From a virus: a DNA stretch of 46,497 nucleotides. Both the position numbers and the translations under genes were made by a program. The stretch lies in UHGV virus genome UHGV-1364979. The stretch is one strand, 5' to 3'. Below the pieces are notes generated by a model that searched no databases, had not been told where the DNA came from, and was given only the letters and a program-made list of their open reading frames with translations. Positions 1-46,497 of the stretch are shown here, piece after piece (within the stretch, counting starts at the first letter, position 1; every line of letters starts with the position of its first letter).

Positions 1-455
1 GTTTTTTTTGTGCTTGATGGTTGCTGAGGTTTACCCCATCCTGACTGCTGATTGCTTCCTGATTGTTGTTGCTGCTGTGATTGTTGGTTTCCATTATCAC
101 TTGATTTACCACCAATCATTTGCATAACGCCGTTCATCGGCTGCAAGACAATTTCAGTAGTGTATTTTTCAACACCGCTTTGATCTGTCCATTTTCGAGT
201 GCGTAATTTACCCTCTATGTATACCTGAGAGCCTTTGCGCAGGTATTCGCCAGCCACCTCCGCCAGCTTTCCGAAGATAACCACACGATGCCATTCTGTC
301 TGCTCTTTCTTTTCCCCTGTGGATTTATCATTCCACTGTTCTGACGTTGCCAGAGAAAGGTTGCACACAGCGCCGCCAGATGGCATATATTTAACCTCAG
401 GGTCTTGTCCGAGAGTGCCCAAAATGATTACTTTGTTGATTCCGCGAGATGCCAT
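1..455 (-). CDS. ssb: single-stranded DNA-binding protein, N-terminal 151 codons; the ORF continues in frame at 46449..46497 across the window junction
   Basis: Minus-strand ATG at 455 gives [89 protein letters not shown]..., an E. coli-type SSB OB fold. The Gln/Ser-rich linker runs off position 1. Confidence 0.9.
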
Positions 456-464
456 AATTTACCC

Positions 465-1124
465 TTAAAAGTTTTCGATGTTCTGTTGAGATGTTGATGG
501 CTTCTCTTCGGTTGCAGATGGCGCAGGCGCCTCTGCTTTCTGGAGTTTGGCCGGGTTGAAATCACTGCCGCCAGCAATGAATTTCGCTTTCATTTCCTGG
601 TATGCGCCGACGATTACGCGAGTAGCAGCGTCATCACCACGGAATGATTTGTATTCTTCACCATAAATAGCGGTAAGCTCATCCATGCTTGCTGCTGAAC
701 GAATGAGTGCGGCTGCATCCTTAGGTGACTTCCTCGCGGCATTGCCATCGTCATCAGCCTGCGCAATACCGAACATGGACGCAATAGAGTAGCGGCGAGC
801 ATACGTCATTGCAGAGCCATAACCCTGCGCATCTTTCTTGGCAACCGGCATTGGCATAACTGAAGACATGTATTCACCAGACTCATGCATGATCGTCGTT
901 TCCAACTTCAAAACATCAACCGTATCGCTCTCAATGGCGTTCTGGATGATGATAAGACCGTTAGCCTCAAGCGCTGGCCTGATAGCATTCAGGAATGACT
1001 CAAGGTTAGCGTAGTTGCTTTTAAGGTGCGGGTTTTGTGCGTTCTTTTTAGCGCTGCTGCTCATCACCTTTCGCGCCTCTACCAGAGCCTTAATCAGGTT
1101 TGCTTTCTGTTCTGAAAATTTCAT
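465..1124 (-). CDS. Erf-family single-strand annealing (recombination) protein
   Basis: MKFSEQKANLIKALVEARK...GYGSAMTYARRYSIASMFGI resembles the conserved Erf core (P22 Erf has ...ATSSYARKYCLNGLFGID). The ATG at 1124 overlaps the upstream stop as ATGA; the ORF-track start at 1127 is a GTG. Confidence 0.75.
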   Translation of the reverse strand: MKFSEQKANLIKALVEARKVMSSSAKKNAQNPHLKSNYANLESFLNAIRPALEANGLIIIQNAIESDTVDVLKLETTIMHESGEYMSSVMPMPVAKKDAQGYGSAMTYARRYSIASMFGIAQADDDGNAARKSPKDAAALIRSAASMDELTAIYGEEYKSFRGDDAATRVIVGAYQEMKAKFIAGGSDFNPAKLQKAEAPAPSATEEKPSTSQQNIENF

Positions 1125-1327
1125 CACTTCACCTCTTTCTTTTTACATGAATCAAAAACGACCCAAGCCGTCTCTCGGCAAGCATGACAGGTTACCTCGC
1201 CTTCAAATTCTGGTCCTTGCGGCATATTCTCATGGTCCTGGCAGATACCACAAAGAGAATCCAATGTTGTACATGGCCCGCTCATAAGATGATTATAACC
1301 ATCAGTGAATCTTGTAACTCTCGCCAT
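1124..1327 (-). CDS. small Cys-rich (zinc-finger-like) hypothetical protein
   Basis: 67 aa with CxxC...CxxC pairs (CGICQD...CHAC). Translationally coupled to erf through an ATGA overlap. Confidence 0.4.
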   Translation of the reverse strand: MARVTRFTDGYNHLMSGPCTTLDSLCGICQDHENMPQGPEFEGEVTCHACRETAWVVFDSCKKKEVK

Positions 1328-1350
1328 CACTTCATCTCATTTACTATAAA

Positions 1351-2307
1351 TTACAGGTTAAATTGCTTTTTGAACCACTCAGGCGTTTCCATTTCGATGA
1401 CCGGATTACCCATTGAGTAACCGGGCCATGAATTGGCTTTTTTGCATGCCTTATAGATTTCCATCGCGCTGCGCAGTTGAATGCGACCAATGCGTAACTG
1501 TTCATCAGTCAGACGAATCAACGCAGGGATGAATGGAGATTTTTTCTCCTGCACCAGAAGGTTTACCGAGCGAGGCGCATGCCCATAAGCCTCGACAAAC
1601 ATGTCGTGCTGCATTGCCATCTTCATAAAGTACCCGAGCCGCGCAGCATGGCGAAAAAATTCATCAGGCTTGGCGCTCACCGCTGTTTTGTAGTCGATGA
1701 TGTCGCCACCGCGAGTAAGGCAGTCAAAGCGTACTTTTGATGGCTCGCCAAGCAACTTACCGAGAATTGATACCTCGGAATAAGCACCAGAAAGCAGGCT
1801 GCTGTAATAGCTGTTTGCATGGATTACGGCGCGCATCTGCATGATGGCGTCATAATCATTGCCCTCCAGCATTGATTTACCAGTAGAGGCCTTCTCTGCT
1901 TCTTCACGGATAACATCGTAAATCTGCACTGTCTCGCCAGTGGCCTGAATAATTTTAATCACTTCGGCTTTAGTCTTACCTGAAAGCCCTTTAATGCCGC
2001 GCTCTTTCGCCCATGAGTTCATGTCGGAAGCTGTCACCAGCACCGTGCGATTGCCATCTTTGTCTTTTGGGAAATCTTCGACAACTGGCATGCGGGCATA
2101 TTCTGCTTCGAAACGCTCAGGCTCAAGCAGAGCGGTATGGCTACCGGTTCCGAAGACAAGAGCCTTTGATTGCTCATCTTCTTCGTCTTTGTAGCGCCAT
2201 GCAGCTGGGCAGCGGTCATATATGTTCCATAGGCCAGAGCCGTTGATGTGCTCTGTGTCAGCATGATATTCTTGATTGCTTAATTCGTTATTAAAGTAAA
2301 CCTTCAT
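1351..2307 (-). CDS. PD-(D/E)XK superfamily nuclease, putative recombination exonuclease partner of Erf
   Basis: 318 aa. Candidate catalytic core VRFDCLT...GGDIIDYKT matches a D...(D/E)xK arrangement. It sits between erf and VRR-NUC. SD GAGGTG precedes the ATG at 2307. Confidence 0.55.
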   Translation of the reverse strand: MKVYFNNELSNQEYHADTEHINGSGLWNIYDRCPAAWRYKDEEDEQSKALVFGTGSHTALLEPERFEAEYARMPVVEDFPKDKDGNRTVLVTASDMNSWAKERGIKGLSGKTKAEVIKIIQATGETVQIYDVIREEAEKASTGKSMLEGNDYDAIMQMRAVIHANSYYSSLLSGAYSEVSILGKLLGEPSKVRFDCLTRGGDIIDYKTAVSAKPDEFFRHAARLGYFMKMAMQHDMFVEAYGHAPRSVNLLVQEKKSPFIPALIRLTDEQLRIGRIQLRSAMEIYKACKKANSWPGYSMGNPVIEMETPEWFKKQFNL

Positions 2308-2353
2308 CCATCACCTCACTTGTTATTGTCAGATGAATCTACATCAAACCACG

Positions 2354-2770
2354 TCATTCATCAAGCCCAAAATAGAATAACGTCGCTCTTTTTATCTCCT
2401 CAAGACCATAAGCAATAGCGCCAAAGTGACCCTCTGCAATGGCGCACTCAAGAACCTCAATCTGCGATGGCGATACTTTTGATTTTGTCTTGTCACGCCT
2501 CTTCAACTCAATCAGGCCGCATTTATGATTAATGCCGTGAGTTAGTATCACATTGTCGCTTACACCGCTCCTGACGCCCATTTTTCGGCGTTTTTCGATG
2601 AATTGCGGACCACTCTTTGTTCCAGTCTCGTTAGGCACATGAAACCACAGGACTTCAGGGAATCGGTATTGCATCCAAAGACCATAGGCCATCTGGTCAG
2701 TTTCCTCCCTTGGACACTCCCCGCGATAACCGCTATCAAATACCCACATTCCACTATCAAGCTGCTTCAA
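2354..2770 (-). CDS. VRR-NUC domain nuclease
   Basis: 138 aa. GVSDNVILTHG...CGLIELK resembles the VRR-NUC D..ExK core. TTG start at 2770 preceded by AGGAG. Overlaps the helicase stop. Confidence 0.7.
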   Translation of the reverse strand: MKQLDSGMWVFDSGYRGECPREETDQMAYGLWMQYRFPEVLWFHVPNETGTKSGPQFIEKRRKMGVRSGVSDNVILTHGINHKCGLIELKRRDKTKSKVSPSQIEVLECAIAEGHFGAIAYGLEEIKRATLFYFGLDE

Positions 2771-4715
2771 TTTGTTCTCCTATGAAATCCTTGCGGTGGA
2801 TGATATCGCGGCCTTTATCGTTAAAGCGATGCGTGATGCGCTTAGGCGCTCGGATTAACCCGGCGTAATGCATGAAAGTCTTCGCATCATGGCAGTCCAT
2901 CATTTTCTTCATCATTGATTTATCTTCCAGGTGCGGAAGCAGAGCCTTCATTTTAAACATGTCACGCAAGTGCTTTGGCTTTCCTCCGAACGGATAAAAC
3001 ACCTCATTTGCCCAGCCGGTCTTTCCATCAGCTTTCACCACCAGGTAACGATAAAGAACCCCTTCAGCGTCTTTGGTCAACTCTACTTTAAAATCTTGCA
3101 CATCTGTCCATTCTTTGTCCGTATAAGCGCGCTCATTAAGCGCCGCGTTAGGGTCGCGCAAAACGTGATCGCATTGACGGCAATAACGAGCTGTAGGGTC
3201 GTTCTTTGTGCCGCAACCATCATCAAAAATACGGATGCCGTGCTTGTCGAAACCACAGCGAATGAAGCTGAAAAACTCTTCGCATCGTCCATCTGGAGAC
3301 GTTGAGTCTTTACCGATGCAACGCCGTGCATATGGGCTGTTCATCGTCTGGCATTTAGGGCATGGAACCTGCTCTCCGCTGCGCTTGGCGCGCTGCGCTT
3401 CTGCTTCCTCAAGAATAGGGTCTTCGTACAGACCGCCCAACTCGAACATGGTTCCGGTGAAGTCAAGGCAAAGGTGGTTTTCTTTCACCAGACCTGCGGC
3501 AATCTGGTCAGGCTTTAAAAGGCGCATTGGTCGGCCAAGCAACTGCGTCAGAAGAGTCAGGGACATAATTTTTCTCAGGATGACAGACGTATCCCAATAT
3601 GGGATGTTGACGCCAGTAGTGAGGCAACCGATTTGCAGCGTGTATTTTTTACGCCCTGTGGCCGCATCTTTCAGTGCTTTCCGTCTGGCCTTCTGCCCCA
3701 TGTCCTCGGTAACAATGGAATAACTTCCTTCTGGTAAGTATTTTGCAGCCTCCTTGCAATGTTTCTTACCGGCGCAGGTAATGAGTACACCTAGTCTGTC
3801 GCGCGTAAGCTCCATGACTTTGAGCATGATTTTTTGTGTCAATGTACCCTGCTTGAGGATTTCTTCCTGCATCTCTTTTAGCTGGCTATCAGTGAAGTCC
3901 TGTACGCCGTCAACGTCACTACTGGCAAACTCATGCAGATCGTATTGCAAGTCTTCGATATCCTGCCCGCCAAAAATTGTCGGCACCAGAAACCCAAGAT
4001 CGACAAGGTATTTTGTGCTGATGTTGACGATTTCATGTTTCCAGTAAGCCCCCTTGATCGACTCAACGCCGCGAAATGGGCTTCCTGTATAGCCAATGAC
4101 AATCACCTCATGCCCATACTTCGCTTTACAGCGCCGGTTAAGTTCATTCATGATGACACCGTACTGCGTCTCTGGCTGCTCTGATATTATGTCCTGCCAG
4201 TTAACCTGATGGCATTCATCAACCAGTATGTAGCGCGGGGAAAAGTCTGATAACAGTGATTTCGTCACAGCGCCATCATCGGCTGTCTTATCAAAAAGAC
4301 CATTTATTATTGTTCCCTCCGTTCCCGCGATAAGCGGATAGGCATATGCCTTTCGCCCAAGGGACGCGCTAAACAGAGAGTTTTTTACGCTCAGATTCCA
4401 GAGTTCCTCAGCATCCTGCTCAATAATTTCGCCTTGTCGCGCGATGACAAGCCCCTCCCAACCCATATCCTGAAACCGACGGGCAATCATGGCTATCATG
4501 ATGGTCTTACCGGCGCCAACTGAAGCGGTAACATAACTTGGCTTGGGCTGCTTACCAAACTTGCGGATAACCTCAGCTGTCTTTTCATATACCAGCCACT
4601 GATAGGGGCGCGGTTCAATTTCCCCGGTATGGATGCTGGCCCGTAGCTTATCCATATCCAGCTCAGCAATCATTGCATCAATTTTTTGCACTTCATCCAC
4701 CTTTATGTTGCTCAA
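2757..4715 (-). CDS. SF2 (DEAD/DEAH-like) DNA helicase with C-terminal zinc-ribbon repeats
   Basis: 652 aa. Walker A ASVGAGKT, DECH box VDECHQV, helicase-C region, and C-terminal CPKC...RC / CRQCDH zinc fingers. The apparent start is a TTG at 4715 lying inside the promoter 13-mer. Confidence 0.85.
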   Translation of the reverse strand: MSNIKVDEVQKIDAMIAELDMDKLRASIHTGEIEPRPYQWLVYEKTAEVIRKFGKQPKPSYVTASVGAGKTIMIAMIARRFQDMGWEGLVIARQGEIIEQDAEELWNLSVKNSLFSASLGRKAYAYPLIAGTEGTIINGLFDKTADDGAVTKSLLSDFSPRYILVDECHQVNWQDIISEQPETQYGVIMNELNRRCKAKYGHEVIVIGYTGSPFRGVESIKGAYWKHEIVNISTKYLVDLGFLVPTIFGGQDIEDLQYDLHEFASSDVDGVQDFTDSQLKEMQEEILKQGTLTQKIMLKVMELTRDRLGVLITCAGKKHCKEAAKYLPEGSYSIVTEDMGQKARRKALKDAATGRKKYTLQIGCLTTGVNIPYWDTSVILRKIMSLTLLTQLLGRPMRLLKPDQIAAGLVKENHLCLDFTGTMFELGGLYEDPILEEAEAQRAKRSGEQVPCPKCQTMNSPYARRCIGKDSTSPDGRCEEFFSFIRCGFDKHGIRIFDDGCGTKNDPTARYCRQCDHVLRDPNAALNERAYTDKEWTDVQDFKVELTKDAEGVLYRYLVVKADGKTGWANEVFYPFGGKPKHLRDMFKMKALLPHLEDKSMMKKMMDCHDAKTFMHYAGLIRAPKRITHRFNDKGRDIIHRKDFIGEQIEAA

Positions 4716-4765
4716 TCTACGTCACAATAGTAGACTGAATCTACGGCAACAATCAAGGTTAAATT

Positions 4766-5641
4766 ATGCGATACGACTGGAAGGATATAGAGCCTTTAAT
4801 GGTAGGTAACTGGGAGGCTGCCCTACTCTCAATAGTGAATATTGACAGGAATGTTTTTACTGGGAAGCATCAACCATGCCCTCACTGCATGGGGGTTGAC
4901 CGGTTCCGTTGGGATAATCACTTCGAAACAAAAGGCGACGGCGGCGCCATCTGCAACCAGTGCGGAAGCGGCAGTGGAATCACCTGGCTAATGAAGCTGT
5001 CAGGAATGACGTTCCCAGAGTCAATGGAGGCACTGGCCGGATTTCTTAACATGCACCCGCGCGAAAAACTTGAGGCGATTAAAAAGCAACTACCAAAGGT
5101 TAACCATGCTTCTGACTACCTGACAGAGGAAGAAGTGGCGGCCATAATGGGAAAAGCAGGAGGCGACACTATAACCGGTAAAACTGGTGAGCTGGTGGCG
5201 ATACCACTATATATGGCTGGAACCATGACGCCATGCAATGTGGCTTTTATGGCTGATGATGAAACCGTGTCATTTCGCGCGGGTTTCAGCCATGAGTACA
5301 CTCGCGGAAGACTTACGCGCGGCGCAGTGACACCCATCGGAGATAAGACTGAATGGACATACCTGGTTGCTGATTATTTCGATGCCTGGAGAGCACACCG
5401 GCTTACTGGCGCCCATGTCTGGTGCTGCTGGTCTCCTGAGAATATGTGGGAAGTTGTGCGCAATGTGAGCGATGAGCAGCGAACCAAACTACGCTGTATC
5501 ATTAATAATAATTTCGATGAGGTATGCGCCGCCGAGAATGCAGGTCTTCCGATACTGATTACTGATGATGGTCAGGATATCCGTTACAGCGGCGCCATAA
5601 GAAAAAGGCTGTATAAACCAGAAGAGCTATTGAAGCACTAA
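4766..5641 (+). CDS. DNA primase (primase-helicase-type zinc ribbon plus TOPRIM-like region)
   Basis: 291 aa. N-terminal CPHCMGVDRFRW...CNQCGSGSG matches the primase zinc-binding ribbon. Located next to the helicase. Confidence 0.7.
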   Translation: MRYDWKDIEPLMVGNWEAALLSIVNIDRNVFTGKHQPCPHCMGVDRFRWDNHFETKGDGGAICNQCGSGSGITWLMKLSGMTFPESMEALAGFLNMHPREKLEAIKKQLPKVNHASDYLTEEEVAAIMGKAGGDTITGKTGELVAIPLYMAGTMTPCNVAFMADDETVSFRAGFSHEYTRGRLTRGAVTPIGDKTEWTYLVADYFDAWRAHRLTGAHVWCCWSPENMWEVVRNVSDEQRTKLRCIINNNFDEVCAAENAGLPILITDDGQDIRYSGAIRKRLYKPEELLKH

Positions 5642-5675
5642 AAAAATAAACCCTCCTGCCGGAGGGTTTTTGTTA
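5642..5675. terminator. bidirectional intrinsic terminator between the convergent primase and DUF3850 genes
   Basis: A-run, stem CCCTCC/GGAGGG (5651-5656 / 5661-5666) with loop TGCC, then TTTTT. Confidence 0.8.
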
Positions 5676-5906
5676 TTCCATGCTAATTAAAACGTAACCA
5701 GGAAGATACGAGCTTACATCAGCTATATGCACAATTAATTTATCAACCCTCTCCCCTGTGTAATCACCATCCCATTCATAAAGAGCAAGAATATCTCCAA
5801 CCTTAAAATTACGGTCGTTATTCCTTAGTTCAGCCCTCTTTAAACCATCAACAACAGGCCAAAAGTGTTGAGGTAATATTTTAAGTTCATGTACTTTGCT
5901 CATCAT
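5673..5906 (-). CDS. DUF3850 / ASCH-like domain protein
   Basis: MSKVHELKILPQHFWPVVDGLKRAELRNNDRNFKVGDILALYEWD matches the DUF3850 pattern (HELKI.P.YF...G.K.FE.R.NDR.F.VGD.L.L.E). Confidence 0.65.
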   Translation of the reverse strand: MMSKVHELKILPQHFWPVVDGLKRAELRNNDRNFKVGDILALYEWDGDYTGERVDKLIVHIADVSSYLPGYVLISME

Positions 5907-7456
5907 TTCAGTCTCGGATTCAGGTAAACAGTGTTATTAAGGAATACGCAATATCCATCTTCTTCAAGAGACGGCAAAACGTTTGACTTGAGTCTGTCAT
6001 AAATGTGCGGTATACCTTTGAATGGTCTAACGTTTTTTAGTGAATCATACAGCCATTTTACCGTGACATTTGTCTTTCCTTTTTGCGCAGCTGTACGCAA
6101 TTTTTCAGCAACAACGTCAATTTCTGATTTCTCGCCAGCGTATCCATTTGACTCAACGGCGTCGGTAAATGTTTTTGTTAGTGCATCATAAACGCTTATG
6201 GCGCGGCTTATATGCTCCTCACCAATAATTTTTGAGCGACGACCGCCATCGCACCAGTTTTCAGCGGCATGGAATATTGCTGAAAGCCTGATTATCTGTT
6301 TGTCAGCCTTACCCATGGCGCCACGAAGCAAAACGTGATCCCATTTACCACCTGGCAGGAAATTCTTTTCCCACTGGTTTCGTAAAAGTCCAATCATACG
6401 CTGAGATTCTTTAGCGAGGGAGAAAACAACCTTCTCAGAAGCCACAAGGTTATGCACAAATCTGGCATATTCTGCCTTTAGTTCTTTAGGCATTGGCTTA
6501 CTTACCGGGCAATCATTTTCAACATCCCAATGCTCACGATAACCCAACATCGACTGTTCACGAAGCATCAGGAATCGCTCTGACAATCCATTACCCCTGT
6601 CGCCAGCGGAAAGAATGGCATCAATACTTTCGTCCTGTGCAATGACGCTGATGTTTCCAAGTACGTAGCCAGATGAAACACCACGACCAACGCGAGCTGA
6701 ACCAACAAACCCGCCATCCCAGCCTTTAAGGATGACTTCGGCGTTAGACTTTCCTCCATCCTTGCCATACGAAAGTCCAAGACAGGTATTTAAAACGCTT
6801 GCCTCATCACTTATCAGGTTGAAAAAACCACCCTCATGAATTGCCTGGTGCTGCACCGCTTCTGGTGTTGCATCGGTTAACGGGTAGGTGATGGTGTAAA
6901 GACTTTCCAGTTTTTCCTTCTCTTTCGCGATATCATCTCCAATGATGGCCTTCGCGTTCTGGTTAGTTGCCTCCTTGTAAGCCTTCATCAGGTCTTCAAT
7001 GCGAATGTTTATCTTTACAATTTCCTTCTCCATCTTTTTTGACAGGTTGTCATACTCAATTTTTATCGGGTTCATATGCATTGAGTTGATGGCTGTCTTG
7101 CCAGCTGATGGCGGCTGCGACGTCACCACGTACAAGGAAACAGGCAATTCAGAACCGTAGTATTCAACGCTAAAATTTCGCGTCATGGCGCTGGCTACGC
7201 AGCCAAGCAGGTGCATGAATGATGTGCTAACTGGGAATTGCACAGCCCTCGCCGCTGCAACTGAGTAGCGCGTTATCAGGTCTTTCCTGTTATCGCTGGT
7301 AAGCTCTATCTCCGAGTATGTTACATCCTTCTCCTGCCCTTCCTTAATTTCCGGCCACATGTTATGGCTTGGCGTCATGCCATGATGAATGGCTACGCGC
7401 GCCGCTGAGGTGTGAGCCTCTCTTGCCTGGTTGAAGATTTCCTGTGCTGTAATCAT
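5903..7456 (-). CDS. large P-loop-containing replication-associated protein (DUF3987-like, as found next to phage primases)
   Basis: 517 aa. Walker-A-like SQPPSAGKTAINS. Position between primase and the ori-like region. Family assignment is from memory only. Confidence 0.4.
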   Translation of the reverse strand: MITAQEIFNQAREAHTSAARVAIHHGMTPSHNMWPEIKEGQEKDVTYSEIELTSDNRKDLITRYSVAAARAVQFPVSTSFMHLLGCVASAMTRNFSVEYYGSELPVSLYVVTSQPPSAGKTAINSMHMNPIKIEYDNLSKKMEKEIVKINIRIEDLMKAYKEATNQNAKAIIGDDIAKEKEKLESLYTITYPLTDATPEAVQHQAIHEGGFFNLISDEASVLNTCLGLSYGKDGGKSNAEVILKGWDGGFVGSARVGRGVSSGYVLGNISVIAQDESIDAILSAGDRGNGLSERFLMLREQSMLGYREHWDVENDCPVSKPMPKELKAEYARFVHNLVASEKVVFSLAKESQRMIGLLRNQWEKNFLPGGKWDHVLLRGAMGKADKQIIRLSAIFHAAENWCDGGRRSKIIGEEHISRAISVYDALTKTFTDAVESNGYAGEKSEIDVVAEKLRTAAQKGKTNVTVKWLYDSLKNVRPFKGIPHIYDRLKSNVLPSLEEDGYCVFLNNTVYLNPRLK

Positions 7457-7729
7457 TTAAACCTCATACTCGGTTGCAAATGATTCGTGTGGGTTTTCTG
7501 ATAGCCACTGCTTAGCTTTAAGTACGGCTGCGTTTGCCTCCTCTGCCGTATCGAACATTCCCAAATCATATCTTTTCTTTAAAACCATCACTCTGGCGCG
7601 GAACTTTTTTGATGCCTTGTGAAAATCAACACCATAGTATCCAGTCGTTGATTTTGGTGAAGCAACCCACCTTGCTCCACGTCCTTTATCATTCATTTTT
7701 CGCTTTAATAAAATTCCATGGTTACTCAT
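7457..7729 (-). CDS. standalone AP2 (Apetala-2-like) DNA-binding domain protein
   Basis: YYGVDFHKASKKFRARVMVLKKRYDLGMFDTAEEANAAV is an AP2 fold signature. The start was moved to the ATG at 7729, which has a GAGGGGG SD. Confidence 0.6.
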   Translation of the reverse strand: MSNHGILLKRKMNDKGRGARWVASPKSTTGYYGVDFHKASKKFRARVMVLKKRYDLGMFDTAEEANAAVLKAKQWLSENPHESFATEYEV

Positions 7730-7807
7730 ATCAAACCCCCTCGTCTTTTGCTCCCTAAAACATACCACCAAACTCCCCAAAAATCAACACCACTCAACGC
7801 AGCGTAT

Positions 7808-8110
7808 TAGGGGCATCTGGGGCAGCATTGGGGCACCCTATTTGCCCCAAGATTTTTCTCTATAAGTGTATGTAATATAATAATAATAGTAGTAGTTGGG
7901 TTAATTGGGTATATTATTATTCATATTATAGATTTTATTTTAACAATAAATTAACAAATGAATTATATGGGTTATATATAAGGGGATATGAGTGAAAACA
8001 TACCATGCTGCCCCTAAATTGTTAAATTACAATATTAACATTAACTTACCGCGAAAAATCTGGGGCAATTAACCTGCCCCAACACCTTACCCACAGGGGT
8101 AAAAACTACC
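7808..8110. promoter_or_regulatory. origin-like region: GGGGCA iterons flanking about 180 bp of >80% AT DNA
   Basis: Direct GGGGCA at 7810, 7819 and 7830 with helical phasing (9 and 11 bp), inverted TGCCCC at 7843, an AT-rich tract 7861-8040, then GGGGCA at 8062 and TGCCCC at 8011 and 8077. Confidence 0.5.
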
Positions 8111-8137
8111 CCAAGCTGATTTATTTTCACCATCATA

Positions 8138-8166
8138 TTGACGTAGATTGAGCGCCATCGTATAGT
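8138..8166 (+). promoter_or_regulatory. sigma70-type promoter TTGACGTAGATTG-N-TATAGT driving the rightward early block
   Basis: -35 TTGACG 8138-8143, 17-nt spacer, -10 TATAGT 8161-8166. This is the only rightward-oriented copy of the conserved 13-mer. Confidence 0.7.
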
Positions 8167-8190
8167 TACCACACCAACAACAAAGAGGTG

Positions 8191-8382
8191 ATGAAAATGA
8201 CCAAAGCAATCTACACGCGCACTCAACTGGAGCCAGAAATGGGCGCAGTGAAAGCGCAAAACTTTATGATGGCGCAGGCGATGAATGCATACAGCAACGG
8301 TAAGCGCGTCTGTCGCGTTTTTATTGGAGAAGGAAAGCAGAGAGTGCTTGAGCAGGTTATCGTGTCATCTGGTGGAAACTAA
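8191..8382 (+). CDS. hypothetical early protein
   Basis: ORF with SD AAGAGG; the start is the ATG at 8191 or 8197. Confidence 0.45.
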   Translation: MKMTKAIYTRTQLEPEMGAVKAQNFMMAQAMNAYSNGKRVCRVFIGEGKQRVLEQVIVSSGGN

Positions 8383-8397
8383 ACCGGTTTAGCAACG

Positions 8398-8676
8398 ATG
8401 AATAAATTACTGGCAGTGGTTTTACTGATTATCGCTAACGCAGCAAGCGCTGAGACTATATGGGTCACGAAGTACGCGCTGACCCGCGGCATTCAAAAGT
8501 ACGAAAGCGCACAGCTATTTGCCGATGGTCAGGTGGCTGTGGTTGGCGATGTTTACTTTAAACGTGGTGAATACTGGCTTGATGAACAACAGGCAAAAGA
8601 GCATGCAGAGACTTTGCGGCAACGCCGTGTATCTGCACTGATGCGTGAGCTTGAGCGTTTGCAGGCTGTTAAGTGA
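8398..8676 (+). CDS. small secreted protein (signal peptide)
   Basis: N-terminus MNKLLAVVLLIIANAASA has a typical signal-peptide shape. Confidence 0.5.
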   Translation: MNKLLAVVLLIIANAASAETIWVTKYALTRGIQKYESAQLFADGQVAVVGDVYFKRGEYWLDEQQAKEHAETLRQRRVSALMRELERLQAVK

Positions 8677-8682
8677 GAGTTT

Positions 8683-9141
8683 ATGTATATCGAAATTAAA
8701 GAAGTTCAGGAAATTATTAAAAATCTTGAGAGTGGCGGTGAACTCTCAATCAAAGAGGAAAAATACCCAAAAGTTGCAAAGCTGTGCGTGCAGCTGGCGG
8801 CGGAGAATGCGGCACTGAAGTCAAAAGGCAAGGAATTGCTCGGCGAAGCATGCGCCGTGTACTCGAGGCTTAATAAAATTATTGATCCATCAATCGGTGA
8901 TTTTGTTGACGGTCAGACGCTCCATGAATTCCAGTTTGTTCTCAATGCGGAAACCCCCGCCACCGATCGCATCGTAGCCGGGATTAAGGCTGATGGGGTG
9001 GAGGCGTTCGCTGAAAGTCAGAAGGAATACGTTCGTCAGCATCGCAACGAAATGGACCAGGTGCTGCGTGCGGCTTATGCAGGGAGCGCAGTAGACGCTG
9101 AGAGATTCGCCAAGCAGCTGAGCGAGGGGGCAGACAAATGA
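8683..9141 (+). CDS. hypothetical protein
   Basis: 152-aa ORF on the same strand, closely packed. Confidence 0.5.
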   Translation: MYIEIKEVQEIIKNLESGGELSIKEEKYPKVAKLCVQLAAENAALKSKGKELLGEACAVYSRLNKIIDPSIGDFVDGQTLHEFQFVLNAETPATDRIVAGIKADGVEAFAESQKEYVRQHRNEMDQVLRAAYAGSAVDAERFAKQLSEGADK

Positions 9142-9542
9142 GCGACTTCGATACTTCATCAAAAGTTAAGGCTCGCAAGTTACATCGCTGCTGTGAATGT
9201 TACGGCGCTATTAATCAAGGCGATACCTACGAGAAAGCGTTTATTGTCCAGGGTGGCGATGCCAGCAACTTCAAGACGTGCCAGAAATGCGCAGAAGCGC
9301 GTGACTGGCTGCTTAACAAAACTGATTGGCCTGACGATATCGACGGAGATGGCCATTCGTATTTCTTCACGATGCTGCGTGACCACCTCCGTGAGCAAGG
9401 CCGTGAAGGCGACCGCAAATATGCATTTCGAGCGTATCGGCTTGTCGTCCTGATGGATAAGCGTCGCATGGCTTATGCCAATGCACACAACGCGGAGACC
9501 GTGAAAATCCGCGATTCTCTTGCTCAAGGAGACTCAGCATGA
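9138..9542 (+). CDS. hypothetical zinc-ribbon protein
   Basis: CCECYG...CQKC pairs. ATGA overlap with the upstream gene. Confidence 0.5.
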   Translation: MSDFDTSSKVKARKLHRCCECYGAINQGDTYEKAFIVQGGDASNFKTCQKCAEARDWLLNKTDWPDDIDGDGHSYFFTMLRDHLREQGREGDRKYAFRAYRLVVLMDKRRMAYANAHNAETVKIRDSLAQGDSA

Positions 9543-9937
9543 CAACTGATATCACCGAACTGGTGCTGATTACCATCAAAAATCAGATCAAAAGCTTTGA
9601 CAAGGTAGCGCTGAGAGAGAATGAAGCCCTCGCGCTGGTAGAGGCGCTGGAGAAGGCGCAGACCATCAACGCAGCAGCCGAGAAACTGGTCCGCTGCAAA
9701 GGCCGCTACCATTCCGAGCAGAACTACCGAGCACTGGCGGCGCTGTTTGGCGTGAACACTCCAGATCTGCCACCGCTGGATGACGAGTCCCACGCCGTCA
9801 CTGGAGAAAACCTGCAGGAGAGCGCCTACAGAGCTGGCTTAACTGCTGGCTGGAATCTTGGGCTGGCTAATAACAACGAAGGGTTCAATAAATGCCTGGC
9901 GGCTCATACTGCTGGCTTCAAGGTGAAGGCTGAGTGA
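9539..9937 (+). CDS. hypothetical protein
   Basis: 132-aa ORF with ATGA overlap. Confidence 0.5.
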
Positions 9938-10125
9938 TGAAAATGGGTGAACACATGGAGCCGGTTGTCGAGCTCCTGGAAGAACTGAACGGCAACAACA
10001 CCGACGCCAAATTGAAACTACTCGCCCTTGTTATCTCGGAATACATGCTTAATGCGGATGTTACTGGCTTTGAGGTCACCGCAGGGAAGATGAAAGTTTC
10101 CGTAGATATAAGCGTGGAGGAATAG
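9937..10125 (+). CDS. hypothetical small acidic protein
   Basis: ATG at 9937 overlaps the upstream TGA. Confidence 0.4.
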
Positions 10126-10129
10126 CCCA

Positions 10130-10651
10130 ATGACCAAATCAACCATAACCAGAGAGCGCCTGGAAAAAATTAAATCATGGCGTGAAACCTACGGCACCGG
10201 AAGCAACGTAATGCTGCCAGCTGAAGAAGCGGAAGAGTTGGCCTGCTTGGTGCTGGCCGCAATAGACAGCAAGCCGTTCGCATACATCATTCAGGACAAG
10301 TATGAAAGAGAGAGAGGGGTAGAGGGGCATCTTAGCCGCAGCCATGTATCGAAATATGTTAGCCAGGAAGACATTAATGATCACGAGATAACTTGCACGC
10401 CACTCTATCGCCACGCGCAGCCAGCGCTGGTATCTCTAACAGAAGCCCAGGTTGCTGCACTTGAGGAGGAAGAGAAGTCATTCCATGACGCGATAAGAAA
10501 ATGTATTGCTTCATTAAGGTACCACCATAAGCGAGCTGAAGCACATTCAACTGGTTACAAAGGCTCGACGCTTGAGGATGATACTTTGAAAAGTATTAAC
10601 TTTCTAAAAAGAAATATCACCACCGCCATGCTCAACGGAGGCAAGCCATGA
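10130..10651 (+). CDS. hypothetical protein
   Basis: 173-aa ORF. Confidence 0.5.
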   Translation: MTKSTITRERLEKIKSWRETYGTGSNVMLPAEEAEELACLVLAAIDSKPFAYIIQDKYERERGVEGHLSRSHVSKYVSQEDINDHEITCTPLYRHAQPALVSLTEAQVAALEEEEKSFHDAIRKCIASLRYHHKRAEAHSTGYKGSTLEDDTLKSINFLKRNITTAMLNGGKP

Positions 10652-10740
10652 AATCCTACCTCATCCGAAGGATTATTGCCGTATCAATGCTGGCATTCTG
10701 GATTGTTGTTGCTTTAGCTATCTGGTTTATTGTGAGGTGA
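10648..10740 (+). CDS. 30-aa hydrophobic peptide (MKSYLIRRIIAVSMLAFWIVVALAIWFIVR)
   Basis: ATGA-coupled to the upstream gene. One transmembrane helix. Not in the ORF track (under 60 aa). Confidence 0.3.
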   Translation: MKSYLIRRIIAVSMLAFWIVVALAIWFIVR

Positions 10741-10743
10741 TTT

Positions 10744-10902
10744 ATGCTGTGGAGCGATATTCAGGCTGCATGTGAGGAGGCTGACTTTCTTTATGAGGAG
10801 ACCGGAAAGCATCATGCCGTAATTCAGGTTGGCAGTATGATGATGGTGGTTGAGCATAACAGCATGCTTCGGCACATGTACTCAACGACGAGGTGTCAGT
10901 AA
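10744..10902 (+). CDS. hypothetical 52-aa protein
   Basis: An ORF fills the gap. Confidence 0.3.
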   Translation: MLWSDIQAACEEADFLYEETGKHHAVIQVGSMMMVVEHNSMLRHMYSTTRCQ

Positions 10903-11081
10903 TGCCGCAAAAATCAAAGCAGGAGGTGTGGAAGGCTGCGCAGATTGAAGGCGTCGACCACTTCATAGCAGCAATCGCCAAAGCCTTCCCTGATGCGATT
11001 GAGGTGGTTCACGTTAAATCCCCACGCAATGATTTGTGGTGCAGGAGCGGTAAGTGTGATGAAAAGAATAGACTGGAATGA
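10902..11081 (+). CDS. hypothetical 59-aa protein
   Basis: ATG at 10902 with SD GAGGTG 6 nt upstream. Confidence 0.4.
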   Translation: MPQKSKQEVWKAAQIEGVDHFIAAIAKAFPDAIEVVHVKSPRNDLWCRSGKCDEKNRLE

Positions 11082-11544
11082 GCTGTTTGAATACGACAAC
11101 GGAAATCTGATATGGCGGGAGGATACTGGCCGCAAGGCAAGAAAAGGTGAGGTTGCAGGCCACTCAGGGACAAAAGGATATACGTCGATTTGGTGCTATG
11201 GACGAAAATACTTTGCGCATAGAATTATATGGGAAATGCATAATGGCCCTATAACTGGCGGGTTGGAGATTGACCATGTAAACCATAACCCTGGAGATAA
11301 CAGGATTGAAAATCTCAGGCTGACAAATAGGGGAGGGAATCTAAAAAACAAATCTAAGTACTCCAGCAATAGTAGCGGAGTAACTGGCGTACACTGGAGG
11401 AAGGATAAGCGAAAGTGGCAAGCAAAAATAAGGGTTAACAAGAAGTTCATACATCTTGGATATTTCAACGACATACTTGACGCGGAGCTGGCAAGAAAGA
11501 AAGCAGAAGAAGAGTATGGGTTTCACGATAATCATGGTGTATAA
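11059..11544 (+). CDS. HNH endonuclease with C-terminal AP2 domain (homing-endonuclease-like), immediately upstream of terS
   Basis: EIDHVNHNPGDNRIENLRLTNRGGN is the HNH motif. GVTGVHWRKDKRKWQAKIRVNKKFIHLGYFNDILDAELARKKA is an AP2 domain. Start ATG at 11059 (MKRIDW) with an AGGAG SD. Confidence 0.85.
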   Translation: MKRIDWNELFEYDNGNLIWREDTGRKARKGEVAGHSGTKGYTSIWCYGRKYFAHRIIWEMHNGPITGGLEIDHVNHNPGDNRIENLRLTNRGGNLKNKSKYSSNSSGVTGVHWRKDKRKWQAKIRVNKKFIHLGYFNDILDAELARKKAEEEYGFHDNHGV

Positions 11545-11576
11545 TAGTTTCATTGATCATCACCTCGCCACCCTTT

Positions 11577-11605
11577 AAGCCAGCATCTCGCTGGCTTCTT
11601 TTTTA
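11577..11605 (+). terminator. intrinsic terminator after the HNH gene
   Basis: AAGCCAGC atctc GCTGGCTT then TTTTTT. Confidence 0.75.
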
Positions 11606-11616
11606 TCTACGCCATG

Positions 11617-11625
11617 TGTTAATAT
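11617..11625 (+). promoter_or_regulatory. extended -10 promoter (TGtTAATAT) for the packaging genes
   Basis: Preceded by ATCTACGCCATG, which is identical to 14294-14305. Confidence 0.4.
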
Positions 11626-11659
11626 ACTTGTATTCGGTTTACGAAAAGACGAAAACGAC

Positions 11660-12109
11660 ATGGCAAATCCAAATCCTATAATGAAGTTTTCTGCTGAATA
11701 CCAGCCAGCAGGAAGAGGTTTGAGCTACAGAAACAGGCTAATAGAAGCATTAAAACGTTGCGGGATGGGTGAAGAAGAGTTTCTTGATGCATTCATTCGC
11801 ACGTCAATAAGAATGGTGGAGGAAAATCCAACTCAGGGCGTGCAAATGCTGAAAGAAATATTTCTTCGCATTAGCCCCATGCAGAAGACAATGGCCCCTC
11901 CTGTTGAGTTCAAGTACCAGAAGGGTGCAACACCAGTGCAGCAGATTGAAGATGTCATTCAGTCAGTCTCGCTTGGTGAGCTTCCCATTGATGTTGCGTC
12001 TCAGGTTGTATCAATGATTAAGGTTGGCCTCGACGTCAAAGAGCTTACTGAGCTTGCCGAGAGGCTGGAGCGACTTGAGAAGATGATGGAGGGCGCAAAT
12101 GGCTCGTAA
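11660..12109 (+). CDS. terminase small subunit (putative)
   Basis: 149 aa directly upstream of and overlapping terL. Small helical protein with a coiled-coil C-terminus. Assigned by position. Confidence 0.55.
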   Translation: MANPNPIMKFSAEYQPAGRGLSYRNRLIEALKRCGMGEEEFLDAFIRTSIRMVEENPTQGVQMLKEIFLRISPMQKTMAPPVEFKYQKGATPVQQIEDVIQSVSLGELPIDVASQVVSMIKVGLDVKELTELAERLERLEKMMEGANGS

Positions 12110-13523
12110 ACGCCTCTCTGCACTGGCAATCGAAAAGCTGGAGGCGCAGGTGGATGATGCGATGACCGATGTTGCTGAGTCGGCCATCTTCGGTATCTGC
12201 GACATGCAGAAGAATGTCGTCAAGCGCCTCAGAATGACCGCTAGCGGCGTTGAGGATGTCACCCATGCAACTACGCAGGCAGATCACTTAATCCCCGCAA
12301 AACTCGAAAGGCTTCTTTATCCGAAGCGCAATAAGGTCGTCTTTGGTGGCCGAGCATCAACAAAGACCCGTACCGTGGCAACCATACTCACCGAGTCCGC
12401 GCGATTTAGGCCTGAGCGTATTGGCTGCTTCCGCGAAATTCAGCAGTCTATCGAGGACTCCAGCTATCAGGAACTGGTAGACGAAATCGACCGCAAAGGC
12501 GAATCATCGGAATATCGCTGCATCGACGGCAAGATAACCCACAAGCGAACGAAATCAAAATTCAGGTTCCGTGGCCTTTATCGCAACATCACCGGTGTAA
12601 AGGGGTTTGCCGGGATATCGAAAGCATGGGTGGAAGAAGCTGAAAACGTCAGTCAGGCATCGTGGGATATCCTTGAGCCGACCATCCGCGCGGAAGGGTC
12701 TGAGATATGGGTGACGTTTAACCCCAACAAAGAAACCGATGCCACATGGACTCAGTGGGTAGCGCCCTATTACGACAAGATGGTCGACGGCATCTATGAG
12801 GATGATGACACATTAATCATTGAGTGTAATTACCGAGACAACCCGTGGTTTTATGACACCCCGCTCCCGGCATCCATGGAGAAAATGAAGGCAGTCGACT
12901 TCGACCGCTATCTCTGGATATGGGAAGGAAAATTTAATAAACGCAGTGATGAGCAGGTATTCGGTGGCAAATGGCGTGTTGATAACTTTGAGGTAAAACC
13001 AGAGTGGCACGGTCCATATTTCGGTCAAGATTTCGGATTCAGTACCGATCCAACAGCAATGACTGAAGTCTACGTAGAGGATTTGCCTAATGACCGACGC
13101 AATGTTTATATTAATCGCGAATATGGAAAGGTTGGACTTGAGATTACTGATACCCCAACAGCAATGGAGCAGGCATTCCCTATGGCTAGAAAAGCCAGAT
13201 GGTATGGAGATTGCGCAAGACCAGAAACCATCAGTCACATCAAGCGCGCTGGCTTCGACATCCACCCATGCCCTAAATGGCCTGGTAGCGTTGAAGATGG
13301 CATTGCCTGGTTGCGTGGTTGCGACTCAATCATAATCCATGAGCGATGCAAGGAGATGCAAAGTGAAGCAGCCATGTACAGTTACAAGGTTGATAAAAAT
13401 ACAGGCGTAGTTTTGACTGACATCGTTGATGCGCATAACCATTTTTGGGATTCGTGTCGTTACGCACTTTCGGACTACATCGTACAGCGAGGCTCTGGAT
13501 GGATTAGAAGGAGCAGGAGATAA
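12099..13523 (+). CDS. terL: terminase large subunit
   Basis: 474 aa. Walker A GGRASTKT. Terminase ATPase plus RNaseH-like nuclease architecture. Confidence 0.9.
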   Translation: MARKRLSALAIEKLEAQVDDAMTDVAESAIFGICDMQKNVVKRLRMTASGVEDVTHATTQADHLIPAKLERLLYPKRNKVVFGGRASTKTRTVATILTESARFRPERIGCFREIQQSIEDSSYQELVDEIDRKGESSEYRCIDGKITHKRTKSKFRFRGLYRNITGVKGFAGISKAWVEEAENVSQASWDILEPTIRAEGSEIWVTFNPNKETDATWTQWVAPYYDKMVDGIYEDDDTLIIECNYRDNPWFYDTPLPASMEKMKAVDFDRYLWIWEGKFNKRSDEQVFGGKWRVDNFEVKPEWHGPYFGQDFGFSTDPTAMTEVYVEDLPNDRRNVYINREYGKVGLEITDTPTAMEQAFPMARKARWYGDCARPETISHIKRAGFDIHPCPKWPGSVEDGIAWLRGCDSIIIHERCKEMQSEAAMYSYKVDKNTGVVLTDIVDAHNHFWDSCRYALSDYIVQRGSGWIRRSRR

Positions 13524-13545
13524 GAAAAAGCCCCGTTGCGGGGCC
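13524..13545 (-). terminator. terminator for the leftward gene 13555..13887
   Basis: GCCCCG ttg CGGGGC. The U-run lies on the minus strand (plus AAAAAG). Confidence 0.6.
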
Positions 13546-13554
13546 TAGCTGTAA

Positions 13555-13887
13555 TCAATTGCAAAGCTGAATGCTTTTCCATGTTTTAAATGGGACACCT
13601 ATCGCCTCCCAGAACTCCTTATCTTCAGCAGCAATTAATCTAAAAAAATCTCCCATCTTCCAATAAGAGCCATTTTTTATTGACTCACGCTCCTCGGTAA
13701 GTTTTTCAACAAAGTGCTCAGTCCATGTGCAATCTTCATCCCAATTAGATTTAACGCCGTTGTAGAGTGAGTAAATAAAGCGATCAACGTATGACGACTT
13801 ACTAACCTCAATCCCCATTAAAACCATATTTATTACGCGAACCGCATATAAGTTTTGTAATTCAGCAGTACGTTCTTGATATTGCAT
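13555..13887 (-). CDS. hypothetical protein (single-gene leftward island)
   Basis: 110-aa ORF. Own promoter (13934-13962) and own terminator. Confidence 0.5.
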   Translation of the reverse strand: MQYQERTAELQNLYAVRVINMVLMGIEVSKSSYVDRFIYSLYNGVKSNWDEDCTWTEHFVEKLTEERESIKNGSYWKMGDFFRLIAAEDKEFWEAIGVPFKTWKSIQLCN

Positions 13888-13933
13888 CTTTGCACCTCAT
13901 TCATTCTCGGCCCCGAGCCGCCTCAATGAATAC

Positions 13934-13962
13934 AATCTACATCAACCATGAATCAACGTCAA
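13934..13962 (-). promoter_or_regulatory. promoter TTGACG-N17-TAGATT
   Basis: Minus-strand reading TTGACGTTGATTCATGGTTGATGTAGATTG. -35 at 13962-13957 and -10 at 13939-13934. Confidence 0.6.
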
Positions 13963-13975
13963 CATTTATAATAAA

Positions 13976-14266
13976 TTATTTGTAAAGCCAGCAGTGAATC
14001 CCCGCATTACGCATGGCGGCATAAATCACATCATCAGAAACGACCGCCATTGCCACCCTGTCAGCGTCAACCTGCTGGTGCGAAGCCATGATGTCATCAT
14101 AGAAAGCATCGTTAGCATGCAGCCACTCATACGCATGCTTTGCCCTCATGATTAGGACGTCGTGCCCGGCAGAGTAGAGCGACTTAGCAAGCGCTACGTT
14201 GCCAGCAATAGCATTGCCTTCAGCATCGCGCAGCACACCATCAAGCTCAAAAATGACACATTTCAT
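13976..14266 (-). CDS. small HAD-like fold protein with ELDGVL in place of the DxDGxL nucleophile motif
   Basis: MKCVIFELDGVLRD... 96 aa. SD GGAG. Confidence 0.4.
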   Translation of the reverse strand: MKCVIFELDGVLRDAEGNAIAGNVALAKSLYSAGHDVLIMRAKHAYEWLHANDAFYDDIMASHQQVDADRVAMAVVSDDVIYAAMRNAGIHCWLYK

Positions 14267-14292
14267 AAGATTTCTCCGAGAGGTTTCATTTT

Positions 14293-14321
14293 AATCTACG
14301 CCATGCTAGAATCTACGTCAA
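14293..14321 (-). promoter_or_regulatory. promoter TTGACGTAGATTC-N-GGCGTAGATT (TTGACG-N17-TAGATT)
   Basis: -35 at 14321-14316 and -10 at 14298-14293 (minus strand). A rightward extended -10 TGcTAGAAT (14304-14312) is embedded in its spacer. Confidence 0.6.
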
Positions 14322-14354
14322 GGCGCATTGACATAACTACATCACCGGGGCATC

Positions 14355-14594
14355 ATGAAGGCATACTCATCTTTTTCGTGGGAGCAGAAGGAGAAAATAT
14401 ACTCACTAGCAAGAGCTGGCGTGTCTGATGAGGCGCTGTGCGAAAGGTACGATGTGGATGAGGCCATCCTACTGCGCATGTATGATGAGGTGCTGTGTGA
14501 GTTGCAGCGGCGCCGGGGATACAGTGGGCTGAAGACGATTAATGATTTCTTTCGGAATGTTGAGTTAAACAATGATGAAGGTGGTGATTTATGA
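14355..14594 (+). CDS. hypothetical protein
   Basis: 79-aa ORF. Confidence 0.5.
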   Translation: MKAYSSFSWEQKEKIYSLARAGVSDEALCERYDVDEAILLRMYDEVLCELQRRRGYSGLKTINDFFRNVELNNDEGGDL

Positions 14595-14785
14595 TTATTG
14601 AAGAAACAGAAAACGCATATGACATGCACGTAACTGCGCAAGAACTTGAGGATGGAACACCTGTCGTGGAGTTGTATCAAGAGAATGGCTCCGGTGTTGA
14701 GTCATTTATTGGCATAGACAAACACCAGGCCGCACAGCTTATCGAAGTGCTGCAACGCTGGGTTGATGGCGAGAAGATTGAGTGA
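14591..14785 (+). CDS. hypothetical acidic protein
   Basis: ATGA overlap with the upstream gene. Confidence 0.5.
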   Translation: MIIEETENAYDMHVTAQELEDGTPVVELYQENGSGVESFIGIDKHQAAQLIEVLQRWVDGEKIE

Positions 14786-15003
14786 TGAAACGATTCCTTT
14801 TTGCATGGCTATACCTCTTTGCATGGCTATACCTCTTTGCAGTGTATATGGCATGCCTGGTACTGGCCTTCCCGGTCTGCTGGTTCATAAATTGGGAGCC
14901 ACCGATGTTGAGCGATATCATGAATATCGGCGTGCTGCGTATTGCAGTTTTCATGCTGGTTGCGTCTATGGTTGGCGCGTTGTTTCTTAGCAAAGTTGAT
15001 TGA
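14785..15003 (+). CDS. small membrane protein carrying an in-frame 18-bp tandem duplication (FAWLYL FAWLYL)
   Basis: Hydrophobic ORF. The repeat unit gcatggctatacctcttt occurs twice, at 14803-14838. Confidence 0.45.
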   Translation: MKRFLFAWLYLFAWLYLFAVYMACLVLAFPVCWFINWEPPMLSDIMNIGVLRIAVFMLVASMVGALFLSKVD

Positions 15004-15012
15004 GGTGAAGTG

Positions 15013-15174
15013 ATGCAACTATTCTGGTCGTTCTGGGTGCCATTTAATTTTATCTTCTGGTGGTGCGCCGCTCTAAAGGTGAATAACCCTGGGTGGAAGC
15101 ACGTCTTAGCGGGAACTGTTTTTGCATTTGTCACGGGGATGGTTCCTTTCCTGACATACCAGGCGATAAAATAA
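15013..15174 (+). CDS. 53-aa membrane peptide
   Basis: SD GAGGTG precedes the ATG at 15013. Two hydrophobic segments. Confidence 0.35.
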   Translation: MQLFWSFWVPFNFIFWWCAALKVNNPGWKHVLAGTVFAFVTGMVPFLTYQAIK

Positions 15175-15192
15175 CACCTACACCATGCTATA

Positions 15193-15219
15193 ATCCCATC
15201 CATGCGATGGGATTTTTTA
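15193..15219 (+). terminator. intrinsic terminator immediately upstream of portal
   Basis: TCCCATC catgc GATGGGA then TTTTTT. An extended -10 TGcTATAAT (15186-15194) overlaps its 5' arm. Confidence 0.7.
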
Positions 15220-15229
15220 TGGTGATGAA

Positions 15230-16672
15230 ATGTCAAAGTTAGAGGCTGTAAACGCCTATATTCAGCAGCGAGTGGCGAACAATAACAGACTCATCGAGCG
15301 GCAGCGCCGGGAGTTTGGCGGTGTAAACATAGACCAAAAGCACACCAGACTGTATGTCGAATGCGGCTACCCTGAAGAAATTACCGCTGAGATGTTCCGC
15401 TATGCCTATGAGCGCTATGCACCGGCAACGGCTGGCGTCAATCGCGTACTCGATAAGTGCTGGCAGACTCCGCCGCAAATCCTCCAGGAAGGCGCCGATG
15501 ACAAAGCAAGCACCCCGTGGGAAAGGGCCGCAAATAAGCTGTTTAAGCGCGCTGCGCCGTTCATTAAGGATGCTGACCGACGCAACCTCATCAACCGCTA
15601 CTCCGGCCTCATCCTGCAAATCCGTGACGGAAAGCAGTGGAATGAGCCGGTAGACACTGCGAAAACAAGGCGCATCAAGGATGCTGCCATTGTCCGTTAC
15701 ATTCCGGTATGGGAAGAGCAGCTTCGCGTTAGCGAGTGGGAAAACGACGAAGCCAGTGAGGACTATGGTCAGCCGAAGATGTACGAATATCAGGAGTCGG
15801 TAGTCGGCGCCTGCAACAGCGACGGCAAGCCAACGCGCTCCCTGAGCATTCACCCTGACCGCGTAATCGTATTTGCCGAAGGCGCGATGGATGGTTCCAT
15901 TTACTCTGGCGTTCCGCTTCTGCGCGCCGGGTATAACCACCTCATCGACATGGCGAAAGTCACCGGATCAAGCGCCGAGGGCTTCCTGAAGAATGCAAGC
16001 CGACAGCTCAACGTTAATTATAATAAAGACAACGTTTCCGCTCAGTCTCTGGCGCAGCAAATGGGTGTGCCGCTGGAAGAGCTGGCAGATGTGCTCAATG
16101 AGGATGTGGCGCGCCTGAATGAGGCTATTGACGCGGCGATGTTCACGATGGGCGCCGATGTCAAAGTGCTCTCAGTGACGCCAGCAGACCCAGGGCCAAC
16201 GTGGACTATTGCAGCCAACCAGTTTGCAGCATCCATCAAGAAGCCATTCACCATCCTGTTTGGTCAGCAGACTGGCCGCCTTGCATCCGATGAGGATAAA
16301 ACCGACGACGCCATGAGCGCCAAACAGCGCCGTGAGGACTGGCTGGACTACATTATTTCGGTATTCATCGACCGGATGATTTCCTTTGGCATTCTGGACA
16401 AGGCACCGGAGAGCGGTTATTACTGCAAATGGGATGACCTGCTTGCACCTTCCGAGCTGAACAAGGCCGACCTGCTGGTTAAGCTGGCCACTGCAAACAA
16501 ATCCGTATTCGACGCAGGTCAGATGGCTCTGATGACCGCCGATGAGATGCGTGGCATTGTTGGTATGGAGCCTCTGGAAGAGCAGCTTCCTGAAGGATTG
16601 CAGGAAGGTCAGCAGCAGCAATCACAGCAAGACCAACAGCAGGGCCAGACTGATGCGCCTCCTCAAAATTAA
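15230..16672 (+). CDS. portal protein
   Basis: 480 aa directly after the terminase. Acidic Gln-rich C-terminal tail. Assigned by size and position. Confidence 0.75.
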
Positions 16673-17597
16673 TGCCAGGCTTCCGCAGCCAAAATTAAGC
16701 ATGAGCCTGACAGACCCGCTCGGCGCAGTGGGTCGCGTCAATCAGATGGTGCGCGATGTTGACGCCAGATATGTGACGTTAAAATCGAAGGTTGCCGATC
16801 TGTTCCGCACTATTCCTGTGGCGACCGGCAATGCTGAGGCTGGAAATTATTATTATGATTTCTCCGCCTACCGCGCATCGACATTCTTTGATGAGCTTCA
16901 GCGCATTCTTGATAGCCAGCTGCTGGAGGGCGATGATTTCACACATGGAAGGCTATGGGCATCATCCTACGTGAGCGACGCCATGTATGCCGGTACGCAG
17001 AAGGCTAGCTCAGACCTGAGCGACCTGTCGTCGGCATACAAAGACAGCAGGCCACTTGCTGAAATCCTGTACTCTCAGCCGTATCTCGACCGGCTCCAGC
17101 TTGCGTACACGCGCACGTATAACGACTGGGGTGGTCTTTCAGATTACACGCGACAGCAGGTGGCAGAGGTCATCACTGCTGGTATTGCAAATGGCGACGC
17201 GCCCGGAGTGGTTGAGCAAAACATCGTTAACCGCATGGACGTATCAAGGAGTTACGCGCACTCCATTGCTCAGACTGAAATCACAAACACCCTACGTGAG
17301 GCTAACAGGCGCGAAGTGAAAGAGGCGCAGGTCACGCTGGGCATGGACACCATCATGCTCTGGCAGTCGGCGCTTATGAAAACCACCCGTGTCACTCATG
17401 CCGCGCGTCACGGGAAGTATTACACCCCCGAAGAGATTGATGAGTTCTACAGCGAGGGAGCAAACCGCCGCAACTGCCACTGCGCACAGACTCCGGCGCT
17501 GGTGATGGATGGCAAGCCGGTGATACTTGAGAGGACGCAGGAAAGGCTCGATAAGCAGCGTGAGGCATGGCAGGACACACACAAGAAAGCCGCCTGA
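16653..17597 (+). CDS. head morphogenesis protein (Mu F / SPP1 gp7-like minor head protein)
   Basis: Follows portal. Conserved region ...[16 protein letters not shown]... The start at 16653 overlaps the portal end. Confidence 0.7.
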
Positions 17598-17622
17598 CGG
17601 CGGCCTCTGTTAACTTTTTTTA
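17588..17622 (+). terminator. probable terminator (stem with a distal T-run)
   Basis: GCCGCC tgac GGCGGC, then a T7 run 10 nt downstream. Confidence 0.4.
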
Positions 17623-17732
17623 ATGAACCCTCCGCAACCACACTTTGGGCACATCGTATATTGAATACCTGGCTTTTCAATTCTGTCGCGGTTGTGATGT
17701 TCGTGCTTGCATGCCACGCAGATGATAATCAT
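17610..17732 (-). CDS. 40-aa zinc-ribbon peptide (MIIICVACKHEHHNRDRIEKPGIQYTMCPKCGCGGFIKKS)
   Basis: CxxC...CxxC pattern. TAATG-coupled to the 328-aa gene. Not in the ORF track. Confidence 0.4.
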   Translation of the reverse strand: MIIICVACKHEHHNRDRIEKPGIQYTMCPKCGCGGFIKKS

Positions 17733-18718
17733 TAATCCCCCAGCTTCATGCCCGGCACTTTTCCAGCAGCAATGAGGTCGTAAATTTCCTCAGCGGCAGT
17801 CTGACACCATCCTGTTAACATAATTGCTTTCACCGCCTCATCGCGTTTTCGATCGGCTTCAGATTTTGCTGGCATTAAACTCTCCGGGACAAGGCATACT
17901 GCTCTTCCTCCACCATTCTCATCCCAATAGCAAACGGCAACATCGTTGCCATCTGATGTTTTTTTATGTGCCACCACTTCAATCTCACGTCCTTCGGCAG
18001 GCATTCCTTGAGTAGCATAATCAAAACGCGGATTGATAAAGAAAATAACCTTTTCGCCAACCGGCGGCAAGCCTTCTCCGCTCCAAACCGGCGCAGCATC
18101 CTGACCTATGCACTCACTCAGGTCGGCTTCATCATCTACTTTGTCCTGCGCTGCTTCCTGCGGCTTGTGCAGGCGGTAGGCGATGATGTCATTATCTTGT
18201 GCACCACCTCGCCAGAAAGCGAATGAGGCATCACGACAGCTTGGTGCTAAATCATCCGCAGGAAGCGAAAATAGCTCCTCACCGTCACGGTAACGCACAT
18301 CAACCAGAGTTCCTGTCGGCACCGGGCATTCGCCACCAGGCCAATCAATCCAGTCATAACCAGGGCCGTCATAGTTACCACATTTACTACAAAGATAACC
18401 AGATTGCGTTCTCCCCTCGCTTGGAATCCACTCATGATCGCAGCGCTTACTGGCAGCCAGCGCTGCTTCGTACTGTTCTCGGGTGATGATTGTTTCTTGG
18501 TAGTCATCAGCCAACAATAACCACAATCGAGCCTTGCCATCATGTCGCGCCACGCCATGTGATGGAATAGACCATGCGTCGAATGACCGCCTGAAGTTTA
18601 TTTCACCGTCAGTGAAAAAACATACCTCCCCATTCCCGTCCTGGGCGCATTGATGCCATTTTGCATCCCAGCCACCACGCTTAGGTAATTCTTCAACCAA
18701 AATATCAATCAGCTTCAT
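17732..18718 (-). CDS. 328-aa Cys-rich hypothetical protein (central gene of a leftward accessory island)
   Basis: Long ORF with CSKCGNYDGPGYDWIDWPGGECP and other Cys/Trp-rich segments. No family recognised. Confidence 0.6.
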   Translation of the reverse strand: MKLIDILVEELPKRGGWDAKWHQCAQDGNGEVCFFTDGEINFRRSFDAWSIPSHGVARHDGKARLWLLLADDYQETIITREQYEAALAASKRCDHEWIPSEGRTQSGYLCSKCGNYDGPGYDWIDWPGGECPVPTGTLVDVRYRDGEELFSLPADDLAPSCRDASFAFWRGGAQDNDIIAYRLHKPQEAAQDKVDDEADLSECIGQDAAPVWSGEGLPPVGEKVIFFINPRFDYATQGMPAEGREIEVVAHKKTSDGNDVAVCYWDENGGGRAVCLVPESLMPAKSEADRKRDEAVKAIMLTGWCQTAAEEIYDLIAAGKVPGMKLGD

Positions 18719-18846
18719 TTCTTCTCTCCGTTATAAATGCTTTTCAGTTCACCCATCACATTCAGCCATGCTGCATGCTCATCCATTCCGCGCATTACCA
18801 GCTTAACGTAGCGATTGCGGGCCTTAAACATCAGGCGCGGGCACAT
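18715..18846 (-). CDS. 43-aa peptide (MCPRLMFKARNRYVKLVMRGMDEHAAWLNVMGELKSIYNGEKK)
   Basis: TAATG-coupled upstream and ATGA-coupled downstream. Not in the ORF track. Confidence 0.35.
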   Translation of the reverse strand: MCPRLMFKARNRYVKLVMRGMDEHAAWLNVMGELKSIYNGEKK

Positions 18847-19136
18847 TACAAGTCACCCATGCTTGATACGCAAAGCGCAATTGTGATTGCCTTGATTTCT
18901 TTTGGTGTCTTGTTCGGCATTGAGTAGGCCATCTTCACCGTTGCACCAAGCACCTTGTTGGCATCTACGCCGTACTCAGGACTTTGTGCTACCGCCATTG
19001 CTATGCTCTGAGGCACGCCGGAATCACGAGCATCAGCCGCGGCGAATCCAACATCACCAACTTTGTTGCACACTTCACCAGCCGATGCGCCAAATGAAGT
19101 CATTGCGATAATTGCTACTGCGATAAATTTTTTCAT
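18846..19136 (-). CDS. 96-aa secreted protein (signal peptide MKKFIAVAIIAMTSFGASA)
   Basis: First gene of the island, directly downstream of the promoter 13-mer. Confidence 0.55.
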   Translation of the reverse strand: MKKFIAVAIIAMTSFGASAGEVCNKVGDVGFAAADARDSGVPQSIAMAVAQSPEYGVDANKVLGATVKMAYSMPNKTPKEIKAITIALCVSSMGDL

Positions 19137-19181
19137 CTTGAATCCCCTGTGTTTGTGTAACTACATCATCGCTTACGATTC

Positions 19182-19193
19182 AATCTACGTCAA
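19182..19193 (-). promoter_or_regulatory. promoter 13-mer TTGACGTAGATTG for the island 19136..17610
   Basis: Exact copy on the minus strand. A rightward extended -10 TGaTAAAAT at 19202-19210 lies 8 nt away and serves the endolysin gene. Confidence 0.6.
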
Positions 19194-19234
19194 TAGGATT
19201 ATGATAAAATAATCTGCATCACCGGAGGTAACAA

Positions 19235-19672
19235 ATGAAACTATCAACGCGCGGAAAGAATTTAATTAAATCTCATGAGGGTTTGGTGCTTGCAGTCTAC
19301 CCCGACCCGGCAACCGGAGGCGCTCCGTACACAGCTGGGTACGGTCATACCGGAAGCGACGTTAAGCCTGGAATGAAGGTCACGCAGGCAATGGCTGACG
19401 CATGGTTTGATAAAGACGTCGCGAAATTTGAAAGCGGCGTCTCATCACTCATCACATCCCCGACAACTCAGGGCCAGTTTGATGCAATGGTGTCGCTGGC
19501 CTACAACATTGGCCTTGGTAACTTTGGCAAATCAACGCTTCTGAAAAAGCATAACGCCCGCTGCTACACCTGCGCCGCCGACCAGTTCCGGGTATGGAAT
19601 CGCGCGAATGGCAAAGTCATGAATGGACTCACCAAGCGCCGCGCAGCCGAGCGTGAGGTCTACATGTCATGA
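19235..19672 (+). CDS. endolysin, GH24 lysozyme (T4 e / lambda R-like fold)
   Basis: EGLVLAVYPDPATGG..YTAGYGHTG is a GH24 signature. Confidence 0.9.
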   Translation: MKLSTRGKNLIKSHEGLVLAVYPDPATGGAPYTAGYGHTGSDVKPGMKVTQAMADAWFDKDVAKFESGVSSLITSPTTQGQFDAMVSLAYNIGLGNFGKSTLLKKHNARCYTCAADQFRVWNRANGKVMNGLTKRRAAEREVYMS

Positions 19673-19914
19673 AGCGCCTCAGTAACTGGCTTATCGGCAT
19701 CTGGGCGTCATTCTGCTCGCTGATTCAGCTCTGGCCTGACGCCATGGTTCACGTATGGGCTTTCATGCCTGAAGACCTCAAATCCGCCATTCCGCCCATT
19801 GCGGTCAAGGCTATCAGCTACAGTATCCTTCTTGCCTCGCTGTTTGGAAAAATGCACGGCATGAAGAAAGAGATTAAGGCGCTGAAAAATGATTCTGCAA
19901 ATCCTCAAGGCTAA
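19669..19914 (+). CDS. putative class II holin (two TMDs, charged C-terminus)
   Basis: TMDs NWLIGIWASFCSLIQLW and IPPIAVKAISYSILLASLF. Sits between endolysin and spanins. ATGA-coupled. Confidence 0.45.
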   Translation: MKRLSNWLIGIWASFCSLIQLWPDAMVHVWAFMPEDLKSAIPPIAVKAISYSILLASLFGKMHGMKKEIKALKNDSANPQG

Positions 19915-20383
19915 CTGGAAAGTTGTTGCGGCCATTATCGGCGTTATGCTTCTGGCGCTGATTATCTACGGGAAGTGGGTCAATTACGGGAAGGCGAAAT
20001 ATAACTCTGGATATCTGGCCGCCGTAGAGGCGCAGAAGGTCAAAGACAAAGAGGCAAGCGAACAACATGAGCAAGACAAAAAGACCATCGAGCAGGAAGC
20101 GCAGAGTCGCATTGATGCCGCGCGTGCTGATGCTTCCGCTGCTGCTGTTAAGTCTGGCAGGTTGCAGCAACAGCTCACCACAATCAGAAAGCAGCTCGTC
20201 GATTATTCCCGCGCTGAGTCCATTGGCAATCCAACCGCCAGTACCGGAGTTTTGCTCTCCCAACTGCTCAGCGAATCTGTCGAAAGAAATCGACAACTGG
20301 CAGAATATGCTGACTCAGCAAGAGAGGCGGGATTGATGTGCCAGGCACAATACAACTCCCTCCGTAATAAAAAAGCCCCGTAA
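19889..20383 (+). CDS. i-spanin (Rz-like)
   Basis: N-terminal TMD VVAAIIGVMLLALIIY followed by a coiled-coil periplasmic domain. Confidence 0.7.
   Translation: MILQILKANWKVVAAIIGVMLLALIIYGKWVNYGKAKYNSGYLAAVEAQKVKDKEASEQHEQDKKTIEQEAQSRIDAARADASAAAVKSGRLQQQLTTIRKQLVDYSRAESIGNPTASTGVLLSQLLSESVERNRQLAEYADSAREAGLMCQAQYNSLRNKKAP
20115..20336 (+). CDS. o-spanin (Rz1-like lipoprotein) embedded in the +1 frame of the i-spanin gene
   Basis: MPRVLMLPLLLLSLAGCSNSS has a lipobox LAGC. Pro-rich mature part. Confidence 0.7.
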   Translation: MPRVLMLPLLLLSLAGCSNSSPQSESSSSIIPALSPLAIQPPVPEFCSPNCSANLSKEIDNWQNMLTQQERRD

Positions 20384-20398
20384 ATGGGCTTTGTTTTA
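20372..20398. terminator. bidirectional terminator (end of lysis cassette and end of the leftward island)
   Basis: AAAGCCC cgtaaat GGGCTTT then GTTTT. Confidence 0.65.
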
Positions 20399-20560
20399 CA
20401 GGTCATTAAGCCTGTCGAAAATCTTGCTTCCTGCGCTCTCAAGGTCTTTATCTTCAAAGCCATCGGCCCACACCTGCTTGATACACTCCATTACCTGATT
20501 AAGCTCACCCTCAGTGAACTCAACAACATACTTTTTCTCTTCCATTTTTCTCTCACTCAT
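20396..20560 (-). CDS. hypothetical 54-aa acidic protein
   Basis: MSERKMEEKKYVVEFTEGELNQ... Last gene of the island. Confidence 0.4.
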   Translation of the reverse strand: MSERKMEEKKYVVEFTEGELNQVMECIKQVWADGFEDKDLESAGSKIFDRLNDL

Positions 20561-20693
20561 ACAGTGGTTTAATTTTATACCCAAACATGGCCGCGTTCTG
20601 ATGCTCAACACCACCAGCAAAAGCCAGATAGCGGCGGCCACGGTTGCTGGTGATGATGTAGGCCTTTGGTACTCTATTCTGCTTTACCGGCAT
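20553..20693 (-). CDS. hypothetical 46-aa basic protein
   Basis: TAATG-coupled to the membrane-protein gene. Not in the ORF track. Confidence 0.35.
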   Translation of the reverse strand: MPVKQNRVPKAYIITSNRGRRYLAFAGGVEHQNAAMFGYKIKPLYE

Positions 20694-21055
20694 TATTTAC
20701 CAGCCTCCTCTGTCACTTTTTCCTTGGCGGCAGCGCGAAACAGCGTCGCGGTCAGATAAAATCCACCAAGCCAGAAATAACCAAGCGCGAACATTACTGC
20801 TATTTCGCAAAATGTCGTCACAACCTGGTATTTATGATGAATCCATAGCGGCTTTTTGTAGCGAGCAACGGATTTATCAAGAAGGTCTTTGCTTGAAAGC
20901 AAACCAACTGATGCAATGATTGACGCAATCGACATGAACCAGAAAAAAGCCATTGCCATATTGTATGCATACACATTCTGCATAAACAGGCCGAAGTAAA
21001 TCAGCGGCCACGTCAGGAAGATATCCCATGCGATGTTTCTCAGGAGTCTTTTCAT
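20693..21055 (-). CDS. integral membrane protein (about 4 TMDs)
   Basis: Hydrophobic segments throughout its 120 aa. Confidence 0.55.
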   Translation of the reverse strand: MKRLLRNIAWDIFLTWPLIYFGLFMQNVYAYNMAMAFFWFMSIASIIASVGLLSSKDLLDKSVARYKKPLWIHHKYQVVTTFCEIAVMFALGYFWLGGFYLTATLFRAAAKEKVTEEAGK

Positions 21056-21264
21056 TTCGACAACCTCGCCCAGCCTTTACCCTTCACGTTATAAACAAGT
21101 CCCTTCTTTTTCAGCGCCTGCATTCTTCTGTCAAGGATTGTGATGTTTTTGACTGGTGAAATGTCCAACACCTCACGCCAAATCGACCCGATATCTACAG
21201 GACGGATTGAATCATCAAGACGGCGCAGAATTGCATCGTCAAGTTCATCATAAACACCCATCAC
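21052..21264 (-). CDS. small winged-helix-like DNA-binding protein (putative regulator)
   Basis: 70 aa. ILRRLDD...KKKGLVYNVKGKGWARL looks like a wHTH fold. Confidence 0.4.
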   Translation of the reverse strand: MMGVYDELDDAILRRLDDSIRPVDIGSIWREVLDISPVKNITILDRRMQALKKKGLVYNVKGKGWARLSK

Positions 21265-21653
21265 CTTACCTCCCCATTCAGTTCATTAACAATTAATGTT
21301 GCATAGCCAGCAATGTCTTTCCAGCTATCGTCGTATGTCGGGTCGCCATTCAGGATGCGACCGATTTTATGCTGAATCATGTCGAGCGCTTCCTTCTGGC
21401 TCGCCGTAAGGTTGTTCCAACCATCAACGTCGCGCATGGTGTCTTTCAGTGACTGCATGATTTCTGCGCTGTCTTTGAATTTGCCATAGCGATTGCCTCG
21501 CTCGGTGATGAGGGCTTCTGTTCCGTTACTAGCGCCAAGATTGGCCTCATGCCACTTGCCATCCATTATCAAATCTCCGCACTTGATGCGCACATGCTCG
21601 CCACTGGCGCTAACTTCACTTCCTTTATGGTAGTTGTGTTTTATCATCATCAC
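21261..21653 (-). CDS. hypothetical 130-aa protein
   Basis: ATGA-coupled ORF. Confidence 0.5.
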   Translation of the reverse strand: MMMIKHNYHKGSEVSASGEHVRIKCGDLIMDGKWHEANLGASNGTEALITERGNRYGKFKDSAEIMQSLKDTMRDVDGWNNLTASQKEALDMIQHKIGRILNGDPTYDDSWKDIAGYATLIVNELNGEVR

Positions 21654-21847
21654 TCATTCACCCCACTCTCTTCAATTATTTTAATTTCAATCTGAGCAAC
21701 GCGAGAATCCGGCCCATTGTCGTGCTCAATCAGATGCGCCCATGCATCGATGCGGTTGTTGAACACCCGGAAGCTGACGCCATGCTTTTCCTTGTCGGTC
21801 ATCGCACTCCCTCCGCTATTATCAAGAACGATGAACTTCATCATCAC
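21650..21847 (-). CDS. hypothetical 65-aa protein
   Basis: ATGA-coupled ORF. Confidence 0.45.
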   Translation of the reverse strand: MMMKFIVLDNSGGSAMTDKEKHGVSFRVFNNRIDAWAHLIEHDNGPDSRVAQIEIKIIEESGVNE

Positions 21848-22044
21848 CCAACCCTCAGTGTAACTTTGTTTTTCTCATCCACGCTGAAGTGCTCACGCAC
21901 AAACGCATACATTTCTTCAGCGCTCCATTCCCGCATTGCTACATAGCAGTGCGCGTAATATCTGACATCTCGCAGGCTTAACGGCTGGCGCTTAGCGATA
22001 ATCTCAGTCAGTACTTCCAGTGGTTCTTTGCGTTGTCTCGCCAT
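21844..22044 (-). CDS. hypothetical 66-aa protein (first gene of the island)
   Basis: SD AGGAGA 6 nt before the ATG at 22044. Confidence 0.5.
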   Translation of the reverse strand: MARQRKEPLEVLTEIIAKRQPLSLRDVRYYAHCYVAMREWSAEEMYAFVREHFSVDEKNKVTLRVG

Positions 22045-22067
22045 TGTCGCTCTCCTGTGAAATCATC

Positions 22068-22093
22068 TTGACTAATCTACGTCAATTAGTCAA
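22068..22093. promoter_or_regulatory. operator-like palindrome TTGACTAAT-CTACGTCA-ATTAGTCAA containing the promoter 13-mer
   Basis: 9-bp perfect inverted arms at 22068-22076 and 22085-22093 flank CTACGTCA. Lies between divergent transcription units. Confidence 0.5.
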
Positions 22094-22139
22094 TACTAGG
22101 TGTTGTAGATTGTATCATAGTTGCGAGGAGTGGTGTGGA

Positions 22140-22355
22140 ATGAAGAAGTGGCAGGAGGTGACAGAGGTTCATAAGCGCGATTGCCGGGAGACTCTGCAAA
22201 TGCTTAATGTGCCAGAGTCAATCATTAAATCTATCGAGCAGCGCATTGACCTGGCTGCTATGGAGGCCGCCCATGAAGCCGAGGAAGCGCAAATGTTGTC
22301 ATGGATGGACAGAACTCTACCGGGCGTTTTACATCGTGGTAAGACTGCCGATTGA
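22140..22355 (+). CDS. hypothetical protein
   Basis: SD GAGGAG 9 nt before the ATG at 22140. Confidence 0.45.
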   Translation: MKKWQEVTEVHKRDCRETLQMLNVPESIIKSIEQRIDLAAMEAAHEAEEAQMLSWMDRTLPGVLHRGKTAD

Positions 22356-22438
22356 AGATGATGAAGGGTATCTGCATAACCATAGTCAGGTACTCAAATA
22401 TTATGGCGTTCACTACAAAGTGCTGATGGAGAGAAAAA

Positions 22439-22630
22439 ATGACTACTGATCAGGTGTACGAAAAAGAATTGCTGAACAAGCTGGAAGAACTTGACCGCAC
22501 TCGCGCATGGGTTGAAGGCCAATTGCGCGAAGTTCGCAACCGCATGCAACGGCAAGTTAACCGCGAAATTATTGAGTGGCGCGAAGGGCGCCCGCATTTC
22601 AGCAATATTGGTGAGTGGGTGGCGAAATGA
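22439..22630 (+). CDS. hypothetical coiled-coil protein
   Basis: 63-aa ORF. Confidence 0.45.
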   Translation: MTTDQVYEKELLNKLEELDRTRAWVEGQLREVRNRMQRQVNREIIEWREGRPHFSNIGEWVAK

Positions 22631-23154
22631 GTAACCTGAGCAGGGAAGGAATTTTAAAGTTTCTCAGGTATGATGAAAAAACAGGAAACTTTCTATGGAT
22701 TGATAATTTCTCAAGGAAGTCAAAGCAAGGAATGGTGGCCGGAGGTGTTACATCGCATGGCTATTGGAGAATTCAACTTCCTGTTGGGAGGTTTTATGCT
22801 CACAGAATGGCGTGGATTGTTTGCAATGGCTATATACCAAAGGGATATGAGATTGACCACATAAATGGAAACAAGAAAGATAATCGCATCAGCAACCTGA
22901 GATTAGTCACAAGATGTCAAAATGTTATGAATGTGGGAGTGAAAAACAATAATACAAGCGGAGTTAAGGATGTTGTTTGGGACTCATCGAGAGAAAGGTG
23001 GAGGGTTCAAATCACCGCTAACGGCAAGAATTATTATGGAGGAAGGTTTTCATCAATAACACAAGAAAGGGAAGCGAGGGATAGACTCATAAAAATGGTT
23101 CACGGGAATTTTTTGAATACAAAAGGTGAGCAACATGATACCACTAATGAATAA
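22627..23154 (+). CDS. HNH endonuclease with AP2 domain (homing-endonuclease-like)
   Basis: YEIDHINGNKKDNRISNLRLVTRCQN is the HNH motif. SGVKDVVWDSSRERWRVQITANGKNYYGGRF is the AP2 domain. Confidence 0.85.
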   Translation: MSNLSREGILKFLRYDEKTGNFLWIDNFSRKSKQGMVAGGVTSHGYWRIQLPVGRFYAHRMAWIVCNGYIPKGYEIDHINGNKKDNRISNLRLVTRCQNVMNVGVKNNNTSGVKDVVWDSSRERWRVQITANGKNYYGGRFSSITQEREARDRLIKMVHGNFLNTKGEQHDTTNE

Positions 23155-23371
23155 TGAGAAATTGCTGGGATGCCCGTTTTGCGGTGGCGAAAATTCCATG
23201 CGAAACAAGGATGGGCAATGGCATTTTATAGTATGCCAGGATTGCGGATGCCGTACTGATGATTGGATGAATGCAGCGACAGCAATCATGAAATGGAACA
23301 CCCGCAACGGCCACCTCTATACCGCTGACGACTACAAACAAGATGCACTGGAGCGCGCAAATGGACTTTAA
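23135..23371 (+). CDS. Lar-family restriction alleviation protein-like zinc ribbon (putative anti-restriction)
   Basis: MIPLMNNEKLLGCPFCGG...CQDCGC...MKWNTRN matches the Lar-family pattern (CPFCG ... CxxC ... WN.R) from memory. Start at 23135 with SD AAGGTG. Confidence 0.5.
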   Translation: MIPLMNNEKLLGCPFCGGENSMRNKDGQWHFIVCQDCGCRTDDWMNAATAIMKWNTRNGHLYTADDYKQDALERANGL

Positions 23372-23831
23372 AACGCAAATACTCACGGTGATAGAGCGCT
23401 GCGGCGGCGCAACCAATGCCATGATACGCAAGCAGACCGGAATCACTGACCGAGCACGGATAAATCTCTATCTTCTCGAAATGGAGAGTATGGGGTTTAT
23501 TATTAAAGAGGAAAGCGTCAGCTATGGCAGGCGCTGCTTTAAGTATTTCCTCAATCCCGATAATACTGCGCTTGATCTGGCAATTCAGACGTATCTTGAG
23601 GCGAATCCGGGACGCAAGAGCAAGCAGATAGCGGAGGCTGTCGGCGTCAACTACACCATCCTCAAGGCACGCATGCGCTACCTGGCAAGCATTGGTCAGG
23701 TTGGCCGTGAAATGCTTCCCGGCGGTGCATGGAAATATTACTGGCAGGAAGTCATCCCGTTTGGAATGAGTCGTGACAGGATGATGTTTGAAAAGCTGCT
23801 TGCCGGGGCGCGCCAGTCATGTGGGCGGTAA
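23361..23831 (+). CDS. tandem winged-helix DNA-binding protein (putative transcription regulator)
   Basis: Two wHTH-like halves (ILTVIERCGGATNAMIRKQTGITD... and KSKQIAEAVGVNYTILKARMRYLASIG). Confidence 0.45.
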   Translation: MDFKTQILTVIERCGGATNAMIRKQTGITDRARINLYLLEMESMGFIIKEESVSYGRRCFKYFLNPDNTALDLAIQTYLEANPGRKSKQIAEAVGVNYTILKARMRYLASIGQVGREMLPGGAWKYYWQEVIPFGMSRDRMMFEKLLAGARQSCGR

Positions 23832-24094
23832 AGCATAAATCAGGAACCGTGCTGTTTGTCACCAACTGTGAGCGCACGGCCAATAATCGCAGAGAGATGG
23901 GGTGGATAGTGGAACAAAGAAAATGCAGAGTAACAATTGAGTGGCTCAACGGAAAGAAAAGCACTTTCTTCGCCGATGGGTGCGTAGAGCTGGATAACAG
24001 CATCATGCTGTCAGTTAATGGCACTGATTTGCATATTCCACGGCAAAACATGGTTGATGGCGAGATTAAGTATTTTGATGAGGAGGAGAAATGA
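23819..24094 (+). CDS. hypothetical protein
   Basis: 91-aa ORF. Confidence 0.45.
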   Translation: MWAVKHKSGTVLFVTNCERTANNRREMGWIVEQRKCRVTIEWLNGKKSTFFADGCVELDNSIMLSVNGTDLHIPRQNMVDGEIKYFDEEEK

Positions 24095-24351
24095 CGAGTA
24101 GAGAGCAGTTTGAATCATGGCTCGAAGATGTCCACGGATTATACGGAGAAGATGTCGAATGGCAGCCAGAGCGCAATTGCTACGCTAAATTTGGCATTCA
24201 CCTTGCCTGGGGCGCATGGCAAGCATCACGCGCGGCGATTGAGATTGAACTGCCAGAACAGCAAGACCCGGCGGATTTTTTCTATGCTGTTTATTCAGTT
24301 GATGGGGTTGTATCTGCATTAAATAAACATGGATTAAAGGTGAAAGTATGA
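24091..24351 (+). CDS. hypothetical protein
   Basis: 86-aa ORF with ATGA overlap. Confidence 0.45.
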   Translation: MTSREQFESWLEDVHGLYGEDVEWQPERNCYAKFGIHLAWGAWQASRAAIEIELPEQQDPADFFYAVYSVDGVVSALNKHGLKVKV

Positions 24352-24692
24352 AACTACAACTTAACGAAATCATGGAAGCAACAATCAGCGAACTGGATGA
24401 CATTGATATGACGCTTGCCTTTGAAATCGAGGCTATCGAGCGCCAGCTCGCTGGGAATCATGATGCAGGCAGAGTATGGAGAGAGAAGGCCATGAAGGCG
24501 AAGGGACATATGCAGCGCACCCGCGCACTGGTTCGCACTCGACTTGATAAGCTCTACTACGGCGAAGAAAGAATGTTGCACGGCGCCATTCTGGCTGAAA
24601 TACGCAAAACGATGTCTGTCGGGAAATTCATGGATGCCGTAAACCGCGCAAAAATTAACTGCGGAATGTTAAATAAGAATAGTCTTCAATAA
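24348..24692 (+). CDS. hypothetical protein
   Basis: 114-aa ORF with ATGA overlap. Confidence 0.45.
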   Translation: MKLQLNEIMEATISELDDIDMTLAFEIEAIERQLAGNHDAGRVWREKAMKAKGHMQRTRALVRTRLDKLYYGEERMLHGAILAEIRKTMSVGKFMDAVNRAKINCGMLNKNSLQ

Positions 24693-24874
24693 ATTCTCTT
24701 CCGTGGCTGTTACCTTGCACTCAGGAGGTAGCAGCCATGCCAATCATACTGATATCATTCTTTGCTACTCTTTTCGCTTTTACTGCATCTCCGCTTTACC
24801 TTCTCGCGTCCGTTTCGTGGTGCATATTCATGGTGTGTTATAATCCGGGAATAAAGCAAGCGCGGAGAAAGGTC

Positions 24875-26275
24875 ATGATTGTCAAAATTGGCGACAAATG
24901 GGTCGTTAAATCTAAGGATGGCTCGCACCAGTTTGGCGAGTACGACACCGAAGAAGCGGCGAAAAAGCGCCTTGCTGAGGTGGAGGCATTCAAGCACATG
25001 AATAATAAATTACAGGTTAACATCCTGTATACCATCAACTCAGCCAGCAACATCAGTGAAAAAATCATTGATGGCGACCCGCACTATGTCATCAAGAATG
25101 TTGTGCCGGTGGTGGATGATATTGTCATGAACGGTGGCCTGTACCCTGGCGATGAGATAAAAAAATCATTTCATGGCCTTGACGGGAAACCGGCGCCGTA
25201 TGACCACCCGAAGATTGATGGCAAATACGTATCAGCCAACATGACACGGGCCGCCAATCAGTTCAGCGTTGGCGCATGGATTGAGAACTCATCTCATGAC
25301 GGCAGTAAGGCGCTGGTAGACCTTTACATCAATAAAGTGGTAGCTGAGCGCTCTGATAAAGGCAGGGAATTGCTGTCGCGCATTGACGGACTCAAAGTTA
25401 ACAGCGCCGATGCTGAACCTGTTCAGGTGTCTACCGGATTGCTACTTAACCGCGAGCAGGCATCAGGAACTTCCAAGGGTAAAAAATATTCCTGGATTGC
25501 CCGGAATATGGAATGGGATCACCTCGCTATTCTTCCGCCTGGCATTCCAGGTGCTGGCGGCCCTGCTGATGGTGTCGGTATCTTTGCTGCTAACGGCGAA
25601 GACATTGAGCGTGTTGTGGTTAACCTTGAGGAATCGGCAATGACCGACGAAAGTGCAAACAAAATCAAATGGTGGCAGCGCGCCATCAATCGCCTGACTG
25701 GCAATCAGCTATCATTCACCGATATTACTGAGCAGCTCCGCAATATCATCAAGGCCGAGACTCAGTCTGATGTATGGCCCTATATCGTCGCCGTTTATGA
25801 TAATTACTTCGGCGTTGAGATTGACGGCACCATTTATATGCAGTCCTACATCGTCCGTGAGGATATGGTAGAATTAGTCGGTGAACGGGTTAAGGCTGTT
25901 TATAAGACAGAGCTTGAACCGGTAAAAACAACTCAAGGGGAAATCTCAATGACTAACGAGGAAGTACAGGCTGCATTAGCCGATGCCCTCAAACCGGTTC
26001 AGGAATCGTTGACCGCAGTCAACCAGAAACTGGCCGATGTGGAGGCGCAAAACAAAACCCTGCGCGACCAGCTGCAAGCCAATGCCGCACAGGAAGAAAC
26101 CGCAATGCGCGCCGCCATTATGGCTGAGCTGAAGTTGCCGGAATCTGCTGTTAATGCGCTGACTGGCGAAGCACTGCGTGAAACCTATGCGCTCACCAGT
26201 AAAGCGGCTCCGATTTCCGGCGGGTTCCAGCCGAACCGTGCCGAAGAAGATTTTGATATGGAGGCACCTGAATAA
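24875..26275 (+). CDS. prohead protease / scaffolding protein (DUF2213-like protease core plus C-terminal coiled coil)
   Basis: The start was moved to MIVKIGDKW at 24875 (SD GGAGAAAGG). The C-terminal 120 aa are coiled coil and are followed directly by the capsid genes. Confidence 0.6.
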
Positions 26276-26739
26276 TGGCTACTATCCGTTATGGCACCAT
26301 CATCGGCGGCCCGGCCCGCAAAAATGACCCGCAGTTGCGCGAAGGCCTGATGAACGTCGCCCTGCAACCGGGCGCACTGGTCGACTTCAACTCCTCTGAC
26401 AAAATCATCGCGCATGCGACTGCTGGCGGTCATGGTTTCCCTTATGTCCTGCAACACAACTACGTTGGCGGCGGAGACGTGAGCGAAGCTGTGCCGGCGA
26501 ATGCTACCGGCATGGCAGTACAATGCGAATTTGGCGTAACGTATCACGCTCTGGTTGCGGCATCATCCGCGCTGGTAAAAGGTACTCCGCTGGCAAGCAG
26601 TGGCTCCGGCGAGTTAAAAGTGGCTGGCACAGGTGATAAAATCCTGTTCTATGCGTATGAAGCCTACACCGTAGCATCTGATGGCGCTGAACTCGTTGCA
26701 GTTCGTCGTGCTGGCAATGCTGCAATGCCTGCGGCGTAA
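26275..26739 (+). CDS. putative head decoration / accessory capsid protein
   Basis: 154-aa Gly/Ala-rich protein between the protease/scaffold gene and the MCP gene. Assigned by position only. Confidence 0.35.
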
Positions 26740-26750
26740 GGAGCCGAACA

Positions 26751-27839
26751 ATGGAAAAGATTATCTTTACGAAAGGCCTGATCACCAACTCGCAGGTGGT
26801 TAGAGAGCAGTGGCGCCATCTGACAGTTGACCGCAAGGTTTTCATCAATGGTGAAAACGCTCTGGCGAAAGAATACGGCGTAAACGCCACCGCACTGGTA
26901 ACGAAGGATTACTGGCGCGAAGTGGACGACGTTACCACCCGTGTATTCCGCAACGAGTCCGGCATGGACATGATGGCCGACCTGATGACGCTGGCGACCA
27001 ACATCAACATCGGCAAGACCGTGGCAGTTAGCCGCATGGCCTCTGATGCTGGCAAGGTTGTGCGCACCATCTCCGGTCAGGAGCCTGAAGACCTGGATAA
27101 AACCCGCTATTCCTACAGCGGCGATGTAATCCCGATCTTCAAAACCGGTTATGGCCGTGAGTGGCGTGAGCTGCTGGGTATGCAATCTGAAGGTTTCGAC
27201 CCACTGATTGATGACCAGGAAAACACCACCTTCAACCTGCGCGCAGACATGGCGGATTATCTGCTGGTAGGTGATGCAAGCCTGAACGTGAACGGCGTTT
27301 ATACTGCTTACGGCATCACCAACCACCCGAACACCGTGCAGCTTAACCTGAGCACCTCTGGCACTGATGCGCTGAACATCGACCTGCAAACTGCAACCCC
27401 TGATGAAATCGTTGAGTTCTTCAACCAGGATTTCCAGGCGGTTCTGGATGCGCAGAACGTGTTCGAGCCGGTTACTCTGTGGGTATCTCCGTCTGTTCGC
27501 CGTTCCTTCAGCCGCCCGTACTCCAACGCGGCAGGCTTCAAAGGCGGCACCATTGAGGATTATATCCTCGCATTCGGCAAAACCGGCAACGTTGGCCGCA
27601 TCGCGTCTATCGGCACCAACTTCAAGCTGACCGGGAACCATTTCGTCGGCTATGTGAAGAATGCGCTGTATATCCGCCCTCGCGTCGCTCAGCCGGTATC
27701 CACCTATGCAGAGCCGCGTACCACGCCTCATGCTAACTTTAACTTCCTGACCTGGGCTGCTATGGGCCTGCAAATCCGTAAGGATTTCAATGGTCGAAGC
27801 AAAGTTTTCAACGGCTACGGCACGCAAACCGCGCTGTAA
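26751..27839 (+). CDS. major capsid protein (HK97 fold)
   Basis: 362 aa, follows protease/scaffold, strong codon bias, and a terminator directly downstream. Confidence 0.8.
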   Translation: MEKIIFTKGLITNSQVVREQWRHLTVDRKVFINGENALAKEYGVNATALVTKDYWREVDDVTTRVFRNESGMDMMADLMTLATNINIGKTVAVSRMASDAGKVVRTISGQEPEDLDKTRYSYSGDVIPIFKTGYGREWRELLGMQSEGFDPLIDDQENTTFNLRADMADYLLVGDASLNVNGVYTAYGITNHPNTVQLNLSTSGTDALNIDLQTATPDEIVEFFNQDFQAVLDAQNVFEPVTLWVSPSVRRSFSRPYSNAAGFKGGTIEDYILAFGKTGNVGRIASIGTNFKLTGNHFVGYVKNALYIRPRVAQPVSTYAEPRTTPHANFNFLTWAAMGLQIRKDFNGRSKVFNGYGTQTAL

Positions 27840-27843
27840 AAAC

Positions 27844-27866
27844 AAAGGGGCGAATAGCCCCTTTTA
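27844..27866 (+). terminator. intrinsic terminator after the MCP gene
   Basis: AAAGGGGC gaata GCCCCTTTT. Confidence 0.8.
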
Positions 27867-27882
27867 ACCATCAGAGGTTATC

Positions 27883-28077
27883 ATGGCTAAATACGAAGTT
27901 ATCGCCAGCGGAATCTTCGTCAAGGATAAAGATGGTCGTCTGCGGGAGCTTGCCATTGGCGACGTCATTGACGAATCGACTCCGCACATTGAGTCAAAAC
28001 TTCGCCCGGTTAGTGAGAAAATTCTGGAAGTTGCAACTCCGCAAGAATCGCAGCCAAGGGCGAAGAAAACCAAGTAA
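27883..28077 (+). CDS. hypothetical 64-aa protein bracketed by two terminators
   Basis: ORF with an SD. Confidence 0.45.
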   Translation: MAKYEVIASGIFVKDKDGRLRELAIGDVIDESTPHIESKLRPVSEKILEVATPQESQPRAKKTK

Positions 28078-28082
28078 AATAA

Positions 28083-28106
28083 ACCCGCAAACAAGCGGGT
28101 TTTTTA
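28083..28106 (+). terminator. intrinsic terminator
   Basis: ACCCGC aaacaa GCGGGT then TTTTTT. Confidence 0.8.
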
Positions 28107-28118
28107 TTGGGGGTTATC

Positions 28119-28937
28119 ATGGCTGTCAGGTACGAAATAAACACAACTCCGGCTGACGGAGAGGTTTTGCTTAGTGAAACCATGTCAGCAGACTGGACTG
28201 CATTGCAGGTGCAGATTGTGCCATTAAACTCTTCCGGCGGTCACGCACCATTAACAAGCGGATCTGTTTCCGTAATGGTGTCGCCGTTTGCATCTGGTGA
28301 CTTCTGGATTGATGTCAACAATAATAATTATTATGGCGTTGCTCTGCGACTGAAGGTGATCAAGTCGCAGCTCCCTGCTGGCGTTGCATCTCTGAAAGTC
28401 CTGGTATGGCGAGCTGATACCTCAGTGCCATCAAGTCAGGTTGTCGCTCAGTCCTACTCGGAGCTTGCCAACAAGCAAGGGAAGTTATTCACCGCATCGC
28501 GTCGCGTGACTGATGTTGCTGGCGGGGCTAACCTTGACAGCATTTTTATTACCGGCTCAAAACAGGTTGTGTTTAATCAGCGGATTATCGGCTATACCGG
28601 CAAAGGTGTGATTGCGTCAATTTACCGTGGGGCTGTAGCCACTGGCGGCACCGCGGCGGAGATTAATAACCCAAATGATGTTGCTCCGCATACTGCAACG
28701 GCACAGCTTCTGACTGGCTCTACTGTGACAAGTATCGGGCAGCTGACGGTGGCTGCGACGTATAGTGAAGGGAACGCATCAAACCAGGGGCAGGGTAATT
28801 CACAGGCAAAACTTGGTGAGCAGGTCATCATGGCGCCTAATACCACCTATCTGTTGCGCATTACGTCACTGGATACTGCGGCACAAAATATCAATGCTTA
28901 CGTTTCGTGGTTTGAGGATGACGCTTATCTTCCGTGA
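28119..28937 (+). CDS. virion structural protein (Ig-like / surface-exposed, Thr/Ser/Gly-rich)
   Basis: 272 aa. ATG at 28119 with SD GGGGG. Confidence 0.4.
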   Translation: MAVRYEINTTPADGEVLLSETMSADWTALQVQIVPLNSSGGHAPLTSGSVSVMVSPFASGDFWIDVNNNNYYGVALRLKVIKSQLPAGVASLKVLVWRADTSVPSSQVVAQSYSELANKQGKLFTASRRVTDVAGGANLDSIFITGSKQVVFNQRIIGYTGKGVIASIYRGAVATGGTAAEINNPNDVAPHTATAQLLTGSTVTSIGQLTVAATYSEGNASNQGQGNSQAKLGEQVIMAPNTTYLLRITSLDTAAQNINAYVSWFEDDAYLP

Positions 28938-28943
28938 TAAAAG

Positions 28944-28968
28944 AAAAGCCCCGAAAGGGGCTTATTTG
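28944..28968. terminator. bidirectional terminator
   Basis: AAGCCCC gaaa GGGGCTT, flanked by an A-run and a T-run. Confidence 0.75.
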
Positions 28969-29138
28969 CGCTTATTCTTCAAATGATGCTGCCTGGCGAT
29001 ATAAAGAAGTTCGTCGAACACCTTTCCGGTCATGTTGCGACACTGCCTGTACTGCATCAGTGCCGCATCAATCGCGCCCTGTTCAATATCCGGGATTTTC
29101 GCCCGGATGTTTTTGGCTATGAAGTCTTCGGGGGTCAT
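28962..29138 (-). CDS. hypothetical 58-aa protein (MTPEDFIAKNIRAKIPDIEQG...)
   Basis: Not in the ORF track. Last gene of the island. Confidence 0.35.
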   Translation of the reverse strand: MTPEDFIAKNIRAKIPDIEQGAIDAALMQYRQCRNMTGKVFDELLYIARQHHLKNKRK

Positions 29139-29143
29139 AATTG

Positions 29144-29401
29144 TTAGCCTTCATCATTAATGCTATGCAGTTTTCCACCGCAGAATGGGCAGAAGTTCAG
29201 GATTACAGGGCTGCCATTTCCTGACTGGTATGTAATTTTTTGCCCAAGAGATTCTCCAGTTGAAATCAACACAGAATGACCAGCAACCAGACCTTTGGTT
29301 TTTTTGTTGGACACATATTGAAGATATTCAGCCAGGTGCGCGCAGATGTTAGTAGCATAACGCTTCCCTTGGCTTGCGCATGGAATTAATTTATTTGTCA
29401 T
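29144..29401 (-). CDS. zinc-ribbon protein (N-terminal CxxxC...C..H, C-terminal CPFCGG)
   Basis: 85 aa. TGATG overlap with the parB-like gene. Confidence 0.45.
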   Translation of the reverse strand: MTNKLIPCASQGKRYATNICAHLAEYLQYVSNKKTKGLVAGHSVLISTGESLGQKITYQSGNGSPVILNFCPFCGGKLHSINDEG

Positions 29402-30216
29402 CACAGCTTCTCCAGAATCGCCAGCACTTCATTCAACTCCGCAGAAGGAAGGCGCAAAAATTCTTCTGTCTCCTGTGCTACATGGCCCTCAGCAACCACC
29501 ATATGATCTGCTTCTTTCAGCAACTGAATCAGGCGGTCAATCGGCTTAACTTTTTTGGCCTTGAGCGTTTTCGCAGTCACCTTATCCTTGCCCTGCGCTT
29601 TCGCTTCCTCAACAGCAGCATCAATAACGTTAACGGCATCATCGCCATGCTCACGCGCCACCGCAACGGCGTTGGCATAGCTGATTTGGCCTGCATTGAT
29701 GCGTTGCTTGATCGCATCAGGTACATGAACAAGTGACAGGTGCATCTGCACATCAGAAACTGAGCGACCTACTTTTTTGGCGATTTCTTCATTCGTCCAT
29801 CCGAACCCTTTCAGGCGCACATAAGCCTTTGCACGCTCAAGCGGGTCAAGCTGCTTGCCCTGACTGGATGACACCATGAAGGCGATTTTATCCGCTTCAT
29901 CGCCGGTGAAGTCTTTGCACTCAATGCGCACAATTGGCACGCCGCGCTCAATGGCACGCAATGCGCCAAGGTAACGATGCTGACCGTCAAGAATCTTGAT
30001 GCGCTTTCCGTCAGCATCAGGAATAACAGTTAACGCCGGGATTGGCTGGCCTGATTCCCAGCACTGCGCGAAGTATTCAACGTGCTGCTCATCGGCTTCG
30101 CGGATGTTGTATCCCGGTTCAAGATAAAGCTGGTCGACAGGAACCTGATAACCTTTGTTGACCACGATTCCGCCGCGAGTTTCTTTGTCTGAGTAAATTT
30201 TTCCGAGAGATGTCAT
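29401..30216 (-). CDS. ParB/Srx-like nuclease domain protein with C-terminal helical/HTH region
   Basis: ILDGQHRYLGALRAIE matches the ParB N-terminal domain motif. Start MTSLGKIY at 30216 with SD GAGGAAAAA. Confidence 0.65.
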   Translation of the reverse strand: MTSLGKIYSDKETRGGIVVNKGYQVPVDQLYLEPGYNIREADEQHVEYFAQCWESGQPIPALTVIPDADGKRIKILDGQHRYLGALRAIERGVPIVRIECKDFTGDEADKIAFMVSSSQGKQLDPLERAKAYVRLKGFGWTNEEIAKKVGRSVSDVQMHLSLVHVPDAIKQRINAGQISYANAVAVAREHGDDAVNVIDAAVEEAKAQGKDKVTAKTLKAKKVKPIDRLIQLLKEADHMVVAEGHVAQETEEFLRLPSAELNEVLAILEKL

Positions 30217-30223
30217 TTTTTCC

Positions 30224-30340
30224 TCACTTTGATAAACAGATTGCGCTGGCAATGGCGAATCCGATAACTATTAATGCCAGCTTGATTTTGAACTTATCCC
30301 ACGCCTTCAGATCTTCTTTGCGGATTTCGTGGCGAATCAT
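30224..30340 (-). CDS. 38-aa membrane peptide (MIRHEIRKEDLKAWDKFKIKLALIVIGFAIASAICLSK)
   Basis: ATGA-coupled to the Ead-like gene. Not in the ORF track. Confidence 0.3.
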   Translation of the reverse strand: MIRHEIRKEDLKAWDKFKIKLALIVIGFAIASAICLSK

Positions 30341-30627
30341 TGTGATTCTCCTAGCGCTTTGGCGATTGCAGAGGCCATCTTTTCTTTAAGGTCTGGTTTT
30401 TGTTGTGATAACCAATGCCCGATTTCATCGAGTGTTGTAGTCAATGCTTCCAGCAACTCCGGCGCAGCGGCTATGAGATTGGCATCTTCGCGCTGATAAA
30501 CAGTGTCGCAAACGCATTCACCATCCTCGCCAAAAATAACTTCTAGATGGGTTAATGATTTATTATTCCAGTGCTGGCCTATTTCATTAACTGACCACGG
30601 CCCCGGCGTACCTTTAAAACCTTTCAT
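30337..30627 (-). CDS. Ead/Ea22-like family protein
   Basis: EDANLIAAAPELLEALTTTLDEI matches the conserved C-terminal Ead/Ea22 motif of lambdoid accessory proteins. Confidence 0.55.
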   Translation of the reverse strand: MKGFKGTPGPWSVNEIGQHWNNKSLTHLEVIFGEDGECVCDTVYQREDANLIAAAPELLEALTTTLDEIGHWLSQQKPDLKEKMASAIAKALGESQ

Positions 30628-30667
30628 ATTCATCACCTCTAACATTTATTGTTGTTTCTACGTCATC

Positions 30668-30696
30668 ACTATAGCGACACCCTCAATCTACGTCAA
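30668..30696 (-). promoter_or_regulatory. sigma70-type promoter TTGACGTAGATTGAG-N-TATAGT (same architecture as 8138-8166)
   Basis: -35 at 30696-30691, 17-nt spacer, -10 TATAGT at 30673-30668. A second degenerate copy GATGACGTAGAAAC lies downstream. Confidence 0.7.
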
Positions 30697-30857
30697 CACT
30701 TTATGATAAAATTAAACCAACAACACTCACCCCGAGCTGTTCCGTCCTGAAAAACGTAAGGCGGCGAAATTGGATATAGCAATCGGCGTTATCGTCATAG
30801 CGTTTTCGCTGGTTCAGGTGTACAGATGCTGGAGGTTCATCATTCGGAGAATAATTA

Positions 30858-31145
30858 ATGAGAGACGCGCTTCAGCACGCCGCAAACAAGATAATTAGTG
30901 GCACCGTCGGACAGGTAATCGACAAAGCCGGTTATACGTCCATTGGTACTGGCCTCGGCCTGAAGGTGGCAGAGCAGACGCCAGTAGCGCAATCATACAT
31001 TGCCTCAATGATCCCCCATTCGATTACCGAGTGGGCAGCGGTAGCCTCTATACTTGGCGCGCTGTCACTGGTGGCAAAAAACCTTTTTGAGATGTGGTGG
31101 AAGATTCGGGAGAGCAAAAAGAATGGCAGCACCGACAGCAAGTGA
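30858..31145 (+). CDS. small membrane protein (one C-terminal TMD)
   Basis: AAVASILGALSLVAKNLF is a hydrophobic helix. First gene after a roughly 150-nt leader. Confidence 0.4.
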   Translation: MRDALQHAANKIISGTVGQVIDKAGYTSIGTGLGLKVAEQTPVAQSYIASMIPHSITEWAAVASILGALSLVAKNLFEMWWKIRESKKNGSTDSK

Positions 31146-31515
31146 ACTTGTCGCCGCCATGGCGTCAAGAGGCGTAACTATCACCACGGCAGACGCAACG
31201 GGCATCCTGTGTCTGGTGGCGAGCATCACAGAGTGCCTTGAGCTTAATTACCCCGAGGACACATGCAGGCAGGATGCAATTCTGCTATGGGCATCTATCC
31301 TGATCGCCTCAAATACAGCCGGAAGATACATCACCAGCCACCGGGCGCCATCTGGTGCGTCGCAGTCATTTGGCTATGGCAGCAAGCCGTGGATGGCCCT
31401 TTACAATCAGATGAAACTACTCGACACGGCAAATTGCACAGGCGACCTTGTGGAAGAGCCTGATGGGTCAGCAAAGCCGTGGTTTCGGGTTGTTACCGGG
31501 AGTAAGTGCACATGA
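31123..31515 (+). CDS. head-tail connector / adaptor protein (gp6-like, putative)
   Basis: 130 aa at the head of the connector gene set. Assigned by position. Confidence 0.4.
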   Translation: MAAPTASELVAAMASRGVTITTADATGILCLVASITECLELNYPEDTCRQDAILLWASILIASNTAGRYITSHRAPSGASQSFGYGSKPWMALYNQMKLLDTANCTGDLVEEPDGSAKPWFRVVTGSKCT

Positions 31516-31646
31516 AAACGTCAACATTAACTGTAAATATCGCAATCCGTAAATGGTGCATTCCGCTGCTGGTTGTTCTGGTATTGCTGCGCCTTCCGGT
31601 TCCGCGCTGGATTTATACTCTTGAGGCTGCGCCATGTCAGCAATAG
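31512..31646 (+). CDS. 44-aa hydrophobic peptide
   Basis: ATGA-coupled ORF. Not in the ORF track. Confidence 0.2.
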   Translation: MKTSTLTVNIAIRKWCIPLLVVLVLLRLPVPRWIYTLEAAPCQQ

Positions 31647-31978
31647 CCAGATGGACTTACACATATCCATGCACAATCTGGCGGCTTACTGGCAAGGATA
31701 AGTATGGCAAGCCAACATTCGCCGCGCCAGAGTCCATCATGTGTGATTATGGCTTCGATAAGAATCTGACCACCGGAACAGCTGGCAATGAGATTGCACA
31801 GAAAAACACATTCTGGACGGAATATCAGGATGCGTCTGTTGGCGACTTCATCATGCTTGGCACTATCACCAGCGCTGACCCCTTGTCTGCCGGAGCTGAC
31901 CAGATTAGAAACGTTGTGAATTACGGCAATACGTTAGACCGCAATGACCTGCCTGATTTTGCGCTGGTAACGGGGTAA
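31634..31978 (+). CDS. head-tail joining (head closure) protein, putative
   Basis: 114 aa in the connector block. Confidence 0.45.
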   Translation: MSAIARWTYTYPCTIWRLTGKDKYGKPTFAAPESIMCDYGFDKNLTTGTAGNEIAQKNTFWTEYQDASVGDFIMLGTITSADPLSAGADQIRNVVNYGNTLDRNDLPDFALVTG

Positions 31979-31981
31979 TGT

Positions 31982-32398
31982 ATGGCCGCCAAAATGAGAG
32001 GTATCCAGCAGGCTATTAAGCGCACTCAGCAGATAGTCGGTGAGATTACTGGTGAGAAGGCGGTATCAGCAATAAAAGCCGCCAACTACATCATCAGGAC
32101 TGAATCGGCCTCCATGACGCCAATAGCCACATCAAAGCTGATAAACAGCCAGTATGATACTGTTGAGGTTAATGGCACTCGCATAACTGGCAAGATTGGG
32201 TATACTGCTAATTACGCCCTGTATGTCCATAATGCACCTGGTACGCTGCTGGGTACGAATACGCCGCGCACCGGGCGGCTCAAAGGAAAGGGCAACGTAT
32301 GGGATAAGAGCGGTGAGCCTAAATTCCTTCTCAAGGCTGGCGAAAATACACGCGAGCTTGTCGATCAGGTAATTAAAAAAGAGATGACGCTAAAATGA
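31982..32398 (+). CDS. HK97 gp10-like neck / tail-completion protein, putative
   Basis: 138 aa. Assigned by position and size. Confidence 0.45.
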   Translation: MAAKMRGIQQAIKRTQQIVGEITGEKAVSAIKAANYIIRTESASMTPIATSKLINSQYDTVEVNGTRITGKIGYTANYALYVHNAPGTLLGTNTPRTGRLKGKGNVWDKSGEPKFLLKAGENTRELVDQVIKKEMTLK

Positions 32399-32778
32399 GA
32401 GATATGCTTGAGCTTGTTGACCAGTACCTTAGCGATGCCGGCCTTTATGATGGGTGGACTTCTCAGCTTGAGTTCTGGAACGATACCGAAGTTGGCACAG
32501 ACCGGTTTATGGTGCTGCAATCCAATGGCGGGACGAACGTAAGCAAAGGACTCGGCGGCGATTACTATTTTTCGCTCTATGTTGTCGGCCAGCAGGGTCA
32601 GTACAACATCGAGGAAACAAAAGTAAAAGCGCTTGATGTCATCTCATATATCAAAGAGCATCCAGTTGATAGCTGCATTGGTATGATTCAGCTACAGGCG
32701 CCGCTTGGTCGTCCAACACTCACTACAGAGCAGAGGCCGGTTTATGAATTGTTGCTGAGGGTTGTTTTTGGTGAGTAA
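32395..32778 (+). CDS. tail terminator protein, putative
   Basis: 127 aa, last of the connector set. ATGA overlap. Confidence 0.45.
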   Translation: MRDMLELVDQYLSDAGLYDGWTSQLEFWNDTEVGTDRFMVLQSNGGTNVSKGLGGDYYFSLYVVGQQGQYNIEETKVKALDVISYIKEHPVDSCIGMIQLQAPLGRPTLTTEQRPVYELLLRVVFGE

Positions 32779-32855
32779 TGGCTCCCGCGACAGGATTCGA
32801 ACCTGTAATCATCCGATTATGAGTCGGGTGCTTTAACCAGTTAAGCTAAACGGGA
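32779..32855 (-). tRNA. tRNA-Met (anticodon CAT; could be Ile2 if lysidinylated)
   Basis: Hand-folded 77-nt cloverleaf: 6/7-bp acceptor stem, D stem GCTT/AAGC, anticodon loop CTCATAA, T arm ACAGG-TTCGAAT-CCTGT, encoded CCA. Two mismatches (7:66 and 27:43). Confidence 0.75.
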
Positions 32856-33686
32856 ATTTGGTGCGCCGCTTCAACCGTGAATCTGGTGCCAGAATAACCT
32901 ATCTAAGATAGTTTATTTAGCATTGCAGTTCAGAGGATATCAGTTCGACGACTTTAGGGTGATCAGCCCATTTCATATGTATTGTTGTGGCCATGGTGCC
33001 TCCATGTTGCTGGTCGGTAAATCCAGCAGGCATAACAATTCACCAGTGTATCTCTACCTTGCCGCGTGCGCATAGCCGCATTACCACAACGATAAGAGCA
33101 CTGCACTTTGCTTCGTACTCCGTGGCAATCAAGTCCACCATGTAAACCTGCAATGCTCTTACCTGTTGTGTGTTGTGACTACTAACCCCGGAACTCATTA
33201 CCGCTCTTTGGCTCGACCTTTTTACAGGTTAGTGAGTGTTTTTCATCCGCTTGCACTCATTTTATTTGTTTTCGTCACAACGGAAATGGCACTTTCATCG
33301 CTGCAACATGACGGTAAATCGGATTCACTGCATCACGTACAAAATGCCATTTCCTGTTGTATGCCCTGACTTATTAATCACATCTCAGGGCCGCAATGCG
33401 CCGAATTCATTGACAAGGAATCGGAAGAACTTGCTGGTGTTTAGCCGTTAGGCTACTGCCAGATACATTTCTTCGTTTGCATTTATCTTTGTGGTCAGTT
33501 TCTAAAAACCCGCAAAGTCGCACCGAAAAATATCGGAAAGAGCACTCATTGCATCGACCAAACAGAATCGTCTTTTCGATTATGACTCTACTTTGACGGT
33601 TGCTCTGCTGCGCTAACCCAATGCCCTTACATGATAGTTGCCGGTTACGCGTCCGGCGTCTTTCGACCGCTAATTCGATCACTTCT

Positions 33687-33863
33687 TCAATTTTGCGTTG
33701 TAATGTCGCTACACCATGACCCTTTATCATGTGCGCCTGCGCATTTTAGCGCTTCGCCGGTATTCATTTTGAGTGATTCAGTTTCAATGTATGATTCACT
33801 CTTGCCTGGACTTACCTCAACGCTAAGGATTACCAGTAGCGACATTATAATTAACTCAACCAA
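33687..33863 (-). CDS. 58-aa hydrophobic N-terminus protein (TTG start after AGGAGG)
   Basis: SD AGGAGG at 33874-33869, 5-nt spacer, TTG at 33863. It lies downstream of the minus promoter at 33917-33889. Confidence 0.3.
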   Translation of the reverse strand: MVELIIMSLLVILSVEVSPGKSESYIETESLKMNTGEALKCAGAHDKGSWCSDITTQN

Positions 33864-33888
33864 GTTAACCTCCTGTGCTGTTGATTTA

Positions 33889-33917
33889 AATCTACACCAC
33901 CAATCAAAACCTGTCAA
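33889..33917 (-). promoter_or_regulatory. promoter TTGACA-N17-TAGATT reading leftward toward the tRNA
   Basis: -35 at 33917-33912 and -10 at 33894-33889. Confidence 0.6.
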
Positions 33918-33928
33918 CATGATATAAT
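33910..33928 (+). promoter_or_regulatory. rightward promoter CCTGTCAAca-TGaTATAAT (extended -10) for the major tail gene
   Basis: Perfect TGnTATAAT at 33920-33928. Same CCTGTCAA element as at 36076. Confidence 0.6.
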
Positions 33929-33962
33929 GCGATTGTTTGGCTAAACACAGAGGATTCTAAAC

Positions 33963-34718
33963 ATGGCTATTTGTGCAAATGATAACGGCATCATCACAGG
34001 TCGCCAGTCGCTCATTGAGCTGGCTGATGGCTGCTGGGATGCTGTGCCAGCAGAGGAAGACTGGAAGTTTTTTGCTCCCATGACCTCAAAAGGCGTCGAC
34101 TTCAGCCCAAGCACCACCACCTCAGAGGCTGATGATGGCGATGGCTTTGTCGCCACGCTGGTCACTACCGCAGACCTCACCATTTCCGGTGATTTTGAAG
34201 TTCGTAAGGCTGACAAGGCTGATGAGTATGGCGTGCATAACCTCATTAAATACTTTGTCACCGAAGTCAAGGCGCGTCGCCAGCCTTCGCTGTGGGTTCG
34301 CCAGACCACTGGCAACACCGTTGTGGTGGCTTACTGCAACATCACCGCTCTGAGCTACGATGGCGGCACCAACGACATCATCACCGGCTCAGTTGAACTC
34401 AAGCCATATGATGGCTCTACCGTTGACGTGTCCAGCATCGAAGATTTGACGCTGACCACTGATATCAGTGCAATCAAAAGCGTTGCCACTGGCGACACTC
34501 TGACGCTCGGTCCGGTAGTTGCGGCTGGCGGTGTCGAGCCTTATACCTACCAATGGTATAAAGGCACTTCGCCGATAAGCGATGCTACTACCGACACGCT
34601 CACCAAGGCCACTGCTGCCGCAGGTGATGCTGGTACGTACTTCTGCCGCGTGATGGACTCGGCAACCAGTCCTGATTACGTTGACTCTACTAAGTGTGTC
34701 GTCACCGTGACCTCATAA
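33963..34718 (+). CDS. major tail protein with C-terminal Ig-like domain
   Basis: 251 aa with a strong promoter and terminator. The C-terminal 90 aa are Ig-like (YTYQWYKG...YFCRV). Confidence 0.75.
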   Translation: MAICANDNGIITGRQSLIELADGCWDAVPAEEDWKFFAPMTSKGVDFSPSTTTSEADDGDGFVATLVTTADLTISGDFEVRKADKADEYGVHNLIKYFVTEVKARRQPSLWVRQTTGNTVVVAYCNITALSYDGGTNDIITGSVELKPYDGSTVDVSSIEDLTLTTDISAIKSVATGDTLTLGPVVAAGGVEPYTYQWYKGTSPISDATTDTLTKATAAAGDAGTYFCRVMDSATSPDYVDSTKCVVTVTS

Positions 34719-34720
34719 AG

Positions 34721-34748
34721 AAAACCCCCGAAAGGGGGTTTATTTTTT
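34721..34748. terminator. strong bidirectional terminator
   Basis: AAAACCCCC gaaa GGGGGTTT then TTTTTT. Confidence 0.85.
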
Positions 34749-34925
34749 CAGCAATGAAGATACGCGGATTCTCCACAATGACAAGTTAGCGAGCGATACT
34801 GCTAACTCCATGTGAATCAATCTAAGTTTTTCAATATCAACAAAGACCGGGGCGTTGTATTGTTGATTGCTTCTTATGTACTTTGAAATAGTATCAGCAT
34901 CATTATTATCAAGAGTCATCATCAT
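34740..34925 (-). CDS. hypothetical protein
   Basis: 61-aa ORF. Confidence 0.4.
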   Translation of the reverse strand: MMMTLDNNDADTISKYIRSNQQYNAPVFVDIEKLRLIHMELAVSLANLSLWRIRVSSLLKK

Positions 34926-35214
34926 TCTCCTCTCTGATTGCAGTATCCAGTTGTCGACGCAACATACACAGCGCTCCGTGTGGCATAAACTGTGAAACCA
35001 TTCCGTCGAATATCTTCCGGTTTAATTTATTATCAATTCTCGGCCTGATTGCAGACCAGCATGACCTGATTGCGTGATTTACAGGCCTGCGGTCCAGCAT
35101 TGCGAGTCGTGCAGCTAACTCAATGGTAACGAGCGCGTCAAGATACTGCTCGCATGAGTAGCGTGATTCGTCATCCTCTTCCGTGGTTTTTATGGTAGTT
35201 AAGTTTTCTTTCAT
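34909..35214 (-). CDS. hypothetical protein
   Basis: 101-aa ORF. Confidence 0.45.
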   Translation of the reverse strand: MKENLTTIKTTEEDDESRYSCEQYLDALVTIELAARLAMLDRRPVNHAIRSCWSAIRPRIDNKLNRKIFDGMVSQFMPHGALCMLRRQLDTAIREENDDDS

Positions 35215-35683
35215 ATATCAATCTCGCCTTAACGGCATCGTCAAAGTTTACGTAGTAACCTATTGTTTTCTTTTTGCCATCAATTGATATTGAAGACTTC
35301 CATTTCCCAAACCTATTAATAAAACAAACGCCACTAACGCCGCTAGTATTGTTTTTTTGCCTTGGCCTGTTTTTCATATTCTCAGGCATTGACACATTTC
35401 TTAGATTTTCTATCCTATTATTAGTCCCATCACCATCAATATGGTCGATGTAATCAGGCCAATAACCATAATTCATAAACCATATTACCCTATGAGATTT
35501 GTAAACCTTGCCATCTATCCTTATGTTAATGTAAGACGTCTGATGATCTTTGCTTTTTGACTCCCAACCAGCTTTGCTACCTTTGACCTTCCTGGCGTAT
35601 CTATCAACATTCCATACGAGATAACCATCATTATGGTATGTGAACAGTTCATTAAGCCTATCAAGCGATACGTCTGTTAACAT
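35171..35683 (-). CDS. HNH endonuclease with AP2 domain (homing-endonuclease-like)
   Basis: IDHIDGDGTNNRIENLRNVS is the HNH motif. SGVSGVCFINRFGKWKSSISIDGKKKTIGYYVNFDDAVKARL is the AP2 domain. Start MLTDVS with SD GGAGTG. Confidence 0.85.
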   Translation of the reverse strand: MLTDVSLDRLNELFTYHNDGYLVWNVDRYARKVKGSKAGWESKSKDHQTSYINIRIDGKVYKSHRVIWFMNYGYWPDYIDHIDGDGTNNRIENLRNVSMPENMKNRPRQKNNTSGVSGVCFINRFGKWKSSISIDGKKKTIGYYVNFDDAVKARLIYERKLNYHKNHGRG

Positions 35684-35775
35684 TGAACACTCCATACACC
35701 ATCGAATACTATGTAACATATGACACTTGGCGCGGGTTTATCTGTCATCTATTTTTCTTCTCATCAAGCATCACC

Positions 35776-35892
35776 CTAATGCACCGCCATGTCAGTATAC
35801 GGAAGTCTTGATATGCAGTCGTAGTTGACCACAATTTCTGCAACACGTAAATTAATCTCAAAATCACTTATCTTGCTGTAATCAGTGCTCAT
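35776..35892 (-). CDS. 38-aa peptide
   Basis: ATGA-coupled ORF. Not in the ORF track. Confidence 0.25.
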   Translation of the reverse strand: MSTDYSKISDFEINLRVAEIVVNYDCISRLPYTDMAVH

Positions 35893-36023
35893 CTCTTATC
35901 CTCCACCACTACGCCAATCTTAGCCAGCAACAAAATAGCCTTTACGCGCGCCTCTTCATAGGTGTAACCCTGATCGATGTAAAGGTCGATGTAAAATCTC
36001 AAATCAGCATCAGTCTCGTTCAT
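35889..36023 (-). CDS. 44-aa peptide (MNETDADLRFYIDLYIDQGYTYEEARVKAILLLAKIGVVVEDKR)
   Basis: First ORF after the promoter, with SD TGAGGG. Confidence 0.3.
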   Translation of the reverse strand: MNETDADLRFYIDLYIDQGYTYEEARVKAILLLAKIGVVVEDKR

Positions 36024-36053
36024 ATGTCAAACCCTCAATCACCTTATGCTTTC

Positions 36054-36083
36054 AATCTACGTCAGTCTTGCGCCCCCTGTCAA
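36054..36083 (-). promoter_or_regulatory. promoter TTGACA-N18-TAGATT (13-mer variant CTGACGTAGATTG)
   Basis: -35 at 36083-36078 and -10 at 36059-36054. Confidence 0.55.
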
Positions 36084-36092
36084 TGGTATAAT
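36076..36092 (+). promoter_or_regulatory. rightward promoter CCTGTCAA-TGgTATAAT (extended -10) for the chaperone and tape measure genes
   Basis: Perfect TGnTATAAT at 36084-36092. Confidence 0.6.
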
Positions 36093-36120
36093 TACGTCAT
36101 TATGAAAACAGGATTTAGAC

Positions 36121-36828
36121 ATGAGACAACGCACACCGCTAACAGAAATCGGAGAGATGCGCATCTCCCTGGCTGACAAGTCTTTTTTCTTCAAACCATC
36201 ATTTGCGGCGATGAACGAGCTTGGCTCACCGAAAGAGATTGTCGAGCTGTACGCTACGCTTAATGGCTATGAATACGCGGCCATACTCGGCGCCATTCAG
36301 TCAATGCCGTATGGCGCGCAGATTCAGGTGGCAAAAATCCTTTCACGCCCTGCCTATGGTAAGAAAGTTCTCAGCGCCGCCTGCCTCATCATGCAGTCCT
36401 GTTGTGATGATGATATTTCGGTGCTCATTGGGTCATGGAAGCCAACTCCGCGCGGTGTGAAGTACGTCACCGGAAGAATGCCAGTAAATGACATTATTAT
36501 TATTGCCCGCAACCTGATGGAGCATGGCATCATTGGCAAGTCTCCGCTCAAGGTTCCTCAGCGCTCGGAAAACCAAAAGCGCACAACCAGTGAACTGAGA
36601 ATGTCGGATTACATCATCTCAGCTCGCACCCATTTCGGAATCACCCGTGAGGAAGCTGAAGACCTGACCATGACCGAGTATCAGCAAATGATAAAATCAA
36701 AATACCCGGAACCGGAAGGCATGACGCGCGAGCAGTATGATGCGTCTTATGAACGGGCTAAGCTGAATAAACAGAAACTGAAAGAGAAAGCCGCCAGAAA
36801 GGCCGCTAAAAGCAAAGGAGCAAAATAA
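36121..36828 (+). CDS. tail assembly chaperone (putative), Lys-rich C-terminus
   Basis: 235 aa immediately upstream of, and TAATG-coupled to, the tape measure gene. Confidence 0.45.
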   Translation: MRQRTPLTEIGEMRISLADKSFFFKPSFAAMNELGSPKEIVELYATLNGYEYAAILGAIQSMPYGAQIQVAKILSRPAYGKKVLSAACLIMQSCCDDDISVLIGSWKPTPRGVKYVTGRMPVNDIIIIARNLMEHGIIGKSPLKVPQRSENQKRTTSELRMSDYIISARTHFGITREEAEDLTMTEYQQMIKSKYPEPEGMTREQYDASYERAKLNKQKLKEKAARKAAKSKGAK

Positions 36829-39800
36829 TGGCAGAAGAAGTTGGCGGCATTGTCTATGAGGTTGGCATTGATACATCTCAGTTAGCGGCTGGCAGTCGTG
36901 AAATAGAGTCAATGCTAAATGACCTTAGTGGGAATATGGGGCGGCTCGAGGCCAGCGTAAACAGGACTGAGCGTTCTATAAGCTCAATGGAAGGAACCAT
37001 GTCCAGCCTCACCGGGGTTGCAAAAGGATTGCTTGCTGCTTTGTCAGTGCAGCAGGTTGGCGCCTACGCTCAGGCGTGGCAGGATATGAGTAACAAACTC
37101 TCTAACGCTGTGAGAGATTCAGTTCCGCCGTTCGAAACCCTTGCCGATGTAACTAATCGTGTTTTTGATATCGCGCAAAAAACACGCTCAGGACTGGACG
37201 CAACGGCCACCCTGTACGCCAGACTTGAGAGGTCTACCAGAAGCTATGGTGTAAGCGTGGAAGACCTGACAAGGCTGACAACAATAATCAATCAGGGTTT
37301 TGTTGTATCCGGCGCGTCAGCTGAGGAGGCGAGTAACGCAATTATCCAGCTTGCACAAGGCATGGCATCTGGCGCCCTTCGAGGAGATGAGTTCAACTCA
37401 GTAAACGAGCAGGGCAACCGGCTCATGATAGCTCTTGCCGACTCTCTGGGTGTTGGCATCGGTGAGCTTAGAAATATGGCCGCCCAAGGCAAATTGACAA
37501 CGGATGTCATAGTCAATGGCCTCCTGTCGCAGGGAGATAGTATTGGGAGAGAGTTCGCCAAAACAACTTCTACCATCAGCCAGTCTCTGGAGATAGCCGG
37601 AAATAACGTTGCAAGATTCTTTGGGGAAAACGCAACGGTAAAAACAGGCGTAAAAATATTTAGCGATTCAGTGATACTGGCAAGTGAAAACATTCAGGCC
37701 CTCGGTACAGCGCTAACCATTGTAGCTGGCGTAATGGGGAGCCGTTATGTTGGCGCTCTGGCAATGTCCACTGCAGCTAAAATATCAGATATAGCCGCAT
37801 CAAGACAGCAATTGATCGCCGAGAATCAGCAGGCACAATCAGCACTTGTGGCTGCAAATTCCGCGCAGAGGAAGGCTTTAGCTGATAAAGAGGCGGCGCT
37901 ATCATCTCTGGCGCTTGCTCAGGCTGAATATAACGTAGCAAAAGGCAGTGCAGCCGAGATGCTGGCGCTTGATGCTCTGGTTGCAGCAAAATCAAGAGCT
38001 AGTGCCGCGTCACTATCCCTTGCTCAGGCTGAAAACGCACAGGCTACGGCATCAGCGAGAGCAGCATCCGCGGCAAGCGCTGCATCGGTAGGAATTGGCC
38101 TTGCCAGAGGTGCTCTTTCATTGATAGGCGGGCCAGCAGGCGCGGCGATGTTAGCAGCGGGGGCAATATTTTACTTTTGGCAGAAAGCACAGCAAGCCAG
38201 AGAAGAAGCAATCCGCTTTGCCGATAGTCTGGACGAAGTAAACGCCTCAATGAAGGCGATGAATAATACCCAACTCAGGGGGGCGATAGCTGACGCCAAT
38301 ATTTCAATTTCGGCGCAAAAGGATGCTGTGAGAAATCTGCAAAGTGAAGTTGATGCACTTCGTGAGAGGTATCTTAGCTTCACTCCTGCCGCGCAAGAGG
38401 TGGCTGAGTCACTTGGTCAAGGGTCGCAATTTGCTTCTGATCAGGAAAGGGTGCTCAATGAATTAAATAAAAAATCAAGAGATTTAGCTGATGCTCAGGA
38501 TAAACTAGCAAGAACTCAGGACACGGCAGCAGAAGCAAGCAGAACCCTAACAAACAACATGCTTACCTCAATGGGGGTACATGATGGCCTGATTGAGAAA
38601 GGCTCGACTCTTGAGAGAGTGCAGGGGGCGGTGGCAAGAGCATTTGGATTGACTGCCGATGAGATAAACCGAGCAAATCAGGCAGGCCAAAACTTCAACC
38701 CAAAATCCTTGCAAGTGTCGCCCCCAACAGAAGAAGCTGACAAGATAATCCTCAATCTTGAGGAGCAAAACCAACTTTTAAAAATACAGAATGAAAGACA
38801 AAGGGCAGTAACAAAGGCGAGAATGGAGGCAGCTAAGGTAACTGATAACCCCAATCAGATAGCCAGAGCTGGTGAGCTTGCAGGGCAGATACATGATTTA
38901 AATGAGGCTGAGAAAGCAAGAGAAAAAGCGCAAAATGATTCTCAGTCAGCGGCCAACAAGGCAGCCACAGAGCAGGAGAATATCGCCAACAAACTTGAGC
39001 AACTGCGGCAAGAATCATTGCTAACAGCAGATAGCACAAGAGAGCTAAGTCGAGAGCAAGCAATACTACAGGCACAACAATCATTAGGAAAAGGCGCTAC
39101 AGAGGAGCAAATAAGGCTCGCTGGAGAGTACAAGGCTAAGGCATGGGATAATGCCAACGCGATAAAGGCTCAGGCAGAGGCGGAGAAGAAAAGAGTTGAA
39201 GCCGTCAAGGGATTCGCTGCATTAAAATCGCAGACATCCCCAATGTTTGCCGTTGAAACAAATTACCAGAAGGATTTAGCAGCGCTCAATGCTTATGCGG
39301 TGGCTTACCCGCAAAAGATAGCGGAGGTTGAGCAGGCCAGAGCAGCAATTGAGGAACAATACCGCCAGCAGCGCCTTGATGCCATGTGGCAGGAGTGGAG
39401 TCAGCAGAATGCGGCTACGCAAGCAGCTGCTGCTGCATTTGATGCTTTTGGGCAAACCGCAAGCAACGCACTGACTGGTATTTTGACTGGCTCAATGTCT
39501 GTAAGTGATGCCTTGCGGTCAATTGGCAGCACTGTGTTGAACGCTGTCATTAACTCATTCGTTCAGATGGGTGCTGAGTGGCTTAAATCGGTGATTATGG
39601 GTCAGGTTGGGATGACCGCAGCCTCAGCGATGGCAGCGACTCAGGCCAAGCTAATCGCAGCGGCAATGGCCCCGGCAGCGGCAATGACCTCGCTTGCCAC
39701 GGCTGGCGCTAACGCAATCCCTGCACAGGCTGGCATTGTTTCCACCATTGGTGTGGCTAAAGCAATGTCTGTTGCCGGTGCATTAAAGAATGGCGGCCCT

Positions 39801-40121
39801 GCGCAGGCTGGATCAATGTATCAGGTCGGCGAGAACAACCTCCCTGAAATCTTCCAGGCCAGTAATGGTAATCAGTACATGATACCCGGGGACAACGGAA
39901 AGGTTATCAGCAACAAAGACCTTACCGGAGGTGGTAGTGGTATTGTGATTTATAATAGCGTCACAAACTACAGCAGCGGAGCAACAACAACTACCAGTGC
40001 CAGAGACAATGGAGATGGGTCTGTTACAATTGAGACGATTGTGGCAGATATCGAGAGTGGCGGGCCCATTTCTCAGGCTATTACCAGCAACACCACTGCA
40101 ACCAGAAGGGCAACAGAATAA
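36828..40121 (+). CDS. tail tape measure protein
   Basis: 1097 aa, Ala/Gln-rich coiled coils, and the expected position. Confidence 0.9.
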   Translation: MAEEVGGIVYEVGIDTSQLAAGSREIESMLNDLSGNMGRLEASVNRTERSISSMEGTMSSLTGVAKGLLAALSVQQVGAYAQAWQDMSNKLSNAVRDSVPPFETLADVTNRVFDIAQKTRSGLDATATLYARLERSTRSYGVSVEDLTRLTTIINQGFVVSGASAEEASNAIIQLAQGMASGALRGDEFNSVNEQGNRLMIALADSLGVGIGELRNMAAQGKLTTDVIVNGLLSQGDSIGREFAKTTSTISQSLEIAGNNVARFFGENATVKTGVKIFSDSVILASENIQALGTALTIVAGVMGSRYVGALAMSTAAKISDIAASRQQLIAENQQAQSALVAANSAQRKALADKEAALSSLALAQAEYNVAKGSAAEMLALDALVAAKSRASAASLSLAQAENAQATASARAASAASAASVGIGLARGALSLIGGPAGAAMLAAGAIFYFWQKAQQAREEAIRFADSLDEVNASMKAMNNTQLRGAIADANISISAQKDAVRNLQSEVDALRERYLSFTPAAQEVAESLGQGSQFASDQERVLNELNKKSRDLADAQDKLARTQDTAAEASRTLTNNMLTSMGVHDGLIEKGSTLERVQGAVARAFGLTADEINRANQAGQNFNPKSLQVSPPTEEADKIILNLEEQNQLLKIQNERQRAVTKARMEAAKVTDNPNQIARAGELAGQIHDLNEAEKAREKAQNDSQSAANKAATEQENIANKLEQLRQESLLTADSTRELSREQAILQAQQSLGKGATEEQIRLAGEYKAKAWDNANAIKAQAEAEKKRVEAVKGFAALKSQTSPMFAVETNYQKDLAALNAYAVAYPQKIAEVEQARAAIEEQYRQQRLDAMWQEWSQQNAATQAAAAAFDAFGQTASNALTGILTGSMSVSDALRSIGSTVLNAVINSFVQMGAEWLKSVIMGQVGMTAASAMAATQAKLIAAAMAPAAAMTSLATAGANAIPAQAGIVSTIGVAKAMSVAGALKNGGPAQAGSMYQVGENNLPEIFQASNGNQYMIPGDNGKVISNKDLTGGGSGIVIYNSVTNYSSGATTTTSARDNGDGSVTIETIVADIESGGPISQAITSNTTATRRATE

Positions 40122-40591
40122 TGGCTATAGCTTACCCATCATGGCTGCCGCTTGCGCAGCGTGCCAGCAAGAACATGACGACTCAAACCCCATTCCGCAG
40201 CGATCAGCCTGCGGTAGGAGCGCCAATATTTCAAAAGTTAACGACCGATGTTGCAGTAACATGGAGTTTGACATGGGTTTTCACGCTCAGGCAGGAAAGA
40301 GCTTTTATTCAGTGGTTGAGAAGCCCAAACTACCTCAACAAGTGCAATGAATGGTTCACGATGGATATCGATCTTGGCGGCAGCGGATTACAGAATCAGA
40401 CTTTGCACTTTACTGATTACCCCGTGCAGACAAGCATCAATGGCGGCATCGTCACATGGACTGGAAATGTCATCTGTAAAACCCTCAATAACTCCATGGA
40501 TGAATTTGATGATGTGCTTGTTGAGCTTGATGAGAGATGGTATTCATGGCTCGATGAAGTGGTTAACAGGGATTTGCCGGAGTATCCATAA
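40121..40591 (+). CDS. minor tail protein (lambda gpM position)
   Basis: TAATG-coupled to the tape measure gene. Confidence 0.5.
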
Positions 40592-41061
40592 TGCCAACAT
40601 TGCGTGAATACCAGTCAAAAAGGCCAAACTGGAAGCTGTATGACACCATAACCTTTTATCACTCTTCATTTGGTTATGTCAGGCTTGTTGGCAATGAGTT
40701 TTCTGATATTGTACTTGGCGGTCAGACTTACCAGCCAGTGCGCATGGATGTAACCAGAAGCCAGCAATCGAACACACCGGTAATCAATGCCACGCTGAAG
40801 TTTGCGAGACTGGCAAATGACTTTAAGCAATATCTAAAGTTATGGTCAGGTTCTGGACGCATTGAGCCTATCACTGCGTTATACCAGCGTTTTGACGAGA
40901 CTGACAAAAACACACCATTAAAACCATATACGCTTTATGTGAACGATGTGACGCTTGATGAGTCTGATGTAACGGTCTCCATCTCCATAAAAAACCCAAT
41001 CAATGGCAACGTGGCAAAACTTTATGACATCACAGAATTCCCCGGACTGCGTACCGTTTGA
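40591..41061 (+). CDS. minor tail protein L-like
   Basis: [27 protein letters not shown] resembles lambda gpL (WQGRQYQPYPIQ...TSTRPTLTV). TAATG-coupled. Confidence 0.55.
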
Positions 41062-41074
41062 AGATTTTGAGAGG

Positions 41075-41482
41075 ATGATGCTTGGCAAGCCATACGTCGA
41101 CAGATGTTGTCACGTTGACGCAGTGGACTGCTGGGGTCTGGTGGTGCTGTTCTATCGCCTGTGCATGAATGTTAATGTTCATCATGATGACTCATATTCA
41201 AATGGCGGCGATTTTGTCACCTGTTTCAATGGGGAAGTTTCATTCTGGAAAGACACCGATCATCCAAAAATTGGTGATGTGGTTGTCGCCTATCGTGGAA
41301 GTTACCCGGTACATGTCGCGCTGTGGTGGGGTCGTGATAAAATACTGCATGCGCGAGAGAAAACGGCAGTCAAGACAGACCGCCTTAAAACACTCGAAAA
41401 ATTATCAACAAAATTAAGGTTCCTGACTTATGCCGGTTATTCACATTCAGAAGATGCCAGGAGTTCCAAAAGAGACGGGTAA
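41075..41482 (+). CDS. NlpC/P60-family tail assembly protein (lambda gpK-like C-terminal domain)
   Basis: Cys and His in [11 protein letters not shown]...HVALWWG match the NlpC/P60 arrangement. Confidence 0.6.
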
Positions 41483-43919
41483 TGTTCCTGCTGGCACTAA
41501 TCTGTGGAGATGGCTGGAGAATTCCAGCCTTCCATCTGATATCAGGATTGCACTGAATGGCCGCATTTTTGGCCCTGATGATGAATTGTCGATATCGTTA
41601 AAGCAAAACGATATTGTTAACATTTACTGCCAGCCTCGCGGCGCCATTGGCGACCTTATCAGCACGATACTCAAGCCTGTAACGAAGGTGCTTTCTTTTC
41701 TGTTGCCAAAAGCATCAACGCCGTCAATCAACTCAGAAACATCAAAGTCATCGCCAAACAACTCACTCAAAGCGCAGACAAACACGGCAAGAAATGGTGA
41801 GGCCAGACCTGATAATTTTGGGCAAGTCAGGAGTTATCCAGACCTGATTCAAGAGTCACTTTTTGAATACATAAATAACATAAAATATGTTACAGAAATA
41901 ATGAACTTCGGTCTTGGGAAGTACACCGTATCATCAGTCAGGTATTCAGAGTCAAACCTTGGCTCGCTTGCTGGTGCATCATATACAATATATAACCCTG
42001 GAGAAATTATACCTGTAATATATGAGCCTTATGCTTTTGATGATGTTGATGGTCAGGAATTATACGGACCAAATGAGTTGAGTGTTGATCCTCCTCCAGT
42101 GCAAATTGAGACAGCCACCACGACAACGGTAAGTGATTCCGACTTTGCATCCGGCGAGCTGCTCATAAAAATACCAAAAAATAGTGATTTCGACTATTTT
42201 GTAGACCTTACCATGCCGCATGCTATTGTTTTTGAACTAAACATAACCTACCCAACTCCTGGGGGTAGCACAACAGCGGATGTTACATTATCTGGAAACC
42301 TGACATTCGCAGAAGAAAAAAATGATGGATTAATCCCTCCTGTGGATTACTGGTACGAATTTACAATAAACTCAATAAATTATGGCGGAGCGCCAATCTC
42401 ATCCCTTGATGGAGTGACAATAAATAATACGTTATTTTCATTAACTGACAATCAGCCGCTGGTATCTGGCCCATATTTCTCTCCAATAGAGGGCGGCGAG
42501 CTTTGGGTGCATTTCATAGCACAGCTTGGAGATAAAGACTACGCAAATGTGAAGATTGAGTGGTGGAAAGTCGATGATAATAACGAACAAATACCCGGAA
42601 CAAAGGAGGAGCATTTTTTTGAAACTGGCGCAGCACCAAGGACAGACAATTACTTTTACACAATAAAATTAACCCCATCAGCTGGATTCGGGAGATATGC
42701 AATACAGTTTTCAAGAACCAACAACAGCAATGACCACTCAATCATTCAGGTTGACGAGGTCCATACAATAATAAAGAGGGAAAACGTATCCTATCATGAT
42801 GACACAATTGTTAAGGTAGTTGTTAGAGCGACAGAAAACGCCACCGGTAGCAGAGAAAGAAAGTATAACGCGCTAATCACCCGCTGGACTATCGGATATA
42901 ACAGAACAACCGGGACAGTCGACTATACGTTAACTCCATCAAGAAGTTTTGCAGATTCAGTGCTGCATAACTGGCTTATTACTGCTGGTCAGCCTGAAAG
43001 CACCATTGACGTTGGAAGGCTCTATGAAATAGCTGATGCGCTGCCTGATGAGCGCCTTGGGTATTTTGATTACACATTTGACGATGAGGATAAATCGATC
43101 GGCGAGCGAATTCAGACCATCTGTGATGCAGCTCGCGTAACTGTATTTTGGGATGATGGCGTCCTATCTTTCTCAAGAGATGAGCAAAAATCAACCCCTG
43201 AAACTGTGTTTAATACCAGAAACACACAGGCTGATGGCTATAAAATGTCTTATGACATGACTTTGCCTGGTTCATATGATGGCGTAAGCGTTCAGTACCG
43301 CGACCCAAACACCAACAAACAGGCTTACGTTTATTATAAAGTTGGGGCATCTGGTATCGAGCCGGGAGAGCCGACTAAGCCGAAAAAATTCGACATGTTA
43401 TATGTTCGGAACCTGTATCAGGCAACAGACCGGGCCATGCTTGAATGCAATCGCCTGATGTACTCACGTCGCGGCATGGAGATAAAGGCGCTTGCTGATG
43501 GCGAGTGGGTGAACGTCGGCGATATGATTTCCGTTGTCGACATTTATGATTCAGTGCAGCAGACTGGCGTTATCCGTTCAAGGTCTGGAAACGTATTTAC
43601 CACCAGTGAACAGCTCACGGCAGAAAGCGGTCTGTTTGTGGTCATCACCGGCGCCAATGGGAATGTTTCAGAACGCCTGGCTTGTACCGTTACCGGACTG
43701 AATACATTCGAGTGCGCATTGCCATCTGATTTCGAGTTAAACATTTTTGATGGTGTTAATGTTCAGTCAGAATCAAGATATGCCATCTCCACAGAGGTTG
43801 AGCTTGATTCAACGTTATGGACAGTTAGCCAAAAAACTCCAGGTACAGATGGCACAGTGTCTCTCACCGTAACTGAGTACAATGACGCCATGTACGCCTA
43901 CACCAACCCTGTTGCATGA
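41430..43919 (+). CDS. tail tip / host-specificity protein: gpI-like N-terminal domain fused to a J-like tip protein
   Basis: 829 aa. The N-terminal 90 aa are lambda gpI-like (beta-grasp). The remainder is a Thr/Ser-rich beta protein in the tip position. Confidence 0.5.
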
Positions 43920-43957
43920 TACAATAGGGTAATTAATGATTACGGAGATTGCAGCAG

Positions 43958-45940
43958 ATGGCTACTACCCCAACTAGCAACCCAATCCCTTCTGAAGACC
44001 CGCGTGACCTGAAGTTTAACGCCGGGAAGATTGATGAAGAGGTTAACGGAAGCGCTGATTACTACACCGACCGATTCGGCGTGCAGAGGCTGACTAATAC
44101 CGGAAGGAATAACCAGTTCCAGGCAGCTCAGACTCAAAGGGAGTCTGATTTTCAGCAATTCCTCTTAAACTCTGGTTACCAGTTTTTAGGAGACTATGAA
44201 AATGGGCCGTATACAATTGCCGCTCGTAATCAGATTATTCGTTATCAGAATGAATTCTGGCGTTTAAATGCGGCCACTAACCCACCATACACAACCACTG
44301 GTGTTAATAGTACGTCATGGGCTACCGATGTTACGCATTTGGTGAGCGTTGGTGATGCTAATTTGAGGCAGGAATTATCTTCCTCTGTAATACCGGGGAC
44401 TTCATTAGTAACCCACTCTGATGGTATACATCTCGATGATTATATAGAGATTTTTAACAGAAGAACTAAGTTTATAATGCCGGAGGATTTCCCAGGCACT
44501 GACACAGAGCAGCTCCAGTCGGCGCTATCTTATGCGAAGTCCAACAGAGTCAATGTGGTGTTACAGGCTGGGAAAACCTATTATGTAACCGGGTCGCAAG
44601 GGTTGGAAGTAGATTTAGGGTACTATTCTTTCGAGAGCCCCAATGGCATTGCCTATATTGACTTTACTGGTTGTACGGCCACTTACTGCTTGTGGGTCCA
44701 TTCCAGCCGACCGTATCCTGATGGGTCGGAGAACCACTGTACATCCATGCGCGGTATAAAATTTAAAAGCTCGGTCAAAGGTATTGGTCAGCGGTTGCTG
44801 CTAACTGGAAACAATAACGATTCCAGTAACGGCACCTACAATGGTGATTGTAAGATAGAAAACTGTATGTTTTCTACCGCTGACATTGTTTTAGGGGCCT
44901 CTAACAGTACCTGGAGATACAAATTCATTAATTGCGGATTTATGATGGAGTCAACTGGAGGCACATATGCGATGCACTTCCCGGCTGGCATTTCGGACTC
45001 TGGAGAGTCAGTTACTTTCCAAAATTGCAAAATATTCGACATGAAAGGATGCCCGATACTTGTTGAATGCGCAAGTTTTGCCATTGGGATGCCTGGCACG
45101 TCGGTATTGAATACCCCGATTAAGATAACTGGTAACGGTGCCATGGTCATCTTGGATTCGGCAGCTAATATTGAAAATCCAGGGGCGTCAGCGTGGTATC
45201 GCTACGGGGAAGTAACAGGAATTGCGGCGCGACTCATCCTTAATGGGTGTACACTTGTGTGTAACAACCCGTCGCTGCAAACGAGACCACTATTCTACGT
45301 TGGGGCAAACGCCTTCATCGATGTAACTCTTGTTAAAACACCAGGAAATGATTATCTCTTTCAGAATGGAGACGAAGGATTAAGAACTTTCGTTGAGGGA
45401 GATGGGTATGTTACCGCAAGTCATTGTATAGGAGATATCTTGTCCGGGGTGGGAAATATTCCACTCCATAAATCCCTTAACCCAACATTGAATCCCGGAT
45501 TTGAGGCAGGGAATTTATCATCGTGGACATTTAATAATCAGGGTTCTACCAGTCAAACATGTGTAATTGGTACAGAATATAAGAAAACAGGCACTTATGG
45601 TGCGAGAATGACATCGTTCGGGTCGTTAAGTTGCTTCTTAGATCAAAAGGTAAAAGTAACACAGCATGGTTATTACTCTACAACATGTCAAATCAATACA
45701 ATAACGGCTGGAACAGGAACAACAGCAGGGGCGTTAACCGTTACATTTTACGATAGGGCTGGCAACCCACTCCAATCAGGTGCAAGTAGTAATTTTACTA
45801 ACACCCCGAGCGGATGGCAATCTGTAGGACGGTTCATACAGGGTCGCGTGCCACAAGCCGCTGAGTACTGCGAAGTATCTATCCGCTGCCGTGAAGGTGC
45901 GGTGATCGACGTCGATAATTTCATTATTAATTTTACATAG
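43958..45940 (+). CDS. tail fibre / tailspike with beta-helix enzymatic-type domain and C-terminal carbohydrate-binding-like domain
   Basis: Conserved N-terminal anchor MATTPTSNPIPSEDPRDLKFNAGKID. Middle with repeated hydrophobic rungs. C-terminal 150 aa of galactose-binding-like type. Confidence 0.7.
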   Translation: MATTPTSNPIPSEDPRDLKFNAGKIDEEVNGSADYYTDRFGVQRLTNTGRNNQFQAAQTQRESDFQQFLLNSGYQFLGDYENGPYTIAARNQIIRYQNEFWRLNAATNPPYTTTGVNSTSWATDVTHLVSVGDANLRQELSSSVIPGTSLVTHSDGIHLDDYIEIFNRRTKFIMPEDFPGTDTEQLQSALSYAKSNRVNVVLQAGKTYYVTGSQGLEVDLGYYSFESPNGIAYIDFTGCTATYCLWVHSSRPYPDGSENHCTSMRGIKFKSSVKGIGQRLLLTGNNNDSSNGTYNGDCKIENCMFSTADIVLGASNSTWRYKFINCGFMMESTGGTYAMHFPAGISDSGESVTFQNCKIFDMKGCPILVECASFAIGMPGTSVLNTPIKITGNGAMVILDSAANIENPGASAWYRYGEVTGIAARLILNGCTLVCNNPSLQTRPLFYVGANAFIDVTLVKTPGNDYLFQNGDEGLRTFVEGDGYVTASHCIGDILSGVGNIPLHKSLNPTLNPGFEAGNLSSWTFNNQGSTSQTCVIGTEYKKTGTYGARMTSFGSLSCFLDQKVKVTQHGYYSTTCQINTITAGTGTTAGALTVTFYDRAGNPLQSGASSNFTNTPSGWQSVGRFIQGRVPQAAEYCEVSIRCREGAVIDVDNFIINFT

Positions 45941-45949
45941 AGGTGTTAA

Positions 45950-46123
45950 ATGTTAAAAGTAAATGTGTGGTTTATGACAACTGACGCTCTTCCGGTTACA
46001 GTGGAAATAGATGATGGCGGCTCATCGTTTTCCGACGAAATTGAAAAACAAGATTATGTGTTAGATTACTTAATGAACAATGGGTTTTCTGACAAAGAAG
46101 AATTGACATTTAAGATAGTTTAA
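45950..46123 (+). CDS. hypothetical 57-aa acidic protein
   Basis: SD GAGGTG 5 nt upstream. Not in the ORF track. Confidence 0.35.
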   Translation: MLKVNVWFMTTDALPVTVEIDDGGSSFSDEIEKQDYVLDYLMNNGFSDKEELTFKIV

Positions 46124-46147
46124 GGGGCTTACGCCCCTTTTATTTTA
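46123..46147. terminator. bidirectional terminator between the structural module and the leftward ssb operon
   Basis: AGGGGC ttac GCCCCT then TTTATTTT. Confidence 0.75.
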
Positions 46148-46417
46148 AATTTTTGCATTATGATTTAGCATTAATGCTAAATTTACGCAAAAATCTAGCA
46201 CCTTGCGCATTTCGTTCCATGTCCATACGGTCTTTTTGCGCTGGAAAAATTTCCAGGGGTCTAATTCAATATCACGTTCCGAATAAACATCGAAACATAA
46301 AACTTTATCATTTTTGAATTCATTTGCGATAACCAGTGTTGTATCAGGCCCTGGCATCCCGTATATGTATAAGTACGGATTACCTAAAATTACATCAACA
46401 CCATGTTCATCTTTCAT
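46145..46417 (-). CDS. hypothetical protein downstream of ssb
   Basis: ORF. ATG at 46417 with an AAGG SD. Confidence 0.45.
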   Translation of the reverse strand: MKDEHGVDVILGNPYLYIYGMPGPDTTLVIANEFKNDKVLCFDVYSERDIELDPWKFFQRKKTVWTWNEMRKVLDFCVNLALMLNHNAKI

Positions 46418-46448
46418 AGTCATATACCTTATGTTGCTTTTTGAAAAC

Positions 46449-46497
46449 TCAAAACGGAATATCATCGTCGAAATCCATCGGCGGCTCGTTTGCCGGT
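46449..46497 (-). CDS. ssb: SSB C-terminal 15 codons plus stop (...PANEPPMDFDDDIPF*), continuing in frame from 1..455
   Basis: The canonical acidic SSB tail DFDDDIPF is read on the minus strand. Its frame joins exactly with the ORF running off position 1. Confidence 0.9.
   Translation of the reverse strand, partial: PANEPPMDFDDDIPF

Follow-up and report, generated by a model that had tools for sequence, protein, structure and literature searches.

A conserved 13-bp box marks the presumed early promoters of a Roufvirus-like Klebsiella phage

Nearly all the presumed early promoters of the phage examined here, and of its relatives, are marked by a short box, TTGACGTAGATTG. The DNA analysed, called the window hereafter, is a stretch of 46,497 nucleotides (UHGV virus genome UHGV-1364979) from a Roufvirus-like Klebsiella siphophage, and not from a T1-like phage as the first-pass annotation had it. 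Judged from sequence, the box sites have the appearance of sigma-70 early promoters with an added recognition unit. It is held with moderate confidence that the box is the signature of an early promoter set, used by sigma-70 and also read by a second, probably phage-encoded, DNA-binding factor. No mention of the box was found in the literature on this phage group.

Eight copies of TTGACGTAGATTG with at most one mismatch are present in the window (Table 1), where 0.05 are expected, and none of 100 shuffled sequences reached this number. The conserved 13-mer reported by the first-pass annotation is therefore real. Its coordinates 4726-4714, 22086-22074 and 30697-30685 were each off by one. The geometry given for the half-site at 13962-13934 holds, but the element at 13933 is itself a one-mismatch copy of the 13-mer. 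The box core TGAYGTAGA occurs 10 times versus 0.8 expected, and the most over-represented 10-mers of the window are TGACGTAGAT and GACGTAGATT (7 copies versus 0.1). As had been claimed, the sites are intergenic: this is the case for 10 of 10 core copies, intergenic DNA accounting for 8.7% of the window. With a position weight matrix (PWM) and a threshold of 12 bits, 13 of 15 matches were likewise intergenic, a test that is partly circular because the PWM was built from the window's own sites. Tandem copies are spaced by 10, 17, 23–24 or 30–31 bp, following no helical rule, which counts against a factor that reads the box.

The orientation of the box is that of transcription throughout the window. 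That the boxes point into operons is trivial in divergent gaps; the earlier observation keeps its value in the co-directional gaps 2308-2353 and 13888-13975, which hold the sites at 2335..2364 and 13933..13962, and is strengthened by a tight distance to the start codon. In the window, DS8 and seszw alike, and whichever half of the unit is used, 22–40 nt separate the end of the functional -10 from a start codon that has a Shine-Dalgarno sequence. This distance is 28 nt for the exoVIII/Erf operon (ATG at 2307) and 22 nt for the proximal TAGATT of the helicase promoter. The box does not head every leftward operon, as the block 5673..7729 has no copy, nor is it confined to leftward ones, since the copies at 8138 and 22100 head rightward units.

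Table 1. Box promoters, extended -10 promoters and genes of candidate reader proteins in the window
Feature	Position	Strand	Elements	Copy of TTGACGTAGATTG with at most one mismatch	Copy missing from first-pass annotation
exoVIII/Erf recombinase operon promoter	2335..2364	-	TTGATG (2364-2359)-N17-TAGATT (2341-2336); unit TTGATGTAGATTC 2335-2347 (-10 register)		
Promoter region of helicase gene 2757..4690	4713..4749	-	Two units 24 bp apart: TTGCCGTAGATTC 4737-4749, GTGACGTAGATTG 4713-4725	4713-4725	4737-4749
Promoter of block 8197..13523	8138..8166	+	Perfect unit 8138-8150 (-35 register)-N17-TATAGT (8161-8166)	8138-8150	
Promoter of 13555..13887	13933..13962	-	Tandem units 17 bp apart: TTGACGTTGATTC 13950-13962 (-35), TTGATGTAGATTG 13933-13945 (-10); TTGACG-N17-TAGATT (13962-13934)	13933-13945	
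Promoter of 13976..14266	14292..14345	-	Three units: GTGATGTAGTTAT 14333-14345, TTGACGTAGATTC 14309-14321 (-35), ATGGCGTAGATTA 14292-14304 (-10); TTGACG-N17-TAGATT (14321-14293)	14309-14321	14333-14345
Promoter of island 17610..19136	19157..19222	-	Perfect unit 19181-19193 (-35)-N17-GATGAT (19170-19165); degenerate copies on either side	19181-19193	19157-19169, 19210-19222
Divergent control region	22068..22112		Unit TTGACGTAGATTA 22073-22085 (-) within palindrome TTGACTAAT..ATTAGTCAA (22068-22093); degenerate unit GTGTTGTAGATTG 22100-22112 (+)	22073-22085 (-)	22100-22112 (+), degenerate
ParB-like island promoter	30654..30696	-	Perfect unit 30684-30696 (-35)-N17-TATAGT (30673-30668); second copy ATGACGTAGAAAC directly after -10, over predicted start site, conserved 5' UTR next	30684-30696	30654-30666
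Promoter of 33407..33863	33888..33917	-	TTGACA (33917-33912)-N17-TAGATT (33894-33889); unit GTGGTGTAGATTT 33888-33900 (-10 register)		
Promoter of island 34740..36023	36053..36083	-	TTGACA (36083-36078)-N18-TAGATT (36059-36054); unit CTGACGTAGATTG 36053-36065 (-10 register)	36053-36065	
Lysis-block extended -10 promoter	19202..19210	+	TGATAAAAT, 8 bp from -35 of leftward 19181 promoter		
Other extended -10 sites, same class	15186-15194, 30704-30712, 33920-33928, 36084-36092				
ParB/KorB-family protein, candidate reader	29401..30216	-	N-terminal ParB domain and HTH		
66-aa predicted winged-helix protein, candidate reader	21844..22044	-	First gene behind 22073 box		
156-aa double winged-helix protein, weaker candidate reader	23361..23831	+	Annotated 'MarR family'		

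The composite promoters were verified base by base, which bears out the proposed sigma-70 geometry with the unit as -35 or -10. In register A, the 5' half TTGACG of the unit is the -35, followed 17 bp on by TATAGT, by GATGAT or by TAGATT from a second unit. TATAGT at canonical spacing (TTGACG-N17-TATAGT) was correctly described for two sites, 8138-8166 and 30696-30668. In register B, the -10 is provided by the 3' half, TAGATT, and its -35 partner 17–18 bp upstream is TTGACA, TTGACG or TTGATG, or cannot be recognised; a usable -35 is missing at four sites of this register. No good -35 was found upstream of the proximal TAGATT of the helicase promoter. Box sites are among the top-scoring matches of a generic sigma-70 scan (9–10 of 12). 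The G3 and T5 of TAGATT depart from the sigma-70 consensus, yet they are invariant in 13 of 13 window sites; the -10 of lambda PRM is also TAGATT. Register-A promoters have extra copies over the -10 or +1, either direct (30654) or inverted (L005 33143), an arrangement more in keeping with an operator than with a promoter element. In the divergent control region, TTGAC-N16-GTCAA of the palindrome is preserved in L005, L006 and L207, and the rightward unit is a perfect copy at the seszw counterpart (L006 1240+).

Orthologous promoters carry the box in phages of four lineages at genus level, namely the Roufvirus-like one, Deseoctovirus, Skatevirus and an IMG/VR clade. A PWM rescan, as the first-pass annotation had proposed, gave 14–19 matches of at least 12 bits per related genome, whereas phage Jersey had 0 and shuffled sequences 2.8. 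Likewise, TGAYGTAGA has 9–11 copies per relative and none in Jersey, which is unrelated. The footprint of the ParB-like island promoter is represented by 65 distinct versions out of 79 loci, with a mean column entropy of 0.02 bits for TTGACG and 0 bits for TATAGT. Within the spacer, the value is 0.11 bits for TAGATTG versus 0.87 bits for the other 10 bases, in agreement with the claim of a conservation extending beyond the hexamers. At the 36053 promoter it is CTGACG that lies in the spacer, with 0.08 bits versus 0.63 for the adjoining spacer (36 versions). At the 19181 promoter (13 distinct versions), the entropy of the unit is 0 bits versus 0.45–0.6 in the flanks.

Cross-genus alignments give the same picture. 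In that of the 36053 promoter, TTGAC and TGA.GTAGATT never change, unlike the spacer; in that of the 8138 promoter, six sequences have the same TTGACGTAGA beside a variable spacer. In the latter, the -10 of the orthologous promoter is TATAGT in one genus and the TAGATT of the second unit in others, both at N17. In both registers, the spacer-resident half of the unit is almost as conserved as the hexamers, and the remaining spacer varies freely. As sigma-70 has no base-specific need for this half, its conservation in four lineages suggests that the whole unit, with its core TGAYGTAGA, is a recognition site. Conservation beyond the need of the host RNA polymerase in turn points to a phage protein as the probable reader.

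Several boxes stand back-to-back with extended -10 promoters of late structural operons, at a distance of 0–8 bp. This class has 10 matches in the window versus 3.9 expected, 9 of them on the plus strand. TGnTAAAAT is kept across the 65 versions of the ParB-island promoter, with n variable, and ATTATAnCA is invariant in the cross-genus alignment of the 36053 promoter.

It is presumed that host sigma-70 RNA polymerase transcribes from the box promoters, and that a putative phage DNA-binding protein sits on the core promoter at the box. Bound at the -35, -10 or +1, this protein would occlude the polymerase, so that its likeliest role would be that of a common repressor or tuner. The early operons, namely the replication and recombination genes, the ParB island and the small-gene islands, would be shut down together, and the box promoters may form a single regulon under one factor. 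Because of the proximity of the late extended -10 promoters, occupancy of the box could also free these, and the geometry hints at a switch between the two sets.

It is rather unlikely that the sites are plain strong sigma-70 early promoters without a dedicated factor, the extra bases resulting from the shared ancestry of a promoter cassette and from adaptation to the host polymerase, through promoter clearance or contacts in the spacer or upstream of the -10. The geometry is workable at every site, both halves of the unit resemble consensus hexamers, and an essential reader gene was not found. Common blocks outside the hexamers are known from strong early promoters of phages such as T5, where no extra factor is involved. 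However, 9–13 identical bases kept at -35 to -23 or -18 to -6 are unexplained by any single polymerase contact. The invariance of the non-consensus G and T within TAGATT and the four register-B sites devoid of a usable -35 also argue against this explanation. The free variation of the flanking spacer over 65 versions indicates that the sequence is not kept by descent alone.

It is improbable that the 12–13-mer is a complete promoter for a polymerase modified by a small sigma-like or appropriator protein of the phage, or an activator-bound box, on the models of T4 MotA/AsiA, phiEco32 gp36 and T4 gp55. The register-A box does span -35 to -23, with its centre near -30 like a MotA box; the absence of a -35 at some register-B sites would require the box alone to recruit the polymerase; and several conserved small early proteins of unknown function are present. 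The constant orientation of the box along transcription also agrees with such a role. For an operator acting by occlusion alone this orientation would be unnecessary, which counts against the repressor reading. Nevertheless, two registers are incompatible with a fixed-position activator, canonical -35 hexamers with an invariant TATAGT at N17 denote ordinary sigma-70 use, and early genes must fire ahead of any phage protein. A scan of 30 proteins revealed no sigma, MotA or AsiA domain. Sigma appropriation of the MotA type, suggested by the first-pass annotation, is disfavoured because there the box must stand at a constant position and as a rule takes the place of the -35, whereas the position of the box here depends on the promoter.

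If the box is read by a repressor acting in trans, as favoured here, this may be the ParB/KorB-like protein, the 66-aa winged-helix protein or the double winged-helix protein (Table 1). The first matches Pfam HTH_ParB (8e-12) and KorB (1e-5), and its PDB sequence matches are Spo0J, ParB, Noc and KorB. It is unusually conserved, with 81% identity in DS8 and seszw versus 63–80% for the terminase. The usual targets of ParB-family proteins are palindromes; the box lacks such symmetry, and no palindrome is repeated in the window. At the position of the CTP-binding signature, for which the KorB/ParB consensus is GERRxRA, DGQHRYLGA was read from the alignment. The gene is absent from the viable isolate VLCpiS13d, where every box is kept. 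The asymmetry of the box, the lack of a repeated palindrome and this isolate also count against the least probable explanation, by which the boxes either serve the ParB-family protein as loading or partition-like sites, condensing or silencing the genome from dispersed positions, or act as recombination linkers for the exchange of accessory-gene cassettes, their promoter position being secondary: despite the conserved ParB-like protein, the two box copies at its island's own promoter, the mosaic junction there (promoter and 5' UTR conserved, first ORF differing between phages) and an island-less remnant with three units in DS8, phages with more distant ParB homologues have no such motif, 13 bp is short for homologous exchange, and the tight start-codon distance favours a primary promoter role.

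The 66-aa protein was modelled with AlphaFold2 (mean pLDDT 80.7) with the topology H-H-H-beta-beta. Its best PDB fold matches, which are non-significant (E at least 0.8), are mostly winged-helix: Z-alpha, the CggR DNA-binding domain, Rpc5 WHD, ORC and RuvB WH. It belongs to phrog_14963 (unknown function) and has 52–54% identity in DS8 and seszw. The 156-aa protein, one of two readers put forward by the first-pass annotation, is a genuine double winged-helix protein (Pfam HTH_24, residues 5-47; HTH_34, 73-117; phrog_1687). Its candidacy is weakened by a between-genus identity of 36–39%, whereas the box stays unchanged, and by the lack of the seszw homologue (gene 7) in the viable mutant 210S. 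The other, 21052..21264, is rejected: it has no Pfam match and no homologue in pIS4-A, DS8 or seszw, and therefore cannot read a family-wide motif.

Among known systems, the gp71 stoperator or operator sites of mycobacteriophage L5 are like the box in being asymmetric 13-bp sites containing a -35-like hexamer, in many copies, in short intergenic gaps and with a constant orientation towards transcription. At the L5 early promoter the site overlaps the -35, as here. In L5, a temperate phage, most of the sites are found within transcription units and act by blocking elongation, whereas the strong copies here all overlap core promoters; no integrase or repressor gene was seen in the present phage. 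The RK2 KorB regulon and ParB silencing also involve a ParB/KorB-family HTH protein, and there as here about a dozen identical short sites lie at or near the promoters of several operons, that of the protein itself among them. Unlike the box, the KorB operator and parS are palindromes; the divergent signature and the natural isolate that keeps the sites without the protein are further differences. In lambda, operator bases are part of the -10 or -35, as here, but the operators have dyad symmetry and serve a lysogeny switch. With phi29 p4, as in lambda, one bound protein can shut one promoter and favour the divergent one, which recalls the early box and late extended -10 promoters; p4 sites are upstream of the late promoter, unlike those described here. 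No CI, Cro or p4 homologue was detected. Finally, T4 middle promoters (MotA box, AsiA) combine a phage-specific box near -30 with a sigma-70 -10, as in register A only; the present box differs in containing a canonical -35, in serving also at the -10, and in heading the genes that are needed first.

The first-pass annotation took the window for a T1-like phage. Megablast places it instead in a Roufvirus-like cluster of Klebsiella siphophages, with 88–95% identity across 60–85% of the sequence; its neighbours are Flyfo siphovirus Tbat1_6, the VLCpiS13 phages, KlebP_265, DP01, pIS4-A and pYD38-A. Shigella phage DS8 (Deseoctovirus) and Salmonella phage seszw (Skatevirus) are remoter relatives. 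The late and structural genes are on the + strand; between them lie minus-strand islands with replication and recombination genes and small accessory genes. Convergent junctions are marked by G+C-rich hairpins, and an Rfam search of the window returned only tRNA. The core of a 400-bp non-coding stretch (7730–8137), about 200 bp long, is very rich in A+T and has TGGGGCA/TGCCCCA boxes on its flanks (7818, 7829, 7843, 8061 and 8075). This stretch could be a replication origin or packaging region.

The box examined here is a 13-mer, TTGACGTAGATTG, with the core TGAYGTAGA, in which a TTGACG-like half is fused to a TAGATT half. Its proposed enrichment holds, as it occurs 8 times in the window with at most one mismatch, versus 0.05 expected; the most over-represented 10-mer of the window is TGACGTAGAT. 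The core is found in 10 copies (0.8 expected), all of them in intergenic DNA, which represents 8.7% of the window. A position weight matrix trained on 12 window sites and applied with a cut-off of 12 bits retrieved 14–19 matches in each of six related genomes; shuffled sequence gave 2.8, and Salmonella phage Jersey, which is unrelated, had none. When IMG/VR was scanned for an exact 14-mer, most matches were chance ones on unrelated contigs, and they were left out of the statistics. The statement that the box heads every leftward operon was too strong, as no copy is present in the leftward block 5673..7729. Nor is the box confined to leftward units, since rightward units are headed at 8138 and 22100. 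Another 10-mer, TGACGCCATG / CATGGCGTCA, is present in 5 copies (0.08 expected) at 5226, 19737, 21775, 31158 and 43883; all lie within coding sequence and their repetition is probably a codon-usage effect.

Judged from their sequence, the box sites are very probably promoters. The sigma-70 geometry and the composite arrangements described earlier were verified base by base, with three site coordinates corrected by one position. A promoter was defined by -35-like and -10-like hexamers 16–18 bp apart, with A2 and T6 in the -10. Such pairs are present at 8138, 13962, 14321, 19193, 30696, 33917 and 36083, and were assigned by hand at 2364; at 4725, 22085 and 22100 the -10 half stands alone. The box is used in two registers, with either the TTGACG half as the -35 (register A) or the TAGATT half as the -10 (register B). 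In register B, TTGACA, TTGACG or TTGATG lies 17–18 bp upstream, save at 4713 and 22073. The two registers are joined by tandem units 17 bp apart (13950/13933 and 14309/14292), and no helical-phase rule is apparent in the spacings of tandem copies. In both registers, and in the window, DS8 and seszw alike, the functional -10 ends 22–40 nt upstream of a start codon that has a Shine-Dalgarno sequence. At the place matching the weaker 30654 copy, DS8 has an inverted extra copy. In a 76-bp gap that follows its terminase gene, DS8 also has three units 23 bp apart (28791–28826 and about 28770). They point into the 3′ end of that gene with no leftward gene there, where the window has two leftward genes, and look like what is left of an accessory island since lost.

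Positions of box copies, late promoter motifs and candidate box-binding proteins in the window
Feature	Position	Strand	Description
Box, register A	8138, 19181, 30684		TTGACG as -35, then 17 bp, then TATAGT or GATGAT
Box, register B	2335, 4713, 13933, 14292, 22073, 33888, 36053		TAGATT as -10
Box of rightward unit	22100		degenerate in the window; perfect copy in seszw counterpart
Weaker extra copy	30654		over predicted start site of the 30684 promoter
Weaker extra copies	19157, 19210, 14333		crowd the same promoter regions
Extended -10, TGnTAWAAT	15186-15194, 19202-19210, 30704-30712, 33920-33928, 36084-36092	+	
ParB/KorB-family protein	29401..30216		N-terminal ParB domain and HTH
66-aa protein	21844..22044		first gene behind the 22073 box; predicted winged helix
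Double winged-helix protein	23361..23831		candidate reader

A generic sigma-70 scan showed no overall enrichment, with the box sites among its best-scoring matches. That they are plain strong promoters in need of no extra factor is rather unlikely: in close relatives, conservation extends past a plain -35/-10 pair, both in entropy footprints and in cross-genus alignments. With the ParB-like protein as query, 79 IMG/VR loci were collected, and from them the ParB-island promoter was obtained in 65 distinct versions. Of these, 57 have the exact 13-mer, and in each of the other 8 it carries a single substitution. TATAGT is invariant, the remaining 10 spacer bases occur in 30 variants, and a second copy, TGAYGTAGAAAC, is conserved despite a 1-nt shift. 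The mean column entropy is 0.02 bits for TTGACG, 0.11 for the spacer-resident TAGATTG, 0.87 for the rest of the spacer and 0 for TATAGT. For the 36053 promoter (register B, 36 versions), the values are 0.08 bits for the spacer-resident CTGACG versus 0.63 for the neighbouring spacer, and 0 for the -35 and -10. Over four genus-level lineages, TGA.GTAGATT and TTGACGTAGA are invariant and the adjoining spacers variable. One orthologous promoter, with the same N17, uses TATAGT in one genus and the TAGATT of a second unit in others. The box is also retained in the clade of loci L196 and L198, where the ParB is 67% identical and its gene is placed elsewhere. Within TAGATT, the G and the second T, which are non-consensus for sigma-70, are invariant in 13 of 13 window sites. 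Because of these invariant bases, the footprints and the alignments, the sequences indicate that the box is under selection as a whole unit. Purifying selection on a site beyond the polymerase hexamers is a trait of operator regulons; it is seen here in the entropy footprints and in the alignments of the orthologous 36053 and 8138 promoters.

It is proposed that early sigma-70 promoters would contain, in the box, a shared operator for shut-off or tuning, a statement that, taken whole, is held with slightly better than even confidence. An occluding protein is favoured because the site may sit at the -35, at the -10 or over +1. An activator or an appropriated sigma factor would need a fixed position and is ill suited. 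The sigma appropriation envisaged in the first-pass annotation is also disfavoured by the two registers and by the lack of MotA and AsiA among the 30 proteins scanned; no sigma domain was found in this set either, and PHROGs added nothing. At 4713 and 22073, nothing usable lies upstream of the TAGATT -10; that a modified polymerase or an activator would use the box as a promoter complete in itself is nevertheless quite improbable.

Three DNA-binding proteins are candidate readers of the operator. The protein encoded at 21052..21264, also suggested earlier, has no domain match and lacks a homologue in pIS4-A, DS8 and seszw. The ParB/KorB-family protein has 81% identity in DS8 and seszw, above the conservation of the terminase, and the promoter of its gene bears two box copies. 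Against it stand the asymmetry of the box, with no dyad beyond ACGT, and the loss of the gene in the viable phage VLCpiS13d with retention of all boxes. The ParB-like gene of this natural isolate is reduced to its first 25 codons (15149–15223 of its locus), so that plaque formation does not require the protein. No repeated palindrome family, which would be a parS-like alternative target of ParB, was found in the window. A perfect 18-bp palindrome, TTTAGCATTAATGCTAAA, lies at 46164–46181 and, among the genomes compared, is shared only with KlebP_265 and DP01; its arms match those of the KorB operator. In DS8 and seszw, TTAGCAGCTAA occurs upstream of the major tail gene. Loci with a 42–50% identical ParB (L202–L206, phage ep3) have neither the box nor another dispersed repeat. 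One of them (L206, an 89-kb contig with a distant ParB homologue) has 14 tandem 27-bp repeats (7798–8160) about 2 kb upstream of the ParB gene; this array is unrelated to the box and may be centromere-like or iteron-like. At 30628–30696 and in loci L128–L201, about 70 bp of promoter and 5′ UTR (AACAACAATAAATGTTAGAGGTGATG) are nearly invariant and the first ORF varies by phage, so that the ParB-island promoter and 5′ UTR are a mosaic junction at a regulatory cassette. Such a junction before differing first genes speaks for recombination linkers, which, like ParB loading sites, are very improbable as the primary role of the box.

The double winged-helix protein has just 36–39% identity between genera, and its fold predicted without alignment has a mean pLDDT of 54. 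Its seszw homologue is missing from a viable genome-reduced mutant, genes 3–10 being among the large fragments lost by seszw mutants (PMC9825161). Two of the three candidates, this one and the ParB/KorB-like protein, are thus dispensable in relatives. The 66-aa protein is predicted to be a winged helix with a pLDDT of 81; the fold matches are non-significant and mostly to winged-helix domains. The 22073 box sits within a perfect palindrome with 9-bp arms, TTGACTAAT..ATTAGTCAA (22068–22093), of which TTGAC-N16-GTCAA is retained in DS8, seszw and VLCpiS13d. This palindrome may form an operator of its own, with dyad symmetry, at the divergent promoters before the 66-aa winged-helix gene. We know of no host transcription-factor consensus (FNR, CRP, IHF, DnaA, LexA, PhoB and others) that fits the box.

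A second class of promoters, with an extended -10 (TGnTAWAAT) and no -35, lies ahead of the late + strand blocks, namely portal, lysis, connector, major-tail and tail-assembly. The motif has 10 matches in the window versus 3.9 expected, nine of them on the + strand. Four sites are within 0–8 bp of the -35 of a leftward box promoter, back-to-back, an arrangement that is kept across genera. The box centre in register B is near -40 relative to the predicted late start. Silencing of a box promoter could release the abutting late promoter because the polymerase cannot occupy both together; from this geometry, gating of late promoters is a possible second role of the box. In the most extended form of the model, the single asymmetric 13-bp box, with its fused -35-like and -10-like hexamers, would be the pivot on which early expression gives way to late expression genome-wide. 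Wherever an early promoter includes the box, it would be bound by a small phage protein, either the 66-aa winged helix or the ParB-like one, and all early operons would be shut together. Binding would thereby release the overlapping late extended -10 promoters, or activate them from about -40. This design, which would be common to an entire family of enterobacterial siphophages, is considered doubtful.

Many siphophages of this group, infecting Klebsiella, Salmonella, Shigella and E. coli, are being isolated for use in therapy and biocontrol. To our knowledge, nothing appears to be known of the timing of their gene expression. The box, identical at about 10 promoters per genome and stable across genera, offers a handle to map the early regulon, a DNA-affinity bait for the regulator and a marker that tells accessory-gene islands from late operons. 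The box promoters form a portable, possibly switchable set for phage engineering. Should the adjoining late promoters be gated by the box as well, the early/late switch would be very compact.

Searched for in full-text literature, the motif string matched only unrelated primers, with no paper found to mention the motif. The literature search yielded no transcript 5′ ends mapped in this phage group, and promoters are not discussed in the Roufvirus, Skatevirus and Klebsiella phage papers. The closest designs are the L5 stoperators, the KorB regulon, lambda-type operators fused to hexamers, the phi29 p4 switch and the T4 MotA boxes. Each shares some features with the box and fails at least one defining feature. 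L5 stoperators lie within transcription units along both genome arms and block elongation, whereas 10 of 10 core copies overlap predicted core promoters and none is between co-transcribed genes without promoter geometry. KorB and ParB systems have a ParB-family protein in which an N-terminal ParB domain is combined with an HTH, as is encoded in the window, but their operator or parS is a palindromic site of 13–16 bp, unlike the box. In T4 middle promoters, the MotA box is fixed, centred on -30 and replaces the -35, and both MotA and AsiA are needed, neither family being found among the window proteins scanned; here, two registers coexist with canonical -35 hexamers. The box is an undescribed phage-specific promoter/operator box of a familiar kind, its unusual trait being the two registers.

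Follow-up and report, generated by a model that had tools for sequence, protein, structure and literature searches.

Results

An RNA operon between two tail genes

The window, by which we mean the whole stretch of DNA analysed (46,497 nucleotides of the virus genome UHGV-1364979), contains between two tail genes an interval of about 1.1 kb that appears empty. This interval (33917..32779, minus strand) is a single promoter-driven, mostly non-coding RNA operon, in which a small-protein gene, a hairpin, a tmRNA-like element, two long hairpins, a tRNA-like cloverleaf, decayed tRNA-Ser and tRNA-Arg genes and an intact tRNA(CAU) follow one another (Table 1). Its modules recur, reshuffled, across many enterobacterial phages, and the interval is a mosaic of non-coding RNAs, not a scar.

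Table 1. Features of the leftward operon, listed in the direction of transcription
Feature	Coordinates	Strand	Evidence
Sigma-70-type promoter, TTGACA-N17-TAGATT	33889..33917	-	10/12 consensus positions
SD AGGAGG (33874-33869) and TTG-start 58-aa ORF (33863..33687)	33687..33874	-	Sequence and homologues
Hairpin module 0, arms UAUCAUGUAAGGGCAUUG / CAAUGAGUGCUCUUUCCGAUA around variable cargo	33531..33636	-	Match to arm consensus
tmRNA-like element without tRNA-like domain	33363..33530	-	Alignment of 62 sequences, covariation, sub-threshold Rfam matches
Tag frame GCA AAC GAA GAA ATG TAT CTG GCA GTA GCC TAA (ANEEMYLAVA*)	33448..33480	-	Conservation in 136 copies
Helix-5-like stem, outer CUGG/CCAG, inner UAGCC/GGCUA, stop UAA in loop	33434..33462	-	Covariation
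H-type pseudoknot 2, CAAG(U)/CCUUG stem; loop CCGA pairs with downstream UCGG	33401..33433	-	Covariation
H-type pseudoknot 3, CGCAU/AUGUG stem; GCCCUGA pairs with UCAGGGC across conserved loop AUUAAUAA	33363..33400	-	Covariation and alignment
Long hairpin 1, ACAACAGGAAAUGGCA...UGCCAUUUCCGUUGUG	33276..33360	-	MFE -34.9 kcal/mol, z = -6.2, 0/200 shuffles as stable
Spacer with small hairpins	33170..33275	-	Fold z = -0.68; no Rfam match
Long hairpin 2, ACAACAGGUAAGAGCAUUG...AGUGCUCUUAUCGUUGUG	33085..33169	-	MFE -33.8 kcal/mol, z = -5.2
tRNA-like cloverleaf, 8-bp acceptor-like stem GUUGUGGU/..CCACAAC, four arms	32984..33090	-	MFE and centroid folds
Decayed tRNA-Ser(GCU) and tRNA-Arg(UCU) remnants	32858..32905	-	Alignment to a relative (Arg); reading of the sequence (Ser)
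tRNA, anticodon CAU, encoded CCA	32779..32855	-	ARAGORN; Rfam tRNA 59 bits (gathering score 29)

An earlier, sequence-only reading of this DNA had described the promoter, the small ORF with its SD and TTG start, and the tRNA, all of which stand, and had placed between them a region in which every frame is broken by stops, which does not (see below). It overlooked the tmRNA-like element, the two stable hairpins of ~85 nt, the cloverleaf and the tRNA-Arg/Ser remnants. Among the explanations it offered for the intervening RNA, that of a structured non-coding RNA is borne out by a series of conserved modules with covariation. On the other hand, a decayed homing endonuclease or intron remnant finds no support: the Rfam search (E <= 10) of the region 32600..34100 returned no group I or group II intron, the tested ORFs had no protein-family match, and no intact protein gene occupies this spot in relatives, which have the same RNA modules together with tRNA-Ser, tRNA-Arg and tRNA-Met. 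The covariance models of GOLLD, ROOL and YrlA were likewise without matches in this region at the same threshold, and identity with any of these RNAs was rejected.

Promoter matches of the quality seen here are, taken alone, at chance level (2 sites found versus 2.5 expected in shuffled sequences). However, the identical promoter sequence is kept in relatives (loci L001, L002, L008 and L013), where it lies ~10 nt upstream of the tmRNA-like element; in the window, ~350 nt comprising the small ORF and hairpin 0 are inserted directly after it. This promoter appears to drive the entire leftward operon. No terminator-like site or second promoter was found between it and the tRNA, so that co-transcription of the whole interval, and with it the earlier suggestion that the tRNA is processed from the leftward transcript, is plausible.

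The small protein and other reading frames

The 58-aa ORF has six database homologues (E-values from 4e-22 to 1e-7), and Pectobacterium phage Pappous carries a homologous CDS of 50 aa upstream of a tRNA-Met. The alignment reveals conserved termini with the invariant motifs MSLL..LS.E and GEA.K..AHD.GSW, joined by a variable linker in which indels leave the frame intact; mismatches are without three-base periodicity (11, 14 and 14 by codon position), and the PHROG search gave no match. Judging from its homologues, this ORF probably encodes a genuine small protein, hydrophobic at its N terminus.

Contrary to the statement that only peptides of 25 aa or less occur downstream, the minus strand contains ORFs of 107 aa (33730..33407), 52, 47 and 38 aa. 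These are very probably spurious, because they are without PHROG matches and cross conserved, covarying RNA elements; the proposal of a set of micro-ORFs is also unsupported, and the GGAGG-ATG at 32994, cited as an example, does exist but sits within the tRNA-like cloverleaf. Neither the 107-aa ORF nor the +1-frame ATG ahead of the tag was retained as a conventional ORF, the former having no PHROG match and the latter being variable in relatives (AAAT, AATC, AAAC and AACT variants).

A tmRNA-like element without an acceptor domain

The tag-like frame was first noticed via sub-threshold matches to the Rfam tmRNA families, and it is kept in 17 diverse phage loci. As judged by comparative alignment, the segment 33530..33363 is organized like the part of a tmRNA that begins shortly before the tag and ends with pseudoknot 3: a leader (GUUUUCG..GCGACUUUGCGGG..UUUAGAAAC) is followed by the tag frame, a helix-5-like stem and pseudoknots 2 and 3, whereas a fourth pseudoknot is absent. 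In the alignment of 62 sequences, 90% of the cells are paired, compared to 82% in shuffled alignments and 33-45% when the partners are slid against each other; 17 pairs exhibit changes on both sides, and the covariation score (0.27 versus 0.13) was reached by none of 500 shuffles.

The outer stem of helix 5 is 98% paired, with the fourth pair being GC in 33 sequences and AU in 28. The two stems of pseudoknot 2 are 95.8% and 96.4% paired, CG and UA replace each other in the proportion 29:29 and GC and AU in the proportion 34:23, and all four pseudoknot pairs have changes on both sides. Stem 3a of pseudoknot 3 is 94.5% paired, with compensatory changes, while stem 3b, as read from the alignment, is fully replaced in a compensatory manner, by GGCGGGAGG/CUCCCGCC in Ackermannviridae, CCCCG/CGGGG in P1 and GAUCC/GGAU in locus L037. 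Ahead of the tag, pairing reaches 85% in a PK1-like helix (CUUUG/CAAAG), in which compensatory changes are nearly absent; by eye, the Felix O1-like copies have AUUUU/AAAAU at this position. The leader segments GCGACUUUGCGGG and UUUAGAAAC and the pseudoknot 3 loop are conserved at the nucleotide level throughout the 62 sequences.

The tag frame has neither a start codon nor an SD, and an in-frame UAG lies 8 codons upstream. It is intact in all 136 collected copies, always with 10 codons and without indels, although it occurs in 18 peptide and 32 nucleotide variants, ends with TAA, TAG or TGA, and has GC followed by any base as codon 10. The ends follow a conserved 10-codon AND/ANE...[AV]A pattern; this apparent conservation is inflated, since the copies were retrieved by patterns that fix the first three codons and were filtered for a frame of 8-14 codons ending in Ala. 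Among pairs of variants that differ by a single nucleotide, 12 of 17 differences are synonymous versus 22.9% expected (p = 4e-5), including a first-position Leu change between CTG and TTG, and the non-synonymous changes are conservative. When the comparison is restricted to codons 4-9 and the stop, 8 of 13 such pairs are synonymous. Part of the frame also pairs within helix 5, hence part of the constraint comes from RNA structure. Before the resume codon, A(-4) and A(-3) do not vary among the 62 sequences, and U(-5) is kept in at least 90% of them; positions -5 and -4 we take to be equivalent to U85 and A86 of E. coli tmRNA, which set the resume frame. From the substitution pattern we infer that the peptide, beyond the RNA alone, is under selection.

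No acceptor or T-arm domain is detectable in any copy collected. ARAGORN found no tmRNA in the window, in 17 annotated phage loci or in 136 oriented loci, which rules out a complete tmRNA; the only canonical T arm in a scan of the window is that of the tRNA itself, and no pairing between the 5' and 3' ends of the element that would be analogous to an acceptor stem was found. A hidden acceptor domain was also rejected, as the few 7-of-7 matches between the leader and a 3' strand following a T arm occur in the number that we estimate for chance and are not conserved. Lacking the acceptor stem, T arm, G3:U70 and CCA, the element therefore cannot be charged.

The matches of the window to the Rfam tmRNA and tmRNA_permuted families (33448..33595) score 11.7-19.6 bits against a gathering score of 47. 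RF00023 scores 11.7 bits in the window and does not exceed 20 bits in other loci, RF01850 scores 17-23 bits with an alignment that runs through the resume region, the tag and pseudoknot 2, and RF04321, with 19.6 bits in the window, rises to as much as 34.7 bits in relatives, so that the best of these sub-threshold families are two-piece tmRNAs. Upstream of the element, where the acceptor piece of a two-piece tmRNA would be sought, there is no T arm, and the window has the promoter, the small ORF and a hairpin instead. The separation of a coding piece from its neighbours is deduced solely from the hairpins at its flanks. When aligned locally, the element and E. coli ssrA are similar only around the resume codon and the tag. 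For pairing with the host tmRNA, RNAduplex energies against E. coli ssrA (-86 to -105 kcal/mol) were no better than those of shuffled sequences (-84 to -94 kcal/mol), and the comparison was therefore uninformative. We also rejected an analogue of the closing helix H2, in which the 3' hairpin arm before the element would pair with the 5' arm after it, because the compensatory changes fall within each hairpin (AAUGGCA/UGCCAUU in hairpin 1) and promoter-proximal copies have no upstream arm.

Lambda-type hairpins

Hairpin 0 is the least certain module: its 3' arm has 3 mismatches to the consensus AGTGCTCTTTCCG and its fold is unexceptional (z = -0.75); its cargo is 98% identical to positions 1629-1728 of KpCHEMY26 (locus L017). 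Hairpins 1 and 2, of ~85 nt each, keep perfect stems via compensatory changes, which in hairpin 1 are seen relative to the consensus arms. In hairpin 2, the 5' arm is identical to that of the lambda late leader in 19 of 19 positions and the 3' arm has 2 mismatches; the folds of this hairpin type have energies of -33 to -35 kcal/mol. The lambda leader, from tR' to gene S, carries arms (ACAACAGGUAAGAGCAUUG and AGUGCUCUUUCCGUUGUG) that are identical or nearly so to those in the window, and both have a domain closed by GUUGUG...CACAAC after the hairpin. However, lambda itself has no tag element in its late leader, and the window, which is from a T1-like phage, has its copy in a gap between tail genes, transcribed from its own promoter. 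Hairpin 1 is presumed to be an RNase III-type processing site. For the lambda late leader, Daniels et al. 1988 reported processing sites of RNase III (as cited in PMC7547250).

The tRNA-like cloverleaf and the tRNAs

The cloverleaf of the window has a degenerate T-loop (AGGCA) and no CCA or G3:U70. In relatives its T-like stem changes in a compensatory manner (CCUGG/CCAGG, UCUGG/CCAGA, CAUGG/CCAUG), and in other phages a canonical D arm and a GCCGG-UUCGAUU-CCGGC T arm are found between the same closing stems. A strict GUUGUGG...CCACAAC bracket follows only 45 of 113 copies of the tmRNA-like element, and tRNA-like elements follow the module in several lineages; the one in a Felix O1-like locus (L005, 1665-1743) has G3:U70, A73 and CCA. 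The acceptor-like part of the cloverleaf from locus L111 gave a weak Rfam tmRNA match (20 bits), which did not recur when five related loci were searched jointly.

Between the cloverleaf and the tRNA, relatives have intact tRNA-Ser and tRNA-Arg genes at the position of the remnants. Compared to the tRNA-Arg of locus L008, the Arg remnant keeps the 5' GCACCA and the 3' GGTT-GAA..GCGCACCAAAT. The Ser remnant is recognized by reading of the sequence only.

The tRNA gene, proposed earlier as tRNA-Met(CAT), is called by ARAGORN and scores well above the Rfam threshold (Table 1), and it does abut the stop codon of a rightward gene (plus-strand ORF 32395..32778). The alternative raised at that time, an Ile2-type tRNA with the anticodon CAU, is favoured. 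Its only E. coli homologues have 91.5% identity to it over nt 8-65 and share the D and anticodon arms unchanged; PGAP annotates them as tRNA-Ile, and in a lambdoid prophage they have a tRNA-Arg as neighbour, downstream of Q. The sequence has neither of the hallmarks of initiator tRNA-Met, a 1:72 mismatch and an anticodon stem with three G:C pairs, and ATA use in the phage is high, making up 22-26% of Ile codons and 13-17 per 1000 codons in long ORFs. This is presumably about three times the usage of its hosts. By these sequence features the tRNA is probably of the Ile2 (lysidine, AUA-reading) type rather than tRNA-Met, and it most likely reads the AUA (Ile) codons of the phage. In this respect the locus resembles the ileZ-argN-argO-type tRNAs of Stx/lambdoid late leaders, where a CAU tRNA-Ile and a tRNA-Arg(UCU) serving the rare AUA and AGA codons lie within a similar RNA leader. 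The D and anticodon arms are the same, whereas the acceptor and T stems differ, and the window has lost the Arg partner.

Distribution of the tmRNA-like element

The element is present at 71-95% identity in about 850 phage records, and its location is always a tRNA or late operon, on the strand that is transcribed. The 136 copies collected represent lambdoid late leaders as well as T1-like, Felix O1-like, Ackermannviridae, N4-like and P1 phages. The element directly follows a promoter in the T1-like and Felix O1-like phages, lies in the leader of the ban operon in P1, and is found between tR' and the holin gene in lambdoid prophages; many lambdoid copies are without any tRNA within kilobases. 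Among E. coli complete genomes it occurs in 149 of 5426 and is never annotated. A scan of species-representative genomes with AAATGCAAACGA-N18-GCNTAA was discarded, as its 75 matches compare with an estimated ~69 expected by chance and contained no tmRNA according to ARAGORN. In the literature searched, including searches with the six commonest tag peptides, we found no description of such a phage element.

Discussion

We consider it likely that the element is a functional tmRNA-derived RNA that engages the ribosome-rescue machinery in some way. Our favoured overall interpretation, to which we give about an even chance, is that the locus is an RNA operon with a tmRNA-derived tag template that is processed and read by ribosomes. 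RNase III would cut the primary transcript at the long lambda-type hairpins, and the tRNA and tRNA-like structures would be processed by RNase P and 3' trimming enzymes; the products would be the tRNA and a tag-template RNA of ~170-200 nt. Since the peptide appears to be under selection, ribosomes would read the tag frame in the manner of tmRNA, without a start codon; and from a frame that is read by ribosomes and selected would follow the role of the coding piece of a split, two-piece-like tmRNA, whose acceptor is supplied in trans. The acceptor domain might come from the phage tRNA-like element, where present, or from a host component. In this way, ribosomes stalled in the infected cell would be rescued, with a degradation tag specified by the phage being added to their products. 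This particular role, which we favour over its main rival, a decoy of trans-translation, we propose tentatively, as something short of an even chance. The more general statement that many enterobacterial phages and prophages carry a stand-alone tmRNA-derived tag template, excised and read by ribosomes without an acceptor domain of its own, seems to us possible rather than probable.

The similarity to tmRNA (SsrA, 10Sa RNA; RF00023) comprises a GCA resume-type codon without a start signal, U-A at positions -5/-4, a stop in the loop of helix 5, H-type pseudoknots after the tag, and a 10-codon tag that starts with AND and ends with small hydrophobic residues and Ala (ANDENYALAA in E. coli). However, the element has no acceptor stem, T arm, G3:U70 or CCA, has at most three pseudoknots instead of four and ~170 nt instead of 363, and is encoded by phages and prophages in tRNA or late operons, flanked by long hairpins. 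In the two-piece tmRNAs of alpha- and beta-proteobacteria and cyanobacteria (RF01849, RF01850, RF01851, RF04321), the tag template is separate from the RNA with the CCA end, as is proposed for the phage element. There, the 5' strand of the acceptor stem is part of the coding piece, and the sequence encoding the acceptor piece immediately precedes it; both features are undetectable at the phage element. More generally, tmRNA is viewed either as one hybrid molecule or as two tightly paired pieces, with the tRNA-like half being indispensable, and we know of no mechanism that loads a tag template untethered from an acceptor domain into a stalled ribosome. The template could be the coding half of a split tmRNA whose partner is either a tRNA-like RNA of the phage or a component of the host, or it could enter by an as yet undescribed route guided by pseudoknots.

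Phage-borne derivatives of ssrA have precedents. tmRNAs are encoded by the mycobacteriophages Bxz1, Cali, Catera and others and by Bacillus phage G. Unlike the element described here, these are complete. The TLD-only RNA of mycobacteriophage DS6A (PMC4131195) shows that a phage can carry half of a tmRNA, the acceptor half, to which the element in the window is the complementary half. These phages were the only ones in which a 2014 survey of RefSeq viruses reported ssrA (PMC4131195). GOLLD and ROOL are also non-coding structured phage RNAs located beside tRNAs, whereas the window contains separate small modules rather than one fold.

The same DS6A RNA has been regarded as a possible tmRNA inhibitor (PMC4131195), and in reverse it provides a precedent for the decoy, which we hold to be unlikely, though the most serious of the alternatives. 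An untranslated mimic of the mRNA-like part and pseudoknot ring of host tmRNA could titrate S1, SmpB, RNase R or the head of the 30S subunit, and would thereby damp or redirect host trans-translation during infection. It would be in keeping with such a mimic that the element consists of precisely those tmRNA parts that do not belong to the acceptor domain, with nothing added, and that GCGACUUUGCGGG, UUUAGAAAC and AUUAAUAA are conserved in their nucleotides, as expected of a binding surface. However, a pure RNA mimic does not predict the excess of synonymous changes or a strict frame length over a variable middle, and the middle of the tag differs from that of the host in nucleotides while the peptide keeps its degron-like ends.

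It is improbable, in our view, that the element is merely a leader or processing scaffold for the downstream tRNA (or, in lambdoid phages, for late genes), with the tag frame as a passenger or a conventional leader peptide. Its constant location in leaders of tRNA or late operons, its flanking by lambda-type hairpins and the uninterrupted path from promoter to tRNA all agree with a scaffold, but processing by RNase III and RNase P needs no two covarying pseudoknots, many copies have no tRNA downstream within kilobases, and a leader peptide is at odds with a frame that has no start codon or SD and is preceded by an unconserved ATG in another frame. Slighter still is the chance that the region is the relic of a decaying tRNA/tmRNA cluster, i.e. 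a deletion scar functionless save for the last tRNA. The window has indeed lost the tRNA-Ser and tRNA-Arg kept by relatives, the T-loop of its cloverleaf is degenerate and the module content is mosaic; nonetheless, the element is conserved over unrelated phage families with compensatory changes and a frame intact in 136 of 136 copies, and the same kind of changes keeps the stems of hairpins 1 and 2 perfect. That unrecognised protein genes (the 107-aa ORF or SD-preceded micro-ORFs such as that at 32994) account for the region is hardly credible: ORFs of some length exist on this strand and the first small ORF does look real, but the 107-aa ORF has no PHROG match and is peculiar to the arrangement in the window, the promoter abuts the RNA element in relatives, and substitutions track base pairing and the tag frame rather than the 107-aa frame.

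A conserved, apparently translated message half without the acceptor half, in at least six phage lineages that include the textbook P1 ban leader and lambda-type late leaders, is unreported in the literature searched. Should the element take part in ribosome rescue, trans-translation would be tuned or hijacked by phages as a new layer of host takeover, and the natural split system would make the loading of a tag template into a stalled ribosome testable. If either the split-tmRNA or the pseudoknot-guided reading is true, it is the phage and not the host that sets the tag on proteins rescued during infection; if the element is a decoy, it would be a natural RNA inhibitor of a pathway that is pursued as an antibiotic target.

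Two minor observations concern annotation. The CAU tRNA is probably misannotated as tRNA-Met, and several hundred phage genomes contain spurious "hypothetical protein" calls across the tmRNA-like RNA.

Organization of the interval

The phage is a T1-like Klebsiella siphovirus, and in relatives such as VLCpiS13d and KlebP_265 the same gap separates the tail-completion gene from the major tail gene. Our results show that in the window this interval is a series of conserved RNA modules driven by a promoter, with a tRNA gene in the last position (see the table). The leftward promoter, the Shine-Dalgarno sequence with its small TTG-start ORF and the tRNA gene proposed in the sequence-only reading are all present; the tRNA is the only one called by ARAGORN in the 46.5 kb, Rfam concurs (59 bits), and it ends one base past the stop codon of the plus-strand ORF. 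Promoter-like sites in the region are not in excess over shuffled sequence, and no terminator-like sites were found between the promoter and the tRNA. On the other hand, it is incorrect that stops interrupt all frames over the next 830 bp: there are minus-strand ORFs of 107, 52, 47 and 38 aa, which run across the RNA elements, and the two ORFs tested had no PHROG matches. Simple decay of a protein gene, which had also been considered, finds no support in the relatives: their gap is free of protein genes and contains either a lone tRNA-Met or a set of tRNA-Ser, -Arg and -Met. The interval is a mosaic, since no database record covers more than 55% of it. Nothing about the tRNA, the lambda-type hairpins or the decayed tRNAs is out of the ordinary.

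Features of the interval and its surroundings
Feature	Position	Strand	Remarks
Promoter-like sequence	33917-33889	-	TTGACA-N17-TAGATT; 10 of 12 positions matched
AGGAGG and TTG-start ORF	33874..33687	-	58 aa
Small ORF itself	33863..33687	-	probably a real small protein
GCCGG...CCGGC hairpin	33640..33657	-	
Weak Rfam matches	33448..33595		tmRNA and tmRNA_permuted, permissive mode
tmRNA-like (tag) element	33530..33363	-	
Tag frame	33480..33448	-	ANEEMYLAVA-stop
Long hairpin 1	33360..33276	-	fold z = -6.2; after the tag element
Long hairpin 2	33169..33085	-	fold z = -5.2
tRNA-like cloverleaf	33090..32984	-	107 nt; four arms; 8-bp closing stem GUUGUGGU/..CCACAAC
tRNA-Ser and tRNA-Arg remnants		-	between cloverleaf and tRNA(CAU)
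tRNA(CAU)	32779..32855	-	
Upstream ORF	32395..32778	+	
182-aa ORF	35171..35719	-	putative HNH-type homing endonuclease

The small ORF has six database homologues and one more upstream of tRNA-Met in Pectobacterium phage Pappous; their termini are conserved and the linker is variable yet frame-preserving. Nucleotide conservation runs past the stop codon into the hairpin GCCGG-ACGCGUAA-CCGGC, where the window and Pappous (L215 ~1415-1435) are 100% identical over 20 nt, with diverged flanks.

A tmRNA-like element with a tag frame

The weak Rfam matches originate from the sequence AUAAAU GCA AAC GAA GAA AUG UAU CUG GCA GUA GCC UAA, whose translation, ANEEMYLAVA-stop, is similar to ANDENYALAA, the tag of E. 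coli tmRNA. Between the resume region and PK3, both included, the element is organized as in tmRNA, from which it evidently derives. However, the tRNA-like domain that defines tmRNA was found in no copy. ARAGORN made no tmRNA call in the window or in the collected loci, the window has no T arm except that of the tRNA, and acceptor-type pairing with the leader is not above chance. All Rfam scores of the element are below threshold; the top-scoring families are the two-piece ones (RF04321, up to 34.7 bits, and RF01850, 17-23 bits).

The fold was examined in 62 non-redundant copies aligned with MAFFT. The helix around the end of the tag, which carries the stop codon in its loop, is 98% paired, with GC and AU exchanged in a ratio of 33:28. 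In pseudoknot 2, stem a is 95.8% paired (CG and UA at 29:29) and stem b 96.4%, all four pairs showing changes on both sides. Stem a of pseudoknot 3 is 94.5% paired with compensatory changes, and its second stem has undergone wholesale compensatory replacement in Ackermannviridae, P1 and one further locus (L037). The candidate PK1 upstream of the tag is 85% paired with almost no covariation. For this structure, which had itself been read from the sequences, 90% of cells are paired overall, versus 82% in shuffles and 33-45% with the partners slid, and the covariation score of 0.27 (versus 0.13) was reached in none of 500 shuffles. These data show that the pseudoknots are under selection.

The peptide frame seems to be under selection as well. 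A degenerate pattern scan of IMG/VR added at least 119 loci, giving 136 copies; among the matches listed, 136/136 have an intact frame of exactly 10 codons, in a retrieval whose pattern fixes codons 1-3 and whose filter demanded a short frame with terminal Ala. The same 136 copies comprise 32 nucleotide variants and 18 peptides, every one of the latter of the form AN[DE]x...[AV]A; the last codon is GC plus any base, and the stop codon may be TAA, TAG or TGA. Between single-nucleotide neighbours, 12 of the 17 differences are synonymous versus 23% expected (p = 4e-5). The synonymous ones include a change at the first position of a Leu codon, and the non-synonymous ones are conservative; for codons 4-9 and the stop alone, the synonymous count is 8 of 13. 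The tag frame has neither a start codon nor a Shine-Dalgarno sequence and is preceded, at a distance of eight codons, by an in-frame UAG; a +1-frame ATG ahead of the tag is not conserved. Ahead of the tag, in the 62-copy alignment, U(-5) is at least 90% conserved and A(-4) and A(-3) are invariant.

Distribution

According to blastn, ~190 nt around the tag recur with 71-95% identity in ~850 records that span widely differing groups of phages; 17 of these records were examined. In other T1-like phages the element lies ~10 nt downstream of the same promoter as in the window, where ~350 nt comprising the small ORF and a hairpin are inserted between the two. Felix O1-like phages carry it within a tRNA array, on the same strand and directly after a promoter; an N4-like Klebsiella phage, after a tRNA cluster; Ackermannviridae, within a long gene-poor stretch; and P1, in the ban operon leader, past the annotated dicF-like region and ahead of tRNA-Asn. 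In lambdoid prophages it is located between tR' and the holin gene with lambda-type hairpins on both sides, often with no tRNA within kilobases. Of 5426 complete E. coli genomes, 149 contain this version, which has no PGAP annotation among the matches listed.

A 2014 exhaustive survey found ssrA in only eight mycobacteriophages within its RefSeq set and names two more phages outside it, Bacillus phage G and DS6A, the latter with the TLD only (PMC4131195). Our literature searches on tmRNA- or ssrA-like phage RNAs and on the six commonest tag peptides returned no description of the element.

In many GenBank records (e.g. L004, L008, L011, L012) the element and adjoining RNA modules are overlapped by short CDSs labeled "hypothetical protein", which often run in the opposite direction; these CDSs are probably spurious. 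The gammaproteobacterial sRNA STnc100 of Rfam matches the same gene-poor RNA regions in Klebsiella phage Menlow (L004 2498-2712; 53.2 versus a gathering score of 47) and, below threshold, in P1 (L006 2678-2797; 33.4). In three T1-like loci (L001, L008, L013) the element starts at its 5' end with (G)GAUAGUUUUCG, which is similar to GGAUAGUUGGC, the 5' acceptor strand of the phage tRNA-Ser(GCU) (L013 1955-1961). This likeness is not conserved in other lineages and may mark a recombination junction.

Hairpins and tRNA-like elements

The arms of long hairpin 2 are identical or nearly identical to those of the hairpin that follows the terminator tR' in the lambda late leader, a region in which Daniels and colleagues reportedly described RNase III sites in 1988. 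The cloverleaf that comes next shows compensatory changes in its T-like stem among relatives; in other phages, the stretch bounded by the same closing stems contains a canonical D arm and a T arm of sequence GCCGG-UUCGAUU-CCGGC. The window copy, with a degenerate T-loop and lacking both CCA and G3:U70, seems ill suited to charging. In P1 (L006 ~1850-2106), tRNA-Asn and tRNA-Thr are bracketed by the inverted repeat GUUGUGC...GCACAAC, the one that forms the closing stem of the tRNA-like element in other phages; therefore the conserved stems look like cassette boundaries.

Unannotated tRNA-like sequences were also observed elsewhere. In the Felix O1-like E. coli O157 typing phage 8 (L005 1665-1743), ~120 nt past the tag element, one such sequence has the acceptor CGGGGCG/CGCCUCG with G3:U70, A73 and an encoded CCA, and lacks a D arm, and its T arm closely resembles the tmRNA T arm; Rfam scores the sequence as tRNA at 31.7 bits. 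Two Ackermannviridae loci (L009 ~1690-1900 and L011 ~1560-1810) have, directly past the tag element, RNAs with a T arm, acceptor-type pairing and a 3' CCA, e.g. AUGGGAG...GAAGGUUCGAGUCCUUC-CUCCAAU-C-CCA and GCCGUUA...UUGGGUUCGACUCCCUA-AAACGGC-U-CCA. ARAGORN called none of them.

Possible function

We infer that RNase III would cut the lambda-type hairpins, and that RNase P and 3' trimming enzymes would cut at the tRNA and tRNA-like structures, releasing the tRNA and a tag-template RNA of ~170-200 nt. The working of the latter can be likened to that of tmRNA: we tentatively propose a split tmRNA in which it is the coding piece and the acceptor function comes from another molecule, in trans. We favor this role because the peptide seems to be selected; it also fits the two-piece character of the best Rfam matches, the tRNA-like elements downstream in several lineages and, in particular, the Felix O1-like one with G3:U70, A73 and CCA. 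No universal acceptor partner was found among the loci examined. The main rival is a decoy role, directed at factors with affinity for the message and pseudoknot ring of tmRNA; in our opinion it is rather unlikely.

The tRNA(CAU) and neighboring genes

The terminal tRNA, read earlier as tRNA-Met or possibly Ile2, lacks the hallmarks of an initiator, and we lean towards an AUA-reading tRNA of the Ile2 type. Its sole E. coli homologues (91.5% identity over nt 8-65, with identical D and anticodon arms) are labeled tRNA-Ile by PGAP and, in a lambdoid prophage, adjoin tRNA-Arg downstream of Q. In the long ORFs of the phage ATA makes up 13-17 per 1000 codons (22-26% of Ile codons) and AGA ~10-12 per 1000, well above enterobacterial usage. 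The tRNA-Ser and tRNA-Arg that survive as remnants are both intact in relatives; tRNA-Arg(UCU) has been lost in the window phage despite the use of AGA, while relatives keep it beside the CAU tRNA. Finally, HIDGDGTNNRIENLR is present in the 182-aa ORF that lies downstream of the major tail gene; judging from its translation, this ORF looks like an HNH-type homing endonuclease.

Follow-up and report, generated by a model that had tools for sequence, protein, structure and literature searches.

Organization of the Locus

The DNA analysed here, referred to as the window, is the whole stretch of 46,497 nucleotides of the virus genome UHGV-1364979. It belongs to a Roufvirus-like Klebsiella siphophage, in which leftward accessory cassettes interrupt the rightward tail-gene cluster. 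Two such cassettes, designated island 1 and island 2, are each bordered on the right by a short promoter module, which is followed by rightward tail genes:

32779..33882, minus strand: island 1, the leftward transcription unit of module 1
33889-33928: module 1, complete plus-strand read AATCTACACCACCAATCAAAACCTGTCAACATGATATAAT
33963..34718, plus strand: major tail protein gene with an Ig-like C-terminus (phrog_853 at 4e-91; Pfam Ig_2)
34722..34741, either strand: bidirectional intrinsic terminator at the left border of island 2 (8-bp stem, T runs on both strands)
34740..36023, minus strand: island 2, a low-GC leftward cassette with five ORFs
34740-34925, minus strand: ORF of island 2
34909-35214, minus strand: DUF7740 ORF of island 2
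35171-35683, minus strand: HNH endonuclease of island 2
35745-35867, minus strand: ORF of island 2
35889-36023, minus strand: ORF of island 2 coding for 44 aa (phrog_17424)
36054-36092: module 2, complete plus-strand read AATCTACGTCAGTCTTGCGCCCCCTGTCAATGGTATAAT
36121-36828, plus strand: DUF6246 gene in tail chaperone position, opening the distal tail block together with the next ORF
36828-40121, plus strand: 1097-aa ORF in tape measure position, a label taken from the annotation of related records

The first-pass annotation had placed the major tail gene at 33963 and the chaperone and tape measure genes from 36121 onwards, and these positions were found to be correct. The major tail protein gene is a monocistronic unit, which extends from the module 1 promoter to the terminator. 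This terminator is also annotated as such in the GP-1 record. Island 2 contains its own promoter (36083-36054) and its own terminator (34741-34722), and the left borders of five leftward islands consist of an intrinsic terminator. At the left end of island 1, terminator prediction found none, so that read-through transcription could also extend into the major tail protein gene. The GC content of the islands is 0.34-0.46, compared to 0.50-0.55 for the tail genes. Among the relatives, the cargo ranges in length from 172 to 1319 nt for island 1 and from 772 to 1499 nt for island 2, and its contents are unrelated. The leftward ORFs which begin at 36023 and at about 33863 are each preceded by a Shine-Dalgarno sequence.

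Sequence of the Two Promoter Modules

By direct reading, the plus strand of both modules was found to have the form AATCTAC-N14/15-CCTGTCAA-(0/2 nt)-TGnTATAAT. The following promoter elements were identified, with their conservation counted over 41 sequences for module 1 and 40 sequences for module 2 in a close-relative set of 40 relatives:

33889..33894, minus strand: module 1 leftward -10, TAGATT (AATCTA invariant in 41/41 sequences)
33912..33917, minus strand: module 1 leftward -35, TTGACA, with a 17-nt spacer (kept in 40/41 sequences)
33920..33928, plus strand: module 1 rightward extended -10, TGATATAAT (invariant in 41/41 sequences)
36054..36059, minus strand: module 2 leftward -10, TAGATT (invariant in 40/40 sequences)
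36078..36083, minus strand: module 2 leftward -35, TTGACA, with an 18-nt spacer (invariant in 40/40 sequences)
36084..36092, plus strand: module 2 rightward extended -10, TGGTATAAT (invariant in 40/40 sequences)

In the first-pass annotation, these regions had been described as two identical, divergent, back-to-back promoter modules. The presence of two such modules at these positions was confirmed by the direct reading and by a consensus scan. Their identity holds for the three promoter elements (7+8+8 = 23 bases), but not for the 14/15-nt spacers, which are unrelated, and module 1 contains an additional CA before the TG.

In the sigma-70 consensus scan, the leftward promoters read TTGACA-17-TAGATT (33917->33889) and TTGACA-18-TAGATT (36083->36054), each with 10/12 matches. 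The -35 of both modules matches TTGACA in 6/6 positions, and the -10 TAGATT matches the consensus in 4/6 positions, with A2 and T6 present. For the rightward promoters, a TG is located one base ahead of a perfect TATAAT in both modules. Here, the best -35 match at 16-18 nt spacing is 2/6, and the -35 position falls in the spacer of the leftward promoter, which is variable. In module 1, 34 nt separate the end of the extended -10 from the start codon (ATG) of the major tail protein gene; in module 2, where a -35 is likewise missing, the distance to the ATG at 36121 is 28 nt. In the PP454752 record, the leftward -10 of module 2 carries the label "host promoter" as a computational annotation.

Sigma-70 matches of 10/12 were found 30 times in the window versus 28 expected, which is not above chance on its own. 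The significance of the modules is therefore derived from the juxtaposition and conservation of their elements, not from the match score. The sequence TGNTATAAT occurs in only four copies in the window, all on the plus strand, and TGTCAA-N0-8-TGNTANAAT was found twice versus 0.04 expected, with none of 100 shuffles reaching two.

The positions of the elements would place the transcription starts at about 33882 (leftward) and 33935 (rightward) for module 1, and at about 36047 and 36099 for module 2. The divergent starts predicted in this way are 52-53 bp apart in modules 1 and 2, and 57-63 bp apart at other junctions and in other lineages. The footprint of RNA polymerase extends from -55 to +20. 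With starts 52-53 bp apart, one polymerase should therefore exclude the other, and mutual exclusion at a module is plausible on these grounds.

Conservation among Relatives

The spacer between the leftward hexamers occurs in 14 sequence variants in module 1, where 11/17 columns vary, and in 18 variants in module 2, while its length is nearly constant. Fisher tests of the leftward hexamers against the spacer gave p=0.003 and 0.0006. For TGnTATAAT against the 5'UTR, the values among close relatives were p=0.3 and 0.16, the 5'UTR itself being well conserved. What supports the conservation of the rightward promoter is its presence in the sister genus and its membership in a promoter class found throughout the genome. 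The element sequences, the pattern of their conservation and their co-occurrence with the islands are direct observations.

At least five unrelated flanks were identified to the left of AATCTA among close relatives. This switch of flanks at AATCTA suggested that the leftward promoter is part of the conserved backbone and that the cargo is exchanged. At two loci (L023 and L024), the leftward promoter is retained with only a tRNA remnant.

In a Skatevirus-like sister group (34 loci), AATCTA-N17-TGTCAA and TGATATAAT are present at both sites, and the 5'UTRs differ. The rightward -10 is kept as TG(T)GATATAAT at the module 1 site and as TGATATAAT at the module 2 site. In this group, 6 or 11 nt separate the leftward and rightward promoters, and across all junctions and lineages the gap is 0, 2, 6, 7, 8 or 11 nt. 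Thus, the distance from TGTCAA to AATCTA is fixed at 17±1, whereas that from TGTCAA to TG ranges from 0 to 11 nt. This implies that TGTCAA and AATCTA act together, and not with the rightward -10. In ViII-E1-type phages, the rightward promoter is kept and the leftward promoter, including its -35, is missing. From this uncoupling and the variable gap, it follows that tight coupling is not under visible selection.

In more distant phages, no island was found to separate the major tail protein gene from the chaperone gene, and in CobraSix, the only distant phage for which the intergenic DNA was read, neither promoter is present. A mobile promoter module was also considered, and was rejected after a scan of IMG/VR, in which all matches to the composite pattern were in Roufvirus-like contigs, 26-51 kb in length and mostly 45-50 kb.

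An alignment with related phages had been suggested as a check on the modules. It was carried out, and the second element was found to be conserved, contrary to what a refutation of the modules would have required. By comparison, both promoters of each module look functional, with invariant leftward hexamers (apart from the one exception at the module 1 -35), a length-constrained spacer, and a TGnTATAAT which is kept in the sister genus.

Related Modules and the Promoter Class of the Structural Genes

Similar elements were identified at other junctions of the genome:

15186..15194, plus strand: unpaired extended -10 TGCTATAAT ahead of the portal gene
19188..19210: third back-to-back module at the lysis-block junction, CGTCAA (leftward -35 TTGACG), 8 nt and TGATAAAAT
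24836..24844, plus strand: extended -10 TGTTATAAT of the same class ahead of the capsid gene block
30691..30712: fourth back-to-back module at the connector-block junction, CGTCAA, 7 nt and TGATAAAAT
43917..43925, plus strand: extended -10-like TGATACAAT of the same class ahead of the tailspike gene

An orthologous third module is present in Bas78. The fourth module, with the leftward promoter TTGACG-17-TATAGT, is present in 38/40 relatives and in Bas78. The extended -10 of the portal gene belongs to the same class, with no leftward partner. All rightward structural and lysis blocks (7/7) start with TGnTAnAAT, with a best -35 match of 1-3/6, and the same set of extended -10 block promoters is conserved in Bas78. 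Modules 1 and 2 are thus not special, as the genome has at least four junctions of this kind.

An activator box near -30 of the rightward promoters, following the idea of a MotA box, was rejected, as these positions coincide with the variable spacer. The palindrome GTTT(A/G)GCTAAAC was identified where the tail-protein mRNA is predicted to start (+1). It was rejected as a KorB/ParB operator, being present in a single copy in the genome, and as a 5' RNA hairpin, the Roufvirus form being too weak for prediction. The only DNA binders recognised among the scanned proteins of the phage were a MarR-like and a ParB-like protein.

A 13-mer, TGACGTAGATTGA, has an exact copy on the minus strand at 36052..36064, which overlaps the leftward -10 of module 2. 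Five exact copies are present in the window, and GACGTAGA occurs 8 times versus 0.59 expected. The copies of the 13-mer are all located in promoter regions, often paired 17-30 nt apart, and their conservation extends to the orthologous sites of Tbat1_6, GP-1 and Bas78. The 13-mer overlaps the leftward -35 of two other modules, and in module 1 it is present only as a version with 3 mismatches.

The Putative RNA Operon of Island 1

Read leftward from module 1, island 1 contains the following features, all on the minus strand:

33687-33863: 58-aa ORF
33547-33535: lone hairpin arm
about 33534-33364: tmRNA-like domain
33480-33448: tag frame of 10 codons, encoding ANEEMYLAVA
33362-33276 and 33170-33085: long hairpins
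32779-32855: tRNA-Met

The putative RNA is laid out as a conserved domain of ~175 nt with an SsrA-like tag, followed by long hairpins, in which the stem is conserved and the tip hypervariable, and then by tRNAs. All 42 of the 42 distinct nucleotide variants of the tag frame consist of exactly 10 codons and a stop, and an overlapping AUG frame in the tag region has 5-16 codons. The tag consensus, A-N-[DE]-[DE]-x-[FVYML]-L-[AMI]-[AV]-A, has the ANDE-like start and the Ala-rich hydrophobic end of tmRNA tags, and tags found elsewhere include ANDDVVLMAA and ANDEQFLAVA. The similarity to E. coli ssrA is limited to the tag region.

By ARAGORN, no tmRNA was identified in the window or at 12 motif-scan loci, and for the element in the window neither a T-arm nor a complete tRNA-like domain, which would include an acceptor stem with G3·U70 and a 3' CCA, was found. 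Of the hairpin 3'-arm contexts, only a minority show a genuine T-arm-like motif directly upstream. In T5-like and Vi01-like contigs, a T-arm and a CCA-like end are present. With the Rfam model tmRNA_permuted, the best score was 29.7 bits (L212, E=0.0096), which is below the threshold of 47, and the element in the window gave E values of 0.08-0.4; tRNA-Met alone reached the Rfam threshold in the window. The tmRNA-like element is present in hundreds of enterobacterial phages, and its carriers, which are otherwise unrelated, include Vi01-like, Felix-O1-like and N4-like phages, P1, SSU5 and lambdoid prophages. In the latter, it is located between Q and the holin gene.

A 107-aa ORF (33407-33730, minus strand) was considered as cargo. 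It has no family match and overlaps the conserved RNA domain, and in relatives the promoter truncates the ORF, so it is probably not a gene. In seven relatives, a minimal island 1 of 252 nt was identified, in which the promoter -10 lies 18 nt from the 5' end of a tRNA-Arg, followed by tRNA-Met. Such a layout is the classic one for a tRNA promoter. The cargo which the module 1 leftward promoter had ancestrally is an RNA operon, consisting of tRNAs and an unannotated tmRNA-like element.

Proposed Role of the Promoter Pairs

We consider it probable that the modules are compact overlapping divergent promoter pairs for host sigma-70, located at the right border of moron-like leftward cassettes. The leftward promoter, of the ordinary -35/-10 class (TTGACA, 17/18-nt spacer, TAGATT), would transcribe the cassette. 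For island 1, the product would be an operon of tRNA(s) and the tmRNA-like RNA, with an inserted small ORF in the window, and for island 2 the 44-aa ORF, the HNH endonuclease, the DUF7740 protein and others. The rightward, -35-independent extended -10 promoter would re-initiate the next structural block, namely the major tail protein gene at module 1 and the chaperone, tape measure and tail tip genes at module 2. At module 2, such a restart would be needed because the bidirectional terminator closes the cassette on the left. Both promoters are predicted to be active in vivo. In a literature search, no promoter or transcriptome work was found for Roufvirus, Skatevirus or Vi II-E1. The back-to-back arrangement is conserved and is of a well-known kind. 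It had been read in the first-pass annotation as a built-in switch between island and tail-gene transcription; the outcome to be expected is promoter competition and not a proven regulated switch.

A wider role is possible, albeit doubtful. Module 1 might at root be the promoter of an RNA operon with the tmRNA-like RNA as its first product, the promoter pair arbitrating between RNAs for translation takeover and tail proteins, and together with the promoter classes and the 13-mer TGACGTAGATTGA this might form a global temporal switch.

A regulated early-to-late switch, in which the overlap is functional by design and a factor of the phage turns off the -35-dependent leftward promoters and by this frees the overlapping extended -10 promoters, appears rather unlikely. 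In the manner of T4 AsiA or P23-45 gp39, such a factor could obstruct sigma region 4 or the beta-flap, or it could be a repressor binding to the 13-mer over the leftward -35 or -10. The two clean promoter classes, TTGAC(A/G) for the leftward or early promoters versus the extended -10 without -35 for seven structural blocks, are consistent with this, as is the repeated, promoter-located and conserved 13-mer. The phage also codes for a MarR-like (23361-23831) and a ParB-like protein (29401-30216), and precedents are known with P23-45 gp39 (PMC3950348) and with indirect activation via a repressed overlapping promoter (PMC3167631). However, no anti-sigma or AsiA/gp39-like match was identified in a scan of 30 window proteins with PHROGs and of 10 of these with Pfam. 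Further, the 13-mer has its 3 mismatches in module 1, and it contains -35-like and -10-like hexamers, so that its repetition may reflect related promoters. The variable gap and the uncoupled promoters of the ViII-E1-type phages also argue against a switch.

The conserved blocks could also serve primarily as a recombination linker or boundary for cassette exchange, with promoter activity being secondary. This is compatible with the promoter pairs proposed above, and as the primary role it is very unlikely. The homology of relatives breaks exactly at the AATCTA edge, and two Skatevirus-like loci join a Roufvirus-type left half to a Skatevirus-type right half exactly between TGTCAA and TGATATAAT. 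The island contents are mosaic, with HNH endonucleases as frequent cargo. Yet a pure linker is not expected to combine conserved hexamers with a spacer that is free in sequence and fixed in length, nor to match the sigma-70 consensus so precisely.

There is hardly a chance that only the leftward promoter is real, TGnTATAAT then being a UP-like A/T-rich element or a hitch-hiker of the 5'UTR, with the tail genes read from upstream. Relative to the leftward promoter, the motif lies at about -38 to -46, and among close relatives its conservation is indistinguishable from that of the 5'UTR. However, its class precedes every structural block, even those without an adjacent leftward promoter, and it survives in ViII-E1-type loci without the leftward -35. 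Its distance to the leftward -35 is not fixed (0 to 11 nt), and the terminator at 34722-34741 separates upstream promoters from the chaperone gene.

Extended -10 promoters without a -35 often depend on an activator, and AATCTAC and CCTGTCAA lie in both modules at activator-compatible positions (about -46/-40 and -25/-16 from the predicted rightward start); however, that they are merely upstream activator sites for late tail transcription, with only the rightward promoter being real, is extremely unlikely given the perfect TTGACA with TAGATT at canonical 17/18-nt spacing on the opposite strand, their fixed mutual spacing at a distance from the rightward -10 which differs by up to 11 nt among lineages, the leftward genes and tRNAs which begin 11-24 nt past the predicted leftward start, and the portal and capsid extended -10 promoters, which are without such upstream elements.

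Implications

With the overlapping promoter pairs as the preferred reading, the result is a testable transcription map for Roufvirus-like and Skatevirus-like siphophages, including Klebsiella therapy candidates. The structural genes would be split into about seven short units, each transcribed from a -35-less extended -10 promoter. The units are interleaved with antiparallel accessory cassettes, whose canonical promoters overlap the restart promoters. This arrangement would explain how cargo can be swapped inside the tail-gene cluster without breaking late expression. For phage engineering, the modules would mark safe insertion points and offer ready-made bidirectional promoter parts. If the competition at the modules were regulated, they would represent a compact timing device which uses only the host polymerase. 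The widespread unannotated RNA with its tmRNA-like tag frame could outweigh the promoters in importance, and bears on how phages handle ribosome rescue.

Comparison to Known Systems

In phage lambda, the starts of PR and PRM are about 82 bp apart, share no core elements and are governed by CI/Cro operators. Like PR and PRM, which control alternative programmes, the modules are back-to-back divergent phage promoters. In contrast, their core elements interdigitate.

The AsiA-resistant promoters of T4 belong to the extended -10 (TGn) class. In Thermus phage P23-45, extended -10 middle/late promoters form a temporal class, with gp39 (PMC3950348). As in these phages, the structural genes are located behind -35-less promoters of the TGnTATAAT type and other genes are -35-dependent. 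However, no gp39- or AsiA-like factor was identified among the scanned proteins, and the comparison is a working analogy.

Phage morons are independent promoter-gene-terminator units between late genes (PMC3594210). Like morons, the islands have a low GC content, are variably present inside the structural cluster, and have their own promoter and, for island 2, their own terminator. Unlike morons, the cassettes run antiparallel to the late genes and are combined with a conserved restart promoter for the late genes downstream. Further differences are the host, which is a virulent-type siphophage and not a lambdoid prophage, and island 1, which holds RNA genes and is without a terminator.

For overlapping divergent promoters in E. 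coli, it is established that RNA polymerase represses the opposite promoter, and about 14% of the E. coli promoters overlap an opposite one (PMC3167631). The back-to-back sigma-70 pairs of E. coli, like aroP P1/P3 and the synthetic pairs (Bendtsen et al. 2011, PMC3167631), likewise share about 50-60 bp. In contrast to these, the phage modules always pair a canonical -35/-10 promoter with an extended -10 promoter that has no -35, and they recur at least four times in the one 46-kb genome, always at cassette borders.

Phage Group and Gene Layout

By megablast and tblastn, the window groups with Klebsiella siphophages of ~46-48 kb around Roufvirus (pIS4-A, MK54, BUCT610, GP-1, and Tbat1_6). The sister group consists of Skatevirus- and Vi II-E1-like phages of Salmonella and E. 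coli, for example Bas78 and HC8A, with an identity of ~65-69% for the protein in the chaperone position. Annotated relatives share the layout of the window, in which leftward groups of small accessory genes interrupt the rightward structural and lysis blocks in at least 6 places. Three paralogous HNH endonuclease genes were identified in separate accessory blocks (11059-11544, plus strand; 22807-23154, plus strand; 35171-35683, minus strand), with phrog_99 as the best match for all of them, which fits a homing-type spread of cassettes.

The Two Divergent Modules

Module 1 (33889-33928) and module 2 (36054-36092) each consist of a leftward promoter, TTGACA/TAGATT, which reads TGTCAA/AATCTA on the plus strand, and an abutting rightward extended -10 element, TGnTATAAT, that has no -35 element. 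To the left of each module lies a leftward accessory cassette, designated island 1 and island 2.

Elements of the two modules and the genes downstream
33917-33889, minus strand: leftward promoter of module 1, TTGACA-17-TAGATT
33920-33928, plus strand: rightward extended -10 of module 1, TGATATAAT, 2 nt from the leftward -35
33963-34718, plus strand: major tail protein gene, downstream of module 1
36083-36054, minus strand: leftward promoter of module 2, TTGACA-18-TAGATT
36084-36092, plus strand: rightward extended -10 of module 2, TGGTATAAT, 0 nt from the leftward -35
36121-36828, plus strand: DUF6246 gene in the chaperone position, downstream of module 2

Direct reading of the window confirmed the module sequence as described in the first-pass annotation. 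The modules had been called identical, which holds for the 23 element bases only, since the spacers are unrelated. The genes named downstream were recovered as the major tail gene and, in the chaperone position, the DUF6246 gene; the tape measure gene is a 1097-aa ORF assigned by its position, with the label taken from related records. TGNTATAAT occurs in only 4 copies in the window, all on the plus strand, and TGTCAA with TGNTANAAT at most 8 nt after it was found 2 times versus 0.04 expected.

A palindrome, GTTTGGCTAAAC (33935-33946, plus strand), starts exactly 7 nt past the -10 of module 1, at the predicted +1 of the tail protein mRNA. It is present as GTTTAGCTAAAC in 40 relatives and as GTTAGCAGCTAAC in the Skatevirus-like group, at the same position in both groups. 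It is found only once in the genome, and as an RNA hairpin it is predicted to be weak.

Conservation of the Promoters

For the comparison to close relatives, 100 nt upstream of both tail genes were extracted from 38 IMG/VR loci and 2 GenBank loci with a major tail protein of 92-98% identity. In module 1, AATCTA was conserved in 41/41, TGTCAA in 40/41, and TGATATAAT in 41/41; in module 2, all three elements were conserved in 40/40. The leftward spacer, in turn, exists in 14 variants in module 1 and 18 in module 2, with 11/17 and 11/18 variable columns and a nearly constant length, and the hexamers differ from it significantly in Fisher tests (p=0.003 and p=0.0006, resp.). Hexamers that stay constant around a spacer free in sequence but fixed in length are the hallmark of a functional -35/-10 promoter. 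The invariance of TGnTATAAT in close relatives is inseparable from that of a well-conserved 5'UTR (p=0.3 and 0.16). To the left of AATCTA, the DNA alternates between several unrelated flanks, and the islands range from 172 to 1319 nt (island 1) and from 772 to 1499 nt (island 2). Judged by sequence, the leftward promoter belongs to the backbone, and the cargo is exchanged.

In a more distant set of 34 Skatevirus-like loci together with ViII-E1, Bas78, and HC8A, AATCTA-N17-TGTCAA-N11-TGATATAAT was identified upstream of the gene in the chaperone position and AATCTA-N17-TGTCAA-N6-TGATATAAT upstream of the tail protein gene. The 5'UTRs of the Skatevirus-like loci are unlike those of the Roufvirus-like phages. 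Three ViII-E1-type loci retain TGTGATATAAT and are devoid of the leftward -35. In phages at 34-46% identity, including CobraSix, the two tail genes are ~58 nt apart without an island, and in the intergenic DNA of CobraSix, the one read among these phages, neither promoter was found. A lack of conservation of the second element in relatives had been named beforehand as a ground for refuting the divergent modules; both promoters were found to be kept wherever an island exists, and the modules are not refuted on this ground.

TGTCAA and AATCTA are fixed in their spacing across lineages, while the gap to the rightward -10 ranges from 0 to 11 nt. This argues that the two left elements make up a leftward promoter and do not serve the rightward one as an activator site. 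Two Skatevirus-like loci, with variants upstream of the chaperone-position gene starting TTCAATTTTCATAC..., contain hybrid modules with a Roufvirus-type leftward promoter and flank on the left, a Skatevirus-type 5'UTR on the right, and the junction exactly at TGTCAA/TGATATAAT. These sequences point to recombination of the two genera inside the module.

Cargo of the Leftward Promoters

Island 2 codes for a 44-aa ORF (phrog_17424), a 40-aa ORF, an HNH endonuclease, a DUF7740 protein, and a 61-aa ORF, and ends at a bidirectional terminator (34722-34741). The 44-aa ORF adjoins the promoter in 33/40 relatives; methyltransferases, HNH endonucleases, and "superinfection immunity" or DUF2591 genes were identified as the cargo in relatives instead. 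The islands are low in GC.

Island 1 ends with a tRNA-Met (32779-32855). In seven relatives, island 1 comprises only 252 nt, consisting of a tRNA-Arg and a tRNA-Met, with the 5' end of the tRNA-Arg 18 nt from the -10; by this layout, the leftward promoter of module 1 is a tRNA promoter. The tRNA content of island 1 spans one hybrid remnant to four tRNAs (Met, Arg, Thr, and Ser), with variants in the relatives' loci L023 and L024 (3829-3925), L037 (2773-3102), and L021 (3024-3274). The remnant, apparently left by a deletion that joined tRNA-Met to tRNA-Arg, was not called by ARAGORN. The sole -35 mutation seen, TTGACA to CTGACA, is present in L023.

A tmRNA-Like RNA in Island 1

In most relatives, the leftward transcript opens with a conserved noncoding stretch of ~375 nt, which is followed by the tRNAs. 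In the window, an insertion of 355 nt carrying a 58-aa ORF has moved this stretch away from the promoter. The two phage groups share 85% identity over the first ~175 nt of the element.

Copies of the element and its hairpins
~33547-33085, minus strand: tmRNA-like element of the window
33362-33276 and 33170-33085, minus strand: repeated hairpins CACAACAGGUAAGAGCAUUG...CAGUGCUCUUUCCGUUGUG, likewise in relatives
33547-33535, minus strand: lone 3' arm
L003 3545-3919, minus strand; L099 ~2000-2395, minus strand; L250 3501-3672: element in further loci

The element contains a tag reading frame, ...AUAAAU/GCA AAC GAA GAA AUG UAU CUG GCA GUA GCC UAA, coding for ANEEMYLAVA (33480-33448). In 42/42 distinct nucleotide variants, this frame has exactly 10 codons and a stop, with the consensus A-N-[DE]-[DE]-x-[FVYML]-L-[AMI]-[AV]-A; an overlapping AUG frame varies from 5 to 16 codons. 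Besides the peptide of the window, 15 peptide variants were identified elsewhere. The tag mirrors the SsrA tag of E. coli, ANDENYALAA, and the similarity to E. coli ssrA is confined to the tag region. The Rfam tmRNA families gave only sub-threshold matches, in the tag region and, for a T5-like contig, also at the 3' acceptor end. ARAGORN called no tmRNA for the element, and no tRNA-like domain could be found in the copy of the window. For these reasons the element is classed as a tmRNA-like or tmRNA-derived RNA and not as a tmRNA. In its T5-like and Vi01-like versions, a T-arm and a CCA end seem to be present.

The domain is followed by long hairpins, CACAAC-A-GG-U-AAGAGCAUUG...CAGUGCUCUU-U-CC-GUUGUG, with hypervariable tips of 31-87 nt. 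In 23 distinct pairs of arms, 95.2% of the cells pair, a value reached by 0/500 shuffles and compared to 34-65% in slid controls. Seven pairs carry double changes, and the hairpins show compensatory changes and a conserved U·G pair. The 38 G·U cells among the 437 make the structure specific to the strand that is transcribed. As to their role, the hairpins may be sites of RNase III-type processing, degenerate tRNA-like domains, or borders of cassettes. T-arm-like motifs were identified in a few tips, among them the tmRNA-type loop UUCAACU in L184.

A 22-mer from the domain matches at least 119 IMG/VR contigs. By blastn, the element was identified in 743 phage records from many families (Vi01-like, Felix-O1-like, N4-like, P1, SSU5, and others) as well as in 365 E. 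coli genomes, in nearly all cases without an annotation underneath. Its site in lambdoid prophages is between the Q antiterminator and holin genes, as in E. coli 55989. In published surveys, phage ssrA has been described for mycobacteriophages, Bacillus phage G, and ~2% of phage genomes by ARAGORN (PMC4131195; PMC9004378). An earlier description of the present element was not found in a limited literature search and may exist. In a Vi01-like contig (L197 1118-1331, minus strand), a match to Rfam STnc100 of 48.7 bits (gathering score 47) is flanked by the tmRNA-like element and a tRNA cluster, suggesting a joint transfer of several small RNAs with phage tRNA clusters. The tmRNA-like RNA, originally served by the leftward promoter of module 1, merits a separate study.

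Promoter Pattern across the Genome

All seven rightward structural and lysis blocks are preceded by an extended -10 whose best -35 match is only 1-3/6, and Bas78 holds the same set of sites.

Promoter and terminator sites of the window
15186, portal; 19202, lysis; 24836, capsid; 30704, connector; 33920, tail tube; 36084, distal tail; 43917, tailspike: extended -10 sites
19188-19210: third back-to-back junction (lysis), CGTCAA-N8-TGATAAAAT
30691-30712: fourth back-to-back junction (connector), CGTCAA-N7-TGATAAAAT
13546-13528, 17607-17586, 20392-20372, 28963-28946, 34741-34722: intrinsic terminators at the left borders of five leftward islands

The expected count of the CGTCAA junctions is 0, and the one at 30691-30712 is present in 38/40 relatives. 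No terminator was predicted for island 1. Together, the positions of promoters and terminators give the design terminator, leftward cargo, leftward promoter/rightward restart promoter.

The portal promoter TGCTATAAT (15186-15214, plus strand) is directly followed by a terminator-like hairpin and T run (CCCATCcatgcGATGGG-TTTTTT). In the Bas78 counterpart (L151 4352-4385), CCCTCcatcgtGAGGG, the stem is preserved via compensatory changes. Transcripts from this promoter would be devoid of the 5' arm of the hairpin, and the site resembles an insulator made of an overlapping terminator and promoter. Ahead of the tailspike gene, within the last part of the gene before it, CCTACACCAACCCTGTTGCATGATACAAT (43887-43925, plus strand) resembles a degenerate module copy (compare TCTACACCACC...CCTGTCAACATGATATAAT).

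GTAGATT is enriched in the window, with 15 copies versus 3.95 expected, 12/15 of them on the minus strand, and GACGTAGA has 8 copies versus 0.59 expected. The 13-mer TGACGTAGATTGA is present in five exact copies (4712, minus; 8139, plus; 19180, 30683, and 36052, minus) and with at most 2 mismatches at 2334, 2344, 4736, 13932, 13949, 14291, 14308, and 22072. All copies lie in promoter regions, orthologous positions are conserved in Tbat1_6, GP-1, and Bas78, and copies often occur in pairs at a distance of 17, 24, or 30 nt. In module 2, the 13-mer overlaps with the leftward -10, and at the lysis and connector junctions with the leftward -35; in module 1, only a 3-mismatch form is present. It could be an operator, and the window encodes MarR-like (23361-23831) and ParB-like (29401-30216) proteins. 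Alternatively, it could merely reflect related promoters, since it contains -35-like and -10-like hexamers and two copies 17 nt apart automatically make a -35/-10 pair.

Predicted Promoter Competition and Comparison to Known Systems

RNA polymerase covers ~-55 to +20 of a promoter. With start sites placed 7 nt past each -10, the predicted starts are ~33882 and ~33935 (53 bp apart) in module 1 and ~36047 and ~36099 (52 bp apart) in module 2, so that both polymerase complexes should be unable to coexist, and a polymerase on one promoter of a module would block the opposite one. The reading as two promoters is well supported by the comparison of relatives. A built-in switch between island and tail-gene transcription, as proposed in the first-pass annotation, is plausible; the geometry would allow it and the data do not require it. 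The shift of 0-11 nt to the rightward -10 argues that the degree of promoter overlap is not tightly constrained. No transcription study of this phage group was found in the literature searched, and the GP-1 record contains a computational "host promoter" annotation only, at the leftward site of module 2.

The split between -35-dependent and extended -10 promoters is reminiscent of the P23-45 gp39 system (PMC3950348); a gp39-like factor was not recognised among the window proteins scanned. In E. coli, overlapping divergent promoters are common and well studied, with polymerase at one repressing the other (PMC3167631), and back-to-back promoters can also be coupled via supercoiling (PMC4469952). 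The arrangement identified here, overlapping divergent promoters at moron-type cassettes, is of a kind already known.
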